Shown here: in pieces, positions 1-64,000 of the stretch
Position numbering within the stretch: position 1 is the first letter of the stretch
Layout of the letters: each line of letters begins with the position of its first letter
Assembly: GCA_964016885.1 (NCBI GenBank)
Contig: OZ024746.1
Coordinates: forward strand, 48,174,001 to 48,238,000
From: Eledone cirrhosa
Lineage: Eukaryota
Direction: 5' to 3'
DNA: 64,000 bases
Position numbers and translations under genes: made by a program
The notes under the pieces: generated by a model
What the model was told of the DNA's origin: nothing
The model's database searches: none
Seen by the model: only the letters and a program-made list of their open reading frames with translations

Positions 1-801
1 TTATCATCATCATTATCATCATCATTTGACAAGGGTTGGACTATTACAGTTTATTGTTTTTCCTAATTTATTTAGACAACCTCATCAGAAAAAACTCCCA
101 AAATCTGCTCAAAGTTGAACCAAACATTTTTTTCTTGCATAGAAGAAAGATTTCATGTTAAACATTAATTAATCTAAATTGATGAAGACCTAAAAGGATA
201 CCAGGTAATGAATGACAAACCCAACATCAGTTAAAAGGCCTAATATTCTATTATTTGAAATGTCTCTCATCTAAGAAATTCAGAGTTCAGGCATGGTGGT
301 GGGAGGCTATGAGAAGTTTACTATATGAGACAGTGGGTTTCAATGTGCCAGGCAGTGGAATACTATGCCTAAACTATATGCACACATACATATATATATA
401 AATACACACACGCATGTATGTATGCAGGCACATGCACAAATATGTACCTATACACATGTTTGCACACATACACATGTATGTGTGCACACATACACACATG
501 ATTTGTGAAACAACATTTAACAATCTGACATCACCAACTATTAAATCATAAAGTGAAAGAAAAGTAAACAAAAATCTTTCTCAAGAAATGTTTTGATAAC
601 AAGTTTGAATAGAAATTAACATTAAGAAAAATGAAAGTATTAGGAAAAATGCACAACAAACATCTTTGTCACCATATTTTATGAGCTACACCAAATATGC
701 TTGTGTTTTAATTTATTTTAAGAAAAAGCAAAAATCAACTTAAATTGTTTAGAATGTAAACTGACTGAAACAAACATGAAAGATCAAATTTGTTCCTTTA
801 A

Positions 802-1007
802 CCCTTTAGCATTTACATTACTCTATATTTACTATTGTATTTTTGTAGTAAAAGCTTTATTTTACATAATTATTTCACATAATATCGAATCTACAAGATT
901 TTGATAACAATACTTGAACATCAGTATGAGCAGTTGGTTATGACCAGTTTAAACAGAAAGAGGTGAGAGAATTCTGGCCGGATACGGTTGGTTTAAATGC
1001 TAAAGGG
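802..1007 (+). mobile_element. piggyBac-type MITE, family A (complete copy)
   Basis: 14-bp TIRs CCCTTTAGCATTTA / TAAATGCTAAAGGG flanked by TTAA at 798-801 and 1008-1011; no ORF; ~12 homologous copies in the window. Confidence 0.9.
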
Positions 1008-1789
1008 TTAAATACGAGTACATTAAAATGAGATATCTTGTATCATAGAACCAGAAGCAGACTTATGTGAGTTAATATTGAAAGGATTAAATTGGCAACT
1101 GATGCATGCTACATTCATGTGTAGATAACCACCACCACACCCCCATCCCTAAGACAAATCCCAAAAGTGAAATGAAGTTATTCCCCTTATCTACAAGCTA
1201 TTAACCCCCCCCCCCCCCCTCAACACATGCATTCAACTTATCTGATCACAATGTTTACATGCTATGTTATTAGATTTACTGGTAATGGATTATGTTAGGA
1301 ACTTTATACTTTATTATTTCCAAATATCTTTCAAAGAATTATAGAGGGAGGGGACTATAACCACTGCTTTAATGATGTAACATTTTGGACAATGCCAACA
1401 TTTCAGGATTAAAAATGAGAACTGTTTGATTGATAATATTTAATACCAGTCTACAATGCTTGATAGAACCACCAGTGATCACAAGATTTTCCCTGATATG
1501 AAGTGAATAAAATATAAAATAAGATTCTAATTTGAGGCCAACTAACTTACCTAATGTAGCAGGTGAAGTGACTAAGAGAGAGTATTATGCAGATATATTC
1601 AGACAAGTGTCCTTATCTTTGTTATAGTCACAACATTTCAGGTACTATATCCTACCACCTACTTTAAAAGTTTGTCAAGCTGGTAATATTCTAAGTTCAA
1701 ACTGAAAATTTTAATCCCCATGAAATGTTTGTTTCTGTTCCATTGTTTAAGTGTTCTGCTGGAGTTTACATGATAAACATGGGCCAGTT

Positions 1790-1795
<6 letters not shown>

Positions 1796-1840
<45 letters not shown>

Positions 1841-2060
1841 ATGGTGCATGCGTTTATTTTTATTGGCAATACTGGCAACATGACCATCCCCAAATATAAC
1901 ATAGTAAAGTGGACATTAAAATGACAATGGTTGGTGTGTGTGTGTGTGTGTGTGTATGTGTGTATGTGTGTATGTGTGTATGTGTGTATGTGGTGGGTGG
2001 GCGTGTGTGTGGGTGTGGGTGTGGGTGTGTGTGTGTTGTGTGTGTGCGTGCGCGCGTGCG
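1796..2060. repeat. (GT)n microsatellites (1796-1838, 1934-2060)
   Basis: Direct inspection. Confidence 0.9.
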
Positions 2061-2158
2061 TATAAAACCACCAAGGTGAATAAAAGGCTTGGAATCTTTT
2101 CCTAGAACAAATTTGATAAGAGAGTATTGTGAGTTTTTAACTCAGCATGTTAATTTTC

Positions 2159-2189
<31 letters not shown>

Positions 2190-2190
2190 T

Positions 2191-2297
2191 GTAGTTAAAA
2201 GGTAAACAGAAATAACAACACACTCGGTACAGTATATGGAAGGTATATATTAGGTTAACGCTTGATATAACAGGAAGAGGGTTTTAACGTTTCGGAC
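2191..2297 (-). mobile_element. 5'-truncated retroelement end carrying the 3' half of a hammerhead motif
   Basis: Short unique segment between TA-rich tracts; minus strand begins tccGAAAcgtTAaaac. Confidence 0.4.
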
Positions 2298-2731
2298 ATA
2301 CATATACATATAAATATATATGAATAAAAAATGGCGAGCTGTGTTGTTTCAATTAAGTATAATAAATGAAGAATTAGAAATAGAAGTTAGCAATATCCGT
2401 CATCAGTTGTCTACTAGCCATCATAGGTATTTCTTCACATTACAGACAATATACGTCCATCTAGGGTGATACAATAACTAAAGTAAGTTATTGGGATAAA
2501 AAGAGTTGGGTGGAGAAAGAGAGACATGTAAACAAACACGAATGGTGAGGCAACGTAAAGAGAGGAAAAAATGAAAAAAATCAAGTCTATAATTCATTTC
2601 GAACATAAGCATGGGCGAATTTTGACGAGAAGGTAAAGACACATCTTAGACGTGTGGATGTGAGCGAGGAAAAGGATCTTGTACTGTGTGAGACAATGGA
2701 GGAAGTGAGAGAGAGGGTGAGTAGCAGAATG

Positions 2732-2735
<4 letters not shown>

Positions 2736-2790
<55 letters not shown>
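2736..2790. repeat. (TA)n microsatellite
   Basis: Direct inspection. Confidence 0.95.
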
Positions 2791-2792
<2 letters not shown>

Positions 2793-2793
<1 letters not shown>

Positions 2794-3078
2794 CATCATC
2801 ATCATCATCACCGTTTTACGTCCGTTCTTCCATGCTAGCATGGGTTAGACGTGTTGTCCTGTTGTGGGCAGTGTCTGGTCGGCTGACCATGCATTGCTCA
2901 TACAGGAACTGATTTGGCTTGATTTCTACAGCTGGATGCCCTTCCTAACACCAACCTCATTTACAGTGAGTGGTGGGTGCTTTTTCGTGGCGCCTACACG
3001 TCCACTTTACAGTGTGGGCTGGGTGCTTTTTTGCCGTGGCACCTCCACGACCACCTTGCGGTGGGGGAGGGGGCATAT
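2793..3078 (-). mobile_element. Short 5'-truncated RTE LINE copy (3' UTR with (GAT)n tail)
   Basis: Highly similar to 5617-5900, the 3' end of the RT-bearing RTE fragment; starts with (CAT)n on plus. Confidence 0.8.
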
Positions 3079-3084
3079 TATATA

Positions 3085-3538
3085 TGTACACACATACATA
3101 TACATACATACATATATATACATACACACATACATATATATATAAATATATACACACATACATATATATATAAATATATACACACATACATATATATATA
3201 TAAATATATACACACATACATATATATATATATATAAATATATACACACATATATATATATATAAATATATACACACATACATATATATATATAAATATA
3301 TACACACATACATATATATATATAAATATATATACACCTATACATATATATATAAATATATATACACCTATACATACATATATATATAAATATATATACA
3401 CCTATACATACATATATATATAAATATATATACACCTATACATACATATATATATAAATATATATACACCTATACATACATATATATATATAAATATATA
3501 TACACCTATACATACATATATATATAAATATATATACA
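3085..3538. repeat. AT-rich minisatellite, ~32-36 bp unit (CACCTATACATACATATATATATAAATATATATA)
   Basis: Tandem units visible; array continues at 4184-4600. Confidence 0.9.
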
Positions 3539-4183
3539 AATGCGAGAGGGCGCTATAGAAGTGGTGGATAGCTTCCGGTACCTGGGAGATCAGATTAGCA
3601 TGGGAGGAGGGTGTTCCGAGGCCATAGTATCTAGAATAAGGACGGGTTGGAAGAAGTTTAGGGAGCTGCTTCCTCTGTTGACGAAGAAGGGTTTCTCCCT
3701 GCGTACGAAAGGCCGGTTGTATGATGCCTGTGTGAGGAGCGCGATACTGCATGGTAGTGAGACATGGGCAGCAACCGCAGAGGATATGTGACGGCTGGAG
3801 AGAAATGAGGCAAGCATGCTCCGTTGGATGTGCAGTGTAAATGTGCGTGAACGACCCAGCATAAATGTGTTGAGAGAGAAACTGTGTCTGAGAGGGATAG
3901 AATGTAGTGTACGGGAGAGGAGACTGAGGTGGTATGGACATGTGATGCGCATGGAGGATGACCGATGGGTGAAGAAGTGCCAGGAAATGCCAGTTGAAGG
4001 AAGACGTGGTAGAGGTAGACCACGAAAAACATGGGCGGAGGTGGTGAGAACAGACCTCAGATCATTGAAGCTCACGGTGGAGATGACGAGGGACCGTGAC
4101 GAGTGGAGAGATACTGTGCTGAATAAGACCCATCCCACCCTTGCAAGCAGGGAAAAGCGGACGTAAAATGATGATGATGATGA
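3539..4183 (+). mobile_element. RTE-clade LINE 3' fragment (RT C-terminus/thumb) with (GAT)n tail
   Basis: ORFs 3540-3791 and 3816-4166 in the same frame, split by one TGA; motifs VDSFRYLG, LHGSETW, RLRWYGHVMR, GRGRPRKTW; ends cgtaaaatgatgatgat. Confidence 0.92.
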
Positions 4184-4600
4184 TACACCTATACATACAT
4201 ATATATATATAAATATATATACACCTATACATACATATATATATATAAATATATATACACCTATACATACATATATATATATAAATATATATACACCTAT
4301 ACATACATATATATATATAAATATATATACACCTATACATACATATATATATATAAATATATATACACCTATACATACATATATATATAAATATATATAC
4401 ACCTATGCATACATATATATATAAATATATATACACCTATGCATACATATATATATAAATATATATACACCTATACATACATATATATATAAATATATAT
4501 ACACCTATACATACATATATATATAAATATATATACACCTATACATATATATATACACACATACATATATATATAAATATATATATATATAAATAAATAT
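4184..4600. repeat. Continuation of the ~36-bp AT-rich minisatellite
   Basis: Same unit as 3085-3538. Confidence 0.9.
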
Positions 4601-4634
4601 ACACGGGTGTGTATGATTGTGTATAGAAGATTTT

Positions 4635-4916
4635 ATTAATAAAAGGAATTCCAACTTTGTCTGATTTACTCATTTCATTTACAATCCTTTAAAATTTATA
4701 ATGGTATTAGAATGAAATAGTATGGTAGAATATTAAATGTTAAGTGTTAATTGAACAAGTACTTTCATGCTTTCGCAATCTTCAGGTTCACATTCTGTGG
4801 TGACAGTCAAGTTTGCAATTTTCAACTGTCAATTTTGAACAGTTGAAAATTGCAAACTTGAAGGATTGTAAATGAAACAAGTAAATCAGACAAAGTTGGA
4901 ATTCCTTTTATTAATA
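4635..4916. mobile_element. Snap-back (foldback) element with nested inverted repeats
   Basis: 4635-4689 is the inverted complement of 4861-4916; 4807-4829 is the perfect inverted complement of 4839-4861; flanked by TA-rich satellites. Confidence 0.75.
4749..4794 (-). ncRNA. Minimal type I hammerhead ribozyme motif
   Basis: Minus: aatgtgaac-CTGAAGA-ttgc gaaa gcat-GAAA-gtac-TT-gttcaatt; stem I tgaac/gttca, stem II tgc/gca with GAAA tetraloop, palindromic stem III. Confidence 0.75.
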
Positions 4917-5019
4917 TATAAATATATATACACATATACATACATATATATATATAAATATATATAGACAAATACATATACATACATACATATATATAAA
5001 TATATATAGACAAATACAT

Positions 5020-5060
<41 letters not shown>

Positions 5061-5067
<7 letters not shown>

Positions 5068-5317
5068 ATAAATGGAAAACTATATTTATAAAACCATATT
5101 TATTTCATTATATATATTTCGGGGATATCATATTAACAATATGCTATGCCTTCATCAGACAAAATACAATATAAACAGTTTTATAGATAAACATATTCGA
5201 CATACCGTAATAAACATCAACTTCATTTGGAGAGGTTATATTATTTGTCGAGTGCTTTTATATCAGTTATAAATATTTACTAGTTGTAACAACAATTTTA
5301 AATATAACTTTACATGT
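5061..5317 (-). mobile_element. Short non-autonomous hammerhead-bearing element (retrozyme/Penelope-pLTR-like) in (TA)n
   Basis: Both ends homologous to 15141-15531; (TA)n on both sides; no meaningful ORF. Confidence 0.7.
5095..5173 (-). ncRNA. Type I hammerhead ribozyme motif
   Basis: Minus: tatattgtattttgt-CTGATGA-aggcatagcatattgttaatatgatatcccc-GAAA-tatata-TA-atgaaataaatatg; ~14-bp stem I, hairpin stem II, palindromic stem III. Confidence 0.85.
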
Positions 5318-5616
5318 ATATATATATATAAATATTTATAGACAAATACATATACATACATATATATAAATATATATAGACAAATACATATACATACATA
5401 CATTTATATATATCATGATCATCAGCATCATCGTTTAACGTCCATCTTCCACGCTTGCATGGGTTTGGACGGGAGTTTTCCCACTTGAGGCAAGATTGGT
5501 TGTCTTGCTCGTATAGAACTGTCTGGCGGGTTTTCTACGGCTGGATGCCCTTCCTAACACCAACCACGTTTAGATATTACTATATAAATATATATAGACA
5601 AATACATATACATACC

Positions 5617-7091
5617 ATCATCATCACTGTTTTACGTCCGTTCTTCCATGCTAGCATGGGTTAGACGGGTTGTCCTGTTGTGGGCAGTGTCTGGTCGGCT
5701 GACCATGCCTTGCTCATACAGGAACTGATTTTGGCTTAATTTCTACAGCTGGATGCCCTTCCTAACACAAACCTCATTTACAGTGAGTGCTGGGTGCATT
5801 TTTCCGTGGCGCCTACACGTCCACTTTACAGTGTGGGCTGGGTGCTTTTTTGCTGTGGCACCTCCACGACCACTTTGCAGTGGAAGTGTGTGGGGGCATA
5901 TTGTCTATATGCTTCAGCTTGTACCCATGGGAGGTCGGGTACTCTGTATTACTGTGTGACGCCAGAGGTCACGGTCGTGTGTCTCGCCTTTGAGACGTGT
6001 AATTGGGTAAGGTCGGCTTTTATCACCTCATCCTGGGTCTTCTTGGGTCTCCCCACTCCGCGGTTTTCATTGACTTCTAGTGCTCTGCACCTTTTTATGC
6101 AGCTGTCATCCTTCATACGCATCACATGTCCATACCAATGCAACCGCCTCTCCTGCACACAGCATTTGATTCCTCTTATGCTCAGTCTCTCTCTCAATTC
6201 ATTTATACTTTGTCGTTCGCGTATATTACTATTACACATCCATCGGAGTATGCAGGCTTCGTTTCTTTCTAATCTATGTAAGTCTTCCACCTTCAGTGCC
6301 CAGGTCTCACTACCATGTAACATTGCTGTTCGGATACACGCATCATACAGTCTGCCTTTCTTACCCTAGTTATTGTACTTTCTGAACACCCACCTCCGCT
6401 GCTAATTCGGTCACCTAGGTAGCAGAAGCTGTCTACTGTTTCTACAGAGCCCTCCCAGAGATTGGTGGTACTTGTTTCAGTGGCTGTTTGCTACTTGCTG
6501 TCCCAGAACAGCTGCTGCATGTGAAGCCTACATTCTTAATTAAGCTTCCTGAGATCCCGCTACATCTCTTGTGTACCCATTGTTTGCATTTGGGGCAGAG
6601 AATGGAGTTCCTACCTACACCTTTCCTACATACTGAGCAAGGCCATTTCTCCGGGGGGATCTGAGTTCGGTTTTCTCATCTACTTACAAGGACCTTAGTC
6701 TTTGTCATGTTGACTTTGAGACCCTTTCTTTCTAGTCCCTGCTTCCAAGTTTGGAATTTCTTCTCTAGTTCTACCATAGATTCAGCTATAAGTGCGAGGT
6801 CATCAGCATACAGGAGTTCCCATGGGCATCCGGTCTTAAACTCATCCGTTATTGCCTGCAGGACTATGATGAACAGGAGAGGGCTAAGAGTAGAGCCCTG
6901 GTGGACACCAACCTGTACGCTAAATTCCTCGCTATACACATTGCTAATCCTAACTTTGCTGACTGCTCCCCTATACATGGCTTGTACAGCTTTCACAAGC
7001 CATTCATCTACTCCTAGATTTCTAAGAGCCCACCAGATTACAGCACGTGGAACTCTGTCAATGGCTTTCTTGAGATCGACGAATGCCAGGT
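5617..7091 (-). mobile_element. 5'-truncated RTE-clade LINE (RT domains 3-7, PHD finger, C-terminus, 3' UTR); pseudogenised
   Basis: [34 protein letters not shown] (6676-7091); LHGSETW, RLHWYGHVMR (5949-6323); in-frame stop at 6676-6678; (CAT)n at 5617. Confidence 0.93.
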
Positions 7092-7117
7092 ATATATATA
7101 AATATATATAGACAAAT

Positions 7118-7158
<41 letters not shown>

Positions 7159-7750
7159 TATATAGACAAATACATATACATACATATATAAATATATATA
7201 GACAAATACATATACATACATACATATATATATAAATATATATATAGACAAATAGATATACATACATATATAAATATATATAGACAAATACATATACATA
7301 CATATATAAATATATATAGACAAATGCATATACATACATATATAAATATATATAGACAAATACATATACATACATATATATATTATATAAATATATATAC
7401 ACAAATACATATACACACACACACACACACATATATATACACACACACACATTCATACACATATATATATATATAAATATATATACACACATATATATAA
7501 ATATATATACACACACACACACATACATACACACACATTATATATACACACACACACATACATACACACATATAAATATATATACACATATATATATATA
7601 CATATACACACACACATAGCTACACACATATATATATATAAATATATACACACACACATATATATATATATATGATGATGATATATATATATATACACAC
7701 ATATATATATATATATGATGATGATATATATATATTCGCATATACATATA
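7092..7750. repeat. TA/CA-rich compound micro/minisatellite (GACAAATACATATACATACATATATAAATATATATA units)
   Basis: Direct inspection; related units at 4915-5060 and 5320-5410. Confidence 0.9.
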
Positions 7751-7829
7751 TATGTATAAGTACATAACCCTCTTGATAACATGTAAATGTCACATATTTA
7801 TTCATAAATAAAATATAGTTTCCTATCAT

Positions 7830-8362
7830 CGCCGAGATTGACTTTGCCTTTCATCCTTACGGGGTCGATAAAATAAAGTACCAGTAACGCACTGGGTATT
7901 TGCTGGCCTTGTGCCTAAAGTAGAAACAATTATTATTATTATGAGGGCGGTGAATTGGGAGTATCGGTAGAGAGTCGGACGCCATGCTTTCCAGCATAGA
8001 TACATCTCTTTACGGTCTGAGTTCAAATCCCGCCGAGGTTAACTTTGCCTTTCATCCTTACGGGGTCGATAAAATAAAATACCAGTAATGTACTGGGTAA
8101 TTGCTGGCCTTGTGCCAAAAGTAGAAACAATTATTATTATTATTATGGCAGTGGAGTAACAGTATTGGTAGAACATTGGACAACATGCTCCGTGGTATAG
8201 AGTCATTGCCCTTTACATTCTGAGTTTAAATCACACAGAGGTTAGCTTTGCCTTTCATCTCTATGTGGTCAATAAAATAAAGTACATGTAACACACTGGG
8301 GTTGATCTAATCGACTTTTCCATCCCCCAAAATTGTTGGCCTTGTGCCTTAATCAGAAACCA
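7830..8362 (+). mobile_element. Three head-to-tail copies of a tRNA-derived SINE (family S1)
   Basis: A-box-like GGCGGTGAATTGG, B-box GAGTTCAAATCCC, core GCCTTTCATCCTTACGGGGTCGATAAAATAAAGTACCAG, (ATT)n tail. Confidence 0.85.
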
Positions 8363-10364
8363 CTAAGTGTGTAAATAATGATAAATCCACACCTAAGGGA
8401 ATTCAAACTGCAAATTGATTATTTGAGTGAAAATATACAGTTCTTCTGTTTCATTGTATCACTGGAGCAGTACAATTAATTCTGATACCTAAATATCATA
8501 AAACATAGCCGATATCCTGGCATCAATCCTATCCAGGCTTTCAAGAGATTTATCTTTTTTTCTCTCACCCACATAATGCCATGAAACCAGAGCTCGGCAG
8601 CAGGATGCGTGAACACTTAAGCAAATTCTAAAAAAAAATATGTAATAAATGCACTTGCAATGAAATATAATTTTCAAAACCATTCAGGATACAAACACAT
8701 CTGCTGGCAACTAACTAATCCCTCTTGAATGTGTGGTGCAGCAGAGCCATGGAGATGATATCAGACAAACATTATATTCATATTAAAATATCTATTAAGA
8801 GATATTTCAACAGAGGTTTCATAGAGCTAATAAAGTCATTACATTACAGTATCGTAAACACCATCATCAGATACTACTACTAGGATAGTGAACATCAATA
8901 TATTAAAAGCCAAAACTATCAAGCTGACAGAAGCAATAAAAAACATTTGGAATAATGGGATATTTTCCTTCCTTTTCATTTTGTTTTGTTTTTCGTTTTC
9001 TTTTATAGCACTGGGAGAACTGAAGGTCTTGAAAAAAACAATGAATTAATCAATGAATGAAAAATATATAATGCTATGTGTGTATGTATGTGTGCGTGCG
9101 TGCATGCATGCATGCGTGCGTGCGTGTGCGATTACATACACACTTAAATACAAACAAGTTCAAGGAATTATAGAAAAAATAAAACTAATATAAACCAAGT
9201 GAATACAGATAAAATACAGAACACACACATCAAGAATAACAACATTTATAGCCTATAATGTCATACTAAATACACCAACAAAAAACAAACTATAGGGCTA
9301 AATGAAAGCTTCAAAGTTTTGAAGATGAGGATAAGGAGAGTGGTAGAGCACCCACAACCCCAAATGAAAAGTAATGAATAAAATGAATTTAAAATGACTG
9401 GTAGGGAAGATCATCAGCATCATTCTATGTTCACTTTCCATGCTGGCAAGCATTGGACAGGATGGGTATTGCCTAAATTAGTTCTTAATCATCCTAGTTG
9501 GCTTACTCAGTAAATTAGATACACAAAAGTTAACAATTATTCAATGTTTGAACTGAAAAGACTTGGGATAATATAGCTATGAGAGAAGAAAAGGAGGCAG
9601 AGAGTAGATGACTGATTAGAGCAACATATGATTAGAGAAGATTTGAAAAGAGATGAGTTATTTGAAATATAACTCTTGAAATAAAGGGAAGGGCTCGTTG
9701 GATACTACAGTCCTAGATTCATAATGCTTAAGATATGGATGGTGTGATCATTGCTGAGACACCTTTAGCTGAAGGTCTACTCAGTTAGGGTTGAGCTAAG
9801 ACTAAACAATAGAATGCAATTATTTAACATAGAAAACTAACAACAATAACATTGCTTAATTATGGAAAATTAATAGCAATATAGGAAATCAGAATTTATG
9901 ATTTTTGTTAATTGCTTATTAAATATGGAAGCAAAAATGGCTATGTGGTAAAGATGTTCACTTCACAGCAATGTAGCAATCAGGTTATTCTCACTATGCA
10001 GCACTTTGAAACAACTCTTTTCCACCACAGTTTCAAGTTAACCAATGCCTTGCGAATAAAATATATTTGATGGGAACTGCAGAAGCTTGTTATATCTGTA
10101 TATGTATGCATATAATTATGAATGGGTGTGTAAGAGAGAGAAAGAGTATGCATGCGTGTGTGTACAGGTGTAAATTTCTTGTGTTATGTACAGCCAATGT
10201 AGGTGAACTCAGCTATTTGATAATTAGAGATTGATAATATATACCAGGCTAACAACGGGCTAATCAACTAAAACCCTTAAAAGCTGAGCCCCATCATGGC
10301 TATGGTCGAATGAGTTATAGTATAAATTCAAACTAGAAATATCTACATAATATGAAATTCTCTC

Positions 10365-10537
10365 CTATGTCAATATATAGATGACATGAAATAACCCATC
10401 TCTATGTCAACATTGACATAAAACCACAATATCAATACGAGATAAACTACCTCCCATGTCAATACCTAGATGAGATAAAACTATCCCCCCCCCCTCCACA
10501 TGTCAATACCTAGATGAGATAAAACTACTTCCCATGT
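10365..10537. repeat. Imperfect ~34-bp tandem repeat (ATGTCAATACCTAGATGAGATAAAACTAC...)
   Basis: About 5 degenerate units. Confidence 0.7.
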
Positions 10538-10745
10538 AGCCGAAAGGCACAGTTCATCAAATCTTAAGAAAAGAAAGGGGCACACTGAATAATATAGTCA
10601 TAAATAAACTATATTCTAAAAACAATAGGATTGTCATGGTTAGAATGTCTTGACAGTAGCTCGGGCTTATTAGGGCTGACCTGGGGTTAAACAACAGCAA
10701 GAATTGATAGATGCCAGTGAATGTAATCATTATTTCTATGAGAAC

Positions 10746-11170
10746 AGGGCAGTGGATTGGCAGAGGGTCGGATGCCATGCTTTGGCGCATAGAGTTACAG
10801 CCCTTTACGATCTGAGTTCAAATCCCGCCGAGGTTAACTTTGTCTTTCATCCTTACAGGGTCGATAAAATAAAGTACCAGTAATGCACTGGGTAATTGCT
10901 GGCCTTGTGCCAAAAGTAGAAACATTTATTTCTACGAGAACAAAGGTGGTGGATTGGCAGTATTAGTAGAGCATTGGATAACATCTTTGGAGGATATAAT
11001 TACAGCCCCTTACACTCCGAGTTCAAATCCTGTTGAGGTTAGCTTTACCTTTCATCCTTACAGGGGGGGTCGATAAAATAAACTACTAATAATGCACTGG
11101 GGTTGATTTAATTGACTTTCCTTTTCTCTTCAAATTGCTGGTCTTGTGCCAAAAGTAGAAACAATTATTT
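10746..11170 (+). mobile_element. Two tandem SINE S1 copies
   Basis: B-box and core motif twice; TTATTTCTA(T/C)GAGAAC-like sequence before, between and after the copies. Confidence 0.85.
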
Positions 11171-11600
11171 TGATGAGAACTGGGAACATCAAGAGAACAC
11201 GTGTTTAGGGTAACTAACAACACTGGAACTGGTACTTAAGAGAACTGACAACAATAAGGGAACAGGTATTTATGAGAGATGAGAACAACATCAGATCAGG
11301 TGTTTGACAGAGATGAGAACAAGCGTTTAGGAGAACTGAGAACATGTAGGAGAACTAAAAAAAAAACAAGATTAAATGTTTAAGATTGATGAGAACAGAT
11401 GTTTAGGAGAACTAAGAAATTGAATGCCACTGTTTAGGATAACTAAGAATAACATAAGATCAGATGTTTAGGAGGGATGAGAATATAAGAACAGATGTTG
11501 ACAGACGTGTTTGGGTGAATTGAGAACACAAGTACATATGTTTAGGAGGATGGAGAACAACATGAACATAGAGTATCTAAAACTGAACAGATGTTTAAGA
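11171..11600. repeat. Degenerate minisatellite (GAGAACAGATGTTTAGGAGAACT-like units)
   Basis: Recurrent TGTTTAGGAG and GAGAACA motifs. Confidence 0.7.
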
Positions 11601-12906
11601 AATTAAGTGATGGTTGAATTCACATTAGAAATGCCAAAAATGTAAACAAAAGAGTTTATAAAAGACAGTGCATGTGTATGTGTGTGTATGTTTAATTGCA
11701 CCTATGTAAAAAAATGGCCGAGTTGCAGTCTCATACTGTGAATGATGAATTGCAGTCTCATACTGTGAAGAACCATTTCATATCCAATTGTGAGTGCATC
11801 ATTATATTTCCGTATAGTACACTTATTTCTACTTTCCTTAGTCTTACTCCCACCATCAGATGAAGTACAGATATAAACAAAGCAAAAATTACTGCATCAC
11901 TACCATCATGTCAAGATTGATGATATCACCCACTTCTCACTCCCATATAAAAATTTAAAGTAAGCACAACTAAAGTTTCAGAATTTGTGAAAGAATTAAT
12001 ACTCACACAAACACAATGTTTTGGGTTTTCATAAAAGACCTCCAAATTTGGTCTTGTGCATCAGTATATGACATATGTCCATCACAAAAAGAAATTGGTT
12101 ACTATTTCTAAGTCAAGTGGACTGAAGCCAATAATATGTCAATCCACAAAACATATTTATTTGCTACTTTCACTATTTTGAATAAATGTGCTTAACAAAT
12201 GGCCAGGTCAATATTTGTAGGTGTAGAGTATAGACAATTGAATCATCACCAGTTTCTTACTGGTGTTTATTTTTAGTACATGTGAAGCAATGAAAGACAA
12301 AGCTTGCCAGATATGAGCTGAAAAATATGTGTATTTTTGCATAGTCATAGTCATGTGGTAAGGATGTTTGATTTAGAACCACACGGTGTTGGGTTCAGTC
12401 TCATCGCAATCAATGCCTTGTGAGTAAATTTGGTAGACCAAAACCTGATGTAGCCAGCTAGAACTAAATTTTCTGTAGGCCTAGTTTAGCTTCCCACCCC
12501 TTTGTAGCCTTCTGTCTAAGATCAAAGTGTAGTTTAGTCTTTATTTACATGGGCCAAAGTGGATGTTACATCAAATGGAAGTTTTCTGTGGCAAGACTTT
12601 TGTTATTACTATCTCTTTTTCTTTACCGAAAACATATTTGGACAGTAAATTAAATGGAAGTTACTTATGATCCATTAAATATAGATTTCTTTCTTCATTT
12701 GATTGCAATTAATAAAGTGATTTAGTTTCATAAATTGATTCAATAATTACCACTATAAAAGTATAATGGTGAAAATATTATTGGATAGCAATTGGAACTG
12801 AGGTGCCAGGAGGTTGAAGAATCCTGGGGTCACAAAAGGAAAAATATGACCTAAGACTGAAAGCCTCTATGATAAATCTAATAAGTGAATTTAAGAACTA
12901 ATTTAA

Positions 12907-13114
12907 CCTTTTAGCATTTACATTACTCTATATTTTTGTAGCAACGGCTTTATCTTACATAATTATCACACATAATATCGAATCTGTGAGATCTTTATAT
13001 TATTTATTTTGAGAAGAATACCTTAACATCGGTATGAGGGGTCAGTTATGGCCAGCTTAAACAGAAAGAGGTGAGAGAATTCTGGCTGGTTACAGCTGGT
13101 TTAAATGCTAAAGG
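12907..13114 (+). mobile_element. MITE family A copy
   Basis: Homologous to 802-1007; TTAA at left end. Confidence 0.85.
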
Positions 13115-13878
13115 TGAAACAATTTTGTTTTTATTTTTGGCTCACAAATGCCAAATAGAAATAAAGTTTTAATGAGTTAATTAAAATGTATACATCTCTA
13201 AAAGTAAAAATCAATCAAGATATATTATACATATATATTTATAATTAGCAAACTGTTTTATTTTACTAATAATAGCCCAATTTTTTGTACTTGGCTCTGA
13301 TACTTTGCATCCATCTCAAGTACCCTTTAGAATATTCTTGGTAGTTTAATTACATATTATTGATTTCATACAAACGTAGATTTTTATTGCAGTCTCAATT
13401 CACATTTTTATCGGTTTGATTATCTTAAATTCTTCTAAATGATTACAGCTCACCACAGCAATCAAGTTTTTATGTTGATTCTCAAATATTTTATAGCAAG
13501 CCATCACTCAAAAGCCAAGAATATTTGGCCATTGGAAAGGGAAAATAGTTACAATATAACTCTGGAAAGAACAATATAACTCATTGACAGAACTAAAAAC
13601 AAAAGTTTAGGTAAGATTTAAAATGAGTGCAGGAAGTTAAGTAACCTCTCTGTTAGAGATCAATTCTGTTCCATGTACATAATAGACTGTTTTATTTAGT
13701 CAAGTTACAGTGAGGTCTTCTAATTCAATTTTCAAATTTCGGTTGCTATTTATTAAACATATACATACATAATCTCTCCCTTTCTCTCTCTCTATATATA
13801 TATATATAGATATACTTCTTTTTGAATTTGTTTTGCAAGATTTCTTATCTGAAAGCGTGTGTTGAAACAGATATTGTC

Positions 13879-14307
13879 ATACTTTGGGAGGGTCATGCTG
13901 CCATTAAAAAAAAAAACACACACACACACACCTGATGGTTTTCACTTCAATTTCTTATAAATTTCAGGTCGGGTGGTTGGTTCGATAACCAGATGGTTGT
14001 TCATATATTATCAAAGCTCTTTCGTCACACATTCTCTGAACTCCTCATGACTGGGTTTTTATTTTCTGTCTCTCCTTTGTTCTGTCCTACACCATCTTGT
14101 TTGGTGCAGGACAGAACAAAGGAGGAACAGAAAATGAAAACCCAGTCACAGAGTCGGGCACATAATGAGTGACGAAATGAGTGACGAAAAAGCTTTGACA
14201 ACCACCCAGTTATCGAACCAACCAACCAGCTGGAAATTTAGAATAAATTGAAGTGGAAACCATCAGGTGTATGTGTTTTTATTGGCAGCACGACCCTCCA
14301 AAAGTAT
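13879..14307. mobile_element. Foldback element (~215-bp imperfect arms, very small loop near 14095-14100) next to (TA)n
   Basis: e.g. ATACTTTGGGAGGGTCATGCTGCCA vs TGGCAGCACGACCCTCCAAAAGTAT; CTCCTTTGTTCTGTCCT vs AGGACAGAACAAAGGAG. Confidence 0.85.
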
Positions 14308-15110
14308 AATATATATGTGTGTGTGTACACACACACAAACACGTGTGTATAAAAAGCATTCACTTTCTATTCAAATTAAGCTGTAAAGTAGACACACAAA
14401 GAAAAAATAAATTAGGAAACAGAACTAAAATTAAAACTGAAACCTTAGTTATATATGAATATAGGCTTTCACTACACTTTCAGATTATAAGCTTTCAGTA
14501 AGCATTCACTCTTGTGCTTTAGCATGGAATTCTAAGAATTCTGGTGGAAAGATTCACCTTAACAGCATTACTATCTATCGTGTATACTTATTTAAGACAG
14601 GTGCTAAGCATTACAGAAATATAATCAGCACAAATAGCAAGGATATAAAAATATTGTCAGTTAGTGGCTTAGCACCAAAGTTGAAAGACACTGCAGTGCT
14701 TAGTTTTGAGCTCTGCCAGTGATTAGTTAGCCACTGAAGTTGTAGAGATATATATACACAGTATACAGAATGTAAAGATATATATATACACAGTGTACAG
14801 AATGAAGGGTGAAATTACTGAGAATATTCATTTCCTAATTAATATCTTGGTATCCATGTCTTAATCAAACAAATTTGTTTGCATACACACCTGCTTAAAC
14901 ATGCATTAAATAATGTAAATAAATGCATATATCAACATTAATGTATGTATCTGCACATGTATCTCACATGTGTGTATGAGTGTATATATATATATATATA
15001 TCATTATCATCACCAGTAATGCACTGGGTAATTGCTGGCCTTGTGCCCAAAGTAGAAACAATTATCATCATCACTGTTTAACGTCCATCATTTCCTCACA
15101 CTAACATGGG

Positions 15111-15140
<30 letters not shown>

Positions 15141-15142
<2 letters not shown>

Positions 15143-15531
15143 GATATTAATAAATGGAAACTATATTTTATAAAACCATATTATTTCATTATACATATTT
15201 CAGGGATACCAAATTAAAATATGGTATGCCTTCATCAGACAAAATACAATATATAAACAGTTTCATAAATAATTTTGACGTACCCTATTAGATGCAACCA
15301 TTATTTTTGGAAGCTGTCTGGATAGTGAAATGTTTATTATTTTATTAGTTATAGTGTTAAGCACAATTAGAAAAAGACGGAGAGAAAGAAAGAAAAGACA
15401 GAGAGAGAGAAGGAGAGAGAGAGAAGGACATTAATATCGTATATCTACTCCAAAAACTTGTCGAGTGCTTTATATCAGTTATAAAATATTTACTTGTTGT
15501 ATCCCAACAATTTTAAATAGAACTTTTGCAT
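15141..15531 (-). mobile_element. Second, longer member of the hammerhead-bearing (TA)n-flanked family
   Basis: Shares both ends with 5061-5317; different, longer interior. Confidence 0.7.
15177..15253 (-). ncRNA. Type I hammerhead ribozyme motif
   Basis: Minus: tatattgtattttgt-CTGATGA-aggcatacca...tggtatccct-GAAA-tatgta-TA-atgaaataatatg. Confidence 0.85.
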
Positions 15532-16083
15532 ATATATATATATATATATATTTAATACAATAACAGAGAAAGCTTTAAGCTAAACTCTGACTGGTAACCA
15601 TCTCACTCAACAAACATTAGGGTATACGTTAGTATAATCCTAATTTTGTGTTTGGGTGCTAACTATATGTATTTTGTGGAAAGCCAGTTGTATTATTTCA
15701 TATGAGATATAATTAAAATTAAAATATATCTCTCTTTCCAAACAATTGTTTCATTATAAGTTTTCTACAAGTTGGGAGAATGTTTCCAGTTTATGTAGAA
15801 GCCTAACATATTTTTCTGTAAGAATATATGTAGGTGGGCACTTATAAATCATCAGTGGATGCCCATATATATATATATATATATACATACACACACTTGT
15901 GAGATATATGTGCAGATATGTATATATATATATTATTATGTATCCCACCAGTGTGTGTGTATGTTAATGTTACTCCTTCTTTATATCCCATAACTTAGCA
16001 GTTTGAAAAGAAAATGATTGGTAAAATAAATATCAGACTTGAAAAAAAAAAATACATACTGTGATCGATATGGTTCACTAAAT

Positions 16084-16301
16084 CCCTTTAACATTTAAAC
16101 TGGCCACATCCGGCCAGAATTCTCTCACCTCTTTCTGTTAAAACCAGCCATAACTAGCCCCTCCTACTGACTTAAAGATATTATTCTCAAAATAGATAAT
16201 ATCAAAATCTTATAGTTTCGATATTATGTGAGATAATTATATGAGGTAAAGCCTTTACCGTGAAACTAAAATATATACAGAGTAATGTAAATGTTAAAGA
16301 G
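16084..16301 (-). mobile_element. MITE family A copy
   Basis: Reverse-complement homology to 802-1007. Confidence 0.85.
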
Positions 16302-16334
16302 TTAAGATAGAGCCCCAGTATGGCCACAGTTTAA

Positions 16335-16536
16335 TCCTTTAGCATTTACATTACACTATATTTGCTATTGTATTTTCACAGTAAAGGCTTTATCTCGCAT
16401 ACTATCGAATCTATGAGATTTTAATATTATTTATCTTGTAAACAATACCTTAACATCAGTATGAGCTGCCGGTTACAGCCAGTTTGAACAGCAAGAGGTG
16501 AGAGAGTTCTGGCCAGATATGACCGGTTTAAATGCT
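16335..16536 (+). mobile_element. MITE family A copy, right TIR truncated
   Basis: Homology to 802-1007; stops at ...TAAATGCT. Confidence 0.85.
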
Positions 16537-16705
16537 TTCCTCCCACTTTTACAAAAGTGCCAGAGAGCATGAAAAGAATTATGGGTGCTCTCCTTTCCTC
16601 TCTGACTAAACAAAAAAAATATTATAAACGTTTGTATATGTATAATAAAGCCAAAACAATGCAGGTATGGACATAGAATAAAGAATGCAAATGCAAAAGA
16701 TATTG

Positions 16706-16793
16706 TTGACAATTTGTCTTTTACCTTAGATTTATTTAAATGTCCTAAATTTTCGAGATAATATCTCTTCTTCAGAGGGAATAAAGTTGTCAA
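16706..16793 (-). ncRNA. Hammerhead ribozyme motif in Penelope pLTR (left arm)
   Basis: Inverted copy of 18281-18368. Confidence 0.6.
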
Positions 16794-17103
16794 ACCAGTT
16801 GTCTGAAAGGCTTGCCAAGTCATGCTGACAGGAAATGGTATAGAGTATCTGTTCTATCTCTAATTTCAAAGAGTTAAGATTAGGTGGATAAAGAGTAGTC
16901 TCCCTTTAAGAGGGGGTTTGTTTTTGTTTATGTTTTTTTTTTTTGTACATGCCTGTTTAAGTGTGTGGGAGAATGCATGAAGGTGTAAGTATGTGAGTGT
17001 GTGTGAGAAGATATGTCTATACGTAAATGTGGGGGATAGATGTTATCTCGTGTTAGAACAGGTTTAGTGTGTGTATGTGTGAGAGAGAATAAGTGGAGGT
17101 GTA

Positions 17104-17152
<49 letters not shown>

Positions 17153-17201
17153 ATGCGTGCGTGCGTGTGGGGTGTGTGTAAATATGGGGCTAGGAGCTCT
17201 A

Positions 17202-17775
17202 TCAAGTTATAAATTGGGTGTTGAGTTCTAGTCTATTATTAATTGGTGGTTGTGTTTTGTCTATAATTAGTGCTTCCTTAATTCTAAGATTGCTGAGGTT
17301 TCTTTCCTTAGTTTCTATCCTAACTGTTATGGTTTTGTCGGTGTTTTTGCATTTAACTAGGTGTTTCTTAAATGAGGAAGCGTTAGTATTGAGGTGTTCT
17401 TTTATTCTTATGTGGAGTGGTCTGGTGGTGCTACCTACGTAGAAGTTGTTGCATTTGTCACACTCTAGTCTGTATACGACGTAAGCCTGGTGGCATTGGT
17501 CTGTGTCATTGATGGGGCAGTTGGCTAGTCTGCAGCAGTTGTCATGTCTGGTGGAGTGTCTTTTGGTTAGCTGACCGCGTAGAGAAGGACCTGAGTGGGC
17601 CAGTTGGATATCTAGTCCATCTCGTCTGATAGCTCTGCGGATGGCTGTTGTTGTTTCTTCACTGAAGTGTGGGAGCTTCAGGAAGCAAGTGTTAGTGCCT
17701 CGGGTGTGGTGTCCTCTGTTCTTTCTAGCACGGTTTGTGGTGGATGTCGTGTATCCGTTCAGTTTGAGTACTTCC
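17202..17775 (-). pseudogene. C-terminal ~190 aa of a Penelope-like ORF: Cys-rich linker plus GIY-YIG endonuclease
   Basis: YVVYRLECDKCNNFYVGSTTRPLHIRIKEH ... EALII ... PPINNR; uninterrupted frame but RT missing; the first 35 aa of the track ORF come from the inverted arm. Confidence 0.9.
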
Positions 17776-18280
17776 AGGATAGAAACTAAGGAAAGAAACC
17801 TCGGCAATCTTAGAATTAAGGAAGCACTAATTATAGAGAAAACACAACCACCAATTAATAATAGACTAGAACTCAACACCCAATTTATAACTTGATAGAG
17901 CTCCTAGCCCCATATTTACACACACCCCACACGCACACATGCACGCACATACACACACACACACGCTTATACCTCCACTTATTCTCTATCACACATACAC
18001 ACACTAAACCTGTTCTAACACGAGATAACATCTATCCCCCACATTTACGTATAGACATATCTTCTCACACTCATACACACACACTCACACCTTCATGCAT
18101 TCTCCCACACACTTAAACAGGCATGTACAAAACAAAAACAAAAAAACAAAAAAACAAACCCCTCTTAAAGGGAGACTACTCTTTATCCACCTAATCTTAA
18201 CTCTTTGAAATTAGAGATAGAACAGATACTCTATACCATTTCCTGTCAGCATGACTTTGCAAGCCTTTTAGAACACTGGT

Positions 18281-18368
18281 TTGACAACTTTATTCCCTCT
18301 GAAGAAGAGATATTATCTCGAAAATTTAGGACATTTAAATAAATCTAAGGTAAAAGACAAATTGTCAA
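18281..18368 (+). ncRNA. Hammerhead ribozyme motif in Penelope pLTR (right arm)
   Basis: ttgacaacttt...t-CTGAAGA-a-gagat att atctc-GAAA-atttagg...tctaag-GTA-aaagac aaattgtcaa; proximal stem I and one stem III pair imperfect. Confidence 0.6.
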
Positions 18369-20514
18369 CAATATCTTTTGCATTTGCATTCTTTATTCTA
18401 TGTCCATACCTGCATTGTTTTGGCTTTATTATACATATACAAATGTTTATACCTCATTACACAATGCTTCAAGTGAACTATAACCTCCTCCAAAAAAAAT
18501 ATTATTTAAAAACTACTTAAATGTTTTTTTTTTTTGTTCTTATTTTATGTTTCCATCATTGCTGAACAAAGAAAATTTCCTATTTCACTGGCTAGCTCTT
18601 CTCTTCCTATAAACTTTTTTTTCCTAAAAGGAAAGTCAAGAGCTACCAACCCAATTACTAATTTATATTACACATGAAAAGATTGGTAGCAATGTGTTCA
18701 ATGAACCATGTTAATGAGCACAGGGTTCATGAAACCAATTCACTAAAGATTTTTGGATCTTTAATTGAAAGACACTAAATGGAATGCTATTTCAAGCTCA
18801 GATAGTGGCTTGGAGATGATGATGATGATATGGATGTCTGAGGGGTGATTAAAAAAAAAAAGGAGGTTATAGAATTGATAACTCCCACCAAAGAACAAAG
18901 AGGTGGCAGCAATTATGAAAGAAAAAAAAAGATCAGTGATGGAAACAAAGATAAGATTATTAGCATTATTATTATTATCATCATCATCATTATCAATAGT
19001 ATGATTGAACAGATGAAAAACATCATCATTGCCAGGTTCATGGCTTTGACTGAAATGACATAATGGGATATAAAAATAATGACAATTATTGATAAATAAT
19101 AATGAGAATGATGGTTTGATAATGCAGATTATAAACTTTAAAAAATGTTTATTGCCAAGGTATTGTAGCTTCAAAAAGCTGAAGCTACTGATAAATGTAT
19201 TAATAATAACAATTCTCTGAAGAACCAAATCAAATCAAAGTCGTAGAGAGGTATAATATTAAACAGTAAATAAATGAACATTTTCTCAATATGAAACATA
19301 TTTCATGAATTCATTTTCAAGATATTGTGAATGGTAATGGATTCAAGATTTTTTTCAGTTTGAAACTTACATTAAAAAGCTTTTAAATAAAGTTTCTACA
19401 TTTCTACTACACACAAGAGAAATAAAGAGAATAGAAGAATATTACCATCATTTCTGATTTAGAATGTATATGTTGTGTTCTAGAATTCTGATGATACATA
19501 GTTATTACTATCAAATTCATTTGAGCCACTTAATTAGCAAAATTGCAGTGATTTAGTAGTGTTATTGACAGCATCAGATTAAATGCCTTGTGATATTTGT
19601 CCCAGCTTGCTGCCCAGTGAGCTTAAATCTAGTGGATGTCAACTTTGCCTGTACACCTTTTAAGACTTGATAAATATAGCACTCATCGAGAGTAGTAGAT
19701 TAGCAGAATTATTAGAATGTCAGATGGGATTCGTTGCAGTATACGTTCTAGCTATGTGTAATCAGAGTTCAAATTTCACTTCCTGTTACTGAAAAAGCAG
19801 GCATGTCTTTGATTACAGGCCTCCTTTATTTTGGTTTTGACTGTCTAGATAGCCTTATCTTCAGTGGATTGGCTATCAAATGACACGGAATCACTAGAGG
19901 ACACCATATATATCCTGTAAAGAGTGGTGGATTGGTAGAATTTGTAAAATGGTGAACAAAATATTTTGTGGCGTTTATATGTATACCCTTAAATTCTGAT
20001 TTATAATTGTGTTGAGGTCAATTTTGTCTTCCATTCTTACATGGCTGATAAAATATAGTACCAGTCAAGTACTGGGGTTAATATAATCGGTTATATGTTC
20101 ATTAGAGACATTGTGCCTATATAAGACATCAATATATATTTACCTTAATAACTTTATTAGACAAGGTTATAATTGCTGAAAACCTATATGCTTCCAATAT
20201 CATGTCTACAACATTGACCTATTGAAAAGTGTTTCCTGGGCTGTGGCCTTATATATTTTTTCTTTGATGTAAAGCCGGATTTTCTGCTGACTGATTACTT
20301 GTTGTACACAGTCGATCACCTGATTAGCTTGCCCCACACATTCTGTATCTAATTTCCTTGACTAATCCATCATTGGAAATTATGCTGCCAAGATATTTTG
20401 GAGTTACGCATTTCAATGCATATAGATTGTGCTGGAATATTTGCTGATGGTACTCACTGTCAACTGTATTTCCAATTTCTATAGACTCATAAATAAGGTA
20501 AAATGATCGATATA

Positions 20515-20870
20515 TGCAGGAATGGATGTGTGGTTAAGAAGGTCACTTCACAACCATGTGGTTTGGGATTTAGTTCCATTGAATGACACTTTGAGCAAGC
20601 CTCTTCTAATGCAGTCTCAGGTTAACCAATGTCATGTGAGTGAAATTTGGTAGATGGAAAATAAATGAAAGCCCATCATATATATATACATGCGTGTATT
20701 TGTGTTTATGATTGTTTGTTTATGTCCTGTAACTTGGTAGTCTGACAAAAAGAAATCGATAAAATATGAACCAGACCTGAAAACATAAGTATAAGTGTTG
20801 ATATGATCAATAAAATCCTTGAGATGATGCCCCACATAGCCACAATCTATTGACTGAAACAAGTAAAAGA
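20515..20870 (+). mobile_element. Degenerate tRNA-derived SINE of another family (related pieces near 9935-10320, 12350-12440)
   Basis: GTGTGGTTAAGAAG tRNA-like head, CTTTGAGCAAG core-like motif, AACCAATG..TGTGAGTGAAATTTGGTAGA shared among copies. Confidence 0.55.
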
Positions 20871-20872
20871 AT

Positions 20873-21080
20873 AATAATAATGGTTTCTGATTTAGGCACA
20901 AGGTCAACAATTTGGGGGAGGGGAAAGTCGATTAAATTGAACATAGTACGTTACTGGTACTTTATTTTATCAACCTCATATGGATGAAAGGCAAAGCTAA
21001 CCTTGGTGGGATTTGAACTCAGAATGTAAAGAGCCATAACTATATGCCACAAAGCATGTTCACTGATGCTCTACCGATAC
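20873..21080 (-). mobile_element. SINE S1 copy
   Basis: Reverse complement of B-box and core motif. Confidence 0.8.
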
Positions 21081-22659
21081 TATTTACTTTCTTTCTCTCT
21101 CCCTCACACACACACACACTTCCAGAGCTACAGATGTAATTCTTTTCATATAACTAGGTATAGAAAATGTAGACCTAAGACAAGCTTTTGACCAAACAGA
21201 CCCTATAACCTGTTTCCAATTCTGACCTAAAATTCAAAAACTCCCATGCCCACATCTGGTACAAGAAGAAATCACTGAATACACTATATATCTTTCTGTT
21301 CACATGTGTGGTTAATGAATGAAAGCAATTATTATCATAATGAAATAAACAGAAACAACTGTATTAATCAAATGCCATATGTTTAACTTAATTATTCTCT
21401 CTATAAATAGTCAGATGGACATCCTCTGGATACTGGTAACAAGTGCATCAGTTGCTTAATCAATGGGACAGCATGTAAGTGGCTGAGTATTCTATAGACA
21501 TTCCTTAATGTAATTGACAGGGAGATTCAGTGTGTGACAAGGTCAGCCTTTTGAATTACAGATACAGTACATTCAATGAGCTTCTAAACAGTTTGACCAA
21601 GGCTTGGTTAACCTGAGGCTATGATAAACACACCTGTTTAAGATTACTTGTATGTATAGGCTCATAACTTGCGATGGAACCATAGAGGCACTGCAGTGTC
21701 ACATGCGTCTTGAATATTTAAACTTGGCAGAGTCCATCCCACTCCATGTCTGAAAACAGCCAGTTTCAGAGAGAGTATATAGATGAAGAATCAGCTTAGC
21801 ATTTGATTGGTATTCTTTTCTTTTTTTTTTATCGACCTCGAAAGGTTGGTGAGGTTTCAACTCTGAGTGCAGAGAGCCATAACGAATACTGCAAATCATT
21901 CTATCCAATGTTCCAATGACTGTGTCAAGTTGTTGCTTAATATATTACATAATGGGATCAAACCCCAAACCTAATGATCAGGAAGAAAATTTCTTAACCA
22001 TTCTGCCTTGCCTGCATCCATTACGAATAGCATAGTAAATGTGAATGGATAAAAATATGCACAATCTATATACACTCTCTAGTGTGTATGTGAGAGAGAG
22101 GGGGAGAGAGATATTCAAAATGTACAATGTGTATTACTGTCATTTTCATAACTGAGCATCAATGCCATTCATGTCCATTGGGCTAATAATGGCTTCTTGA
22201 ATGGTTTGCCCTTTTAGTTCTACAGAACATTCATTAGACATTCTAAATGATCAGCACGGAATCACGTGTGTTTTTAAGGTAATGTAATAGCTACTATTAA
22301 GATTTTCAATAACAAACAAAAAATAAAAATAGAGTCTGCTATTTTCACCCTCCTACACACATGCACACAGACCCTCAAACATGCAAAAGTACATTGTCAG
22401 TGTCATATTAATACAAAGAGTATGGTTCTTCAGATTAAAGTAATTATGAAATGCAGTAAACACTGTGGTTGTGCCATTGATACTTTGATAGAGGAATATT
22501 TAGTAACACACTTAGAGTGATTAGTATATTGCAGAATTTAAACTGATTGTAGTTGTTCTTTAAAAGCCTGTTGTTATGGTGCTCTAAGTTAAGGTAACAC
22601 CATGGTAACCAGTGTGTTATACTATCTTTGGCAACATGGCAGAATCAGATATAGTAAAA

Positions 22660-23205
22660 ATGGTGGTGATGCTGGAAATGGTGATGGTGGTGGTGCAAAT
22701 GGTAGTGGTGACAGTGTTGGTGATAGTGGTGGTGACACAGCTGATGGTGGTAATGGTGGAGATGGAGGTGATACTGGAGATGGAGGTGATGGTGGTGCAT
22801 GTGGTAGTGCTGGTGATAGTGGTGGTGACACTGGTGATGGTAGTGCAGGTGGTGATGGTGATGGTAATGGTGATGTTGAAAGTGATGGTAGTGATCAGGT
22901 TGATGCTGGTTGTGATAATGGTGGTGACACTGGTGATAATGGTAGTAGTGCAGGTAGTGGTGGTGGTGATGATAGTAGTGATGATGATGATCATGATGCT
23001 GGTGGAGACAGTGGTGGTGATGGTGGTAGTGTTGATGGTGATCATGATGCTGGTGGTGACAATGGTGGAGATGGTGGTAGTACAGGTAGTGTTGGCGATG
23101 ATAGTAGTGATGTTGATGCTGGTGGTGACACTGGTAGAAATGGTGTTGATGATGATGCTGATGATGATAGTGGTGGAAATGCAGGTGATGGTGGTGATGA
23201 TAGTT
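22660..23205. repeat. Degenerate (GGT/GAT)n trinucleotide low-complexity tract
   Basis: Open in several frames on both strands because of composition. Confidence 0.85.
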
Positions 23206-23599
23206 GAGATAGATGGCTGATATAAGAGCTGATTGATGCTGTTGTTATAAATTGACTCACTTAATAGTAGGGTATCATCCAAACATTAGGAATTTTGTTT
23301 TAGCTTTTCTAGCATTTTATTTCAAATATATCATAGATAGATTGATATTTCTATAATATGGATTTAATATAGAGCCTTAAAGAAAAGCAAAACCAACAAA
23401 ATAAAAAAACACAAATGTACCCCACCTCCCCAACTAATATGCACATAAAGGAAGAACCTCAATTATAGTTAAATAGCTGCTTCTAAGAGCAAGAATCAAT
23501 ACAATCACAAGTATTACAGTGTTGGCACGGCAACAGCTTGTTCAGTCAATACACCTGCCAATCTATCAGGCACAGCCAATTTCCTCATGGAGGCTGTGA

Positions 23600-23855
23600 T
23601 ATATATATATACACACACACAAACACATATATATATATACAAACACACACATATATATAGACACACACACAAATATACATATATATATTCATATATGCAT
23701 ATTTATATATACATATATATATACACACACTTATATACATATATATATACACACATATACATACACACATATATACACACACATATATATATACACATAC
23801 ATATACTCATATACATGTTTGTATGTGTGTGTGTATCAGTTTGTATGTGTGTGTA
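23600..23855. repeat. TA/CA compound microsatellite
   Basis: Direct inspection. Confidence 0.9.
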
Positions 23856-24290
23856 TCATCATCATCATTTAATGTCTGCTTTCCCTACTAGCAAGGATTG
23901 GATGGGTCTACATAGACCAAGTCAATACTGATGATGGGATACTGACCTCACAGACTGGCTGAGGGATTTGTATCCCACTTACGTACAGTCATATCAAGTG
24001 CACAGTTGAAGCTGTTTTTTGACACAAACTGAAGGGTCCTCCTGACCCCCTGTTTGGCAAGCTTTCTACAGCTGGATGCCCTTATCACCAATCACTTTAT
24101 AGCATGTACTGGATGAATTTATTGTGTAGATCACCCACACTAGAGAGGTTTTCTGTTTTTGACACAACTAAAGGGACCTCTCAAATCTTTTAGGCATGGT
24201 TTCTACTGCAACGTGCTCTTCCTGTCACCAACCACCCTTACAGCATGTACCAGGTGCATTTCTGTGGCACCATCATTAGAGACGTTCTTG
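23856..24290 (-). mobile_element. Degenerate RTE-3'UTR-related repeat (similar at 37615-37930, 43385-43600, 55320-55530)
   Basis: (CAT)n start followed by TTTAATGTC..., and the TTTCTACAGCTGGATGCCCTT motif shared with the RTE 3' UTR at 5740-5765. Confidence 0.6.
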
Positions 24291-24739
24291 GTCTTAGACC
24301 CAACTGTAGAGCCCTCTCAGCTCTGCAAAGGGGGGAAATAGGGGAGGGAGATTGGTATGAAGTTATATATATATGTATATTTTTAAATATTAATATTATT
24401 TATATAATATTTCGTATTTTATCTTTTTTGTTTCTGTTGTCCTATTTCCTCCTCTTATGTTGTGTGAACCATGTAGATGTAGACAAAGCAAGTAATTATC
24501 ACTTGTCAAATGTGTCATGTATAATGGGGCCTCAAAAAAGGAATAGAATATAGTGAAAGCATTAACACCATCAAATTTTGATTGAAATTCAAAGTTCTGA
24601 CTAGTTTATAATTACTAAGTAATCCATCATGTTCACAATGTTGACAGTAAGTATTTTTTGCTGAAAATATTAATGATTTGAGCTGTACGGAAAAATAGGT
24701 TGGTCATGGATGGGAAGCCTTTCATTCTAGATTTGCTTA

Positions 24740-24960
24740 GGGCAGTGGATTGGCAGTATCAGTAGAGTGTCGGGCAACATGCTTTGAGGCCTAGCTATAA
24801 CCCTTTGGATTCTGAGTTCAGATCCCACTGAGGTTAGTTTTGCTTTATCCTTACAGAGTCGATTGGTAAAATAATGTACTAGTAATACACTGGAGCCAAT
24901 TTAATTAACTTTTGCCCCCGCACCAAATTGTTGGGCTTTTGCCTAAATCAGAAACCATTA
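24740..24960 (+). mobile_element. SINE S1 copy
   Basis: Head, B-box, core; TAGATTTG(C/T)TTA on both sides. Confidence 0.8.
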
Positions 24961-27900
24961 TAGATTTGTTTAAAGAAGGCTGATTTGTTTATAATACTAA
25001 TAAGTATGCATGCCCAGCATGGAAGTGAGCTGTCTATGTCCAGAATCTAGCTGCTGCCTCATCACAGACTGCCTGAAATCTACACCTACAGACATAGCTC
25101 CACCAGAGATATGACAAAGTGCAACAGACAAGCAAGAGTGTCAACAAGAGACTACAGATCAAAAACATCCACTCTTCAGCCATACCAAAAGCCAAAGCCA
25201 CCTTAAATCCAAAAAAAGTTTCTTAAAGACGTTACACCCCTTGGAACATCAAGCATAAGTAGTGAAAGAGTCACTCGCTGGGAAGAAAAACTTAGTAGCG
25301 TCACATCAGTGCGTGTGTGTGTGTGTGTGTTAATAGCAGAATATTTCATGTTTACATTACAACTATATGTTTTGCATTACACATGGCAAATTGATATATG
25401 TTACAGACTTTATGTAATGATAGTTAAGATTATTATTGGTATTTCAATCAATCATAAAGTGAAACTGCTGAATGGATTGTCTAGAGTGTTTAGTCTGTAA
25501 TTTTTGGTAGGTGAATATATCATCCTTCAGCGAAAAGTTTCATGACAACATCTATACAAATATGTTATATTTTGTGAAACAACTTACTCAACAAAACATT
25601 CCTTTCATCAACAGTCAATTACAAACAAGATCAGATTTAGGACTTGAGGGGCCTGGAGCACTTTTTGTGTGGTGAGGCCCCGCATACATGAAAAAATTAA
25701 AATGCACAACAAACACCAGACATTCTTGGGTTGTAATGATTGACTAAATCCTTTCAAGGCAGTTGTGACTGATTAAATCGCTTTGGGGCCACATTCAAAT
25801 GACTGAAAATAATAAAAGAATAAGAAGAAGACTTACACACACTCACACACATTTGATTGTACAAAATGAAAGAGTTCTTAATGTATGTAGTAGAGTTTAT
25901 TCATTTGTTCAATGGTGCTGATTCATTCTATTGTTCTGTCCTTGTCCTTCTTTAACGCTTTAGTATTTAAACCCACCATATCCGGCCAGAACTCTCTCAC
26001 CTCATTCTGTTTAAACTGAACATAACTGTTTATCGACCCAGGAAGCATGAAAAGTAAAATTAACCTTGGCATTATTTGAACTCAGAACATAAAGAGCCAG
26101 ACCAAATACTGCAAAATATTTTTGTCTGACATTCTAAGAACCAACCAACCTTTATAATTATGATTTATAAATACTACACTTTCTGAGTAGTAGTAGTAGT
26201 GGTGGTGGTCGTAATAATAATAAGAAGGAAATATAATACAGATCCTCCAGAGAGAATGCAAGCTGTGGTAAAAGATAGATAAATAAACAAAGGAAAGACA
26301 TATATTAGAGAGCCTGTTGATTATCATATAATGTATATTTTTAATGGTGTTAACAGACCAACGGGAATAACCACAATTATATGAGCCAACGAGGGAGCTT
26401 CTATGGGGTCCCTTGACCTGCTAGAAATAACAGCCAAAACTCTCAACTCATGTCCTACTGTCATAGAAAGAGGCCACATGAGAAAAAGTTGCAATGGCTG
26501 GAATGCATATACCCAACCACAGCAACACAATTTTGCAAATAAAGAGAATTCCAAGTGTAATCCAAGGATATGGTCGTAGAAAGAAGACATACAGAATATC
26601 AACTTGAAGGGCTTTTCTCATTGATATAGTTTGCTAAGTGGCGAGATTCCAGAGCAACATCAACTATTCATGGTGGTTGTTACTGTAGAATGCTATAAAT
26701 AGCAGTGAAACCTCCTTCAAATTATACTACATATTGTCTTAAAGAATGACACATTAGATGATGTAGTCCTAGACAACCCTAAACATATTGGATGGCCATT
26801 GTTGGAATGAATTCAGTTGACCATAGGTTTGCTCAATTAGAAATGTGCCTTATGGCTAAACAACAACAACAATAAGCATTCTGAGTTTCTAACATATATT
26901 ATCATAAATCAATTCAAGAGTGTTTTAATAAACAATATTATCAATGCTTTAAGATGTGGGTGGTATTCTGATTTGATCTTTGTTTTCATTTTTTTTTTTA
27001 TAGTATCATTTGCTGAAACTTGGCCCATCGGGAGCAGACCTGCCAATGTTAAGATGTGAAGTTCAGATCTTGTACTTTTAAAACCTGGCTCATTTTTGTT
27101 GGATCACCTAGTGATATATCCTACTATTAAGCTACTTAAACCTTATATACTAATATCAGAGATCTAGAGAAAGAAAGAGAGGGGTATAGTAAAAAAAAAA
27201 TAATGAAGATAGCTATAGTTATGAACCTCTGAATGGCCCATCAAATTCAACTCTGGCCAACTACTTCTTAACTTTACACATCAAAGATATTGATTGGAAA
27301 ATCTTTTGTGTATACAATTCTACACAAAGATCTAAGGATTTTGTAAGAAATATCTTTTTTTTTTCTTTTGTTGTTTTGCAAGTTACAGAAAAAAGAACAG
27401 AAATAGTGTAATATGAGATTGGTTTAGTGTAAGATTGACAACATAGATAATAGAAGTAATTATGTATTTGCATGCATTTTTAGAAGATCGTTGTCAGCTT
27501 TTCAGTTGTTGAAAGAGATAATATTCTGAAATTTTATTCAGTTGTTGAAGTGTACAGAAACATAACCCACTGTTACTAACAGTATAAAGATATTGACTGA
27601 GAAATGTTGATGGAGGGAAAAAAATTTCAGACATGTGAAATATAGATAAACAATGATACTATAAAATGACGTTTGGTGTCCTAAGAAAAAGAAATGACAA
27701 GCAATAACAAGTAAAGGAAGTAATTTGAAGAAGTACTATCCTTAACAAAAAAATTATTCCAGTATCAAATTTTATTGTATTTGCCACACACAATGTATTG
27801 AGAGAAAAAAAAAAAGATATCTGCCCAATCAAATATATAAAATGTATCTGAAACAACAATATCATTATAATCAAGTCTCATTTGTATTCTGTAGCTTCAA

Positions 27901-28062
27901 TACAATCGATTGCCACATCAGTATTTATTCTGCTGTCCTTATACATTGTCTGTATTTTATGTCTGTCCAATTTTTAATAGGTAAGCAAAAAATAAGGTAA
28001 GCTAAAATGACTGGAGAAGACAGAATAAAAATATACCGAAATGTGTGTGTATGAAAACTCAC

Positions 28063-28133
28063 CCATATTGGGATTCACGTGCTTAGGTGTGCAGTAGCTA
28101 ACACCCAATGGTGCCATATTGAAGATTGGAATT
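28063..28133 (-). other. Candidate 71-nt host exon
   Basis: Branch-like CTTAAT, pyrimidine tract, AAG acceptor, GG|GTGAGT donor; one open frame IPIFNMAPLGVSYCTPKHVNPNM; no homology recognised. Confidence 0.3.
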
Positions 28134-29363
28134 CTTCAGAAGCGGGATGGGGTAATAAATTAAGACAATGATTAAAGTGATTATCAATATTCTATCAGAT
28201 CTACCAGAAGGAATGGATTATGAAAAGATGTCCAAAATCACAAAATGTTTAGTAACTGTTAACCCTAGCAGACAGACCTATGATACAGCAGCGTTATAAA
28301 AGAAGGAATTTCAGATGTGACTAACTTATGTTTTTCTTAGCAGTATACACTCAAAAGCACTAATGAGACTTTCTTTTCTGAGCAGGTTAAGCATACATGT
28401 GGTGGTTCCAGCTGGTTAAAATAACTATAGAAGCACAACTTAGGAGAGAGAGAAAGTAAAAAAGGTAAAGCTAACTGTTGTAGGTATTTAGACCCATGCC
28501 AGCCCTGATCAAGCAGACTTGTGATAAAAAATATTCAAAAGCATTGTGTACTCTCAACTAAATTATCCAAAATATTCTTCCCTTGAAGATGGTAAAGTGT
28601 GATTTATAAGGGAGGTTCAGCTTTTATTTCTAGCAGTTCAAGCAATCAAGAAGAGGAAGGAAGATACATCAGAGGCCAATAATTCTTACTCATTCCATCA
28701 CTAACATATTACAAACTTGCAACTGACTTGAGAGTACTGCATATGGTTCGATCAGTTTCCCCTGTTAGAAATAGCAGTCAAACCTCTCTTGAATTATACC
28801 CTGCCATCTTTAAAATGTAGAAGGGCACACTGTACCTAAATAGCAGATGGGATGGTCACGGTTGCAATTTGTTAATCATAAGTTTGCTAGTTGACTTGGA
28901 GTTAAATAAGTTTGTCTCTTTTCAGGCAGAACATTTCAAAAATATAAAAAGTAAAATAAAAAAAAACAAATAAATTACAAAAAAAAAAGCATGGAAAGAA
29001 ATTGTGATATTTTTAAAACTGATGAGGTTTTGGGATTTGTTGTTGTTGTTGTTTTGGAGGATTGGTTACTAATTAGATTGTTGGAAAAGTGGGTACTAAT
29101 GAGATTAGAATCCAATTAATGACCTTGAAACAGGTGAAGTAACAAGCAGATTTATTTCCAAAAGCATTACATTGAGTAATTTGGCAGTATGACAAGGTTG
29201 TGCACGAAGGAACCGAACATTTTTGATTTGTCAGTAGATCTTTTGGGGGGGGGGAAAGAACTTGGATGATAACCAAGTGTGCATTTGAATGACATTTAGG
29301 TCTATTTCGAAATTATATACCCTTTCTGTGTTTTTTTTTTTAAATTTGTACTAGTTTTTAGTT

Positions 29364-29562
29364 CTTTAACATTTACATTTCTCTACACACACTATTGTAT
29401 TTTCATGGTAAAGACTTTATCTCACATGATTATCTCACATAATATTGAATCTATGAGATTTTGATATTTATTTTGAAAACAATACTTTAACATCAGTATG
29501 AATGGTCAGTTACAGCCAGGTTGAACAGAAGAATTGATACAGCTGGTTTAAATGCTAAAGGG
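29364..29562 (+). mobile_element. MITE family A copy
   Basis: Right TIR plus TTAA intact. Confidence 0.8.
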
Positions 29563-31682
29563 TTAATAGATTTTTCTGTTATAGTAGTTGTTCTATATAA
29601 CTATAACTCCTGATCAAGCAAAATCATGATCAGAGGTGTTATATTTGTGATTATTCCATAATTTTTGAAGTTCTTTTTGTTGCTGTTTGTTCATGAACAG
29701 AAGGGTAGTGTCTATGATTTTTTTCAGGACCTACAGGACTAGCAGAAGGGAGAAAGTTATCCACATAGTGAAGAGCTGGTCCAAATGCTTGCAACAATGA
29801 ACTACACTAAAGGCACCAAAGGTCCAGGTAGTGGTATCAACATAGACAATGGATTAAATTTACTGTGCAACTATGTCACAATAAACAAAAAGCCTTGGCT
29901 TAATACTGATGCTGGTATTGGCTAACCATTGTTCAAGTTTCCTAAATGTCTACAAATTAAGAATAACCCACACCTTTTCATTACCATATTTCTAATGAAA
30001 TACACAGTTTGTGATTTTTAAATAATTTTGAAAATAATCAAGAATTTCTTTAGAGAGACTACAACTAACTTTCTCATTATTATTTTGGTATTTAGAACAT
30101 AAAATGATGATGGAAGGGTTTTAAATAAATATAGATGCTTTAAAGTAAATGATTGTGTAACATAAAACCATAGGCAGTTTTAAGCAGGTTGTTATTAAGA
30201 GTTAATTAAAATTTAGGCTCCATGCTCTCTTCTTACCATAGACAGCAGACAACTATTTTAATACATTTGTGTATGAGAACATTGAAATCATTATGTTCAA
30301 ATTAAATTGACATGTTAAACATCTAAATTGTAGTAACGCTCTTTAAATTCCAAACTCTCTCATATACTAATGGAAAAGAAAATATCAACTCATTCAATTC
30401 CTTTAAAATTACCAGAAAAACAAATCAGATAAAAACATTATTATTCTTTATAAAGAACAGAGAATGTTTGAAGTGTTGTTATTGGATCAGAACAAGAAAG
30501 ATTAATAATGAGAAATTCCATAAAAAGGCTTTTTTTTGCATTTATTTAATGCGAACAAAGATAATTAAAAAATATAAAATAACAAATAAACAGTAGATAA
30601 ATGTTTTCCTATCTTCACTGTGCCTTCACTATCTTATTTTGAACAAGGAATACTATATCAAGTTCCAAGCCTGACAATATTGCTAAATAGTGTAAATGAT
30701 TATTAAATATTTAAGATTTTTTTAAAAGAATAGGGCAAGTGTGCAATCTAGAGGTTAAGGTTTGATCCTTGGATTGGATCATGCATAGTGTCCTTGAATA
30801 AGGCACTTCATTTCCCACTGCTTCAGTCTATTTAATTGACAAAAAATAGTACTATCAGTAATTAGGGATTTACTTTGTGCTGGCTGATGTCTTATACTCT
30901 TAATCACTTAACACATGTGACCAGGATAGGTTTTTGCCCGATAAGCTTCTGGGCTCAAGAAATCTTTTTTTTTTATAAGAAACCAAAAGGAGGTCTAGTA
31001 TGCATATAGTTTAATGAGTGACCTCCTAGAAATAGCAGCCAAATCTAACGCAAATAAAATCCTACAACTTTTGGGAAAATAAAAAAAAAAAGACATTAGA
31101 TAATTTACTTTTGCAACATCGTTGATCATAGGTTCTGTTCAAACAGGACTAACCATGGGCTAAATAACAACTCCATAGTAAACAGTACATTTCATCAAAT
31201 GTCAATGCTAATGCAAATGTTTATATTTCAAATATAATACTTTGTAACATATCTGTGAAATTGTACAATGCTGGAATTTAAAAATATTTTTCTTCTGGTA
31301 ATCTCTCTCTGTTATTCTCTACACAATAACTGTCCATCTTAATTTGGTGACATATCATGTGAGTCCCAATAACCTCAAATATAATCTTATTATTTCTTCC
31401 CAGTTCTGTTATAGTTAACTTCTCCTTTCAATAATCTTTACTGTCAACTCGCTGCACTTTCTTTGTTCATCTAACGTTCATCATCCATTTCTATAATACA
31501 TCTCACTATGTAAGTGTGTATATATGAGTATGCATGTTTTTATGTATCTTCTTGAACACTCTTAGAGTGGTTTCAACTTGCTGTCTGAAGCTATCCAGGA
31601 GATGCTTATAGCACTTCAGTTATTTCTTGCAGTCAGCCATCAAAGTAAATACAAGCCCAGATAAGCCAATGGCTTGACTTAA

Positions 31683-31892
31683 CCCTTTAGCATTTAAACC
31701 AGCCAGAATTCTCTCAGCTTTTTCTGTACAAACCAGCTATAACTGGCCCCTCATACTGATTTTAAGGTATTGTTCTAAAAATAAATTATATAAAATCTCA
31801 TAGATTTGATATTATGTGAGATAAGTATGTGAGGTAAAGCCTTTACTGTGAAAATACAATAGTAAATATAGAGTAATGTAAATGCTAAAGGG
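31683..31892 (-). mobile_element. MITE family A copy (complete)
   Basis: Both 14-bp TIRs and both TTAA sites intact. Confidence 0.9.
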
Positions 31893-32181
31893 TTAAGTGA
31901 TCAAATAATAGTTGGTATAGTACACAAACCAATTTAAAGTACAAAACTGGTCGTATTTTAAAGATCTTGGCAACAGATTTCATCCAGTGAAAAGAATAAT
32001 GCATATTGGACAACACATTTTGGAGTCACAACAATCTTTTGTTCTCATAAAGTAAATTGAAAAACTATCATGAAATGTGATTTGGCTGAAATTTGTAAAA
32101 AGGAAGTTTTTCAAAACCTGAAGCAGTTGAAGGATGTGCATGCTCAATGAAGATAGAAACATCTTTTTCCGAGTCATTTAA

Positions 32182-32388
32182 CCCTTTAAAATTTACATTA
32201 CTCTATATATATACTATTATATTTTCACAGTAAAGGCTTTATCTCACATAATATTGAAACTAAGAGATCTTGATATTATTCATTTTGAGAATACCTTAAC
32301 ATCAGTATGAGTGGCTAGTTACGACTGGTTTGAACAGAAAGAGGTGAGAGAATTCTGGCTGGATATGGCTGGTTTAAATGCTAAAGGG
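32182..32388 (+). mobile_element. MITE family A copy (complete)
   Basis: TTAA-CCC ... GGG-TTAA. Confidence 0.9.
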
Positions 32389-32774
32389 TTAAAAAGAGAC
32401 TGAAATGATAATCAGAAAGACAAAATTCTCTATAGGCAAGTACTGTCAAAGTTGGCTTCAGTATTAAGACATACACAATCTATGAATGAGTGAAAAGAGT
32501 ATATTTATATCTGCTTTCATTTGATTATAAAATCTGTGAATTTCATATCTGTATCCATTTGTGTATGTGTGCATGTTTATGTATGAAAGGTTTCTTGTGT
32601 GTGGATGTGCTATACCTAATAATAGATAGTAGTTTCAAAATCAATTGTAAAAGCGGATATTAAACGATGATATGTATGTATGAATGTATGTACGTAACAA
32701 AATTGAATGATTTATTGACTGTTACATAATAGTGCTTGCATGTATGCGTGTGTGTGTGCGTATGTGTGTGTGTG

Positions 32775-32815
<41 letters not shown>

Positions 32816-33637
32816 CAATAAATTGTCCAACTTTAATACAACCAGACAAAGAGAAGCAATATCTCTGGCAGACCATTGACATTAGTATAACAGCTTATAT
32901 AAATTATCTAGCCAGACCTAACATCTCTAATTACTTAATGTTTTTTTCTTTAGTTTTGTTTTGTTTGTTTTAACAATCATCAGTCAAGATATCCTATCTC
33001 TCAGCAAATACACTTTTCACTTTACTGATTACATTATCACCACATTTCATCCAATCATTATTGTTACTTTCTTTAAGGTTGTGTGAGAACCCCCCTGCAG
33101 GCGATTCTTTAAATTATTTCTCACTTCTCAAATATTTGTCTGAAATACTTCTGTCACCTTATCACCATAGATTGTACAAGAAATAGTTTCGGCATCAACA
33201 CACTTTGGAAATTGAAACAAGTGATAGATTTGACAAAGAATATGAAATCAAAACATAGAAATAATTAAATTCTTGGAAAGATTAAAACAAACATTATCAA
33301 ATATCATTCTAGTGAGCAATGTAATGAAAAGAGGGGTAATGCTGAATATTAGAAATATTAAAAACTATTCAATAATTTGTATAAAGATGTCACTATTATT
33401 GAAATGAGAATCCAAGAGATTTTTTTTTTTTTAGTATTGGATATTCATCAAGATATGCACTATGAAACAAACAAAAAATATATATTCTCCATTTCTCATT
33501 CATTTAGGGATTCTCATGAGAGTGGACTGAGATCTCAGTCTTAGAAATTGAGAAGCAATTTGTCAATTTTAAATTAGTTCAGCACACCACAACCATGCCA
33601 GACTTTCTTCAAATATACTTGGTTTGCTGCCTGTTAA

Positions 33638-33990
33638 CCCCTTCCTTACTATATTTCTAATAAAAGATACTGCTTAGAATTTCCAAACCCTTAAAAAAAG
33701 AATAACCAAGAACTTAGAATGGTCTAATTTTCTCATTATTAAGCTGACTTGATGGATTGGCAGTATCGATAGGGTGTCGAACAACATGCTTTACAGCTCC
33801 GAGTTAATCGATTTTTCCCTCCCCACAAAATTATTGGCCTTGTGCCTGAATTAGAAACTATTATTAAGCTGGCTTCAAGATTCTTAGCTAAAATTATAAG
33901 TTTTTAGATCAATCTAAACACTTAAAAAAGAAAAACAAATTTTTTACTGTAGAATGAAGGGTGGTTTCAGGAAGTTTGGTATTAAAAGGG
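33638..33990 (+). mobile_element. piggyBac-type MITE family B with a nested SINE (relatives near 29970-30205, 38600-39140, 41210-41440)
   Basis: TTAA-CCC ... AAAAGGG-TTAA; internal SINE flanked by ATTATTAAGCTG at 33735-33746 and 33860-33871. Confidence 0.7.
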
Positions 33991-35771
33991 TTAAACTGAT
34001 ATGAGAACCTTAGTGGGATTTGAACTCAGAATGTATAATGAACAACAACAGGGCAAGGAAATTGCTTTTACCCTTTAAGGAAGAGACGGGGGGAAAGTTC
34101 AATGTTTGTATACTGGTCCGTCTCATGAAAACACAGAAGAAAATGCTGTGTAAGCAATGCTACAATGGAAGAATGTTAAAGACTAAGTCACATAGTGAAT
34201 AAATGAAAGAAGACTTACAGCTTACACTATCACTGTAACATCAAAGGTGTTCCAACTATGATCATCCCACAATTTTGTATATACAATGTAACCTTATGCT
34301 CTTTATAAAACATATAAGGTGCAATTTGAAGGAAATTTGGCTGCAATTTCTAGCATGCTGAACAGCCATGTAGACGTTCCCTCATTAGCTCAACACTGTT
34401 TAACACAAAAGAAAAAGGTCAGGCAGAAACTTAACATTATGTGTTTAGTGACACTAATGAATATATATGATATATAGATTGATTCAATACACTTATTATT
34501 GTAGTGAAGCAATTAAGTCTTAGCCAGAAAACTATGGATTGTAGTGATGATATAGTGAAAGGAATGAAGTTACTTTGCCTCTTGTAGATAAAGGAATTAT
34601 TCTCTTTATATATAAAAGGATAGTTGTATGATAATAGTGGCAGGCAAATATGTAATGTGCTAGAAAAAAAAAAAGATTAGAAAGACCTAAAAATATGTAC
34701 AGAGACTTAAAGAAATATGAACTAAGTATGATATATGGGATACGCAATAGGGTGGGGGTGCAACCAAATGCTGAGGAGTTGGGTAGGTAGGTGGGCAAAG
34801 AATGCATCAGATGATGCCAAAGAAAACTCACTCAAGAGTATGGAGATTTGATAAGATAGTTAAAAACCTGTCATGAGGACTGCTGTTACTTTAGTTATAG
34901 ACAGCTACAAAAATATATATACTTTGAATGGGCAGATGTAAAAATGTATAGTTTAACACGTCCAGTGCCAAAGCCAAAATTTTCAACTGGGAATGTAATC
35001 ATCCAGAGATATTTAATATAATGTAGGATATTGCTGGGGGGAAAATGCTTCCATAGAGTAAATGTGGTGGTATTCAATCTCTGACTTATGTAATAAATAT
35101 TGCAAGCCACAGCACCTTCCCAATAGAAATGACTGAACATTATACATATATATAGTAAGAGTTTAAGCTGGTAAAGAGAAAAGTAAGCAAAGAAAGGAGT
35201 AATGCCTACAACTTTCGTTTTTTTTTTGTTTTTTTTTGTATTCTTACATATTTTTACAGCTATTATTCTATGTAGGCCTAGCTGGAATGATTTTTCTATA
35301 CAAAATTTTCACTTTAAGTACAATTCTGATATATACATCAGCAACAGAGAAATATGTCTCATCTACTTAACACCACTGAATCTGAAATGGGTGTTTTGCT
35401 TCAGATTCAACGGTGTCAAGCACAATGTTTTCCTGTGGATTTAATGGCAACACATCACAGGTAACAATGCTAAAGTATTTGATAAAGTATTTTTGACAGT
35501 TAAGTAGAAGAATATATATATATATATTATATATATTGGTTAGAATTCAGGTCAGAGAATATAGTGAATACATACTTTGAAACTATAAGTGATCCACTTT
35601 GCTATTTTGTCTTTATCAAACAAAAATAACCATACTTAACTGAATAAATATGCTACTGAACAGAACTGAACAAAGCAAGGAGTTGGTAGTTTTTATCATG
35701 TCACTGAGACTACAATGAGATTGTGGTCAAGGCGCCTAGTGCACTATATATACTAATTACTACTAGTCACC

Positions 35772-36330
35772 AGGCTTAGTGGTTAGAGCATTGAGCTCAC
35801 AATCGTAGGATTGTGAGTTTGAATACTGAACTGGGTGCTGCATTGTGTTCTTGAGCAAAATGCTTTATTTTATTTTGCTCCAGTTCACTCAGCTGTAAAA
35901 ATGAGTTGTGATGTCACTGGTGCCAAGCTGCATTGGTCTTTCCATTTCCCTTGAACAACATCGATGGTATGGAGAGGGGAGACTGGCATGCATGGTCAAC
36001 TGCTGGTCTTCCACAAACACACCTTGCCCAGGTTTGTGTCTCTGAGGGGAACTTTCCAGGTACAAAACTATGGTCATTTGTGACTGGAGGAGGCTATTCA
36101 CCAAAATTAAAAATAACAAGAGAGCCATGAGCCAGTGTGGAGGCCTGTGCAATGCAGTTGAGCTGCTAGAAATAGTAATCAAATTCCCTCAAACACATCC
36201 TATCATCATAAACAAGGAAAGATGCATTGAACAATGCAGGCTTTCAGAGCCTTAAAAGAATATATAACAAATGTTTTTGATCATAGATCCACTCAATCAA
36301 AGTCGACCTGGGGCTTAACAGTAACAACAA
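35772..36330 (+). mobile_element. tRNA-derived SINE, family S2
   Basis: GGCTTAGTGGTTAG A-box, degenerate B-box, GTGTTCTTGAGCAA core; inverse copy at 50775-51060; (AAC)n tail. Confidence 0.7.
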
Positions 36331-39179
36331 CAACAGCATCAGCAACAGTATTGTGAAATTGACAAGAATATTGTGAGCTTTCAGTTCTGATATTACTTAT
36401 TTTAAGAGGAAAAAGCTACTTGCAATAATGTCATATTCCAAGAGAGATTTTATTCCTCCCACCCTTATATATTACAGAATTTAAAGTTGAGCAACAACTC
36501 CCTGGGGCTCTTGTGATTCAGAAAGGATCAATTAATCTATGACAGTACTGAAAAGAACAAACATAAATCCAAAAGAAAAGATCTCTAAAAGCAGGGACTC
36601 CAAATATAATCTAACATCAATCAAAGCTACTCAACTTGTCCTAAATAAACAAGGAATCTTTTATAAACACTGGATGCTTTTGTATTTAGCTTTTAGTTGC
36701 AATATAACATGAAAGGACAGGAAAAATATAAAAGTATTAAGAGAACTACAGTTGAAACTTTCAGTAAAGATTTGTTCAATCAGTTTCTAAGTAGATGGGG
36801 ACTAAATAATATGTGGACGAAAGAGAATATATTTAATTTAGGAGAAAACCCAATCAAAATATGGACACTTTCAGTGGAGATAAGAGACTGTTAATCTATT
36901 CTATATCATCAGCTCACTTGGATATAGTTTACACTATTACATTAAAATTTGTATTCATAAGAAATCATGCAAAATTTAATAAAATATTTGGAAGCAGATA
37001 ACAGCAAGTTTTGACAATATAATTAAAATTTATTTATTAATAAATATTTTAAGAGAAGGGATATGAGAGATGAAGGAATAGTATTCAGAGGAAAAGCCAG
37101 AAAAATGTATTGAGAATGAAAAACAAAAGGAACGAGATAGGAATGAGTGAAAGGGATAGTAAGGAAAATTGAAATCTGAATGAGAGCATGCAGAAAACAA
37201 TGGGACAGATAGATAGTGAAGATAATTAAGAGCCAAAAAAACCCACAACCAAATAAGCCATAAAAGGAAAAAGAAAAAAGTCTTAGGGAGTAGTTGATGA
37301 AAGTGTAGTAGTGAAGAAGTAAGAGTGGAAAAAATAAATGAACATTAAGTGAATAAGCAAGTAACACACACATATATATGTATGTATGTATACATATATA
37401 TATATAGTGAAGATGGTGACATCTGTTCATATATAAACGAAATACTAAGTCAGCGGCTTAGACTTGCAAATATCCATACCTTAAAAAAAACAAATGAATA
37501 TTGGTATCAGAAATGGTACCCAACTGTAAAATTCAGCCTCAAAATGGCTTATTTAGCAAATGCTAGCATTGAGAAGCTGATGAAACAATGATAGTGATGA
37601 AGATATTCACACATATCATCATCATCATAATCATCATTTGATGTCCATTTTTCCTGCTAGCAAGAGTTGGATGGGTTATCACCAACCAAGCCAGTACTTA
37701 ATTGGAGCTTCGGATCTCTCAGGCAAGCCAGAGGCCAATCTTGCTTACATACATTCCTGCACTCTACAGGGTAAATTGTATTGTGGCACCAACTCAAGGG
37801 AAGTTGTCTTGTCTTTGACACAACTAAGGCGAACTCTCAACCCTTTGTTTAGCAAAGCTTTAAAGTCTGAGTGCCTTTCCTATCACTAACCACTTTATAT
37901 AGCATACTGGGTGAGTATTTATTGTTACCAATACTAAAAATGAGAAAAGGCAAGAGAGAGATACAGAAGGATGAGAATGGGAAAGAGAAAGAATGCAGGC
38001 ATTAAGACTGGTTCTTATGATACCCTTTTTTGGTGAAAGAGACAACTGGTTATCCTCTGTCATCACTTCTCTCTATATAGACTGATGGAATTGGATGATT
38101 TGCAACAGCATTTCTGAAGATGTTATAAAACAAAAACAAAAATATAAAAACACCAAACATTAAATTGACATTCTGCTCACTGCTACAACATCGGATCAGC
38201 TCAGCAAATAAAATCCTCACTGTTTTATAGTACAGATAAATCCCTTGTATTGTGATGATGTACTTAGAACATAGATGCTTAAGAAAATAATAATCTCATC
38301 ACAACTATGTATCTATGGCGTTGTAAGTAATCTAGTACAGAGAAGTTATTAACCTAGTTAGTATCTTATTCATCATGAAGATGAAATCTTCACAACACCA
38401 GCCAACAAGGAAGCTGCTATGGGGTCACTTGACCTGCTATAAATAACAGTCAAATTTTCATCAAATCACACCATACCATCTTAGAAAGAACAAACATATA
38501 TTGGAGAATATGATCCTAAGTTACATTGTGGCTTGTATAAATATGGGGATGGTCATAGCTGGAACACCTTTGATCATAGCTGAATTCCTATTCAATCAGG
38601 GCTAATCTGGAAATAAAACCATTTTGAAATAAAATTGCTCTGGGTCATGTGATGCAAAACTATTTGCTTTAAAGTATTTATATTTATGTAAAACCTTTCC
38701 ATTATAATTTTATACAAAAACTTTTAAGTTATGTTCCAAACACCAACTTAATAATGAGACAATTAGCTATATTACTAAATCCTGCCAAATTTTTAATTTT
38801 CAAAATTAATTGAAGATCATATTTCCAATAGAAATATAGTAAAAAAAAAAAAAAAAGGAGTAACTCTTTCGTTATCATATTTCTAATGAAAGACACTACC
38901 TATATGTTGCAATAAATTTTGAAAATGATCAAGAATTTGGAAGAATTTAGTAATGTAATCTACTTTTTTGTTATTAAGTTGATATTAAAAGCATTACCTA
39001 AATACTCTTAAATAAAATTATGATGAAAGGTTTTGATATAAGTATGAACACATTAAAAGCAGCTTTATATCATAGGGCCAGGAGCAGTTTTGTATCACAA
39101 ATCCAGGGGCAGTTTCAGGTGGGCTTGTATCAATGTGGCTAAACAACAATAACATGAATTAAACTATTAAAGACTGGCA

Positions 39180-39460
39180 CGAGGTTCACTTTGCCTTTCA
39201 TCCTTACGGGGTCGATAAAATAAAGTACCAGTAATGCACTGGGTAATTGCTGGCCTTGTGCCAAAAGTAGAAACAATTATTGGCAGTATCGGTAGAGAGT
39301 CGGACACCATGCTTTGACGCATAGTTACGGCCCTTGCCATTCTGAGTTCAAATCCCGCCGAGGTTAACTTTGCCTTTCATCCTTACGGCGTCGATAAAAT
39401 AAAGTACCAGTAATGCACTGGTTAATTGCTGGCCTTGTGCCAAAAGTAGAAACAATTATC
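39180..39460 (+). mobile_element. Two tandem SINE S1 copies
   Basis: Core and tail repeated twice head-to-tail. Confidence 0.85.
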
Positions 39461-40011
39461 TTCATACACTGCTGTTGCCACCACTACTACTACCTCCTCA
39501 CTCTTATGTTCTTATCCAACATGAAAATATATATCTTCACTCAACACAAGCCATATGGAGATTGTAAATACAGTCAGCTTGGCTTGTAATGTTGCTTTAA
39601 TGAATTAATATTGTTTACCTATACTTACAAATACATTTTATCAATGGAACTTGATTCATGAGAGAACATCTGTCAGATTTAACTTTTAATAACTCTCTTG
39701 TATTTTTAGAGTAGCATGTATTACATCAATCTTGAAATATCCTGCTAATAAATTTAATAACTGTACAGAATTGAACACACACACATCCCCCCTCTCTTGC
39801 TCTCACTCTCTCTCTCATAAACACACAAAAGGAAACAGAAATGCAAAAAGTTTTGTTTCAAGGGGTTTCTCTGAGACTTTACCAATGTAAAAAGTCCCCC
39901 TTCAGTCAAGGCTGACCATGGGTTTGCACCTGGAGAGTCTTTCTCAGGGTAAAATGTTTTGTGGAAGATGAGTAGTTGCTGGTGCATCTTGGCAACAGAG
40001 ATGTCTACCAA

Positions 40012-40195
40012 TATAAATAATTGTTTCTACCTTAGGCAAAGACCAGCAATTTGAAGGGGAGGGGAAGTTGATTAAATCGACCCCAGTGCATTACTGGTGC
40101 TTCATTTTATCGACACCATAAGGATGATAGGCAAAGTTAACCTCAGCAGGATTTGAAGTTAGAATGTAAAGGTCCATAACTATGCTGCAAAGCAT
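40012..40195 (-). mobile_element. SINE S1 copy
   Basis: Reverse-complement core motif. Confidence 0.75.
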
Positions 40196-40702
40196 AATGT
40201 GTGACCCTAACATCCATTTTTGTGGGTTCTTTTTGGTGGGGATATTGTCAGTAGAAGGAAACTGCAGAAGTGGTTAGAGATAACCTCAAAATGCTGAAGC
40301 TTGCAGAGAATATTTCGAAGGAATGCTATGTTTGGAGGGACACTATGCTGAAAAAGAGCCATACAATCCAAGCAAGCATGGTGAAGAAAACATAAAAGGA
40401 TGATGACGATGATAGTTGTGATAATGATATCCCCCACACCTACTGTCACTTATAATACACTTTTCGTCCTTCATGCCACCCTCTCCACATCTGTGTGTGT
40501 GTATATATATACACATTTATGCATGTGTGTGTGTGCATGCAGGAGTACGTGCATGTAAGACAATGGACCATGACAGGAGGCGAGATGCTTTGAGATCCAT
40601 TCAGCCATGCAATCATGTTAAAAAGGGCATAAGAATAAGGACATTGATGATAGTCACAAAGTTATATTTGCAGTTACTTTTACTGAGAAATGAATTGTAC
40701 TC

Positions 40703-40706
<4 letters not shown>

Positions 40707-40788
<82 letters not shown>

Positions 40789-40812
40789 AAGAGAGAGAAA
40801 GAGAAAAAGAGA
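40707..40812. repeat. (GA)n microsatellite
   Basis: Direct inspection. Confidence 0.95.
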
Positions 40813-40837
40813 GCTGTGCGTGGGAATGCAATATTCA

Positions 40838-41041
40838 CCCTTTAGCATTTAAACCGGTCATATCCGACCAGAATTCTCTCACCTCTTTCTGTTCAAACCA
40901 GCTGTAACTGGCCACTCATACTGATGAAAGGTATTGTTCCCAAAATAAATATCAAAAATTCATAGATTCGATATTATGTGAAATAAAACCTTTACCACGG
41001 AAATACAATAGTAAATATAGAGTAATGTAAATGTTAAAGGG
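40838..41041 (-). mobile_element. MITE family A copy
   Basis: TIRs recognisable; right TTAA intact. Confidence 0.88.
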
Positions 41042-41683
41042 TTAACAAACTGTTTCATGGCAAATGCAGTTTATATTTTCATAATGTAGTATTACTGCTA
41101 ACATTAACATAGATTGCAGTAGTTGTAAACTAAACACTTAGCTACTACATACTTCATCACAACAATTCCTGCATAAAATGTCTTTAAGGAATCAATACAT
41201 TATGCAAGCCTTTAGCCTTTTTGTGACAATATTTCCAACAGAATATCTTAAATTTTAAATAATTAATAAAGAATCTTAAGAGATTTAGTAAATATTTCAT
41301 GACTAAGAAATTAACTTAACATGGTTTTATATAAAATTACGTTAACAGATTTTGATTTAAATAAAAACCTTTCAAAATTGATGATTTTGTTTCATAGAAC
41401 CAGAGTTAGTTTTGGCGTGGTTGCTATCAAAAGTGTTAAATCATTTTTTGACACAAAAGAGATTAAAAGATGATCCATGCAACTAGCACAGAGATATTAA
41501 ATAAGTAATCTGCTGACTTGGAACTTTGGAAAGTAAGAGGGTTAGACCCCCCCAAAAAAATCCTCATCATATATATCATATATATATATATATATATATA
41601 TAGTTGTGTATAATGGTAGCTATGGTGCTTCCACAGGCGGTATGCCAAAATTAGCACTCGATATTCAGCAGAGTAGAGTGTAG

Positions 41684-41977
41684 ATAGTATAAAGAAAACG
41701 AAAAATCAGTGATGCATCTGGACTTAATTTATTGTGTGCTACAATTGTTTCACCGGCAGGTAGCTCGAGACATGGTCCCTGTATGGATATGGTTGACTCT
41801 ACTGCTGCAGGTTCTTTCAGACATGGGTATTTCGTTCGAAATATTTGAACCTGCAGCAGTAGAGTCAACCAGATCCATACAGGGACCATATCTCGAGCTA
41901 CCTGCCGGCGAAACAATTGCAGCACGCAATAAATTAAGTCCAGATGCATCACTGATTTTTCGTTTTCCTTATACTAT
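41684..41977. mobile_element. Foldback element: 131-bp arms (41684-41814 / 41847-41977), 32-bp spacer
   Basis: About 6 mismatches between arms; (TA)n nearby on both sides; GAAA-caattg-(T/C)A in each arm. Confidence 0.9.
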
Positions 41978-42012
41978 ATATATATATAGATAAGAAATAC
42001 ATTAAAGTTTCA

Positions 42013-42238
42013 TTTACATGTATTTAGTTCTCTATTGTGTATCGATCTGTTATGCGCATTTCACAGAGGATTGGCTTAGGGTCACTCATAGAAGTTAAAT
42101 ATATTCTTTGTTGGATTGCCAGTCTAGAGACCAGATTGATAATGGAGTTGGATCCATAGTTTCTATAGGTGACCCTGAACCAATCTTCTGCGAAACACGC
42201 GTAACAGGTTGATACACAAAGAACTGAATACATGTAAA
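42013..42238. mobile_element. Older foldback element: ~83-bp arms (42013-42097 / 42157-42238)
   Basis: Arms align as inverted repeats at roughly 80% identity; GAAA-hexamer-TA in each. Confidence 0.8.
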
Positions 42239-45200
42239 CAATACTGTTTTTTTTAATGTATACACTCTGCCTGTGCATCAAGTGCTCATCTTGGTACCAC
42301 CAGCAGTAATTCAGTGAATCACATACAATATATATATATATATATATGGAATTTACCACTAACACCTACACAAGTTTAGTTTGTCTCCTATGAAGACGCA
42401 TCTCTTAGGAGGTTTATCAGATGTACAAATGGTAGGAGCCCCAGTTATATGTGTATGTGTGTAACACACACACACACATATATATAGGCACACACATGCA
42501 CATACGTAAATAGTGTGGTTTGTGACTTGAAACTGTTCAAAACCACTTTCTTAATGCAGTTGTTAGCCCAGTAGCGGATGTATATATGTTTAGAGATGTA
42601 GGATAACAGTGCTCAAACATGTGTGTGTGTGTTTGTATATATGTATTAGAACTAGAAGCGCTATAATAAACAAACTTTCAGAATCAATAAAATGTGTTAC
42701 AAATATTAGTTGATTAGAGTGAAAGTTAGGTGACATGAGATCAAACTTGATATTTTCACAAGATGTAAATGGACATTTAGATAAGAATTTTTTCTGTTTC
42801 ATTATCATTTCATTCTATAAGCTTTTCTTTACAAAATAGAGTTTCATCAATAACTATACAATCTGTCTCTACCAATAAAATGAAACATTACAAAGAAAAT
42901 GGTAACAGAATTTTCTGAAAATGCTATTTTAAATAAAATTAGTAGTGCTTAAAAGGTTAAAAATGTAAGATAAGTTAATGCTTTCCAACATGTTAAAGAA
43001 GGCACACACCAATGTAAACAACCAGTTGAAAATATATCTATAGATTTTTCTCCTCTAAATACAATTCAATCTTTAGTCAATTTGAATTTTGGAGTCATCT
43101 CCTTTGTCGTTCTTTGCATGAGTTATCAATATTAATCATTTTTGTTCATTATAAATATAATTTAATTGACTAAATATTTGGGAAATGAGTGGCTCTCATG
43201 ACATCAAGTATGTTACCCCCCCCCCCCCCCCCCCCACTACCCGCTTAGCATACATTGATTGTTTCTAATTATCTCTGTATGTCATAAGAGGCGACTAAAA
43301 GGTTTCCAACCTGGTCGGGTATCTGGCTCTAAAATTACTATAATAAATTTCATGTAATCCAAAGATAAACTGTATAAGGCATGGATCATCATTATCATTT
43401 TATATTCATTTTTCCATGCAATGGACGGGTCATCATGGTCTGAGAATCATGTGTTGCTCATATGTTTCATTTTTAACATGGCTTCTACAGCTGGATGCCC
43501 TTCCTAACAGTGACCATTTTAGAGAGGGTAGTGGGGGGCATCTTATCGTGGAACCAGTACTGCCACTTTATAGAATGTACTGGATGCATTTTATCAGGAT
43601 ATATCAGTAGAAGAAATGTCTCCAGTTTGGAGTGACACTCACGAACTGGAGAAATATACAAACTGAAGAATTATAGTAACTGGAATATTAAAGCATTAAA
43701 TCAAATGATTATGCTTGAATTTAAAAATAATTAGCTGTTGTAACATTTCTGTACTAGAAATAACTAATAATGGTATTTGGAATACAGAAATCAATTAACT
43801 GTTCACAAAACAAACAGGGGTGATGATATATGTCTAATAAATCCATGTAGACAGACGAGCAATTGGATACCATCAAATTATTGTATAAAACTAATGTAAT
43901 TAGAACATACTAATGAACAACAAAATAAGACAAAAGTACAAAAACAAAAAAAAATTAATGATAGCATACAAATATAGATAGATTGCTTTTATTTTTAATA
44001 CAGTAGCCCCACTGCAGTACTGACTTGGTCTATGTAGACCTGTCCAACCCTTTCTAGTAGGGAAGGCAGATATTAAAGCAAAAATGATGAACAGTATGCA
44101 ATATTTCATAAATCATAATGAAAGAAACATAGAGTAAATATAACTATGATCTGTAGTATTTATTAAAGCAACTAGTCACATTGAAGTTGAAAGACAAAGA
44201 ATACATGCAGGAATAAATACAATACAATCTAATTGTCAAAATAATGAAGGAGACTTTACATCATAGATGTAGGAAAGGTTTTGGCATCTGGAGTAAATTA
44301 CAAGTGGATATGTAACTCGAGAGATGTAATTGTGGTGAGAAAAATAATCAGTCTTGAAGAGTACAAATTTATAGATTTGTAAATTATATTTAATAACTGT
44401 TTTAGATTTTAGGCTTAACTTTTTTTGCAAAACTCTTGTGTTGTATAGTTGCATGAAATATAATATAAATGTTAGCCTCAGATTGTTTTCTGAATGAAAC
44501 TGAGAAGATATTTTTTGGCTCCTATATCTTGAAGTTATTTTTATTTCTTAATTAGATTCCTAATACTACACAGAAAAATAGATTGAGAGAAAGATATTGT
44601 GGCTTCATCATCGTTAAGATAGTAATTAATGATAAAATCATGAAAAATAAATATTTACAAGCCCTCTTACCAAAGAAATATCACAACTGGTAGACCAAAT
44701 AAGAGAAAATGAAATTTAAACCCTCAAAGATTTAATCCTTTAATTATTCCACTAAACATGAAGCATGTGTTTTTATCTAAAAATATTGTACAAATTTAGA
44801 AAGAATGGTGACTGATCTCTTGAAAAAGTAAAAAAAGAAACCCACATCTTCAACATTACAATCTCTCTAGTCATAAAGTATAGGATACTTAAAACCATAT
44901 TACCTACTAATGGTTCATCTCAACATCTCATCTCACAGCAACCCTGCATTCTTCATATAGGCATTTAAATAAAACCCTAGGATTTCTTTTCAGAACTAGA
45001 AAATACTTCAGTCTAGTAAAACTGGTAACTCATTACAAAGCATTTTAAAATTGAGTGCTGCTCATATTTCTGGGATGGTGCACTCATTATACATAGTCAC
45101 ACACTAGATCAAGAAAAAAAACAAAAAAACATTCATATAAGAGGCAAGCTTTCACTCACCAAGACTTTATGTTTGGCTCACAGCTAAGGCTTGTATTACT

Positions 45201-45622
45201 TTTATACCTTCATCCACAAACTACATTTCTTCCTACTTTTATAATTATAAGCTGCATTGCCACTACATTTTAGTTAGAGCTGAAGAATTGCGAACAAGAA
45301 TACTAGGCAATTAGGCAACATCCCTAGTCACTCAACCTGGTAAAAATAACAATCAAATTCTCCTGAAAGAAGATTTTACTATAAAAAAGAGAAAAAGAAG
45401 CATACTGGATAATGTATTCTTGGATATATTTATGTAAAAATAAGATGGCATTGTGATGGTAAGAATGCTTTGAGTTCACCTGGAACTAGACATTAACAAT
45501 AGATGTTATAAGTTGATTTCTATGTCACCTAATCATAGGGGGGAATTATACCTGAAAGATGCAGTACAGGGAGGAATAAAAGAAATAATCTAATCTCTTT
45601 TCCAGACCATTTCTGTTTCAGT

Positions 45623-45818
45623 AGGGCGGTGAATTGGCAGTATTTGTAGAGGGTTGGACGCCATGCTTTCTAGCATAGTTACGTCCCTTTACGGTCTGAG
45701 TTCAAATCCCGTCGAGGTTAACTTTGCCTTTCATCCTTACGGGGTTGATAAAATAAAGCACCAGTAATGTACTGGGTAATTGCTGGCCTTGTGCCAAAAG
45801 TAGAAACAATTATATTAT
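45623..45818 (+). mobile_element. SINE S1 full-length copy
   Basis: A-box-like head, B-box, core, tail. Confidence 0.88.
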
Positions 45819-46835
45819 AGAGTTGGGTGGCAAAATCGGTAAAGCATCAGACAGAATACAGTGTTTTTATGTCACATCACTTTACGGTCTGAGATTAAGA
45901 TAAAATTCTAGCTAAGTACACCGAACCATTGATCTTTCTACTTTCTGAGGATGGTAAAGTAAGCATCAATTGATAAAATAAGTACACTTTAGACAATGTA
46001 CTTAACTATACCCTAGAAGGTAGTGCCCTAGCCAAACCACAACACAATGATTAAAACTAGTAAAAGAATTAACGAATACAGAATCACTTGTTAGTTTGCA
46101 GTTAGTTTCATGGTTCATGTCTGTCAATTTTCTTCTGTTCTTATCCTCCTTATGTTAGCAAGGCCAGAAAGTTTCAGTACTTTGTTCTCAGTGCTACATG
46201 ACAATAACTTAGAACTTCATTAGGAAAGAACCACCTGATACTTTATCTTTTCGGTCATTGTGACTTCTTAATGCCTAATATTCCTATTACATCCTGGTGT
46301 GAACATAAATCTGTTGTATTTACATTAAGTTAAACTGTAGTCATTTAACATGACAGAAGCATTATCTCTGAAATATCAGAATGGTATAATTAATTTCAGC
46401 TTTTGTATTAAACCAAAATAAATAAATAATAAAATGCCAGACTGGTTCGTTTCTGAGATAAAGTTACTATCTTAATTAATAAAGGATTAATTAATCTCAA
46501 TAAAGAATGGCAGTATGAAACAGACTATCAACAAAAGTACTTGGAAAATACGAGTTGGAGTTTTATTTTATTTTCAAAGGTAGATGAAACAACACAGGAG
46601 AAAATTAAAGAAGCAGAGAGATTATGATTTGGGATTAGCTAATAATGCCTCTGATTACTATGGCACTACATACACACTGCCTTTAAAAACTGTGATGCAA
46701 TTTATCTTTCTATGCTATGCATGCAGGGTCTAATAACTCCTGAGCGAGTCACGGGGCACTGTATTGACATACATAAAAATATGTTAGACCATTACTCATC
46801 AGAGTACTCGATACTTGTGGTAGTAGAGTGTGGTA

Positions 46836-46963
46836 ATATGAAAGAGTCGGGACCTTGATGGTTGAGCTCTTGCAATTTCAACAGCTAGTATTGAACCAGA
46901 TAGTTCGGAACTAGCTGTTGAAATGGCAAGAGCTCAGCCATTGGGTTTCCGACTCTTTCATAT
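46836..46963. mobile_element. 128-nt hairpin/foldback element abutting (TA)n
   Basis: ATATGAAAGAGTCGG...CAACAGCTAGT / ACTAGCTGTTG...CCGACTCTTTCATAT. Confidence 0.85.
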
Positions 46964-47439
46964 ATAGATATATATATGTCAATGATGATGGAGTTAGATA
47001 ATAGAGAAAATTGGTATTATATCATAGTTATGGAAGATGGAAAATTAAGTACTGGTGTTGAATCACTTAACTACAATCAGTTCCTAACAAAATTGGTCTT
47101 TTAATATCTTGTCGAAAGAATTCTTTATTATTATTACTCCTACTATTACTACAAAGTTATTTCCATTATTACTACTACTATTACCACAAAGTTTTGTAAT
47201 ATATTTATAAAAAATAAAAACGAAGAAAAAAAATGCACCATTCAAAATAATATCCCTGAAGATTTAGAGAAAATTTTACCAAAAATAAAATATAACAAAA
47301 AATTTGAATGGTTACTTTTTTTTCTCTTGAGATACAATATTACAACTATCAATATTATTATTCAGTCAATTTCCTAAATTATTATTCCAATTTTTTTGTC
47401 ATACATTATACAATATGGTACTTTTTACTCAAGAAATTT

Positions 47440-47710
47440 CCTTAAACCTCCAGAGAAAAAAATAAAAAAAAATAAAATAAAATAAATGACCATGCTGTGC
47501 TATTATCTGAATGAATTTTTCTATTTCATCTTCGAAAATTGAATATAAAAAGAAAGAAGTCAATACAAAGAAGAAAAGAGAAAAAGGCAAACGGAAAAAA
47601 AATGGAAGAAAAGAAAAATAAGGAAGAAGAAAAAAAACAAGAAAAAAATGAAATAAAAAATAAGAGGGAAAGAATATAGAAGATGAGAGCATGAAAATGA
47701 AAGGAAAATA
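47440..47710. repeat. A/G-rich low-complexity tract
   Basis: Direct inspection. Confidence 0.8.
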
Positions 47711-47900
47711 GGTGAAACAGCTTTAAATGTAGCCCATGGGTCGAAAACTTCCCATTTTGCAGCAATTGAACAGCTGTGCAATTATTTTGCAATGATAGGA
47801 TAGTTTAGCTTAGTTTCCATAAGTAAACGCCAGAGCTAAAAGCAGAACTAGCTTTACTGAAGCTTGATATATGGTATTAAATTATAAAAAGAAAGATAAT

Positions 47901-47935
<35 letters not shown>

Positions 47936-47978
47936 TATAATTTAACATCATCATTTAACATCTATCTTCCACGCTAGC

Positions 47979-48009
<31 letters not shown>

Positions 48010-48523
48010 AAAAGAAAAAAATAGAAAAAAATCTCGATATCATTTGACAACGTTTACACATATTCAATATGTCAGCACAAAAGCAAATGTAAAGAAAAAT
48101 TGTAGAGAAACACAAGTAAGAAAAAAATTAAAAGAGTAGAAAAAAAAATTCCTAATGCAAAAATATAGCTAATAATCTACTTTAAATGCAACCAGCAATA
48201 TGGAAATGTTTGAATTGCAACCATGATAAAATAGAGGAATCTAATTCTGACCATTAATGTACCTTGACCTCTTGTCATATCAAAGTTACTGATACTAACA
48301 CAAGTTATAAACAAAATAGTTGAATGCATATCTAACATATTGCTATAAGAAAGTACATTTTACATTTCACATTTACAAGCACACTGCATTTTACATTTAT
48401 TCAATTTCTTTTATTAATGTTTTTATACTATTAGCAAAGAACAATCAGATATTCTATAGCCTCATGTAGTGATAGTTATATGGTCCATGTCCTGTCTGTA
48501 AAACTTTCTTTTCTCTGTCTTAA

Positions 48524-48742
48524 ACCTTTAGCATTTACATTACTCTATATATACTATTGTATTTTCATGGTAAACACTATTTCACATAATTATCTCACAT
48601 AATATTGAATATACGAGATTTTAATATTATTTATTTTGAGAACAATAATTTAACATAAATATGAGCAGCCGGTTATGGCTGATTTGAACAGAAAGAGGTG
48701 AGAGAATTCTGGGCGGATATGACGGGTTTAAATGCTAAAGTG
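48524..48742 (+). mobile_element. MITE family A copy
   Basis: Homology to 802-1007. Confidence 0.85.
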
Positions 48743-50774
48743 TGAAGTTAATATTCATCCTATCTCTTGTATTTCTAAATTAATTACTGTGTGTGCATAA
48801 CTCAGTTTTATAACATAGCTACACTATATCCTTGTGTGTCATAAGAAGTGACACAATTAATATGAACACCTTGGAGTAAAACACTTCCTGAAAAAGGTAA
48901 CCTTGATGACTATAACATTGCCATGGAATCTGCAAGAGTTAACTCCTTGCTTTAGCAGAGAAATTGGTCACAAAAACGTGTTGGCTGTATGTTGGCCTCT
49001 AAAAGAAATGATGATTCGTGTATTGTTACAATAATATCAACATATTGAGACATCATCAGAACTTTTCTAAATGTCTGGAACAGAGTGAACTCCACAAAGG
49101 CCTTCTAAAGCCAGTTGGTGATGCTAAACTGGACAAAAGATTAAGTCTACCATACAAGAGCACTTACATAAAGAACAAAACTAATAAAAAATATGTTTAA
49201 GAGAATGTATTTATTTATTTACTCAATGCACTAGAGCAACAAACGACATAGTCAATAGCTTAACATTTCAGCATTAGAGTTACTCCTTAAGTATGTTAGA
49301 CTGCATCTACCTTAGGTAAGTGCAGACTATTATTTGAGTAATAATATTACATTTATAAATACTCAATAAAGAATTTTATAGTATTCCAGAAGTTTAATGT
49401 TAAAACTTCATAGGGAAATTATGGCTATGGTATTCAAAATTATAGCTGAGATACTCTACATTCTAGATATATAGCACATCCTTCCTCTTAATAAAGTTGC
49501 TGCAATTAAAAGACACCTGATACCTGAAAATAATATGGGTGAAACAAATGTCTCTAAGTAAAAAATCTTTGTTCTACTCTTATTTTTGTATCTCTACTTA
49601 AAAAAAGATTCAGCTTCTAAAGAGAAAATTAATAATAGAATGAACCAAGATTATTTCCAGACTTTGTTAGGTGATACCACAGACATGTATATCAATAGAT
49701 AAAGACAAGTTGGGAATCCCGACCAGACTTTCAAAGAAAACTTGCTTCTAATCTAAAATTATTTCATTATATAATCCCAACCAAGAACACCTGGTAGCAA
49801 ACCTTGTAACATTTGGTTAGTGAGAAGGGAGGGAAGAAGAACAACAAAAAGAATGTTCTCATTTCAACTTTTGCTGTTCTTACCAAAACATCTCATAAAA
49901 GCACTTGCAGGAGGTTACTTATGTAGTTTCTGAAAGATGCATCACATAATTATAATTAAGATACAGGATCTAAAACATAGGTAATTTAATATGATCTTAC
50001 ACTGTCAACAATTTCAGATTTAAACACTAGAACAGAAGAAAATAAGATGGATGGGCTACCTAAAACCTCAACACAAAAGAAATTAACAAAATAATTAACC
50101 CAAAAGCTTATAACATAACTATTTTTAAAATAAAAAAAAAACTTTAACAAAAGAAATATTTTTTAAATGTCAGACTAAAATTTGTTTTCATAGCTTTTTA
50201 AAAGTAACCAAAGCAACAACAATAATAAATAAATAAGAAAGAAAAAGAATGATTTTTTTTGTTGTTGTCATATGTTTAACAGTTTATAATGAATAAACCT
50301 TAAAAATGCCAATCATTTATAATTGAAAAGGGAGTGAGGAAATATGGCATTTTTAGTTGAGTATTGCAGAATAGATAAGTTGAAGGAAAATGTCAGGCTA
50401 GAATATGCACAACTCCTGAGAACAGTTTTACTGATCCATCAACTTCTCATCACAAAAACACACAACCTACTACATCCACAGATAATTGATGTTTTCCTTT
50501 TGTTTGCCTTTTTACAATTACTATAACAGGCTCTATTCGAAAGTGTGTAGGCTTAAATTCTATAAGGTTATTCAACTTGCTGGAAATAGCAACCAAATCT
50601 CCTCCAGGTAACACCTTGGGTGCATTTAGTAGACTCCACTCTGCTGCTGCAAATATTTGGATCAGGTTCCCAGTTTGAAAATACATTCTCCTGTCCCTCC
50701 TACTAAATTCAGAGGTTTGGGAAAAGTTCCATAGACAATTCCTTTCTCACCATGACTAAAGGGTAAAGATCCCT

Positions 50775-51060
50775 TCAGTCAAGAATGACCATGAGATTTG
50801 GACCTAGAAATTTCCTCTCATGAGGCACAAATCTGGGCAAGTTTATTTGTGGAAGATCAGCAGTCGCCCATGCATAGCAGTCTCCTCTCTCCATGCCACT
50901 GATGTTCTCCAAGGGAAATGTTGATACAGCTTGGCACCAGTGACATTGTAACTTATTTCTACAGCTGAGTGAACTGGAGTAATATGAAATAGTGTCTTGC
51001 TCAAGGACACTACACACCACTCGGTCCAGGAATCAAACTCACAAGCTCACAATTGTAAGC
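50775..51060 (-). mobile_element. SINE S2 copy
   Basis: Reverse-complement homology to 35790-36085. Confidence 0.7.
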
Positions 51061-52860
51061 CCAGGTAAAATAAAACAAAAAAACGACTAATAAATATCAT
51101 CAAATTCAGAGTAAACATCCCATCTTTCAAATAAAAATTAGTTTTCTTTTCAAATTAAATAACCTTGCAATTTTGTATTTTAAACTTATTATTAACTATT
51201 GAGAAATATATTCACTCATCCCTTAGCTATCAAGCCAATATATAGAATCAGTAGGTTTATTTAGCTTCATGAAAAGATATTCACTGAACAGAAGAATTCT
51301 TTTTCTTCCATCCAAACTACAGAATTCTATTAAAAGATGGGTTGGTGTAGATAGTTGTTTGATTTCAATACAAAGATTTTTTGGTATGCATGGGAGAAGA
51401 AACATCATCATCAGCATCGTTTTTATGTCTTAAATGGGTTGAAAAATTGTTGATATATCAAAATAATTATTTTGGCCATTATATAAAGATACAAGAAGAA
51501 AATATTTGTATAAAAACAGTAGGAGACTACAAACAATAGGTAAGGATCAAATGTTTCTTTCTAGCCAAGATAGTATATTAAAATGAGTGAGTAAACTGCT
51601 GTGAAGATATATGAATTAGATGAGATCACAGTATCCAATAGGGTGGTGGTGGTGGTGGTGTGTGTGTGTGCGTGGGTGTGGGTGTGTGTGTGGGTGGGTG
51701 GGTGTGGGCGGGGGGGGGGGGGGTTTACAAAAATCAACTGACAAAGGCTAGAACAAACTAAACAAGGTGCAAGTTCTTTGATACTATATATGTGGTAAAG
51801 GCAACTGAAGAATTTGATGAAGCAAACAAGACAGGTAGTATAAACAAAATAATTTTCTGCAACAGACACAAAATCACAATCTGCCAAAAGAGATTAATGG
51901 CACTCAGCAAAATTAAGTATACATTTGTTTTAAGAAAACTTTTGAAGAAAAAGAAAATGAAGCTTATTATCAAATTACAAAGTACAGTTTAAAAAACAGA
52001 TGGCATTAAACCATTTTCAGATAAATTGATTAGTTGTGAAATATCTAAAGAGCTATGGACATTGAAGTATCTTGACATGTGCTAGAATGATGTTGAGCAA
52101 AGAAATTCAAACAAACACATTGAAAAATAAAGATTAATAAATGCATGGCTGGGAGATATAAGTAAATAAGTAATATTAGCCAATGATAATAGTAGCTTTG
52201 CAGTCAGTCAATTGGGCTCCACAACAAATCAATAATAGGCTTTCTTAGAGCAGCTTATTTCAATCATCTGAAGTAGCTGATAAAGGGACTAGCTCGTGGT
52301 AGAATTACAAAATAGTTTAATGCTATGCAACAGAAAGAGAGAAAGAAAAATATGAAGATGCGAACAGGCAAATTACAAAATTAGTATTGATAGAATTGAC
52401 TTTCTTCTTCAGCTGATTGCCACAAGAAGAAATATTTGTAATAATATCAGAAAATGGAAGAAATGATATAAGTTGATGAGCAATTCATTTAATGCTGTAT
52501 CTACATTATGAAGAAAAACTGGGTACAATTACAAACCATGGAAAAAAAGAAATCTAGAGTTATTTGCTTGGTCAGTAAAGGTCAACAGATTCACCTCAAT
52601 TATAATCCCAAAATAATTACAAGAGGATTACCAGGTGGAAGTAGCATGCTAACAGCATTAAAGTAGAAAAGCAATATCAGCAGCACCAAACTCACTAATA
52701 TTTGCTATGAAAAAAAAATCAATATACATAACTTAAAATATTTCACTTGGTCCACTAGGCTCCAAATTTACATTTAACCCTTTATAAACACGGTGAATTA
52801 ATGTTTAACAAGGTAAACAGAAGTTTACAGATTTGACATTTTCATCAATTTTATTATAAA

Positions 52861-53794
52861 CTAGCAGTAAAGCCCAGCGTTGCTCGGGGTCGCTCAGTAG
52901 CTGTGTTAAAGTTACAATGTTAAGTTTCTTTCTTGGCTTAAAAACTGTAGTGTCTACTGTGCAGACTTGCATGTGGTGTTTTTGATTAATATTCCCTCAA
53001 CCAACAATATGCCTTATGAAGTTAAGAAAACATAACGATAACCTGAATGTTATAACAAAAGAGGATGCTGGGGATAGAAACTGCACTGGTTATTTATTAA
53101 CAAAGATCGAAAATGTAAACACTGCAACGCAGAGAAAAACATTAGCATAACCAAATTATCAGTTATGTCTGTCTGCACGCCTATATCACCTCTCTGCACA
53201 ACTGTCTGTCTGCACGCCTATATCACCTCTCTGCACGACTGTCTGTCTGCACGCCTATATCACCTCTCTGCACGACTGTCTGTCTGCACGCCTATATCAC
53301 CTCTGCACGACTGTCTGTCTGCACGCGTATATCACCTCTCTGCACGACTGTCTGTCTGCACGCCTAACGACGAAATATTTGCTTGTTTTACGTAGTCTTT
53401 AATTAGACTTGTTTTCAAGTAAAAATATTGTTTTAAAATGCTTTTAAATGGAAATGAAGCAAAACGGAAGCTTAGTGTTCGAACTGATGAATTTTGCAGG
53501 TCAATATTTTGCTGGCTCGACAACTGTTAAAGCCAGCGTAATTTTTTACGTAAGACGCTCAATGTAAACAGAACAAAGGGAAATAACTGATAACTTACGC
53601 TCAAAACTCGATACATTATATTCGATTTCGTCACATAGGGTGGGTGAATTTGAAATTTTTTTTTTTCCGATGTCTTCGCTAGGGCTCAATGTACAAGTAT
53701 AGCAATTTCGGTGCAATTCCGTGAGAGATTCTAAGAGGAGATGTGTGCCAAAAATCGATAGACAGACAGACAACCACAGTTTTATATATATAGA
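52861..53794 (-). mobile_element. Non-autonomous Helitron (934 bp)
   Basis: Minus strand A|TCTATATATATAAAA ... CCCGAGCAACGCTGGG hairpin ... CTAG|T: 5' TC, 3' CTAG, subterminal hairpin, AT target, no TSD; CpG-rich relative to flanks. Confidence 0.9.
53166..53366. repeat. 37-bp tandem repeat x~5.5 inside the Helitron
   Basis: Unit TGTCTGTCTGCACGCCTATATCACCTCTCTGCACGAC. Confidence 0.95.
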
Positions 53795-56700
53795 TTACAC
53801 TTATTTCAATAAACACTAAACTGAAAATATCCTCAACACACCCCTCAACCTAAACGTTATTAAACTACTGTATCAATTGATCAGTCTTTTATTCACATAT
53901 GATTTCTGGTTGGTGTTTAATGTTTGTCAAGATGGGTGTAATCATTGTCAACCACAAGTGGTAAAATAAAGATTTATTGCTAGAAGTTCTGGTGTTTGAG
54001 TAGTTCTGATTATATGAATATGTACAGAATATATTTAGCTTCATAGATTAGCCATGAAAACAGCAACATACTCCAGTGCATTACAGTCTTTCAGTGTCTT
54101 GTGAACAGATATATCAGCCACAATGACAGTTACCAACTTATTAAAAGTTCTATTGCCACAATTATCCAATATCCTGCATTCCAGGATGCACTGCATGAGT
54201 GAGACTTTATGCAGTTGTTCAATGTGCAAGGAAAAGCAGCCATATCTTCCACAAATTACCTAGTACCATCTTAAAAAAGAAAAATATACAAAAATACAGG
54301 GTTGTCATCACAGTTGTTGTAACATCTTTCATCAACGGTCTGCTTGATTAGATCATAAACAACAATAAAATGAAAAGCTAACTGTATGCTACCAGTTGTC
54401 CTAAGTAAAAATCAAGTCTACAGAGAGGAAGAGGAGGTGCTTTTCCACATTTTTCTAGATTGCTCTATTAACTAACATGTTCATACTGCATGCTTTTTAT
54501 TGTGGCACCATCAAAACCAGAGAAGTTTTCATATCTTTGCCCAGACTAATGGGTCCACTCAACCCTACATTGTCTTTGCTTGTTTGCTAACAACCTTACA
54601 AAGTGCAGTGTCTGCATTTTATTGCAGACCAATGACATTGCTGTTAATATTGTTATCTTAAATTAAATTCCAAATGATCCTTCTTACTTCATAGACATTG
54701 CAATAAACCCATTTATATGTATGGTAAATATACTAGATATAAAGATGAGAAATAACAGCTGAATGTAGAGGACAATACAGTGTTCTATATTTTCCAAAGA
54801 TTAATTAGAAAACAAGATTAACATATTAAACATAAAAGAATGAATGATTTATTGATGTGAGTGATTGAACTACAATCCAATTTCACTTTTCTTTTTTAAT
54901 TTGTTAATTTAAATATTTTTATATATTCTTAAAATTCATCACATATATAAGATTATCCTTTTCTAAAGCCAACTATGAAATTGATTTCTGGAGAAGAGAA
55001 AAATAATTACTTAAGTGTTGAAAGCACGAGATTCACAAATATAATAAAAATAAATAGACATCTAGAATATTCAACTAAAGTATTAATATTTTTTTGTCTA
55101 TCAACTAAGTGAGTTTGGCAACGAAATTGAGTGGTGGGGGAGAGATCCTTTACATTACTTTCCAGTTTGCACATTTCAAATTAAGATTTAAATAGATATC
55201 CTAGCAATTTCATTAATTCCTCACTAATATCATAAAGTAGTTAAATCCTTACAAATAACAGATTTGTAGGTATTAAAAAAAAAAAAATCATAGGGTAGCA
55301 AAGTTTCTTCAATCTTGCCAAGTCTATGACACCCTCTCTAGTGATGGTATCATGATAAAATGCACCCAGTACAACTGTAAAGTGGTTGATATTAGGAAGG
55401 GCATCCATTTATAGAAACCCAACCTAATATGGACTACATGAGCAAGATGCAGTTCTCTGACTTGTCTATTCTTAGACTGCAATAACGTGTCCAAACATGC
55501 CAGCAAAAAAAATTGACAAAATGATGATGGTAAGTTTAATCAAAATAGTAATAATCCTGACATAATTATATAATGAAATGATGGTTTTCATCAAATCAAC
55601 ATTTGACTATATAATTGTAAGAAAATTTCATAAATGCAATGTGCTCTTTTTAAAATATCCTCAAATACTAAAAGCAGAACGAAGACATTAATTACATCAT
55701 AATTGTGTATTTCATCATAAGAACATTTCTACATTAATTACAGAAAATTAGACATCTTACTGAAGAAAAAATAGATGCATTTGTAAAGGAAATAGAATAT
55801 TATTGTCTGACATTCATACATATCTGAAAAGAATGGACAGCATGTATTAAGTAGTGAGGCTCATCAAGTCAGAGCATATCCTGGTATAATTGGCATTAAG
55901 CAAATGAGGGTACATGACTTCTCACTTAATGAGATACAAGCCCATTGCAAGGTTAAGCCCCTGCTGCTCTTTCTAGTACTTATTTTCAACTAAATAGACT
56001 GGAGAACGTAAAATAAAATGTACTGCCCAGACACAACATGCCATTCAGTCTGGGTAATGAACCCACATTACAATTGCAAGCCCAATATCCTAGTCACTAG
56101 GTCATGTGCCATCAGAATGAATAGCATTAGTGAAACAAAAATGAAGCATTTTAACAAAATCAAACTGAATTCAAATGCTTTACAGACCCAGTCCACTGAG
56201 AAGTTATTCCTATCAATTGAAGAAAATTAATTTTACCAATACCATTTTGTTTTCAGTTAATCACTTCATGTAATTCAGTAAATGAAAGAGAAAAAAATGA
56301 GAATTACACCCAAATGCTATTAACCTAATGGTTAATAGCATTACTTCAATATCTTTAATTCTTCTGAGCATTAGATTTGATTTATATTTATTTCTGTTTC
56401 CAAGAAACTTCCAACTTTTATCAGCTTGGCTATTTCAAGAAAAAGAGTATCTTTTAAGTCAAATCAATTTCCATTCTTGTACTTATTTTCTATATTTTTA
56501 TATTTCTTCTTATTCATCATCATTTCTATCAATGTAATTTAACATAACACCAATGAACTAATGAAGAACAACGATACCTAACCTTCAAGATTCTTCACAT
56601 GTTATGCTGCAAGTTAGGGGAATGCATTTTAAAACAAAGCAGATCAAAGGAATCACTAGTGTTGTTTGAACAAGTGAAATTATCTTGCTGCAGTGTTAGG

Positions 56701-56976
56701 TGGCCTATATAGAGAAGAAATAGCTCTACTTATTTACTGTGTAATTAGTTACACATGATTACATTATGCCTTGGAGGTAAAGGAAAATTATAATTTCTTC
56801 AACTAACAACAGATAAACTGTAGAGTCATAAGAAAGTTGCAATTCTGCTCTAATTAGTCACAAATGCTCATTTGTCTTCTGACTTTTGGATTCTTCAACA
56901 TTTGACTAATAAACAGCTTAAGTTTCTCATAATATCATAAATATATCAAATATTTACTATTGCTGTAATAATTATC

Positions 56977-57295
56977 ATTCTGTGTTCAAATCCTGCCATG
57001 GTTAGCTTTGCCTGTCATCCTCATAGGATCGATAAAATAAAGTACCAGTAATCCACTAAGGTTGATTTTAATTACTTCCCCCAAAATTCTTGGCCTTGTG
57101 CCTAAATCAGAAACAATTATAATTACTACTGCTGTAATTATTATCATTCTGTTTTCAAATCCTACCATAGTTAGCTTTGACTTTCATCCTTATAGGGTTC
57201 ATATAAACAAAGCACTAGTAACACACTCAGGTTGATCTAATCAACTTTCTCCTCCATTTCAAATTGATGGCCTAGTGCCAAATATAGACATAACT
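56977..57295 (+). mobile_element. Two tandem degenerate SINE S1 copies
   Basis: TTCAAATCCT B-box and core motif twice. Confidence 0.75.
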
Positions 57296-59202
57296 ATTTC
57301 TACTACTAATACTACAATGTATAATATTAATCCTCTCCTAAACCACAAAGATCCATGGAATCAGTACTTTCTGAAAATAAGTCAAAGAAAAAAATCCCCT
57401 GAATAGAATTCTAGTCTATCAGAGATTGCTGTTATATCCACCAGCACTGCCGGTTAATGTAACATAATTCAATACTGCTAATACTTTTTTCAACAGTGGA
57501 GTATACAACCCTTAGTAAAGAGGCATGCCAATGAAGGTCTATGTAGTTACACAACCTAATAAAGATACACACATTTTCTTTACTTGCTAGCAATAGCACC
57601 TTAATTCCCTCAGATCATCTTGAATTTCCAGCAACCCACTAAAGTAGCTAACTACACTGACACAGACAGCACAATGTGTCATTCCCAATCATCTAAACTA
57701 GATATCAGCAGCAGCTGCTGCAACTCAGGTGAATTGAGGGAAATTCTTGTGCTTTTATATTACAGTAGGGAAGGTGTAAGGAGAGTTTTTCCACCTTCAT
57801 AATGAGTTTTTAAAGAATAAACAGAGATTTTGTAGTGAAAAGATCTTTAATATTAAATATAGGGGCAATCTGCTAACAGCTTACCCTGAATTATTATTAT
57901 AGAATTTATGTTAGTCGGACAGAACAAATAATTCTGCACAGCTCTGGAATGAATGGTGCTGGAAATTTAGCATTGTACCTGTATTATGCCAGCCTTTACC
58001 AAGCAGATCTATGATCAACCACATTCCAACCATGATCTCAACATCGTTTTCCAGACATTGTATATAATCCAATGACCCCTCCCATGTTTTAAGACAGTAG
58101 AGTGTGACTATCATCTATTATTATCAAAGTAATGACTTTCTAAAACGAAACAAAACAAAAATCACAAAAAACAAAACAAAATGCCTAATAGTATTTAATT
58201 TCATCCTTCTCCATTCTGAATTTGAATCCATAGAGTCATCTTTGACTCTTTCCTTTGGTGCCATTAAAATAAATACCAGTAATATACTAGTTTAATACGA
58301 TTACACCTTACTACCTCGATAAAAAAAAATAGCAACCACAACAAAAAGTCCTTCCTCATAAGGTGGTTAGTTAGTAGTTGATATAGTAGACTGCAAAACT
58401 ACATTCTTTGCTAAATATAGTTTAGTACTTCTCGTTTCAATTTACTATTTTTCTGTCAATTAGGGTTGATAAAATTAGTACTAATTTTAATATAGCTGAA
58501 AAGATTAATTTTGAGAGCAAATGGCATGGATGATAGAAACTCTAAGCAAAAAAATGTTACAGAAAACTTTTAGTCTAAACACATTTTCTAGCAACAAAAT
58601 TTATTTCTCATATGAAATCACCACCTCTCTCTCTCCTTCTCTCTCTCAAATATGGTTTTGCTAATGAAATTTTTTATACTTGATTTAGTAAATTTTAGTA
58701 ATTTTATTTTGCTAAAAATTAATTTTCCTGCTGACAAATCTGCACAGGAAATTTTTCAGTTGTTTTTAATGTTCAAAGATAACCGATATTTTATATAATG
58801 TTCATTTCATTAAGCATTTGTATTTCAGTGTATTCATGGGTTAAATAGGTCTATCAGAGAAACCTATCACCATAGAAACTACACAAAAGCAATTGTAACA
58901 GAGGCGAGAAAAGATTTACAAACTGATGCACTTCAACAAAAGTATGAGGAATATTGCTAAAATGAATACAAAATACAGACAAGAATATCTTATGAACAGT
59001 AAAAAAAAAACTCAAAACAATTCATTCATAATATTGCTAAAAGACATAGAATCCATTTAACTGTTTTCCATTAAAAGGTTGCATAGCAAAATAAACACAG
59101 GGAATATGTATATTTGACTTTTGATATTTTTCAACATTAGAAATAGAGTGTGCTAGAGCATTTAGTTTTAGCCCTGTTCTGACCAAGTCAACTTAGTCTT
59201 AA

Positions 59203-59354
59203 CACGTTAGCATTTAAACTGGCTGTATCTGGCCAGAATTCTCTCATCTTGTTCTGTTCAAGCCAGCCACAACCAGCTGCTCATAATTATGTTAACGTAT
59301 TGTTCTCAAAATAATATTAAAATCTCGTAGATTCTGAATGTAAATGCTAAAGGG
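59203..59354 (-). mobile_element. MITE family A copy with internal deletion
   Basis: TTAA on both sides; TIRs recognisable. Confidence 0.8.
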
Positions 59355-59759
59355 TTAATACTTTCCTTATTATGTCAACAGAACTGACTGACACTGACTG
59401 ACTACTAAGCTACCTCCACTTATGCCTGAGCCCAGTCCAGCGCAGCGCACCACACCACATGCACAAATTGGCCTTTTACTAATATGAAATCAATACTATC
59501 TAGCCATAAATGTCCAAAGCACTACAAAACAAGACTGTTACAAACAAAATTACAAGAACAAATTAAATTTTTAAATATTTATTTTTCTTTTTGTATCGTT
59601 ATTTATTCTTTCTGCCTCTTTTCGTTCAATAACTGCTGCCAGAGTGGAAATAAATTAAAGATTTAATTAATCTAAGACTAAAGTGGGCATTATCAGCCAC
59701 AGGTGAAATATTTAAATGTATGTCAGGGATTCAGAGATAAATAATGTTCATTATATATC

Positions 59760-59940
59760 TGGCAGTATCGGTAGAGGGTCGGACGCCATGCTTTGCAGCA
59801 CAGAATTACGGGTCTTTACGGTCCGAGTTCAAATCCCGCTGAGGTTAACTTTGCCTTTCATCCTTACAGAGTCGATTAAATAAAGCACCAGTAATGCACT
59901 GGGATAATTGCTGGCCTTGTGTCAAAAATAGAAACAATTA
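59760..59940 (+). mobile_element. SINE S1 copy with 14-bp target-site duplication
   Basis: ATTATATATCTGGC at 59750-59763 and 59937-59950. Confidence 0.88.
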
Positions 59941-60440
59941 TATATCTGGCTAACCTATAATATGTATAATTAGTTGGTTGATTAAAAATAAGGCAAAATA
60001 TATATGAAATTAAACTAATAGTTTATTAATGTAATCATACTTATCATGAGCCTCCTCCCCCCTTTTTTGTTGTTGTTGAGGCAGCACCTTATGGTCAAAT
60101 GCCTTTCCTGGTGCTAACCCTTTTAGCTATCTCTTATGACATGCAGAGATATGTTGTACCTACTATTCTAAACCAGATGAACACAGTTATAAAGGATGAT
60201 GGGAATAGAGACAGTGATGAATGTTGTGAAGAGAAATGGAATAAGATGGCTTAGTCATGTGTTGAGGAAGGATGAAAATGATTGAGTGAGAGGAGTGATG
60301 AAAATAAATGTGGAAATAAATGGAAGTAGAAGAAAAGAAAAAAAAACAAGAAAGACATGGCTAAAGATAGAGGAGGAATTGAAAACTTGATGTTTGGTGA
60401 TAGGGAACACAAAGGATAGAGCAAAATAGAATGGCTCAAG

Positions 60441-60637
60441 ATTTAAACCAGTCATATCTGGCCAGAATTCTCTGACCTCTTTCTGTCCAAACTGCCCATA
60501 ACCGGCTGCTCATACTTATAATAAAGTATTGTCCTCAAAATAAATATCAAAATCTCATAGATTCGATATTATGTGAGATAATTATATGCGGTAAAATGTT
60601 TACCATGAAAATACAATAGTAAATAAATGCTAAAGGG
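60441..60637 (-). mobile_element. MITE family A copy
   Basis: Right TIR plus TTAA intact. Confidence 0.82.
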
Positions 60638-61429
60638 TTAAAATATTTGTTGTGTTTTTTTTTTCTAAAGCAACCACAGGGGTCATGTAACAGCTTTCCA
60701 CTTCACCACATGGCACTTTGCATCTTCATTGAAGTCTGCAAGTAGATTTGAGTTTCATGAGTTGGGTAGCAGTGAGTGGACAAGGCAGTGCTCCATAACC
60801 TGTGGAAAGGCAAATCAGACTGAGTCAATCCTGTAGCTCAATCTAACCAAAGCAGCTTTGATTACACTGCTCTTGTTCTCGGGCAATTGTGTGCCTTTAA
60901 CTAATCCTACAGCTGAAAGTTGTTATGTTGCTCTTTAATTGAAGGGTTATGTTGCTCTTTAATTGAAGGGTTATGATTTCAAACTTTTCTACAACCATTG
61001 TATATTGTCCTTGATCATACATTAATGCTTGCCTCGACTTGCCTGCCTTGTTAACAGTTTGTTGCATTTCCATTAAATGGTTCAATGTTAAATAGAAGAA
61101 AGTGCATCTATCTGTAAAATCAATCTCTCCAACACAATGCTCCAAGTTTGCAAAAACTATTTTGCTAATGCTATCATAAGAAAGAAAATGAGTGAAAGAA
61201 GAAAGTAGAAAATAATACCTAGACAGATAAATATAATCTGGAAGCACAGAAATAGTTACTAAATATGTTTATCATTATCATCATCATCATCATATCACAT
61301 CACATCTGTTTTTCATGCTGTCATGGTTTTTACGTCTGCTGTTCCATACTTGCATGCGCTGTCTCAAAACAGGTGAAGTGGAAGCCAAGGACACCATGGG
61401 AAGTTGAGGAAACAAAAGGAGACAAGATT

Positions 61430-62360
61430 AATTGATAACAACATTCCATGTAAATAAGAACAGGGACAAACCAACATATTTAAAGCCTGTGAAAACAGGT
61501 GCCCTCACAGAACGTTTTTTGGATGTCTACAACAAGTCCCTAATGGGAATAGACGAAATATATGGGTGTTGGAAAGCATTGTTCCTATTCCTAAAAAATG
61601 GTAACCTAGGCATGACATGAAATTATAGAAATATGAATTTATCAGTAGCCTCTGCGAAAATTTACAAGATGCTATTGTAATGAATCAGACACACCTTGGA
61701 AACAATCCTCAAAACCAGCCAAAATAGATTTCACTCATCTACAACACAAATTCTTTCTTTACAAACAAGGGTGTGAAGTGTAGAGATCAGAATCTGAAAG
61801 CAATACTAACATTTGTGGATCTCAGGAAAAACCTTTTATGATTTATCACTACAAATTCTAAAATCTTATTGTATTTCAGAGGAGATTGTAAATGCCATCA
61901 ATATTATCTATGAGTACTCTTAGCAGATCATGACAAGGGATTTGCAGTGGTACTCCAAGGTAACACTCTGACAAGATACCTTTTTGTTATAACCTTAGTT
62001 TATACTATGAGAATTGCCAGAGCTAACCACTCAAGTGGAATCACACTCACCAAAAGGTGTGAACAAAGACATCTAATTAAAATAATAACTGATACAGGTT
62101 TTGTAGATGATATTGTGTTATTATCAGATCTAGCTAAAGAAAACCATGTACTGTTAAAAGAAAGTGGAAATTGCAGCTGAGCAAATTGATCTATACCTGT
62201 TGATCTCTCTTAAACAGCATCAAGTAGACATCATTATCGCTATAGAAACCAACTCATGGCAAAAGACTGAACAGAAGGCCTCACTTTATGTACATTAACC
62301 AACTGGTACAGAATTGGAGAAACTGCCTGCTGCTATGGACAATCGTGTCTATTAGAGGTT
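61430..62360 (+). pseudogene. Heavily degenerate LINE reverse transcriptase (RTE/RTE-X-like)
   Basis: Fragmentary motifs PIPK.G.L, NYR, TFVDLRK, VLQGNTLTRYLFVI, GFVDDIVLLS across frameshifts and stops. Confidence 0.75.
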
Positions 62361-64000
62361 ATTTATTGGGATCGTCTGAGTTTGCTTCATTCAATATTTA
62401 TATATTTATATATATATATATATCATATATTAGTCAGAGAAGGAAACGTAGTGCCCATGACCATTTTCAAACCTCCAAGGGAGGAAAATACCCTCAAACT
62501 GGAAAACTGGTCTGAATGCATCTAACATCCGAGGGCCAAGAAGTGGCGTTAAACTAGATGATGGATGAAGTGTATCACCTAAGTATAAGCACAGTGGGAT
62601 TTGAACTCAGAATGTAAAGAGCCACAAGTACCACAAAGCATCTCCTCCAATTTACCTATAATTTACCATTGCTCTAAATTGGTACTTTTCTTTTATCAAT
62701 CCTGGATGAATGAAAGGCCAAGTTAATCTCAGTAGCATTTGAACTCAGATTTACAGAGAACCAGGGTAAATACTGTAAGACATTTCACTCTACTTTCTAA
62801 TGACTCAGTCAATTTGCCATCTATTATCAATCTGCTGCCTATGGAAACGTATAAATATTATTCAGTATGCCTCTAACAGTGTATTCTCTGTAGCAAGCTT
62901 TCAGACAAGGTCTCCCATCCCAAGGTAACTTAATATTTTTATGGGTTTCTCCAGCAATCTATCTATTGTTTTTGCAACAATTTATGTATTGCGACTTCTT
63001 TATTCCTTTTCCCTTCAAAAGCTATCAGTGATGCCTTTCTTCCTCTGATCTTAGGGAAATGTGGCTGTTATTTCTAACAGATAAAGTTATGTTGTTGTTC
63101 AAGGTGGTAGGAAGCTAGCTGAAGGAGATTTGGTTGTTATTTCTAATGAGTCAAACAACTATATAGAGGCTGATGGTTTTACTATTATGAATTGTGTTCT
63201 AAAAATCCCCAGTTTTCTGTATTTTGTATTTTCTAACTCTTTACACCACTACAATCAATGTCCCCATTACCACAACCAGCACTGCCATCACCATCAGCAA
63301 CACTGCCACTAACCCCAGTATTCAGAAACAATGGCTATCAAATCAATCTTTTAGCCCTTCATCACAATGGTTTTCATTGGTCAGACACTAAGAGAAAGTA
63401 ATTACAGACTTGCATTAAAATTTGTTATCGATAATTAAAGTGATATTCTTTAAAGAACAAAAGGAAAAGTAACAAACAATCTATGAGCAAATAATATATA
63501 ATGTTTTAATTATAGTAAATTGAAAAAGTTTATTGAACCACATACACACAAACAAAACAATAGTTAGCTTATTATTATTATTAATATTATTATGGCATTT
63601 AAATAATCAGTAAAACAGAAGATGTAAACATTAAGAATATGATAATATAAACATCTGGAGTAATTTGTGTCTAAGATTATTTTTCAAGTTTTTGATACAA
63701 CTATATTACAGATAATATTTATAATTAGTGGTAAGAAACATTAATCAATTTGATACAAATTTGGCCCAAACTGTACCTAGTTCTAAGAAACAAAATCACC
63801 AATATTAAAAAGTTCCAGTTTAAATTAAAATCTTCCAACAATTTTATATAAGAACCATATTTTAGGATGCTATTATAGTAGATTGAAATAGTTAATAATT
63901 TTAGTAAATCTTTCAAAATTCTTCATTACTCAGCTGAAATAGAATGTACTTCACTAAAAATACAGTAATGAAAAGGTTAATACTAATTGGTATGCTATAG

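What the first reader, a model, noticed from the sequence alone, without database searches (positions are those of the whole stretch)
2191..46963. Recurring system: hammerhead-ribozyme-bearing, (TA)n-associated, snap-back retroelements of several distinct families
Seen: five complete CUGAnGA/GAAA/UH motifs with pairable stems (4749, 5095, 15177, 16706, 18281) and GAAA-palindrome-UA half motifs (2283, 41740, 41910, 42051, 42192). They occur in at least five dissimilar sequence families. Most are ORF-less, touch (TA)n tracts, and are inverted self-duplications with the ribozyme sense pointing outward. One carries a Penelope-type GIY-YIG ORF. Known: Penelope-like elements carry minimal type I hammerheads with short palindromic stem III in their pLTRs and can have inverted 5' pLTRs; metazoan retrozymes are non-autonomous hammerhead elements producing small circular RNAs. 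Inference: this genome hosts a diverse retrozyme/mini-PLE population mobilised by PLE proteins, preferring TA microsatellites, whose integration often makes hairpins.
Basis: partly seen in the sequence, partly recalled or inferred. Interest (0 to 1): 0.9.

Follow-up and report, generated by a model that had tools for sequence, protein, structure and literature searches.

The report
Penelope transposon ends with oversized hammerheads
The motifs are the ends of eight families of Penelope-type jumping genes inserted in TA repeats, and four families carry predicted self-cutting RNAs with an unusually long arm that a standard RNA-family search missed, which likely hides thousands of such RNAs in this genome.

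Summary
In detail: 8 hammerhead-like folds in the window against 0.65 in shuffles. The interpretation needs correcting. Hammerheads, inverted pLTRs, tails and (TA)n targeting are published traits.

Not found in my searches: (1) several 'half motifs' are whole hammerheads with 54-96-nt stem II domains, against 10-30 nt in 43 of 44 hits from Hydra-clade relatives; four families share a covarying stem-II internal loop. (2) Family G has 48,063 exact 3'-half matches and 6,309 complete ones, mostly U3-A8, and is usually truncated and inverted inside stem II. (3) 57 of 60 inverted pairs have exactly one tailed arm, which fits two cDNAs primed on one RNA better than simple snap-back. Cleavage and expression are untested. 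New variant of a known kind.

The parts
2184..2297 (-). Family D (Neptune-like PLE) 3' end, cut inside stem II; only the GAAA half (GAAA at 2293) remains; single arm ending in (TA)n 2160-2183
4599..4829 (-). Family C (Neptune-like PLE) tailed arm with complete minimal hammerhead 4752-4790 (12-nt stem II, 6-nt palindromic stem III, 5-bp stem I)
4835..4916 (+). Family C inverted short-ended arm, hammerhead region deleted
5060..5237 (-). Family B (Hydra-like PLE) short-ended arm, hammerhead 5101-5166 with 31-nt stem II
5242..5316 (+). Family B inverted arm made of tail sequence only, not overlapping the other arm
15142..15272 (-). Older family B copy, short-ended arm, hammerhead 15182-15246
15431..15529 (+). 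Older family B inverted arm, almost all tail
15554..15866 (-).
16623..17780 (-). Family A (Nematis-like PLE) long short-ended arm: C-terminal linker and GIY-YIG (17205-17780), 3' UTR, hammerhead 16744-16778
17776..18491 (+). Family A inverted arm with hammerhead 18296-18330 and tail 18452-18491
41602..41838 (-). Family E (Hydra-like PLE) tailed arm; whole hammerhead 41735-41825 with 8-nt core (one extra nucleotide) and 61-nt stem II
41847..41980 (+). Family E inverted short-ended arm starting at the base of stem II (no core)
41981..42097 (-). Family F inverted short-ended arm, cut inside stem II
42100..42330 (+). Family F tailed arm; decayed core 42124-42130, 61-nt stem II, GAAA at 42192; autonomy unresolved
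46774..46895 (-). Family G (Hydra-like PLE) tailed arm, cut inside stem II; decayed copy
46897..46963 (+). Family G inverted short-ended arm

Best explanation
These are the 3' ends (pseudo-LTRs) of Penelope-like retrotransposons sitting in (TA)n, most of them 5'-truncated and joined head to head to an inverted second arm, and each family carries a predicted type I hammerhead, in E, F, G and H with a stem II enlarged to 54-96 nt. Shown: family structure, linkage to RT/GIY-YIG frames for six families, the one-tail rule, same-subfamily arms, the truncation hot spot in G. Inferred mechanism: the RT-endonuclease, likely a dimer, nicks both strands of a TA tract and primes two cDNAs on one RNA, one at each of the two RT start sites that define the short end and the tail; both stall, in G inside stem II, and their ends are joined, giving an inverted pair with one tail. 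H is likely moved in trans as a non-autonomous tandem unit. The hammerheads likely cut slowly or partly, as dimers where stem III is a short palindrome and as a monomer in G.
For: Linkage: B ORF ends about 1.5 kb upstream in 4 loci, G 0.76-1.3 kb, A about 0.43 kb; E contiguous with an RT/EN frame in L229, L498, L501; C upstream holds RT and GIY-YIG motifs in L220; D has a GIY-YIG motif upstream in 5 of 25 longer copies. One tail: 57 of 60 inverted pairs; 17 of 17 close partners (15 distinct insertions) among 30 G copies not anchored on the tail; all 7 inverted insertions in the window. Arms not nested in 9 of 19 pairs; the B copy at 5060-5316 has arms that do not overlap, as expected when two primers meet on one RNA. 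Arms of one hairpin share subfamily letters in 41 of 46 against 21% between hairpins. G 5' ends: 50 of 70 at -30 to -1 from GAAA. (TA)3 at the G 3' end in 27 of 30 against 5-12% background. PMC11167929 shows both strands nicked and extended, two RT start sites that bound the tail, and a predicted dimer. Hammerhead fold: RNAalifold returns the three-way junction for 21 G copies, position 7 varies while its neighbours do not; across E, E2, F, F2, 15 of 23 pairs change on both sides, covariation score reached by 0 of 500 shuffles.
Against: No cleavage or expression data. 14 of 46 G hairpins have a centre of 2 nt or less and both arms end at nearly the same place, which snap-back also predicts. 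PMC11167929 saw no difference in start site between strands, studied a Poseidon-clade element, and found the ribozyme dispensable in vitro. Single-sequence folds are unremarkable for 7 of 8 motifs (z -0.2 to +0.7; only G -2.3). Within G there is no double-sided change (0 of 15 pairs), within H 2 of 37, and the H consensus fold pairs the core with stem III. The cross-family test rests on 11 rows from 4 families and a structure that I set by eye; the basal helix pairs in only 61% of cells because E is shifted by one. E's core and a G subfamily with C3.A8 depart from consensus and may be weak or dead. Most sets were found with tail-containing queries, so short-short pairs are under-sampled. One of the 9 non-nested pairs (L311) may be two separate insertions. 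D and H make no inversions although their stem III is palindromic.
Confidence: 0.6

Rival explanations
1. Same elements, but the inversion forms by self-priming: one nucleic acid strand folds back at a hairpin and is copied, and the endonuclease later trims the two arms in a staggered way, one at the short end and one at the tail.
For: Near-perfect palindromic centres in 14 of 46 G hairpins and same-subfamily arms in 41 of 46. PMC3846280 proposes self-priming for such palindromes; PMC8557442 ascribes the tail to EN-mediated resolution.
Against: Needs an extra trimming step to give non-nested arms (9 of 19) and tail-only arms; the tail boundaries equal RT start sites in vitro (PMC11167929).
Confidence: 0.3
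2. One reading: the listed ORF-less copies are non-autonomous retrozymes or mini-PLEs that travel as small circular RNAs.
For: Most copies are short and ORF-less at their locus; F has no frame linked so far; H is such an element.
Against: A, B, C, D, E, G show graded 5' truncation that runs into PLE frames; I saw no head-to-tail unit period in them.
Confidence: 0.06
3. The long-stem motifs are dead relics: stem II grew by insertion, the ribozymes no longer cut, and the conserved loop serves only protein binding.
For: Non-consensus cores in E and part of G; 28 of 49 upstream H units, counted by eye, extend past the cleavage site; ribozyme mutants do not block insertion in vitro (PMC11167929).
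Against: Core, GAAA, U16.1 and stems I and III stay in register across at least 18 families while stem sequences differ; U3-A8 is an active covariation (PMC3088659).
Confidence: 0.2
4. Hairpins are assembly artefacts or arose after insertion by recombination in TA tracts.
For: Palindromes trouble assemblers (own knowledge; PMC8557442 says so for PLEs).
Against: Arms differ in sequence and end at two fixed family-specific sites; D and H sit in the same tracts without hairpins.
Confidence: 0.03

Closest known systems
Hydra-clade Penelope-like elements (PMC8557442; includes Hydra-1_Obim from an octopus)
   Same: B and G have DKT, CxCX5C, CxxC and C-terminal CxH motifs, a C-terminal EN, (TA)n insertion and a hammerhead near the 3' end; stem III of 4-5 bp and mismatches at 10.1-11.1 are in the published table.
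   Different: Published Hydra hammerheads have a short stem II (4-7 bp plus a short loop) and C3-G8; here up to 61 nt, U3-A8 in G, 1.2-2.5 kb 3' UTRs, tens of thousands of hairpin copies. No family here has the published Hydra-1_oBim hammerhead sequence (compared by eye).
Minimal PLE hammerheads (PMC4209133)
   Same: A, C, D fit: short stem I, palindromic stem III, extra nucleotide after A9 in some; opposite-strand pairs 100-700 bp apart and U3-A8 were reported in Schistosoma.
   Different: That paper's 'larger' helix II is 7-8 bp; no 40-100-nt domains in the parts I read.
Metazoan non-LTR retrozymes (PMC7229834; bioRxiv 10.64898/2026.07.22.740005)
   Same: H is ORF-less, tandem, AT-rich, with whole hammerheads in consecutive units; unit length lies within the 51-972 bp range reported, except the ~1 kb subfamilies.
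   Different: H has a branched 96-nt stem II instead of a canonical loop-loop type I motif, PLE-style fixed 3' end in (TA)n, mostly 1-2 units; circles untested.
Poseidon PAc of Anolis (PMC11167929)
   Same: Two fixed 3' ends (short, tail), AT-rich target, hammerhead near the ORF start as in family A.
   Different: Other clade; the paper does not report the one-tail rule in inverted pairs in the parts I read.
PLE-X1_sMoe hammerhead and Naiad 'HHR_half_core' cases (PMC8557442 supplement)
   Same: A plant PLE hammerhead with a 53-nt stem II region is listed as deviating; eight Naiads, two from cephalopods, have core halves 35-50 nt apart.
   Different: Treated as exceptions or non-motifs; no conserved stem II module described.

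Membership tests
EN+ Penelope-like element | One ORF with RT and C-terminal GIY-YIG | tested here: met
   A: RVT_1 and GIY-YIG above cut-off. B and G: no Pfam hit but YRDD, linker and EN motifs, 403 full-length homologs. C, D, E in broken copies. F and H: no frame found.
EN+ Penelope-like element | pLTR with type I hammerhead in sense orientation | tested here: met
EN+ Penelope-like element | Optional tail and inverted 5'-truncated copy | tested here: met
   A, B, C, E, F, G; D and H have no inverted copies
Hydra clade (B, E, G) | DKT, CxCX5C linker, CxxC and CxH in EN, RWK-like motif | tested here: met
   B and G; RWR only in G, B's N-terminus is truncated; E by 33-54% tblastn identity to B and G
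Hydra clade (B, E, G) | RT phylogeny with reference Hydra elements | not tested
   No reference sequences were held as files; clade labels for A (Nematis-like) and C, D (Neptune-like) are by-eye motif comparisons with the supplement
Hydra clade (B, E, G) | Length under about 3 kb | tested here: not met
   ORF plus 1.2-2.5 kb 3' UTR; described as general, not diagnostic
Non-LTR retrozyme (listed loci A-E, G) | No protein-coding frame in the family | tested here: not met
Non-LTR retrozyme (H) | [quoted passage not shown] | tested here: met
   Longest frame 61 aa in the 745-nt unit; upstream unit in 19 of 40 loci, whole dimers in L435, L438, L442, L462, L464, L469
Non-LTR retrozyme (H) | Expressed as circular RNA | not testable with these tools
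   No RNA data were examined for H
Type I hammerhead (E, F, G, H) | Core, GAAA and NUH around three stems | tested here: met
   E and part of G depart in the core
Type I hammerhead (E, F, G, H) | Covariation within one family | tested here: inconclusive
   0 of 15 pairs in G, 2 of 37 in H; positive only across families
Type I hammerhead (E, F, G, H) | Self-cleavage after H17 | not testable with these tools
   Needs in vitro assay

The most novel reading that the evidence does not exclude
A lineage-wide radiation of active hammerheads whose stem II has become a 40-107-nt module (a conserved internal loop or a branched junction) that binds the PLE protein and sets where reverse transcription stops; with the one-tail rule it shows that PLE inverted ends come from one protein dimer priming two cDNAs on one RNA. 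It would also mean that hammerheads are undercounted in animal genomes and that 'half-core' Naiads may have whole ribozymes.
Probability: 0.3. Interest if true: 0.78.

Novelty: new variant of a known kind. Interest (0 to 1): 0.52.

Why it matters
How PLEs make their inverted ends and tails, and what their hammerheads do, are stated open questions (PMC8557442, PMC11167929). This genome offers tens of thousands of young insertions with a near-strict one-tail rule and a truncation hot spot inside the ribozyme, which give sharp predictions for the existing in vitro assay. The long-stem ribozymes escaped Rfam here and exceed the 7-17-nt spacer used in the published core search, so counts of animal hammerheads may be too low. 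The basic system is known, which caps the score.

Tried and rejected
Rfam scan: no hammerhead match. Half motifs as a class: little or no excess over shuffles. Single-sequence MFE: uninformative except G. A pile-up of G 5' ends at the cleavage site: only 3 of 70 at +24, not support. H upstream units start at +8 to +43 from the cleavage site in 9 of 19, but none at 0, the stretch is AT-rich and can anneal to (TA)n, and 9 of 19 start upstream of the site: suggestive only. Autonomy of F: 9 longer copies showed shared sequence of a few hundred bases and no linked frame; unresolved. First tail count was confounded by TA runs and redone, 9 of 61 'inverted' calls were TA-run artefacts and were dropped, leaving 52. 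Earlier findings: none returned. Lunse et al. (PMC5785218) was not held; it may describe some of these variants. bioRxiv supplements were not seen; the supplement of PMC4209133 was not read. No tree, structure prediction or complex prediction was run.
Full report
Setting. The window is G000:C6:48174001-48238000 of a 3.0-Gb animal assembly, 33% GC with many (TA)n tracts. It resembles cephalopod genomes, which is recalled and untested.

Observation. The five complete motifs are present, in three families and four insertions. A scanner that allows stem II up to 110 nt finds 8 folds of score 10 or more against 0.65 in 200 local dinucleotide shuffles; a strict one finds 2 against about 0.02. Rfam finds no hammerhead. 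GAAA-palindrome-UH alone is at or near chance, so each half motif was traced to its family.

Families. Searches of the own genome gave copies for each. B: copies 99% identical over 178 nt, joined to a 690-aa RT/EN frame. A: RT and GIY-YIG by Pfam. C: RT and GIY-YIG motifs upstream in L220, the EN part shared with L222. D: 3,447 exact whole hammerheads, a GIY-YIG motif upstream in 5 of 25 longer copies, no inverted partner in 30 of 30. E: 146 exact whole motifs, contiguous with an RT/EN frame ending 2.5 kb upstream in three loci. G: 48,063 exact matches to a 26-nt 3'-half pattern and 6,309 to the whole motif, reversed controls 0, frame 0.76-1.3 kb upstream. F: old (about 80% identity), no frame found. 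B and G carry the Hydra-clade motifs of PMC8557442; the Nematis-like and Neptune-like labels for A, C and D are by-eye comparisons, with no tree. The ORF-less copies of six families are therefore truncated autonomous elements.

A real retrozyme-type family. H (15554-15866) was missed. It has 1,172 exact whole motifs, an upstream unit in 19 of 40 loci with periods of 729-750 or 988-1,030 nt and one of 587, a longest frame of 61 aa in the 745-nt unit and no opposite-strand partner in 20 of 20.

The ribozymes. A, C and D are minimal hammerheads as in PMC4209133. E and F have 61-nt, G 54-56-nt and H 96-nt stem II regions. In 1.2 Mb of fetched loci, which were selected for these repeats, the scanner gave 186 hits against 0-2 in three shuffles, in 18 clusters with stem II of 13-103 nt; a later pass lists 19 groups, 9 of them at 42 nt or more. 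In 77 Hydra-like loci from metagenomes, 43 of 44 hits have 10-30 nt and the 44th lies inside an ORF at chance level; those contigs are short and close to my alignment. G has mostly U3-A8, 4-5-bp stem I and a 5-bp stem III, and RNAalifold returns the three-way junction, without double-sided changes. E, F and two relatives share an internal loop (GAGUC opposite YGAGC) between helices of different sequence: 43 distinct matches against 0 in three shuffles; 15 of 23 pairs change on both sides in 11 rows, and no shuffle of 500 reaches the covariation score (structure set by eye, rows related). H's stem II folds into two hairpins on an 8-bp helix (z -5.4), with 2 of 37 pairs doubly changed. U3-A8 is reported as active and an A6a insertion, which E resembles, as weak (PMC3088659). 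Activity is untested here.

Insertion anatomy. Each family has a short 3' end and a tail end, both meeting (TA)n: 27 of 30 for G against 5-12% background; D is looser, 11 of 15 scorable copies, 15 of 30 not scorable. Of 60 inverted pairs, 57 have one tail, 2 none and 1 two; tail-containing queries under-sample the tailless class but not the two-tailed one, and 15 of 15 distinct G hairpins from a set not anchored on the tail also have one. Among 19 pairs with arms differing by 50 nt or more, the longer arm is short-ended in 9, tailed in 8, both short in 2. In 70 tail-anchored G copies taken in genome order, 50 end 1-30 nt upstream of GAAA and 52 have an adjacent inverted arm after 9 TA artefacts were dropped. 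The arms of a hairpin share subfamily letters in 41 of 46 against 21% between hairpins, and 14 of 46 centres are 2 nt or less.

Mechanism. PMC11167929 shows nicking and extension of both strands and two RT start sites that bound the tail. One dimer engaging both sites on one RNA explains the one-tail rule, same-subfamily arms, non-nested arms and the tail-only arms at 5242-5316 and 15431-15529 (0.6). Self-priming with staggered trimming, after PMC3846280 and PMC8557442, explains the palindromic centres but needs an extra step (0.3). The identity as PLE ends is much firmer (about 0.93) than either mechanism.

What is known. Hammerheads in pLTRs, opposite-strand pairs, U3-A8, inverted 5' copies, a tail 'often at only one end', (TA)n targeting by Hydra elements and the PLE origin of animal retrozymes are all in print. 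Nine literature searches gave no description of 40-100-nt stem II modules in animal PLEs, of the shared loop, or of a count of tails in inverted pairs; the nearest are one plant case and the 'half-core' Naiads. Papers seen: PMC4209133 parts 1-3 of 4; PMC11167929 parts 1-2 of 4; PMC8557442 passages, section 11 and supplement passages with parts 2-3; bioRxiv 2026.07.22.740005 parts 1-2 of 5; passages of PMC6765202, PMC7229834, PMC3088659, PMC3846280, PMC6962438, PMC13725137; PMC5785218 nothing (not held), and it may overlap. Hammerhead numbering and the twin-priming analogy with L1 are recalled.

Verdict. Real, mostly explained by known PLE biology, with a new ribozyme variant and a testable integration rule: new variant of a known kind, interest 0.52.

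Noticed in passing
window 2298-2735 (-): Another repeat family ending in (TA)n next to D; it has a CUGAUGA followed by a short hairpin but no GAAA in register. It may be a PLE end with a degenerate or different ribozyme.
   Followed up: partly
window 3590-4190, 5949-6365, 6676-7050: Fragments of a non-LTR RT (RVT_1 at 6679-7050), RTE-like by recall, interrupted by TA-rich arrays; intact relatives in L042 and L317.
   Followed up: no
window 14053-14143 and 16265-16372: Two further perfect hairpins that hit microRNA models below threshold; not checked for PLE origin.
   Followed up: no
window 22593-23285: GC-richer GAT/GGT trinucleotide-like repeat with open frames on both strands (Gly/Asp-rich on +).
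   Followed up: no
L515, L521, L529, L530, about 190 nt upstream of the D hammerhead: Pyrimidine tract followed by CAG/G, resembling the 3' splice site of a PLE pLTR intron.
   Followed up: no
L145, L012, L033, L045, L003, L223: More hammerhead families with long stem II (41-107 nt), some U3-A8, some with 5-bp stem III; L145 has two copies 484 nt apart on one strand, a possible second retrozyme.
   Followed up: partly
L401, L402, L418, L419: A G subfamily with C3 facing A8, a broken core pair, yet common among whole copies.
   Followed up: no
PMC8557442 supplement, Naiad_Ovul and Naiad_Esco: Marked 'HHR_half_core'; they may be whole long-stem hammerheads of the kind seen here.
   Followed up: no
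window 15142-15866 and 41602-42330; L177, L194, L441: Different PLE families pile up in the same TA tract, end to end, so tracts grow into composite clusters.
   Followed up: partly

Follow-up and report, generated by a model that had tools for sequence, protein, structure and literature searches.

Penelope-like elements (PLEs) of the Hydra clade are already known from octopus, and how the inverted and tailed ends of PLEs are formed has been stated as an open question (PMC8557442; statements on published systems here and below refer to the accessible portions of the papers cited). PLE hammerheads typically carry an extra nucleotide before G10.1-C11.1 (PMC4209133), and among the Hydra hammerheads that have been listed, the base of stem II is often mismatched (PMC8557442). 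With Poseidon PAc of Anolis carolinensis, both strands are extended in vitro and hammerhead cleavage is not needed for insertion; the PAc hammerhead is inactive without protein (PMC11167929). Metazoan non-LTR retrozymes, for which a PLE origin has been proposed, likewise possess a type I hammerhead with a short palindromic stem III and are similar in size to the piece of DNA described here; they consist of units repeated in tandem, head to tail, carry no fewer than two hammerheads and give rise to circles upon expression (PMC7229834; bioRxiv 10.64898/2026.07.22.740005). Inversion of copies, restriction of the tail to one end and the existence of two start sites have each been published before.

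We analyzed a 64-kb stretch of Eledone cirrhosa DNA (the window), in which an initial annotation made from the letters alone had marked a 257-bp ORF-less element with a well-formed hammerhead, flanked by (TA)n on both sides. The motif and both (TA)n flanks are present as described, but the single element is not: when aligned to the intact copy L052, the 257 bp is a composite of two opposed PLE pieces (Table 1). Both (TA)n flanks sit within a TA-rich minisatellite. It contains no meaningful ORF, although a chance ATG-initiated ORF of 66 aa is found on the plus strand. We interpret the piece, with a probability of about 0.8, as a dead 5'-truncated inverted insertion of a young PLE with Hydra-clade motifs, likely formed by a double nick in (TA)n about 14 nt apart and priming at two fixed internal sites of the RNA. 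The piece is of a sort that this already known type of retrotransposon ordinarily yields.

The parent element has the order 5' UTR, 737-aa ORF, 1.5-kb 3' UTR and pseudo-LTR (pLTR) with hammerhead, in a unit of 3.9-4.1 kb (3,891 bp in L051). Its pLTR has a constant end, E1, which lies 50 nt 3' of the predicted cut site; alternatively, it may be extended by a tail of 92 nt that forms the beginning of the 5' UTR and is itself bounded by another constant end, E2. In L051, L052 and L053 the tail continues into the 5' UTR and ATG. One outer end of the 257-bp piece is at E1 and the other at E2. The two arms, which map to the pLTR and the tail of L052, have no sequence in common; tail nt 1-15 are absent, and the remainder of the tail differs from that of L052 by one mismatch and a 2-nt gap. 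The suspected link to PLEs and to a pLTR is borne out by the near-identity of the hammerhead arm to the pLTR of an autonomous copy. The alternative label of solo pLTR was right about the pLTR and overlooked the 76-nt inverted tail.

Table 1. Features of the 257-bp piece and its flanks (positions within the window; E1 and E2, fixed ends of the parent element)
Feature	Position	Strand	Basis
3' part of PLE pseudo-LTR (pLTR), ending at E1; spans -178 to about -2 relative to E1	5061..5237	-	175/177 nt identical to L052 upstream pLTR
Type I hammerhead motif, palindromic stem III	5095..5172	-	sequence, descriptor vs shuffles, stem II covariation among relatives
Hammerhead core, CUGAUGA	5158-5152	-	
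Hammerhead stem II region	5151-5121	-	
Hammerhead core, GAA	5120-5118	-	
Hammerhead stem III palindrome, A15.1-UAUAUA-U16.1	5117-5110	-	
Hammerhead N17	5109	-	
Predicted cut, triplet AUA	5109/5108	-	
Inversion junction ATAT, 4 nt, outside both arms	5238..5241	.	L052 alignment
Inverted arm, nt 16-93 of 92-nt tail, ending at E2	5242..5317	+	L052 alignment
(TA)n target, E1 side	about 5032..5060	.	pure TA
(TA)n target, E2 side, then 38-42-bp TA-rich minisatellite	5317..5330	.	

In a first search of the 3.0-Gb genome, many 99% matches among the 40 of 498 candidates that were scored covered only 177 of the 257 nt, the remainder matching nearby on the opposite strand. The ATAT inversion junction occurs once genome-wide. 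A gapped pattern detected 29 look-alike stubs, three of which have one junction in common, located on short microhomology; with 27 different junctions among 29 copies, the stubs must have had independent origins. Other inverted structures are present in the window. Adjoining the 257-bp piece at 4634-4915 is a TA-flanked, head-to-head inverted repeat family with more than 1,100 first-look candidates, and within it a hammerhead-like core at 4785-4749 on the minus strand (CTGAAGA...GAAA, palindromic GTAC) failed the strict descriptor. At 41681-41980, 134-nt arms that are 95% complementary lie 32 nt apart beside TA, and this is probably another inverted PLE stub. Broken pieces of a LINE reverse transcriptase, which we take to be RTE-like, are found at 3540-4100 and 5740-7100, split by TA minisatellites.

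Conservation of the core across genomic copies is extensive: a 53-nt hammerhead core is present in 2,843 exact copies genome-wide (control pattern, 0). Among the loci fetched, six copies encode a complete 737-aa ORF from Met with the motif YRDD; L051 has YRYD. The ORF itself has no match in Pfam or NCBIfam, and a sequence search of solved structures returned only a weak match to a retron reverse transcriptase (RT). An AlphaFold model of the ORF (pLDDT 81.5, from a 10-sequence alignment) has telomerase RTs (TERT) as its top Foldseek matches (E 6.6e-10), its Atlas neighbors are annotated with RVT_1 and GIY-YIG, and one relative gives a weak GIY-YIG match. From the modeled fold and these neighbors, we classify the parent as an EN+ PLE whose single ORF combines a telomerase-like RT with a GIY-YIG endonuclease.

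The ORF possesses the motifs RWR, DKT, CNCRDRSKC (the CxCx5C linker), CDLC (CxxC) and CKH (CxH), with one Cys between IVY and YVG, and CCHH is absent. Near residue 68 there is a GVKF string, at an alignment position occupied by other residues in relatives; the definition of the Hydra clade states that GxKF/Y, a motif at the N terminus, is not conserved (PMC8557442). Insertion into (TA)n and a canonical hammerhead are further Hydra-clade traits of the parent, and pLTRs, partial tandems (L051, L052, L053, L119), inverted 5'-truncated copies and an optional tail are general PLE traits. By its motifs, the parent would be placed in the Hydra clade. The Naiad clade was also considered, for its (TA)n targeting, and was rejected given the C-terminal endonuclease and the hammerhead of the parent. 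The only species-named protein relatives of the ORF are from Argonauta hians, at 38-40%. Longer open frames of 981-1,664 aa at L057, L058 and L135 hold the RT and endonuclease motifs of the parent, and are apparently in-frame rearranged or duplicated copies. At L051:571-1074, near the full-length copy, another Hydra-like family is represented by a C-terminal GIY-YIG fragment of 167 aa.

The hammerhead is itself an expected PLE feature, and it lies on the minus strand where it had been noted; it has the CUGANGA and GAAA core and an NUH triplet, and its palindromic stem III and predicted cut are as claimed (Table 1). The cut is 48 nt from the 5061 end, which had been given as about 50 nt, and stem I, described as about 14 bp with one bulge, consists of 15 consecutive pairs with one bulged G, four of the 15 being G-U. 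The term well-formed goes somewhat far: stem II (-4.9 kcal/mol) opens with an A.C or an extra A and contains two mismatches, one of a C and one G.A, and the predicted monomer fold contains a competing helix. With a custom descriptor, the window gave two matches, one being the 257-bp piece and the other, at 15238, a relative; no match came from any of 30 block shuffles, so the motif is beyond chance. Rfam detected no hammerhead in the window (E<=1) or in the 257 nt (E<=10), and this we treat as a limit of the Rfam models. Among 15 hand-picked hammerhead variants from the same genome, five of 11 stem II pairs are changed on both sides, amounting to 12 covarying cells against 4.8 when shuffled (0/500), a control inflated by the relatedness of the sequences. 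Stem I exhibits one-sided changes only, stem III is invariant, and the core is constant except for N7.

In the predicted monomer, the 5' strand of stem I pairs with GAAAUAU with a probability of about 0.75, the resulting helix hides GAAA, and the active fold is disfavored by 3.5 to 7.5 kcal/mol. A double hammerhead is predicted at -18.8 kcal/mol, against -17.4 for two monomers, which makes it 1.4 better. From the folding predictions, the monomeric ribozyme would be misfolded and would rely on dimerization or on protein, and its activity is likely to be low and dimer- or protein-dependent. PLE hammerheads are dense in this genome. At least six further type I hammerhead families were encountered by chance in 0.72 Mb of flanks (loci L001-L152), differing in their palindromic stem III (ACTAGT, ATGCGCAT, ATGCAT, ATATGTAT).

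The arrangement of the 257-bp piece, with E1 at one outer end and E2 at the other, is the rule among insertions of the parent. When the core matches on contig C1 are taken in order of position, 45 of the first 60 loci have two outward-facing ends, and these comprise 44 E1+E2 insertions, a single E1/E1 insertion (L108) and no E2/E2. The script counts were 40 and 2; four loci were re-assigned by hand from the BLAST map, since the script had paired L105 with the insertion of a relative, had missed the motif in L110 and L152, and L119 spans more than 8 kb. The other 15 loci are single-armed or unresolved, and 11 of them end at E2, three at E1 and one at neither. All 38 diverging pairs among the matches listed are mixed, a set that overlaps the 60-locus sample. 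In 40 further E1-anchored loci, a second end is found within about 1.9 kb in 21, and it is E2 in 21/21. Exact end patterns gave 2,497 E1 and 1,535 E2 ends. Against strict pairing are the 15 loci without two resolved ends and the two E1/E1 insertions, the second being L015 from a similarity-picked set. An older sister family, represented in the window at 15144-15530 on the minus strand by an inverted tail and pLTR in (TA)n, has many copies at 94-98% and a better-paired stem II with compensatory changes; manual reading of similarity-picked loci of this family gave 12 mixed insertions and one possible E1/E1.

Target duplications are normally obscured within (TA)n, and at the 257-bp copy the duplication is unreadable because the flanks are pure TA. 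In a sample of 70 two-ended insertions, however, 20 have interrupted TA on both sides. Seventeen of these 20 have an informative direct repeat, which is 13-15 bp long in 15; when the flanks were re-paired in 1,000 trials, 13-15-bp repeats numbered 1.6 on average and six at most.

The one-of-each end pattern likely reflects copying from two fixed RNA starts at staggered nicks, and twin-primed insertion from mostly uncut RNA is the best reading of the data. We infer the nicking, the priming, the participation of a protein dimer and the start site of the transcript as follows. The ORF protein would nick (TA)n on both strands, about 14 nt apart, and each TA 3' overhang would prime on the RNA at its own site, the first being E1, which is 50 nt beyond the cut site in the 3' direction, and the second E2, after another 92 nt; a short UA-like patch is present at both E1 and E2. 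The two cDNAs would stop early and then be joined head to head. The usual template would be a transcript starting near -190 at the Inr-like TCACT, in which the hammerhead is mostly uncut at integration and cleaves only as a dimer or with the help of protein. The 257-bp copy would represent this scheme at its smallest: its arms do not overlap, and 15 bases of the tail are missing. In most two-ended copies the arms overlap, which, for a model based on one RNA, would require strand displacement, so two RNAs may be used. A fuller version, in which integration is coordinated at both ends by a dimer with a 14-nt stagger, one nick is assigned to each start site, the template is mainly uncut pLTR-started RNA, and the subfamily is expanding with a weakened, self-sequestering hammerhead, we consider evenly balanced between right and wrong. 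If true, a coordinated two-ended rule, under which almost all two-armed insertions would receive a single tailed end, would explain together the long-noted optional tail and the inverted pLTRs.

Evidence on the template comes from 145 arms whose identity to the reference is 88% or more, more diverged arms having been dropped. The predicted cut site is crossed by 129 of them, and L184 is the sole arm to start at it; 100 of the 145 arms are from intact-core loci, and the set is therefore biased against ends at the cut site. In 56 arms the 5' end falls at -195 to -176 relative to E1, a peak that covers the Inr-like TCACT at -192 to -188, directly after a pyrimidine tract. The pile-up near -190 is compatible with transcription starting there as well as with the polymerase stopping at the pyrimidine tract. 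A rotifer pLTR has the same Inr-like word TCACT (PMC3846280), and the promoter of the D. virilis element is internal to the pLTR (PMC2377424). At L209:1600-1760, a stub junction contains a piece of 5' UTR and ORF start from beyond E2, and the template of that copy therefore ran past the tail.

Crossing of the cut site would be no sign of uncut RNA if the template were a hammerhead-cleaved and religated circular RNA, a model that has been proposed (PMC4209133). Partial tandems do exist, and for long arms with ORF the template has to continue into another pLTR and tail located downstream. Of four relatives tested, two have the double-hammerhead dimer as their cofold minimum; for the sequence of the 257-bp copy, however, the minimum is an inactive duplex at -25.9 kcal/mol rather than the dimer. 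A circle would also have no 5' end, yet more than a third of the arms, 56/145, stop in the same 20-nt interval. We regard circular RNA as the doubtful but most serious alternative; it concerns which template is used, the element remaining what it is, and the two kinds of template may occur side by side.

It is less likely still that the inverted layout arose by fold-back or self-priming of one cDNA or antisense transcript rather than from two nicks. Fold-back has been proposed for rotifer Penelope elements (PMC3846280), and some copies, e.g., L095, L130 and L131, have perfect-palindrome junctions of the type it would produce. Both outer ends are nonetheless fixed RNA positions beside a 14-bp duplication, and of the 44 mixed insertions there are 11 whose E1 arm extends more in the 5' direction than the E2 arm, the only one with the tail. 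In those 11 and in the 257-bp copy the E1 arm holds sequence that the E2 arm lacks, so neither arm is a fold-back copy of the other, and the non-overlapping arms argue against fold-back as the sole route.

The weakest alternative, and the one that the initial annotation had favored beside a solo pLTR, is that of a non-autonomous retrozyme monomer, transcribed as a 257-nt unit, self-cleaved, circularized and copied as such; its size and type I hammerhead are within the 150-450-bp retrozyme range (PMC7229834) and the overall layout is common to the 29 look-alikes, of which three share a junction, but that repeated junction sits on microhomology, the diversity of the other junctions and the unique one of the 257-bp piece are not those of a propagated unit, the piece is partly antisense with a single hammerhead, the 257 nt have no stable rod fold (z +0.86, no better than shuffles), and among the first 100 of 2,843 core matches listed, short head-to-tail repeats are absent and the closest same-strand pair is 4.1 kb apart, equal to one element unit, so that this reading is largely refuted and very improbable.

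The parent element is of a kind that is already known, within which it represents a new family, unmatched to any in the open literature searched. In the open papers searched, we found no end-pairing count, no 14-bp duplication in (TA)n and no 92-nt tail, nor a twin-priming account of PLE tails with an end-pairing count; the accessible part of the O. vulgaris repeat paper mentions neither Hydra elements nor hammerheads. Thousands of near-identical insertions, together with intact ORFs, permit the counting of features that were formerly only described. A target duplication of about 14 bp is legible within (TA)n, a setting that usually hides it, and the arms end close to an Inr-like site instead of at the ribozyme cut. 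The parent family represents a clean, countable test system for PLE integration, and yields sharp predictions in vitro.

Twin priming of L1 also generates inversion, loss of bases at the junction and target duplication, as in the scenario for the 257-bp copy. The first priming of L1 takes place at the poly(A) end and the second at internal sites that vary, whereas both putative sites of the parent element are fixed and internal. In comparison with metazoan retrozymes, the 257-bp piece is one composite, inverted and joined at a junction that no other copy shares.

In Poseidon PAc, reverse transcription likewise starts at two internal positions that delimit the tail and are located downstream of the hammerhead (PMC11167929), and the behavior of PAc in vitro is in line with the twin-priming model. 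Its start sites are inside the ORF, about 30-40 nt apart, whereas the putative start sites of the parent are in the 5' UTR, 92 nt apart. Strict one-of-each use of the ends is counted in the parent element, and the accessible part of the PAc study contains no such report.

The nearest published counterparts are the C-terminal EN+ PLEs of the Hydra clade, including Hydra-1_Obim of Octopus bimaculoides, which have the same single ORF with RT and C-terminal GIY-YIG, the same RW(K/R), DKT, CxCx5C, CxxC and CxH motifs in the absence of CCHH, and which likewise carry a hammerhead close to the 3' end, insert into (TA)n, form inverted copies truncated at the 5' side and have a tail at one end (PMC8557442). 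The hammerhead and protein of Hydra-1_Obim, compared by eye, differ from those of the parent element (PMC8557442). Hydra-clade elements are mostly shorter than 3 kb, with a tail of 30-40 bp (PMC8557442), in contrast to the 3.9-4.1-kb unit of the parent with its 1.5-kb 3' UTR and 92-nt tail. The parent is further distinguished from the described members of the clade by its copy number, at least 2,843 near-identical copies, and by a 14-bp target duplication that can be read.

Follow-up and report, generated by a model that had tools for sequence, protein, structure and literature searches.

A short hammerhead-bearing repeat family in Eledone cirrhosa and its possible origin from Penelope-like elements

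Two minus-strand sequences in a 64,000-nt stretch of the Eledone cirrhosa genome (GenBank assembly GCA_964016885.1, contig OZ024746.1, positions 48,174,001 to 48,238,000; hereafter the window, to which all coordinates refer) had been described in a first-pass annotation as members of one family having the same termini and the same ribozyme but a different interior. The locus thus raises the question whether conserved ends, ribozyme and variable middle make up a single mobile element and, if so, of what kind this element is and how its copies might have been propagated.

Two copies with common ends

The window has a G + C content of 33% and contains many microsatellites and short repeats. The two copies, called copy A and copy B in the following, and the parts of copy B are as follows:

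15142..15530, minus strand: whole element, copy B, 389 nt, without an open reading frame
5061..5316, minus strand: copy A, 256 nt, flanked on both sides by the unit of the TA/CATA minisatellite in which it lies
15112..15141, no strand: (TA)n run at the ribozyme (3') end of copy B
15531..15550, no strand: (TA)n run at the 5' end of copy B
15458..15530, minus strand: conserved 5' terminal segment (against copy A 63 identical positions, 3 mismatches, 4 gap columns)
15327..15457, minus strand: block of about 130 nt missing in copy A, with a CT/AG-rich low-complexity stretch at about 15371-15431; a subfamily trait
15273..15326, minus strand: diverged interior with weak homology to 5191-5244 of copy A (32/54 identical)
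15257..15269, minus strand: 5' arm of distal helix I, partner 15167-15179 (pair probability 0.2-0.44 when the whole element is folded)
15239..15246, minus strand: proximal helix I, 5' arm, which pairs with 15182-15189 over 8 bp
15232..15238, minus strand: hammerhead core C3-A9 (CUGAUGA), N7 being 15234
15202..15231, minus strand: long helix II with a C.C internal mismatch and nine proximal pairs (probability 0.8-0.98)
15191..15201, minus strand: GAAA core (G12-A15.1) and 8-nt self-complementary, loop-less helix III of the dimer type
15189..15190, minus strand: predicted cleavage site, 3' of A17 (15190) in standard hammerhead numbering
15142..15189, minus strand: 48 nt kept downstream of the cut, i.e., the 3' arm of helix I and the terminal segment (against copy A 45 identical, 0 mismatches, 4 gap columns)

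With respect to the termini and the ribozyme, the earlier description is borne out by blastn, which aligns the two copies with 89.5% identity over 133 columns at the ribozyme end (E 1e-40) and 90% over 70 columns at the other end (E 2e-19). By segment, identical positions, mismatches and gaps amount to 52/5/1 in the ribozyme and 22/2/2 in the upstream arm, and the 5' boundary agrees in both copies to about 2 nt. The conserved 5' terminal segment, which has 2 common variant positions (defined below) in 73 nt, might serve as a promoter or protein-binding site.

The interior, which had been said to be some 130 bp longer in copy B, comprises 185 nt there and 54 nt in copy A, and the copies as a whole indeed differ by 133 nt. 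That the interiors are largely dissimilar, as had also been stated, applies to the block absent from copy A but not to the ribozyme-proximal 54 nt: in an anchored comparison their identity was equalled by only 23/5000 shuffles and 30/5000 random window segments, while a local, unanchored test gave a weaker result, with 152/2000 shuffles scoring as well. Copy B is therefore most readily described as combining an A-like scaffold, by now diverged, with an extra block of some 130 nt. A retained intron (GU of the block at 15457, CAG near 15318) was considered as an explanation of the block and is unsupported, as the donor compares poorly with the usual consensus, no acceptor before helix I is common to both copies, and a better-looking GU at 15493-15492 is changed by a common variant.

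Both copies (2/2) are flanked by (TA)n on both sides, copy A by runs at 5033-5060 and 5317-5330. Copy A moreover splits a minisatellite whose unit is found on either side of it (4956, 4998, 5368), which fits an insertion into existing TA-rich sequence. Each copy is a single unit, neither a tandem nor an inverted arrangement as in Penelope-like element (PLE) terminal repeats (pLTRs), which may have a tail of 30-40 bp, being seen in the 64-kb window, in which blastn also detected no third copy. Neither copy has a coding remnant in any of the six frames or an open reading frame in or adjoining it, and apart from TA there are no terminal inverted or direct repeats. The latter bears on the proposal that a TA-targeting DNA transposon (MITE) simply carries a chance hammerhead-like sequence, for which the small size, the lack of coding sequence, the high copy number, the conserved ends and the TA context would all be suitable. 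However, as many as 2874/3000 shuffles of copy B and 112/3000 of copy A score as well for a terminal inverted repeat, whereas a full core with its helices occurs in 0/100 shuffled windows and the variants follow the ribozyme fold (see below); a MITE is accordingly very improbable.

Several other repeats lie in the neighbourhood. Both copies adjoin a piece of one (CAT)n-tailed repeat (15072-15111 with its motif at 15077, and 5420-5600 with its motif at 5434), a related motif of which is also present at 2815, 4167 and 5631, and this probably reflects a shared TA-rich target habitat. Abundant SINE-like families (D13-D20) are found at 7743-8365, 10739-11174, 15012-15071, 39090-39465, 45623-45819, 56924-57296 and 59767-59947, one SINE-like 3' end being located directly left of copy B. 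Further features comprise a decayed reverse transcriptase (RT) fragment of a non-LTR retrotransposon at 5740-7100 (minus strand; RVT_1, E 2e-18 for 6676-7080), which is broken by a TA/CATA minisatellite from about 7090, and a near-perfect 134-nt inverted repeat at 41681-41980 (95%, arms 32 nt apart).

The hammerhead motif and its variation in the family

All 13 core positions of the hammerhead (C3-A9, G12-A15.1, U16.1-H17) are present in both copies; in copy B, CUGAUGA is found at 15238-15232, GAAA at 15201-15198, U16.1 at 15191 and H17, an A, at 15190. The cut previously placed between 15190 and 15189 agrees with standard hammerhead numbering as a predicted site. Helix I of copy B is open and consists of 8 bp and a 13-bp distal extension, helix II has nine proximal pairs, and the 8-nt palindrome of helix III would form a duplex of -2.2 kcal/mol in copy B and -3.2 kcal/mol in copy A. 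Judged from sequence, the motif is most likely a real type I hammerhead. A structure descriptor, written after copy B had been seen, matched copy B and two hammerheads of a neighbouring, unrelated PLE, with 0 matches in 100 block-shuffled windows; it missed copy A, the helix II of which needs another register. At the gathering score Rfam gave 0 matches in the window, missing the minimal hammerheads of the window's PLE as well. A further CUGAUGA at 15855 (minus strand), 300 nt right of copy B and beside a short inverted repeat (15815-15865) ending at (TA)n, failed the descriptor.

Thermodynamic folding yields a mixed picture. The folding energy of the ribozyme region is no better than that of shuffles (z -0.74), and when the element is folded as a whole, helix II comes out as stable (0.8-0.98) and proximal helix I with a probability of 0. 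An unpaired base after A9 followed by G10.1-C11.1 fits copy A; in copy B the pair would be G.U, and folding favours an A-U register. Hairpins in the 5' end of the element likewise did not stand out from shuffles (z -1.21 to +0.34).

Conservation of the core cannot be tested by these two copies, since at 89.5% identity the probability of 13 identical core letters is 0.24. Helix II differs between them by 4 substitutions and 1 loop insertion, and had been said to differ in sequence yet still pair. As an instance of covariation this does not stand, no canonical compensatory pair being present among these differences: one restores a pair (U.U to U-A), another alters both sides from C-G to a non-canonical G.A, and a further one turns A-U into A.C, or into G10.1-C11.1 in a shifted register in which the A after A9 is unpaired.

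More copies are available from public sequencing runs. Nine of 12 listed runs, all nine without a record as RNA, contain part of the stretch, and at 80% likeness the family is represented by 2184 contigs in run X1 (organism A), 54 in X4 (organism B) and 19 in X9 (organism E). These counts cover X1, X4 and X9, with X2, X3, X5-X7 and X10-X12 lying outside them and X8 left out with its 1 contig and 75-nt match; X1, the run with most contigs, may be the source sample. The element is thus a high-copy family. Contig cover is missing at 15376-15427, since repeats were skipped. Because parts of the interior of copy B are represented among the contigs of all three runs (X1, X4 and X9), this interior is a subfamily trait and not a private insertion, and the helix II of copy A was likewise found among contig loose ends in X1 and X4. 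Other loose ends in X1 extend the ribozyme-side terminus a few letters past that of the two copies, and one 391-nt X1 contig joins the ribozyme end to 268 unaligned nt, which would be either a truncated copy or an interior of a third type.

Taking as a common variant any substitution that reaches at least 3% of depth in some run, there are 12 common variant positions at 15142-15272 with the runs pooled. None of the 12 invariant core positions is hit, the only core position with a listed variant being N7 (15234; 26, 2 and 2 contigs), which is the position of the hammerhead core that is free to vary. The depletion of the core is not significant by itself (0/12 versus 12/53, p = 0.066 pooled; 0/12 versus 8/53, p = 0.18 in X1), so that the absence of core substitutions, one of the checks proposed at the outset, is seen in the counts but not in the statistics. 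In the proximal helices, all of the six variants keep a pair (chance 0.0005-0.008 for a transition bias of 2-8), every one being a one-sided wobble transition. Changes from G.U to A-U comprise one at 15240 in proximal helix I (37, 2 and 3 contigs of X1, X4 and X9) and one at 15194 in helix III, which is found in contigs as well as in copy A. Near loop II, in distal helix II, 2/5 variants keep or restore a pair and 3/5 break one. Two-sided covariation was not seen in the variant table of the family, which is a per-position table and unable to link two sides.

Common variation hence spares the core and the proximal helices, which suggests selection on the ribozyme. As the variants are inherited subfamily traits rather than independent events, the helices were drawn from copy B and the 80% likeness filter favours conserved contigs, such selection is moderately supported and not proven. 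Concerning the element as a whole, common variant positions in X1 amount to 10/78 in the covered interior versus 10/204 in the two ends (Fisher p = 0.024), and the proposal of conserved ends and a variable middle is upheld by this difference and by the untouched invariant core, though not by covariation between the copies. The ends and the ribozyme are accordingly supported, by sequence comparison, as the conserved unit of the element. DNA pattern scans for the element gave 0 hits in viral contigs and 0 in prokaryote genomes, and two metagenome loci (L001, L002) have only the 20-24-nt seed in common with it, the rest being absent, and are chance matches.

Origin and propagation of the element

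The window contains a truncated PLE (16623-18451), the GIY-YIG C-terminus of which, at 17202-17903 (minus strand; Pfam E 5e-7), is located 1.7 kb from copy B. Its homologues, which combine RT and GIY-YIG domains, are 52-65% identical, and the two named among the four matches are from Octopus bimaculoides (65% and 62%), in keeping with an octopod host. Inverted arms of 93-97% identity flank this fragment in the classic inverted-pLTR layout, and minimal hammerheads of its own, with a 4-nt palindrome, are located at 16775 (minus strand) and 18299 (plus strand). The genome therefore holds endonuclease-containing (EN+) PLEs with hammerheads. This PLE is unrelated in sequence to the two copies, and no autonomous partner with their ends was found in the window.

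We consider it somewhat more probable than all other possibilities together (roughly 0.55) that the family is a short non-coding, high-copy retroelement which derives from the pLTR of an EN+ PLE and is mobilised in trans; in this reading it stands near the dispersed monomers of retrozymes. That an EN+ PLE mobilises it in trans is suggested by the location of this hammerhead type near the 3' end of such elements, several clades of which target (TA)n, and, in addition, by the sufficiency of pLTRs alone for integration in trans as far as described in PMC3846280, together with the hammerhead-bearing EN+ PLEs of this genome. A PLE RT/GIY-YIG protein would nick (TA)n and copy the element RNA from its AU-rich 3' end, the ends holding the cis-signals while the interior drifts or gets swapped. 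Given its palindromic helix III, the ribozyme would be cleaved as a dimer, in line with what is described in PMC4209133 and PMC6765202, and might thus cut only once two motifs pair via this helix. A lone copy that had been cleaved would yield a 5' product lacking the 48 nt beyond the cut, which all copies retain, so that such a product cannot have been the template. Uncleaved RNA may have served instead, or a circle or multimer from tandem source loci; with a circle or multimer, the two ends would form one block in the RNA as in the retrozyme model.

An origin of the copies as passive stumps that do not propagate themselves, i.e., as solo pLTRs or as 3' ends left by 5' truncation in two related subfamilies of autonomous PLEs, would confine any selection on the ribozyme to the autonomous parents. 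In its favour, truncation is the rule among PLE insertions, and PLE hammerheads mostly occur as single motifs, according to the data presented in PMC4209133, and differences between subfamilies in the 3' UTR would yield a pattern of conserved ends too. However, the two copies have a common 5' boundary (within about 2 nt) despite their unequal lengths, no coding remnant accompanies them, and summed contig depth at the 5' end resembles that at the ribozyme end without any decay. In X1 this depth amounts to 0.5-0.85 million over the ends versus 5-38 thousand over 15285-15362, figures that are no copy number and give a weak hint only. Such an origin is therefore considered doubtful.

A similar degree of reserve applies to the assumption that the copies are dispersed monomers of a non-LTR retrozyme, the head-to-tail master arrays of which would be transcribed, the RNA being cut at one hammerhead after the other, closed into circles and, always starting at one position, copied into (TA)n; the two ends would thereby be contiguous in the RNA. 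Monomers of 256-389 nt with low G + C content fit the descriptions in PMC7229834, dispersed monomers and a PLE origin are reported in bioRxiv 10.64898/2026.07.22.740005, and the assumption accounts both for the 48 nt past the cut and for selection on a dimer-type ribozyme. In contrast, neither copy is tandem, and the joints among the 2184 X1 contigs comprise one internal skip and no end-to-start joint, a weak finding given the shortness of the contigs and the loss of 7 joints at repeats in X9. Loose ends in X1 overlap the other terminus of copy A by 4 letters, which may be a head-to-tail junction or plain TG/TA flank. Furthermore, the predicted circles are no better paired than shuffles (z +0.82 for copy A, 100 shuffles; z +0.45 for copy B, 60 shuffles), while the circles of retrozymes have been described as highly self-paired in the accounts compared here.

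In a tentative and rather unlikely further reading, octopods would harbour an abundant, SINE-like class of hammerhead mini-PLEs to which the family belongs. Its RNA would be circular, with the 5' segment following on from the 3' segment across the junction in a single cis-acting block; nicked (TA)n would serve the PLE protein as primer, the circle always being opened at one position, and the interior would be exchangeable cargo. If true, the many copies, with variation sparing the ribozyme in several species, would offer a natural test of the need for hammerhead cleavage in PLE-type retrotransposition, a need called unclear in PMC8557442. Irrespective of this, the value of the family lies in its being protein-free and present in high copy, with variation that appears to spare a dimer-type ribozyme although its copies are single, each of them retaining sequence on both sides of the cut. 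Should tandem masters or circles be found, a link between retrozymes and the terminal repeats of PLEs would be established for an invertebrate, and the role of the ribozyme in PLE copying would be put to the test. The family may also put a name to one of the short repeat families that are unclassified in octopus genomes. For O. vulgaris, PMC13282606 reports 893 'unclassified SINE' families with recent activity; in the searched part of its supplement, which contains no repeat library, the words 'hammerhead' and 'ribozyme' are absent. The literature within the scope of our search, beyond which lie subscription papers, Repbase and Dfam, gave no description of a cephalopod hammerhead repeat family.

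Comparison with known hammerhead-bearing elements

Minimal, palindromic type I hammerheads in the pLTRs of metazoan PLEs were described by Cervera and De la Pena in 2014 (PMC4209133), and their palindromic helix III and cleavage as dimers have been reviewed since (PMC6765202). As far as these descriptions go, the motif studied here resembles them in its type I topology, intact core, long helix II and probable extra A after A9, in its small palindromic helix III and in a helix II bulge as in the D. virilis variant. They occur as thousands of single dispersed motifs, and the present family has many dispersed copies as well. In contrast, its helix I of 8 bp plus a 13-bp extension exceeds the 2-5 bp described, and its helix III palindrome has 8 nt. 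The pair G10.1-C11.1 of the described hammerheads holds in copy A, whereas copy B has G.U, or A-U in the other register. Finally, the described hammerheads sit in pLTRs of PLEs, while no open reading frame was found in or beside either copy of the present element.

With non-LTR retrozymes of animals, as characterised in the sections of PMC7229834 and bioRxiv 10.64898/2026.07.22.740005 compared here, the family shares the absence of coding capacity, a size within 170-400 nt (256 and 389 nt), AT-richness and a type I hammerhead, as well as length variants within a family, dispersed monomers and a dependence on PLEs that has been proposed for retrozymes. It differs from them in that tandem units were not seen and that the predicted circles are not highly self-paired. 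In the retrozyme descriptions compared, no element was found that enters (TA)n with constant ends and differs as widely in its interior as the two copies do.

Solo pLTRs and mobilisation in trans mediated by pLTRs have been reported by Arkhipova et al. in 2013 (PMC3846280). Like the solo pLTRs described there, which are units of about 200 bp, the element is of the order of a pLTR in size and without an open reading frame, and it can be likened to the reported situation in which cis-acting ends suffice for integration and unrelated sequence lies between conserved ends. However, the cargo described there is located between two whole pLTRs and in low copy, whereas the variable part of the present element belongs to the interior of a single unit, which has a single ribozyme.

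For EN+ PLEs, targeting of (TA)n in several clades along with a 3' hammerhead was reported by Craig et al. in 2021 (PMC8557442). In line with the Neptune and Naiad elements covered there, the present family is inserted into (TA)n without a discernible target-site duplication; Naiads lack canonical hammerheads according to that account, in contrast to the full hammerhead core found here. Non-autonomous derivatives are known for Chlamys from the same source. The hammerhead of the family is of the already known PLE/retrozyme type, its mode of action presumably being that of a dimer-type motif at a PLE terminus, and the motif as such is no surprise. The element is real, and since its kind is already known, the family represents a further member.
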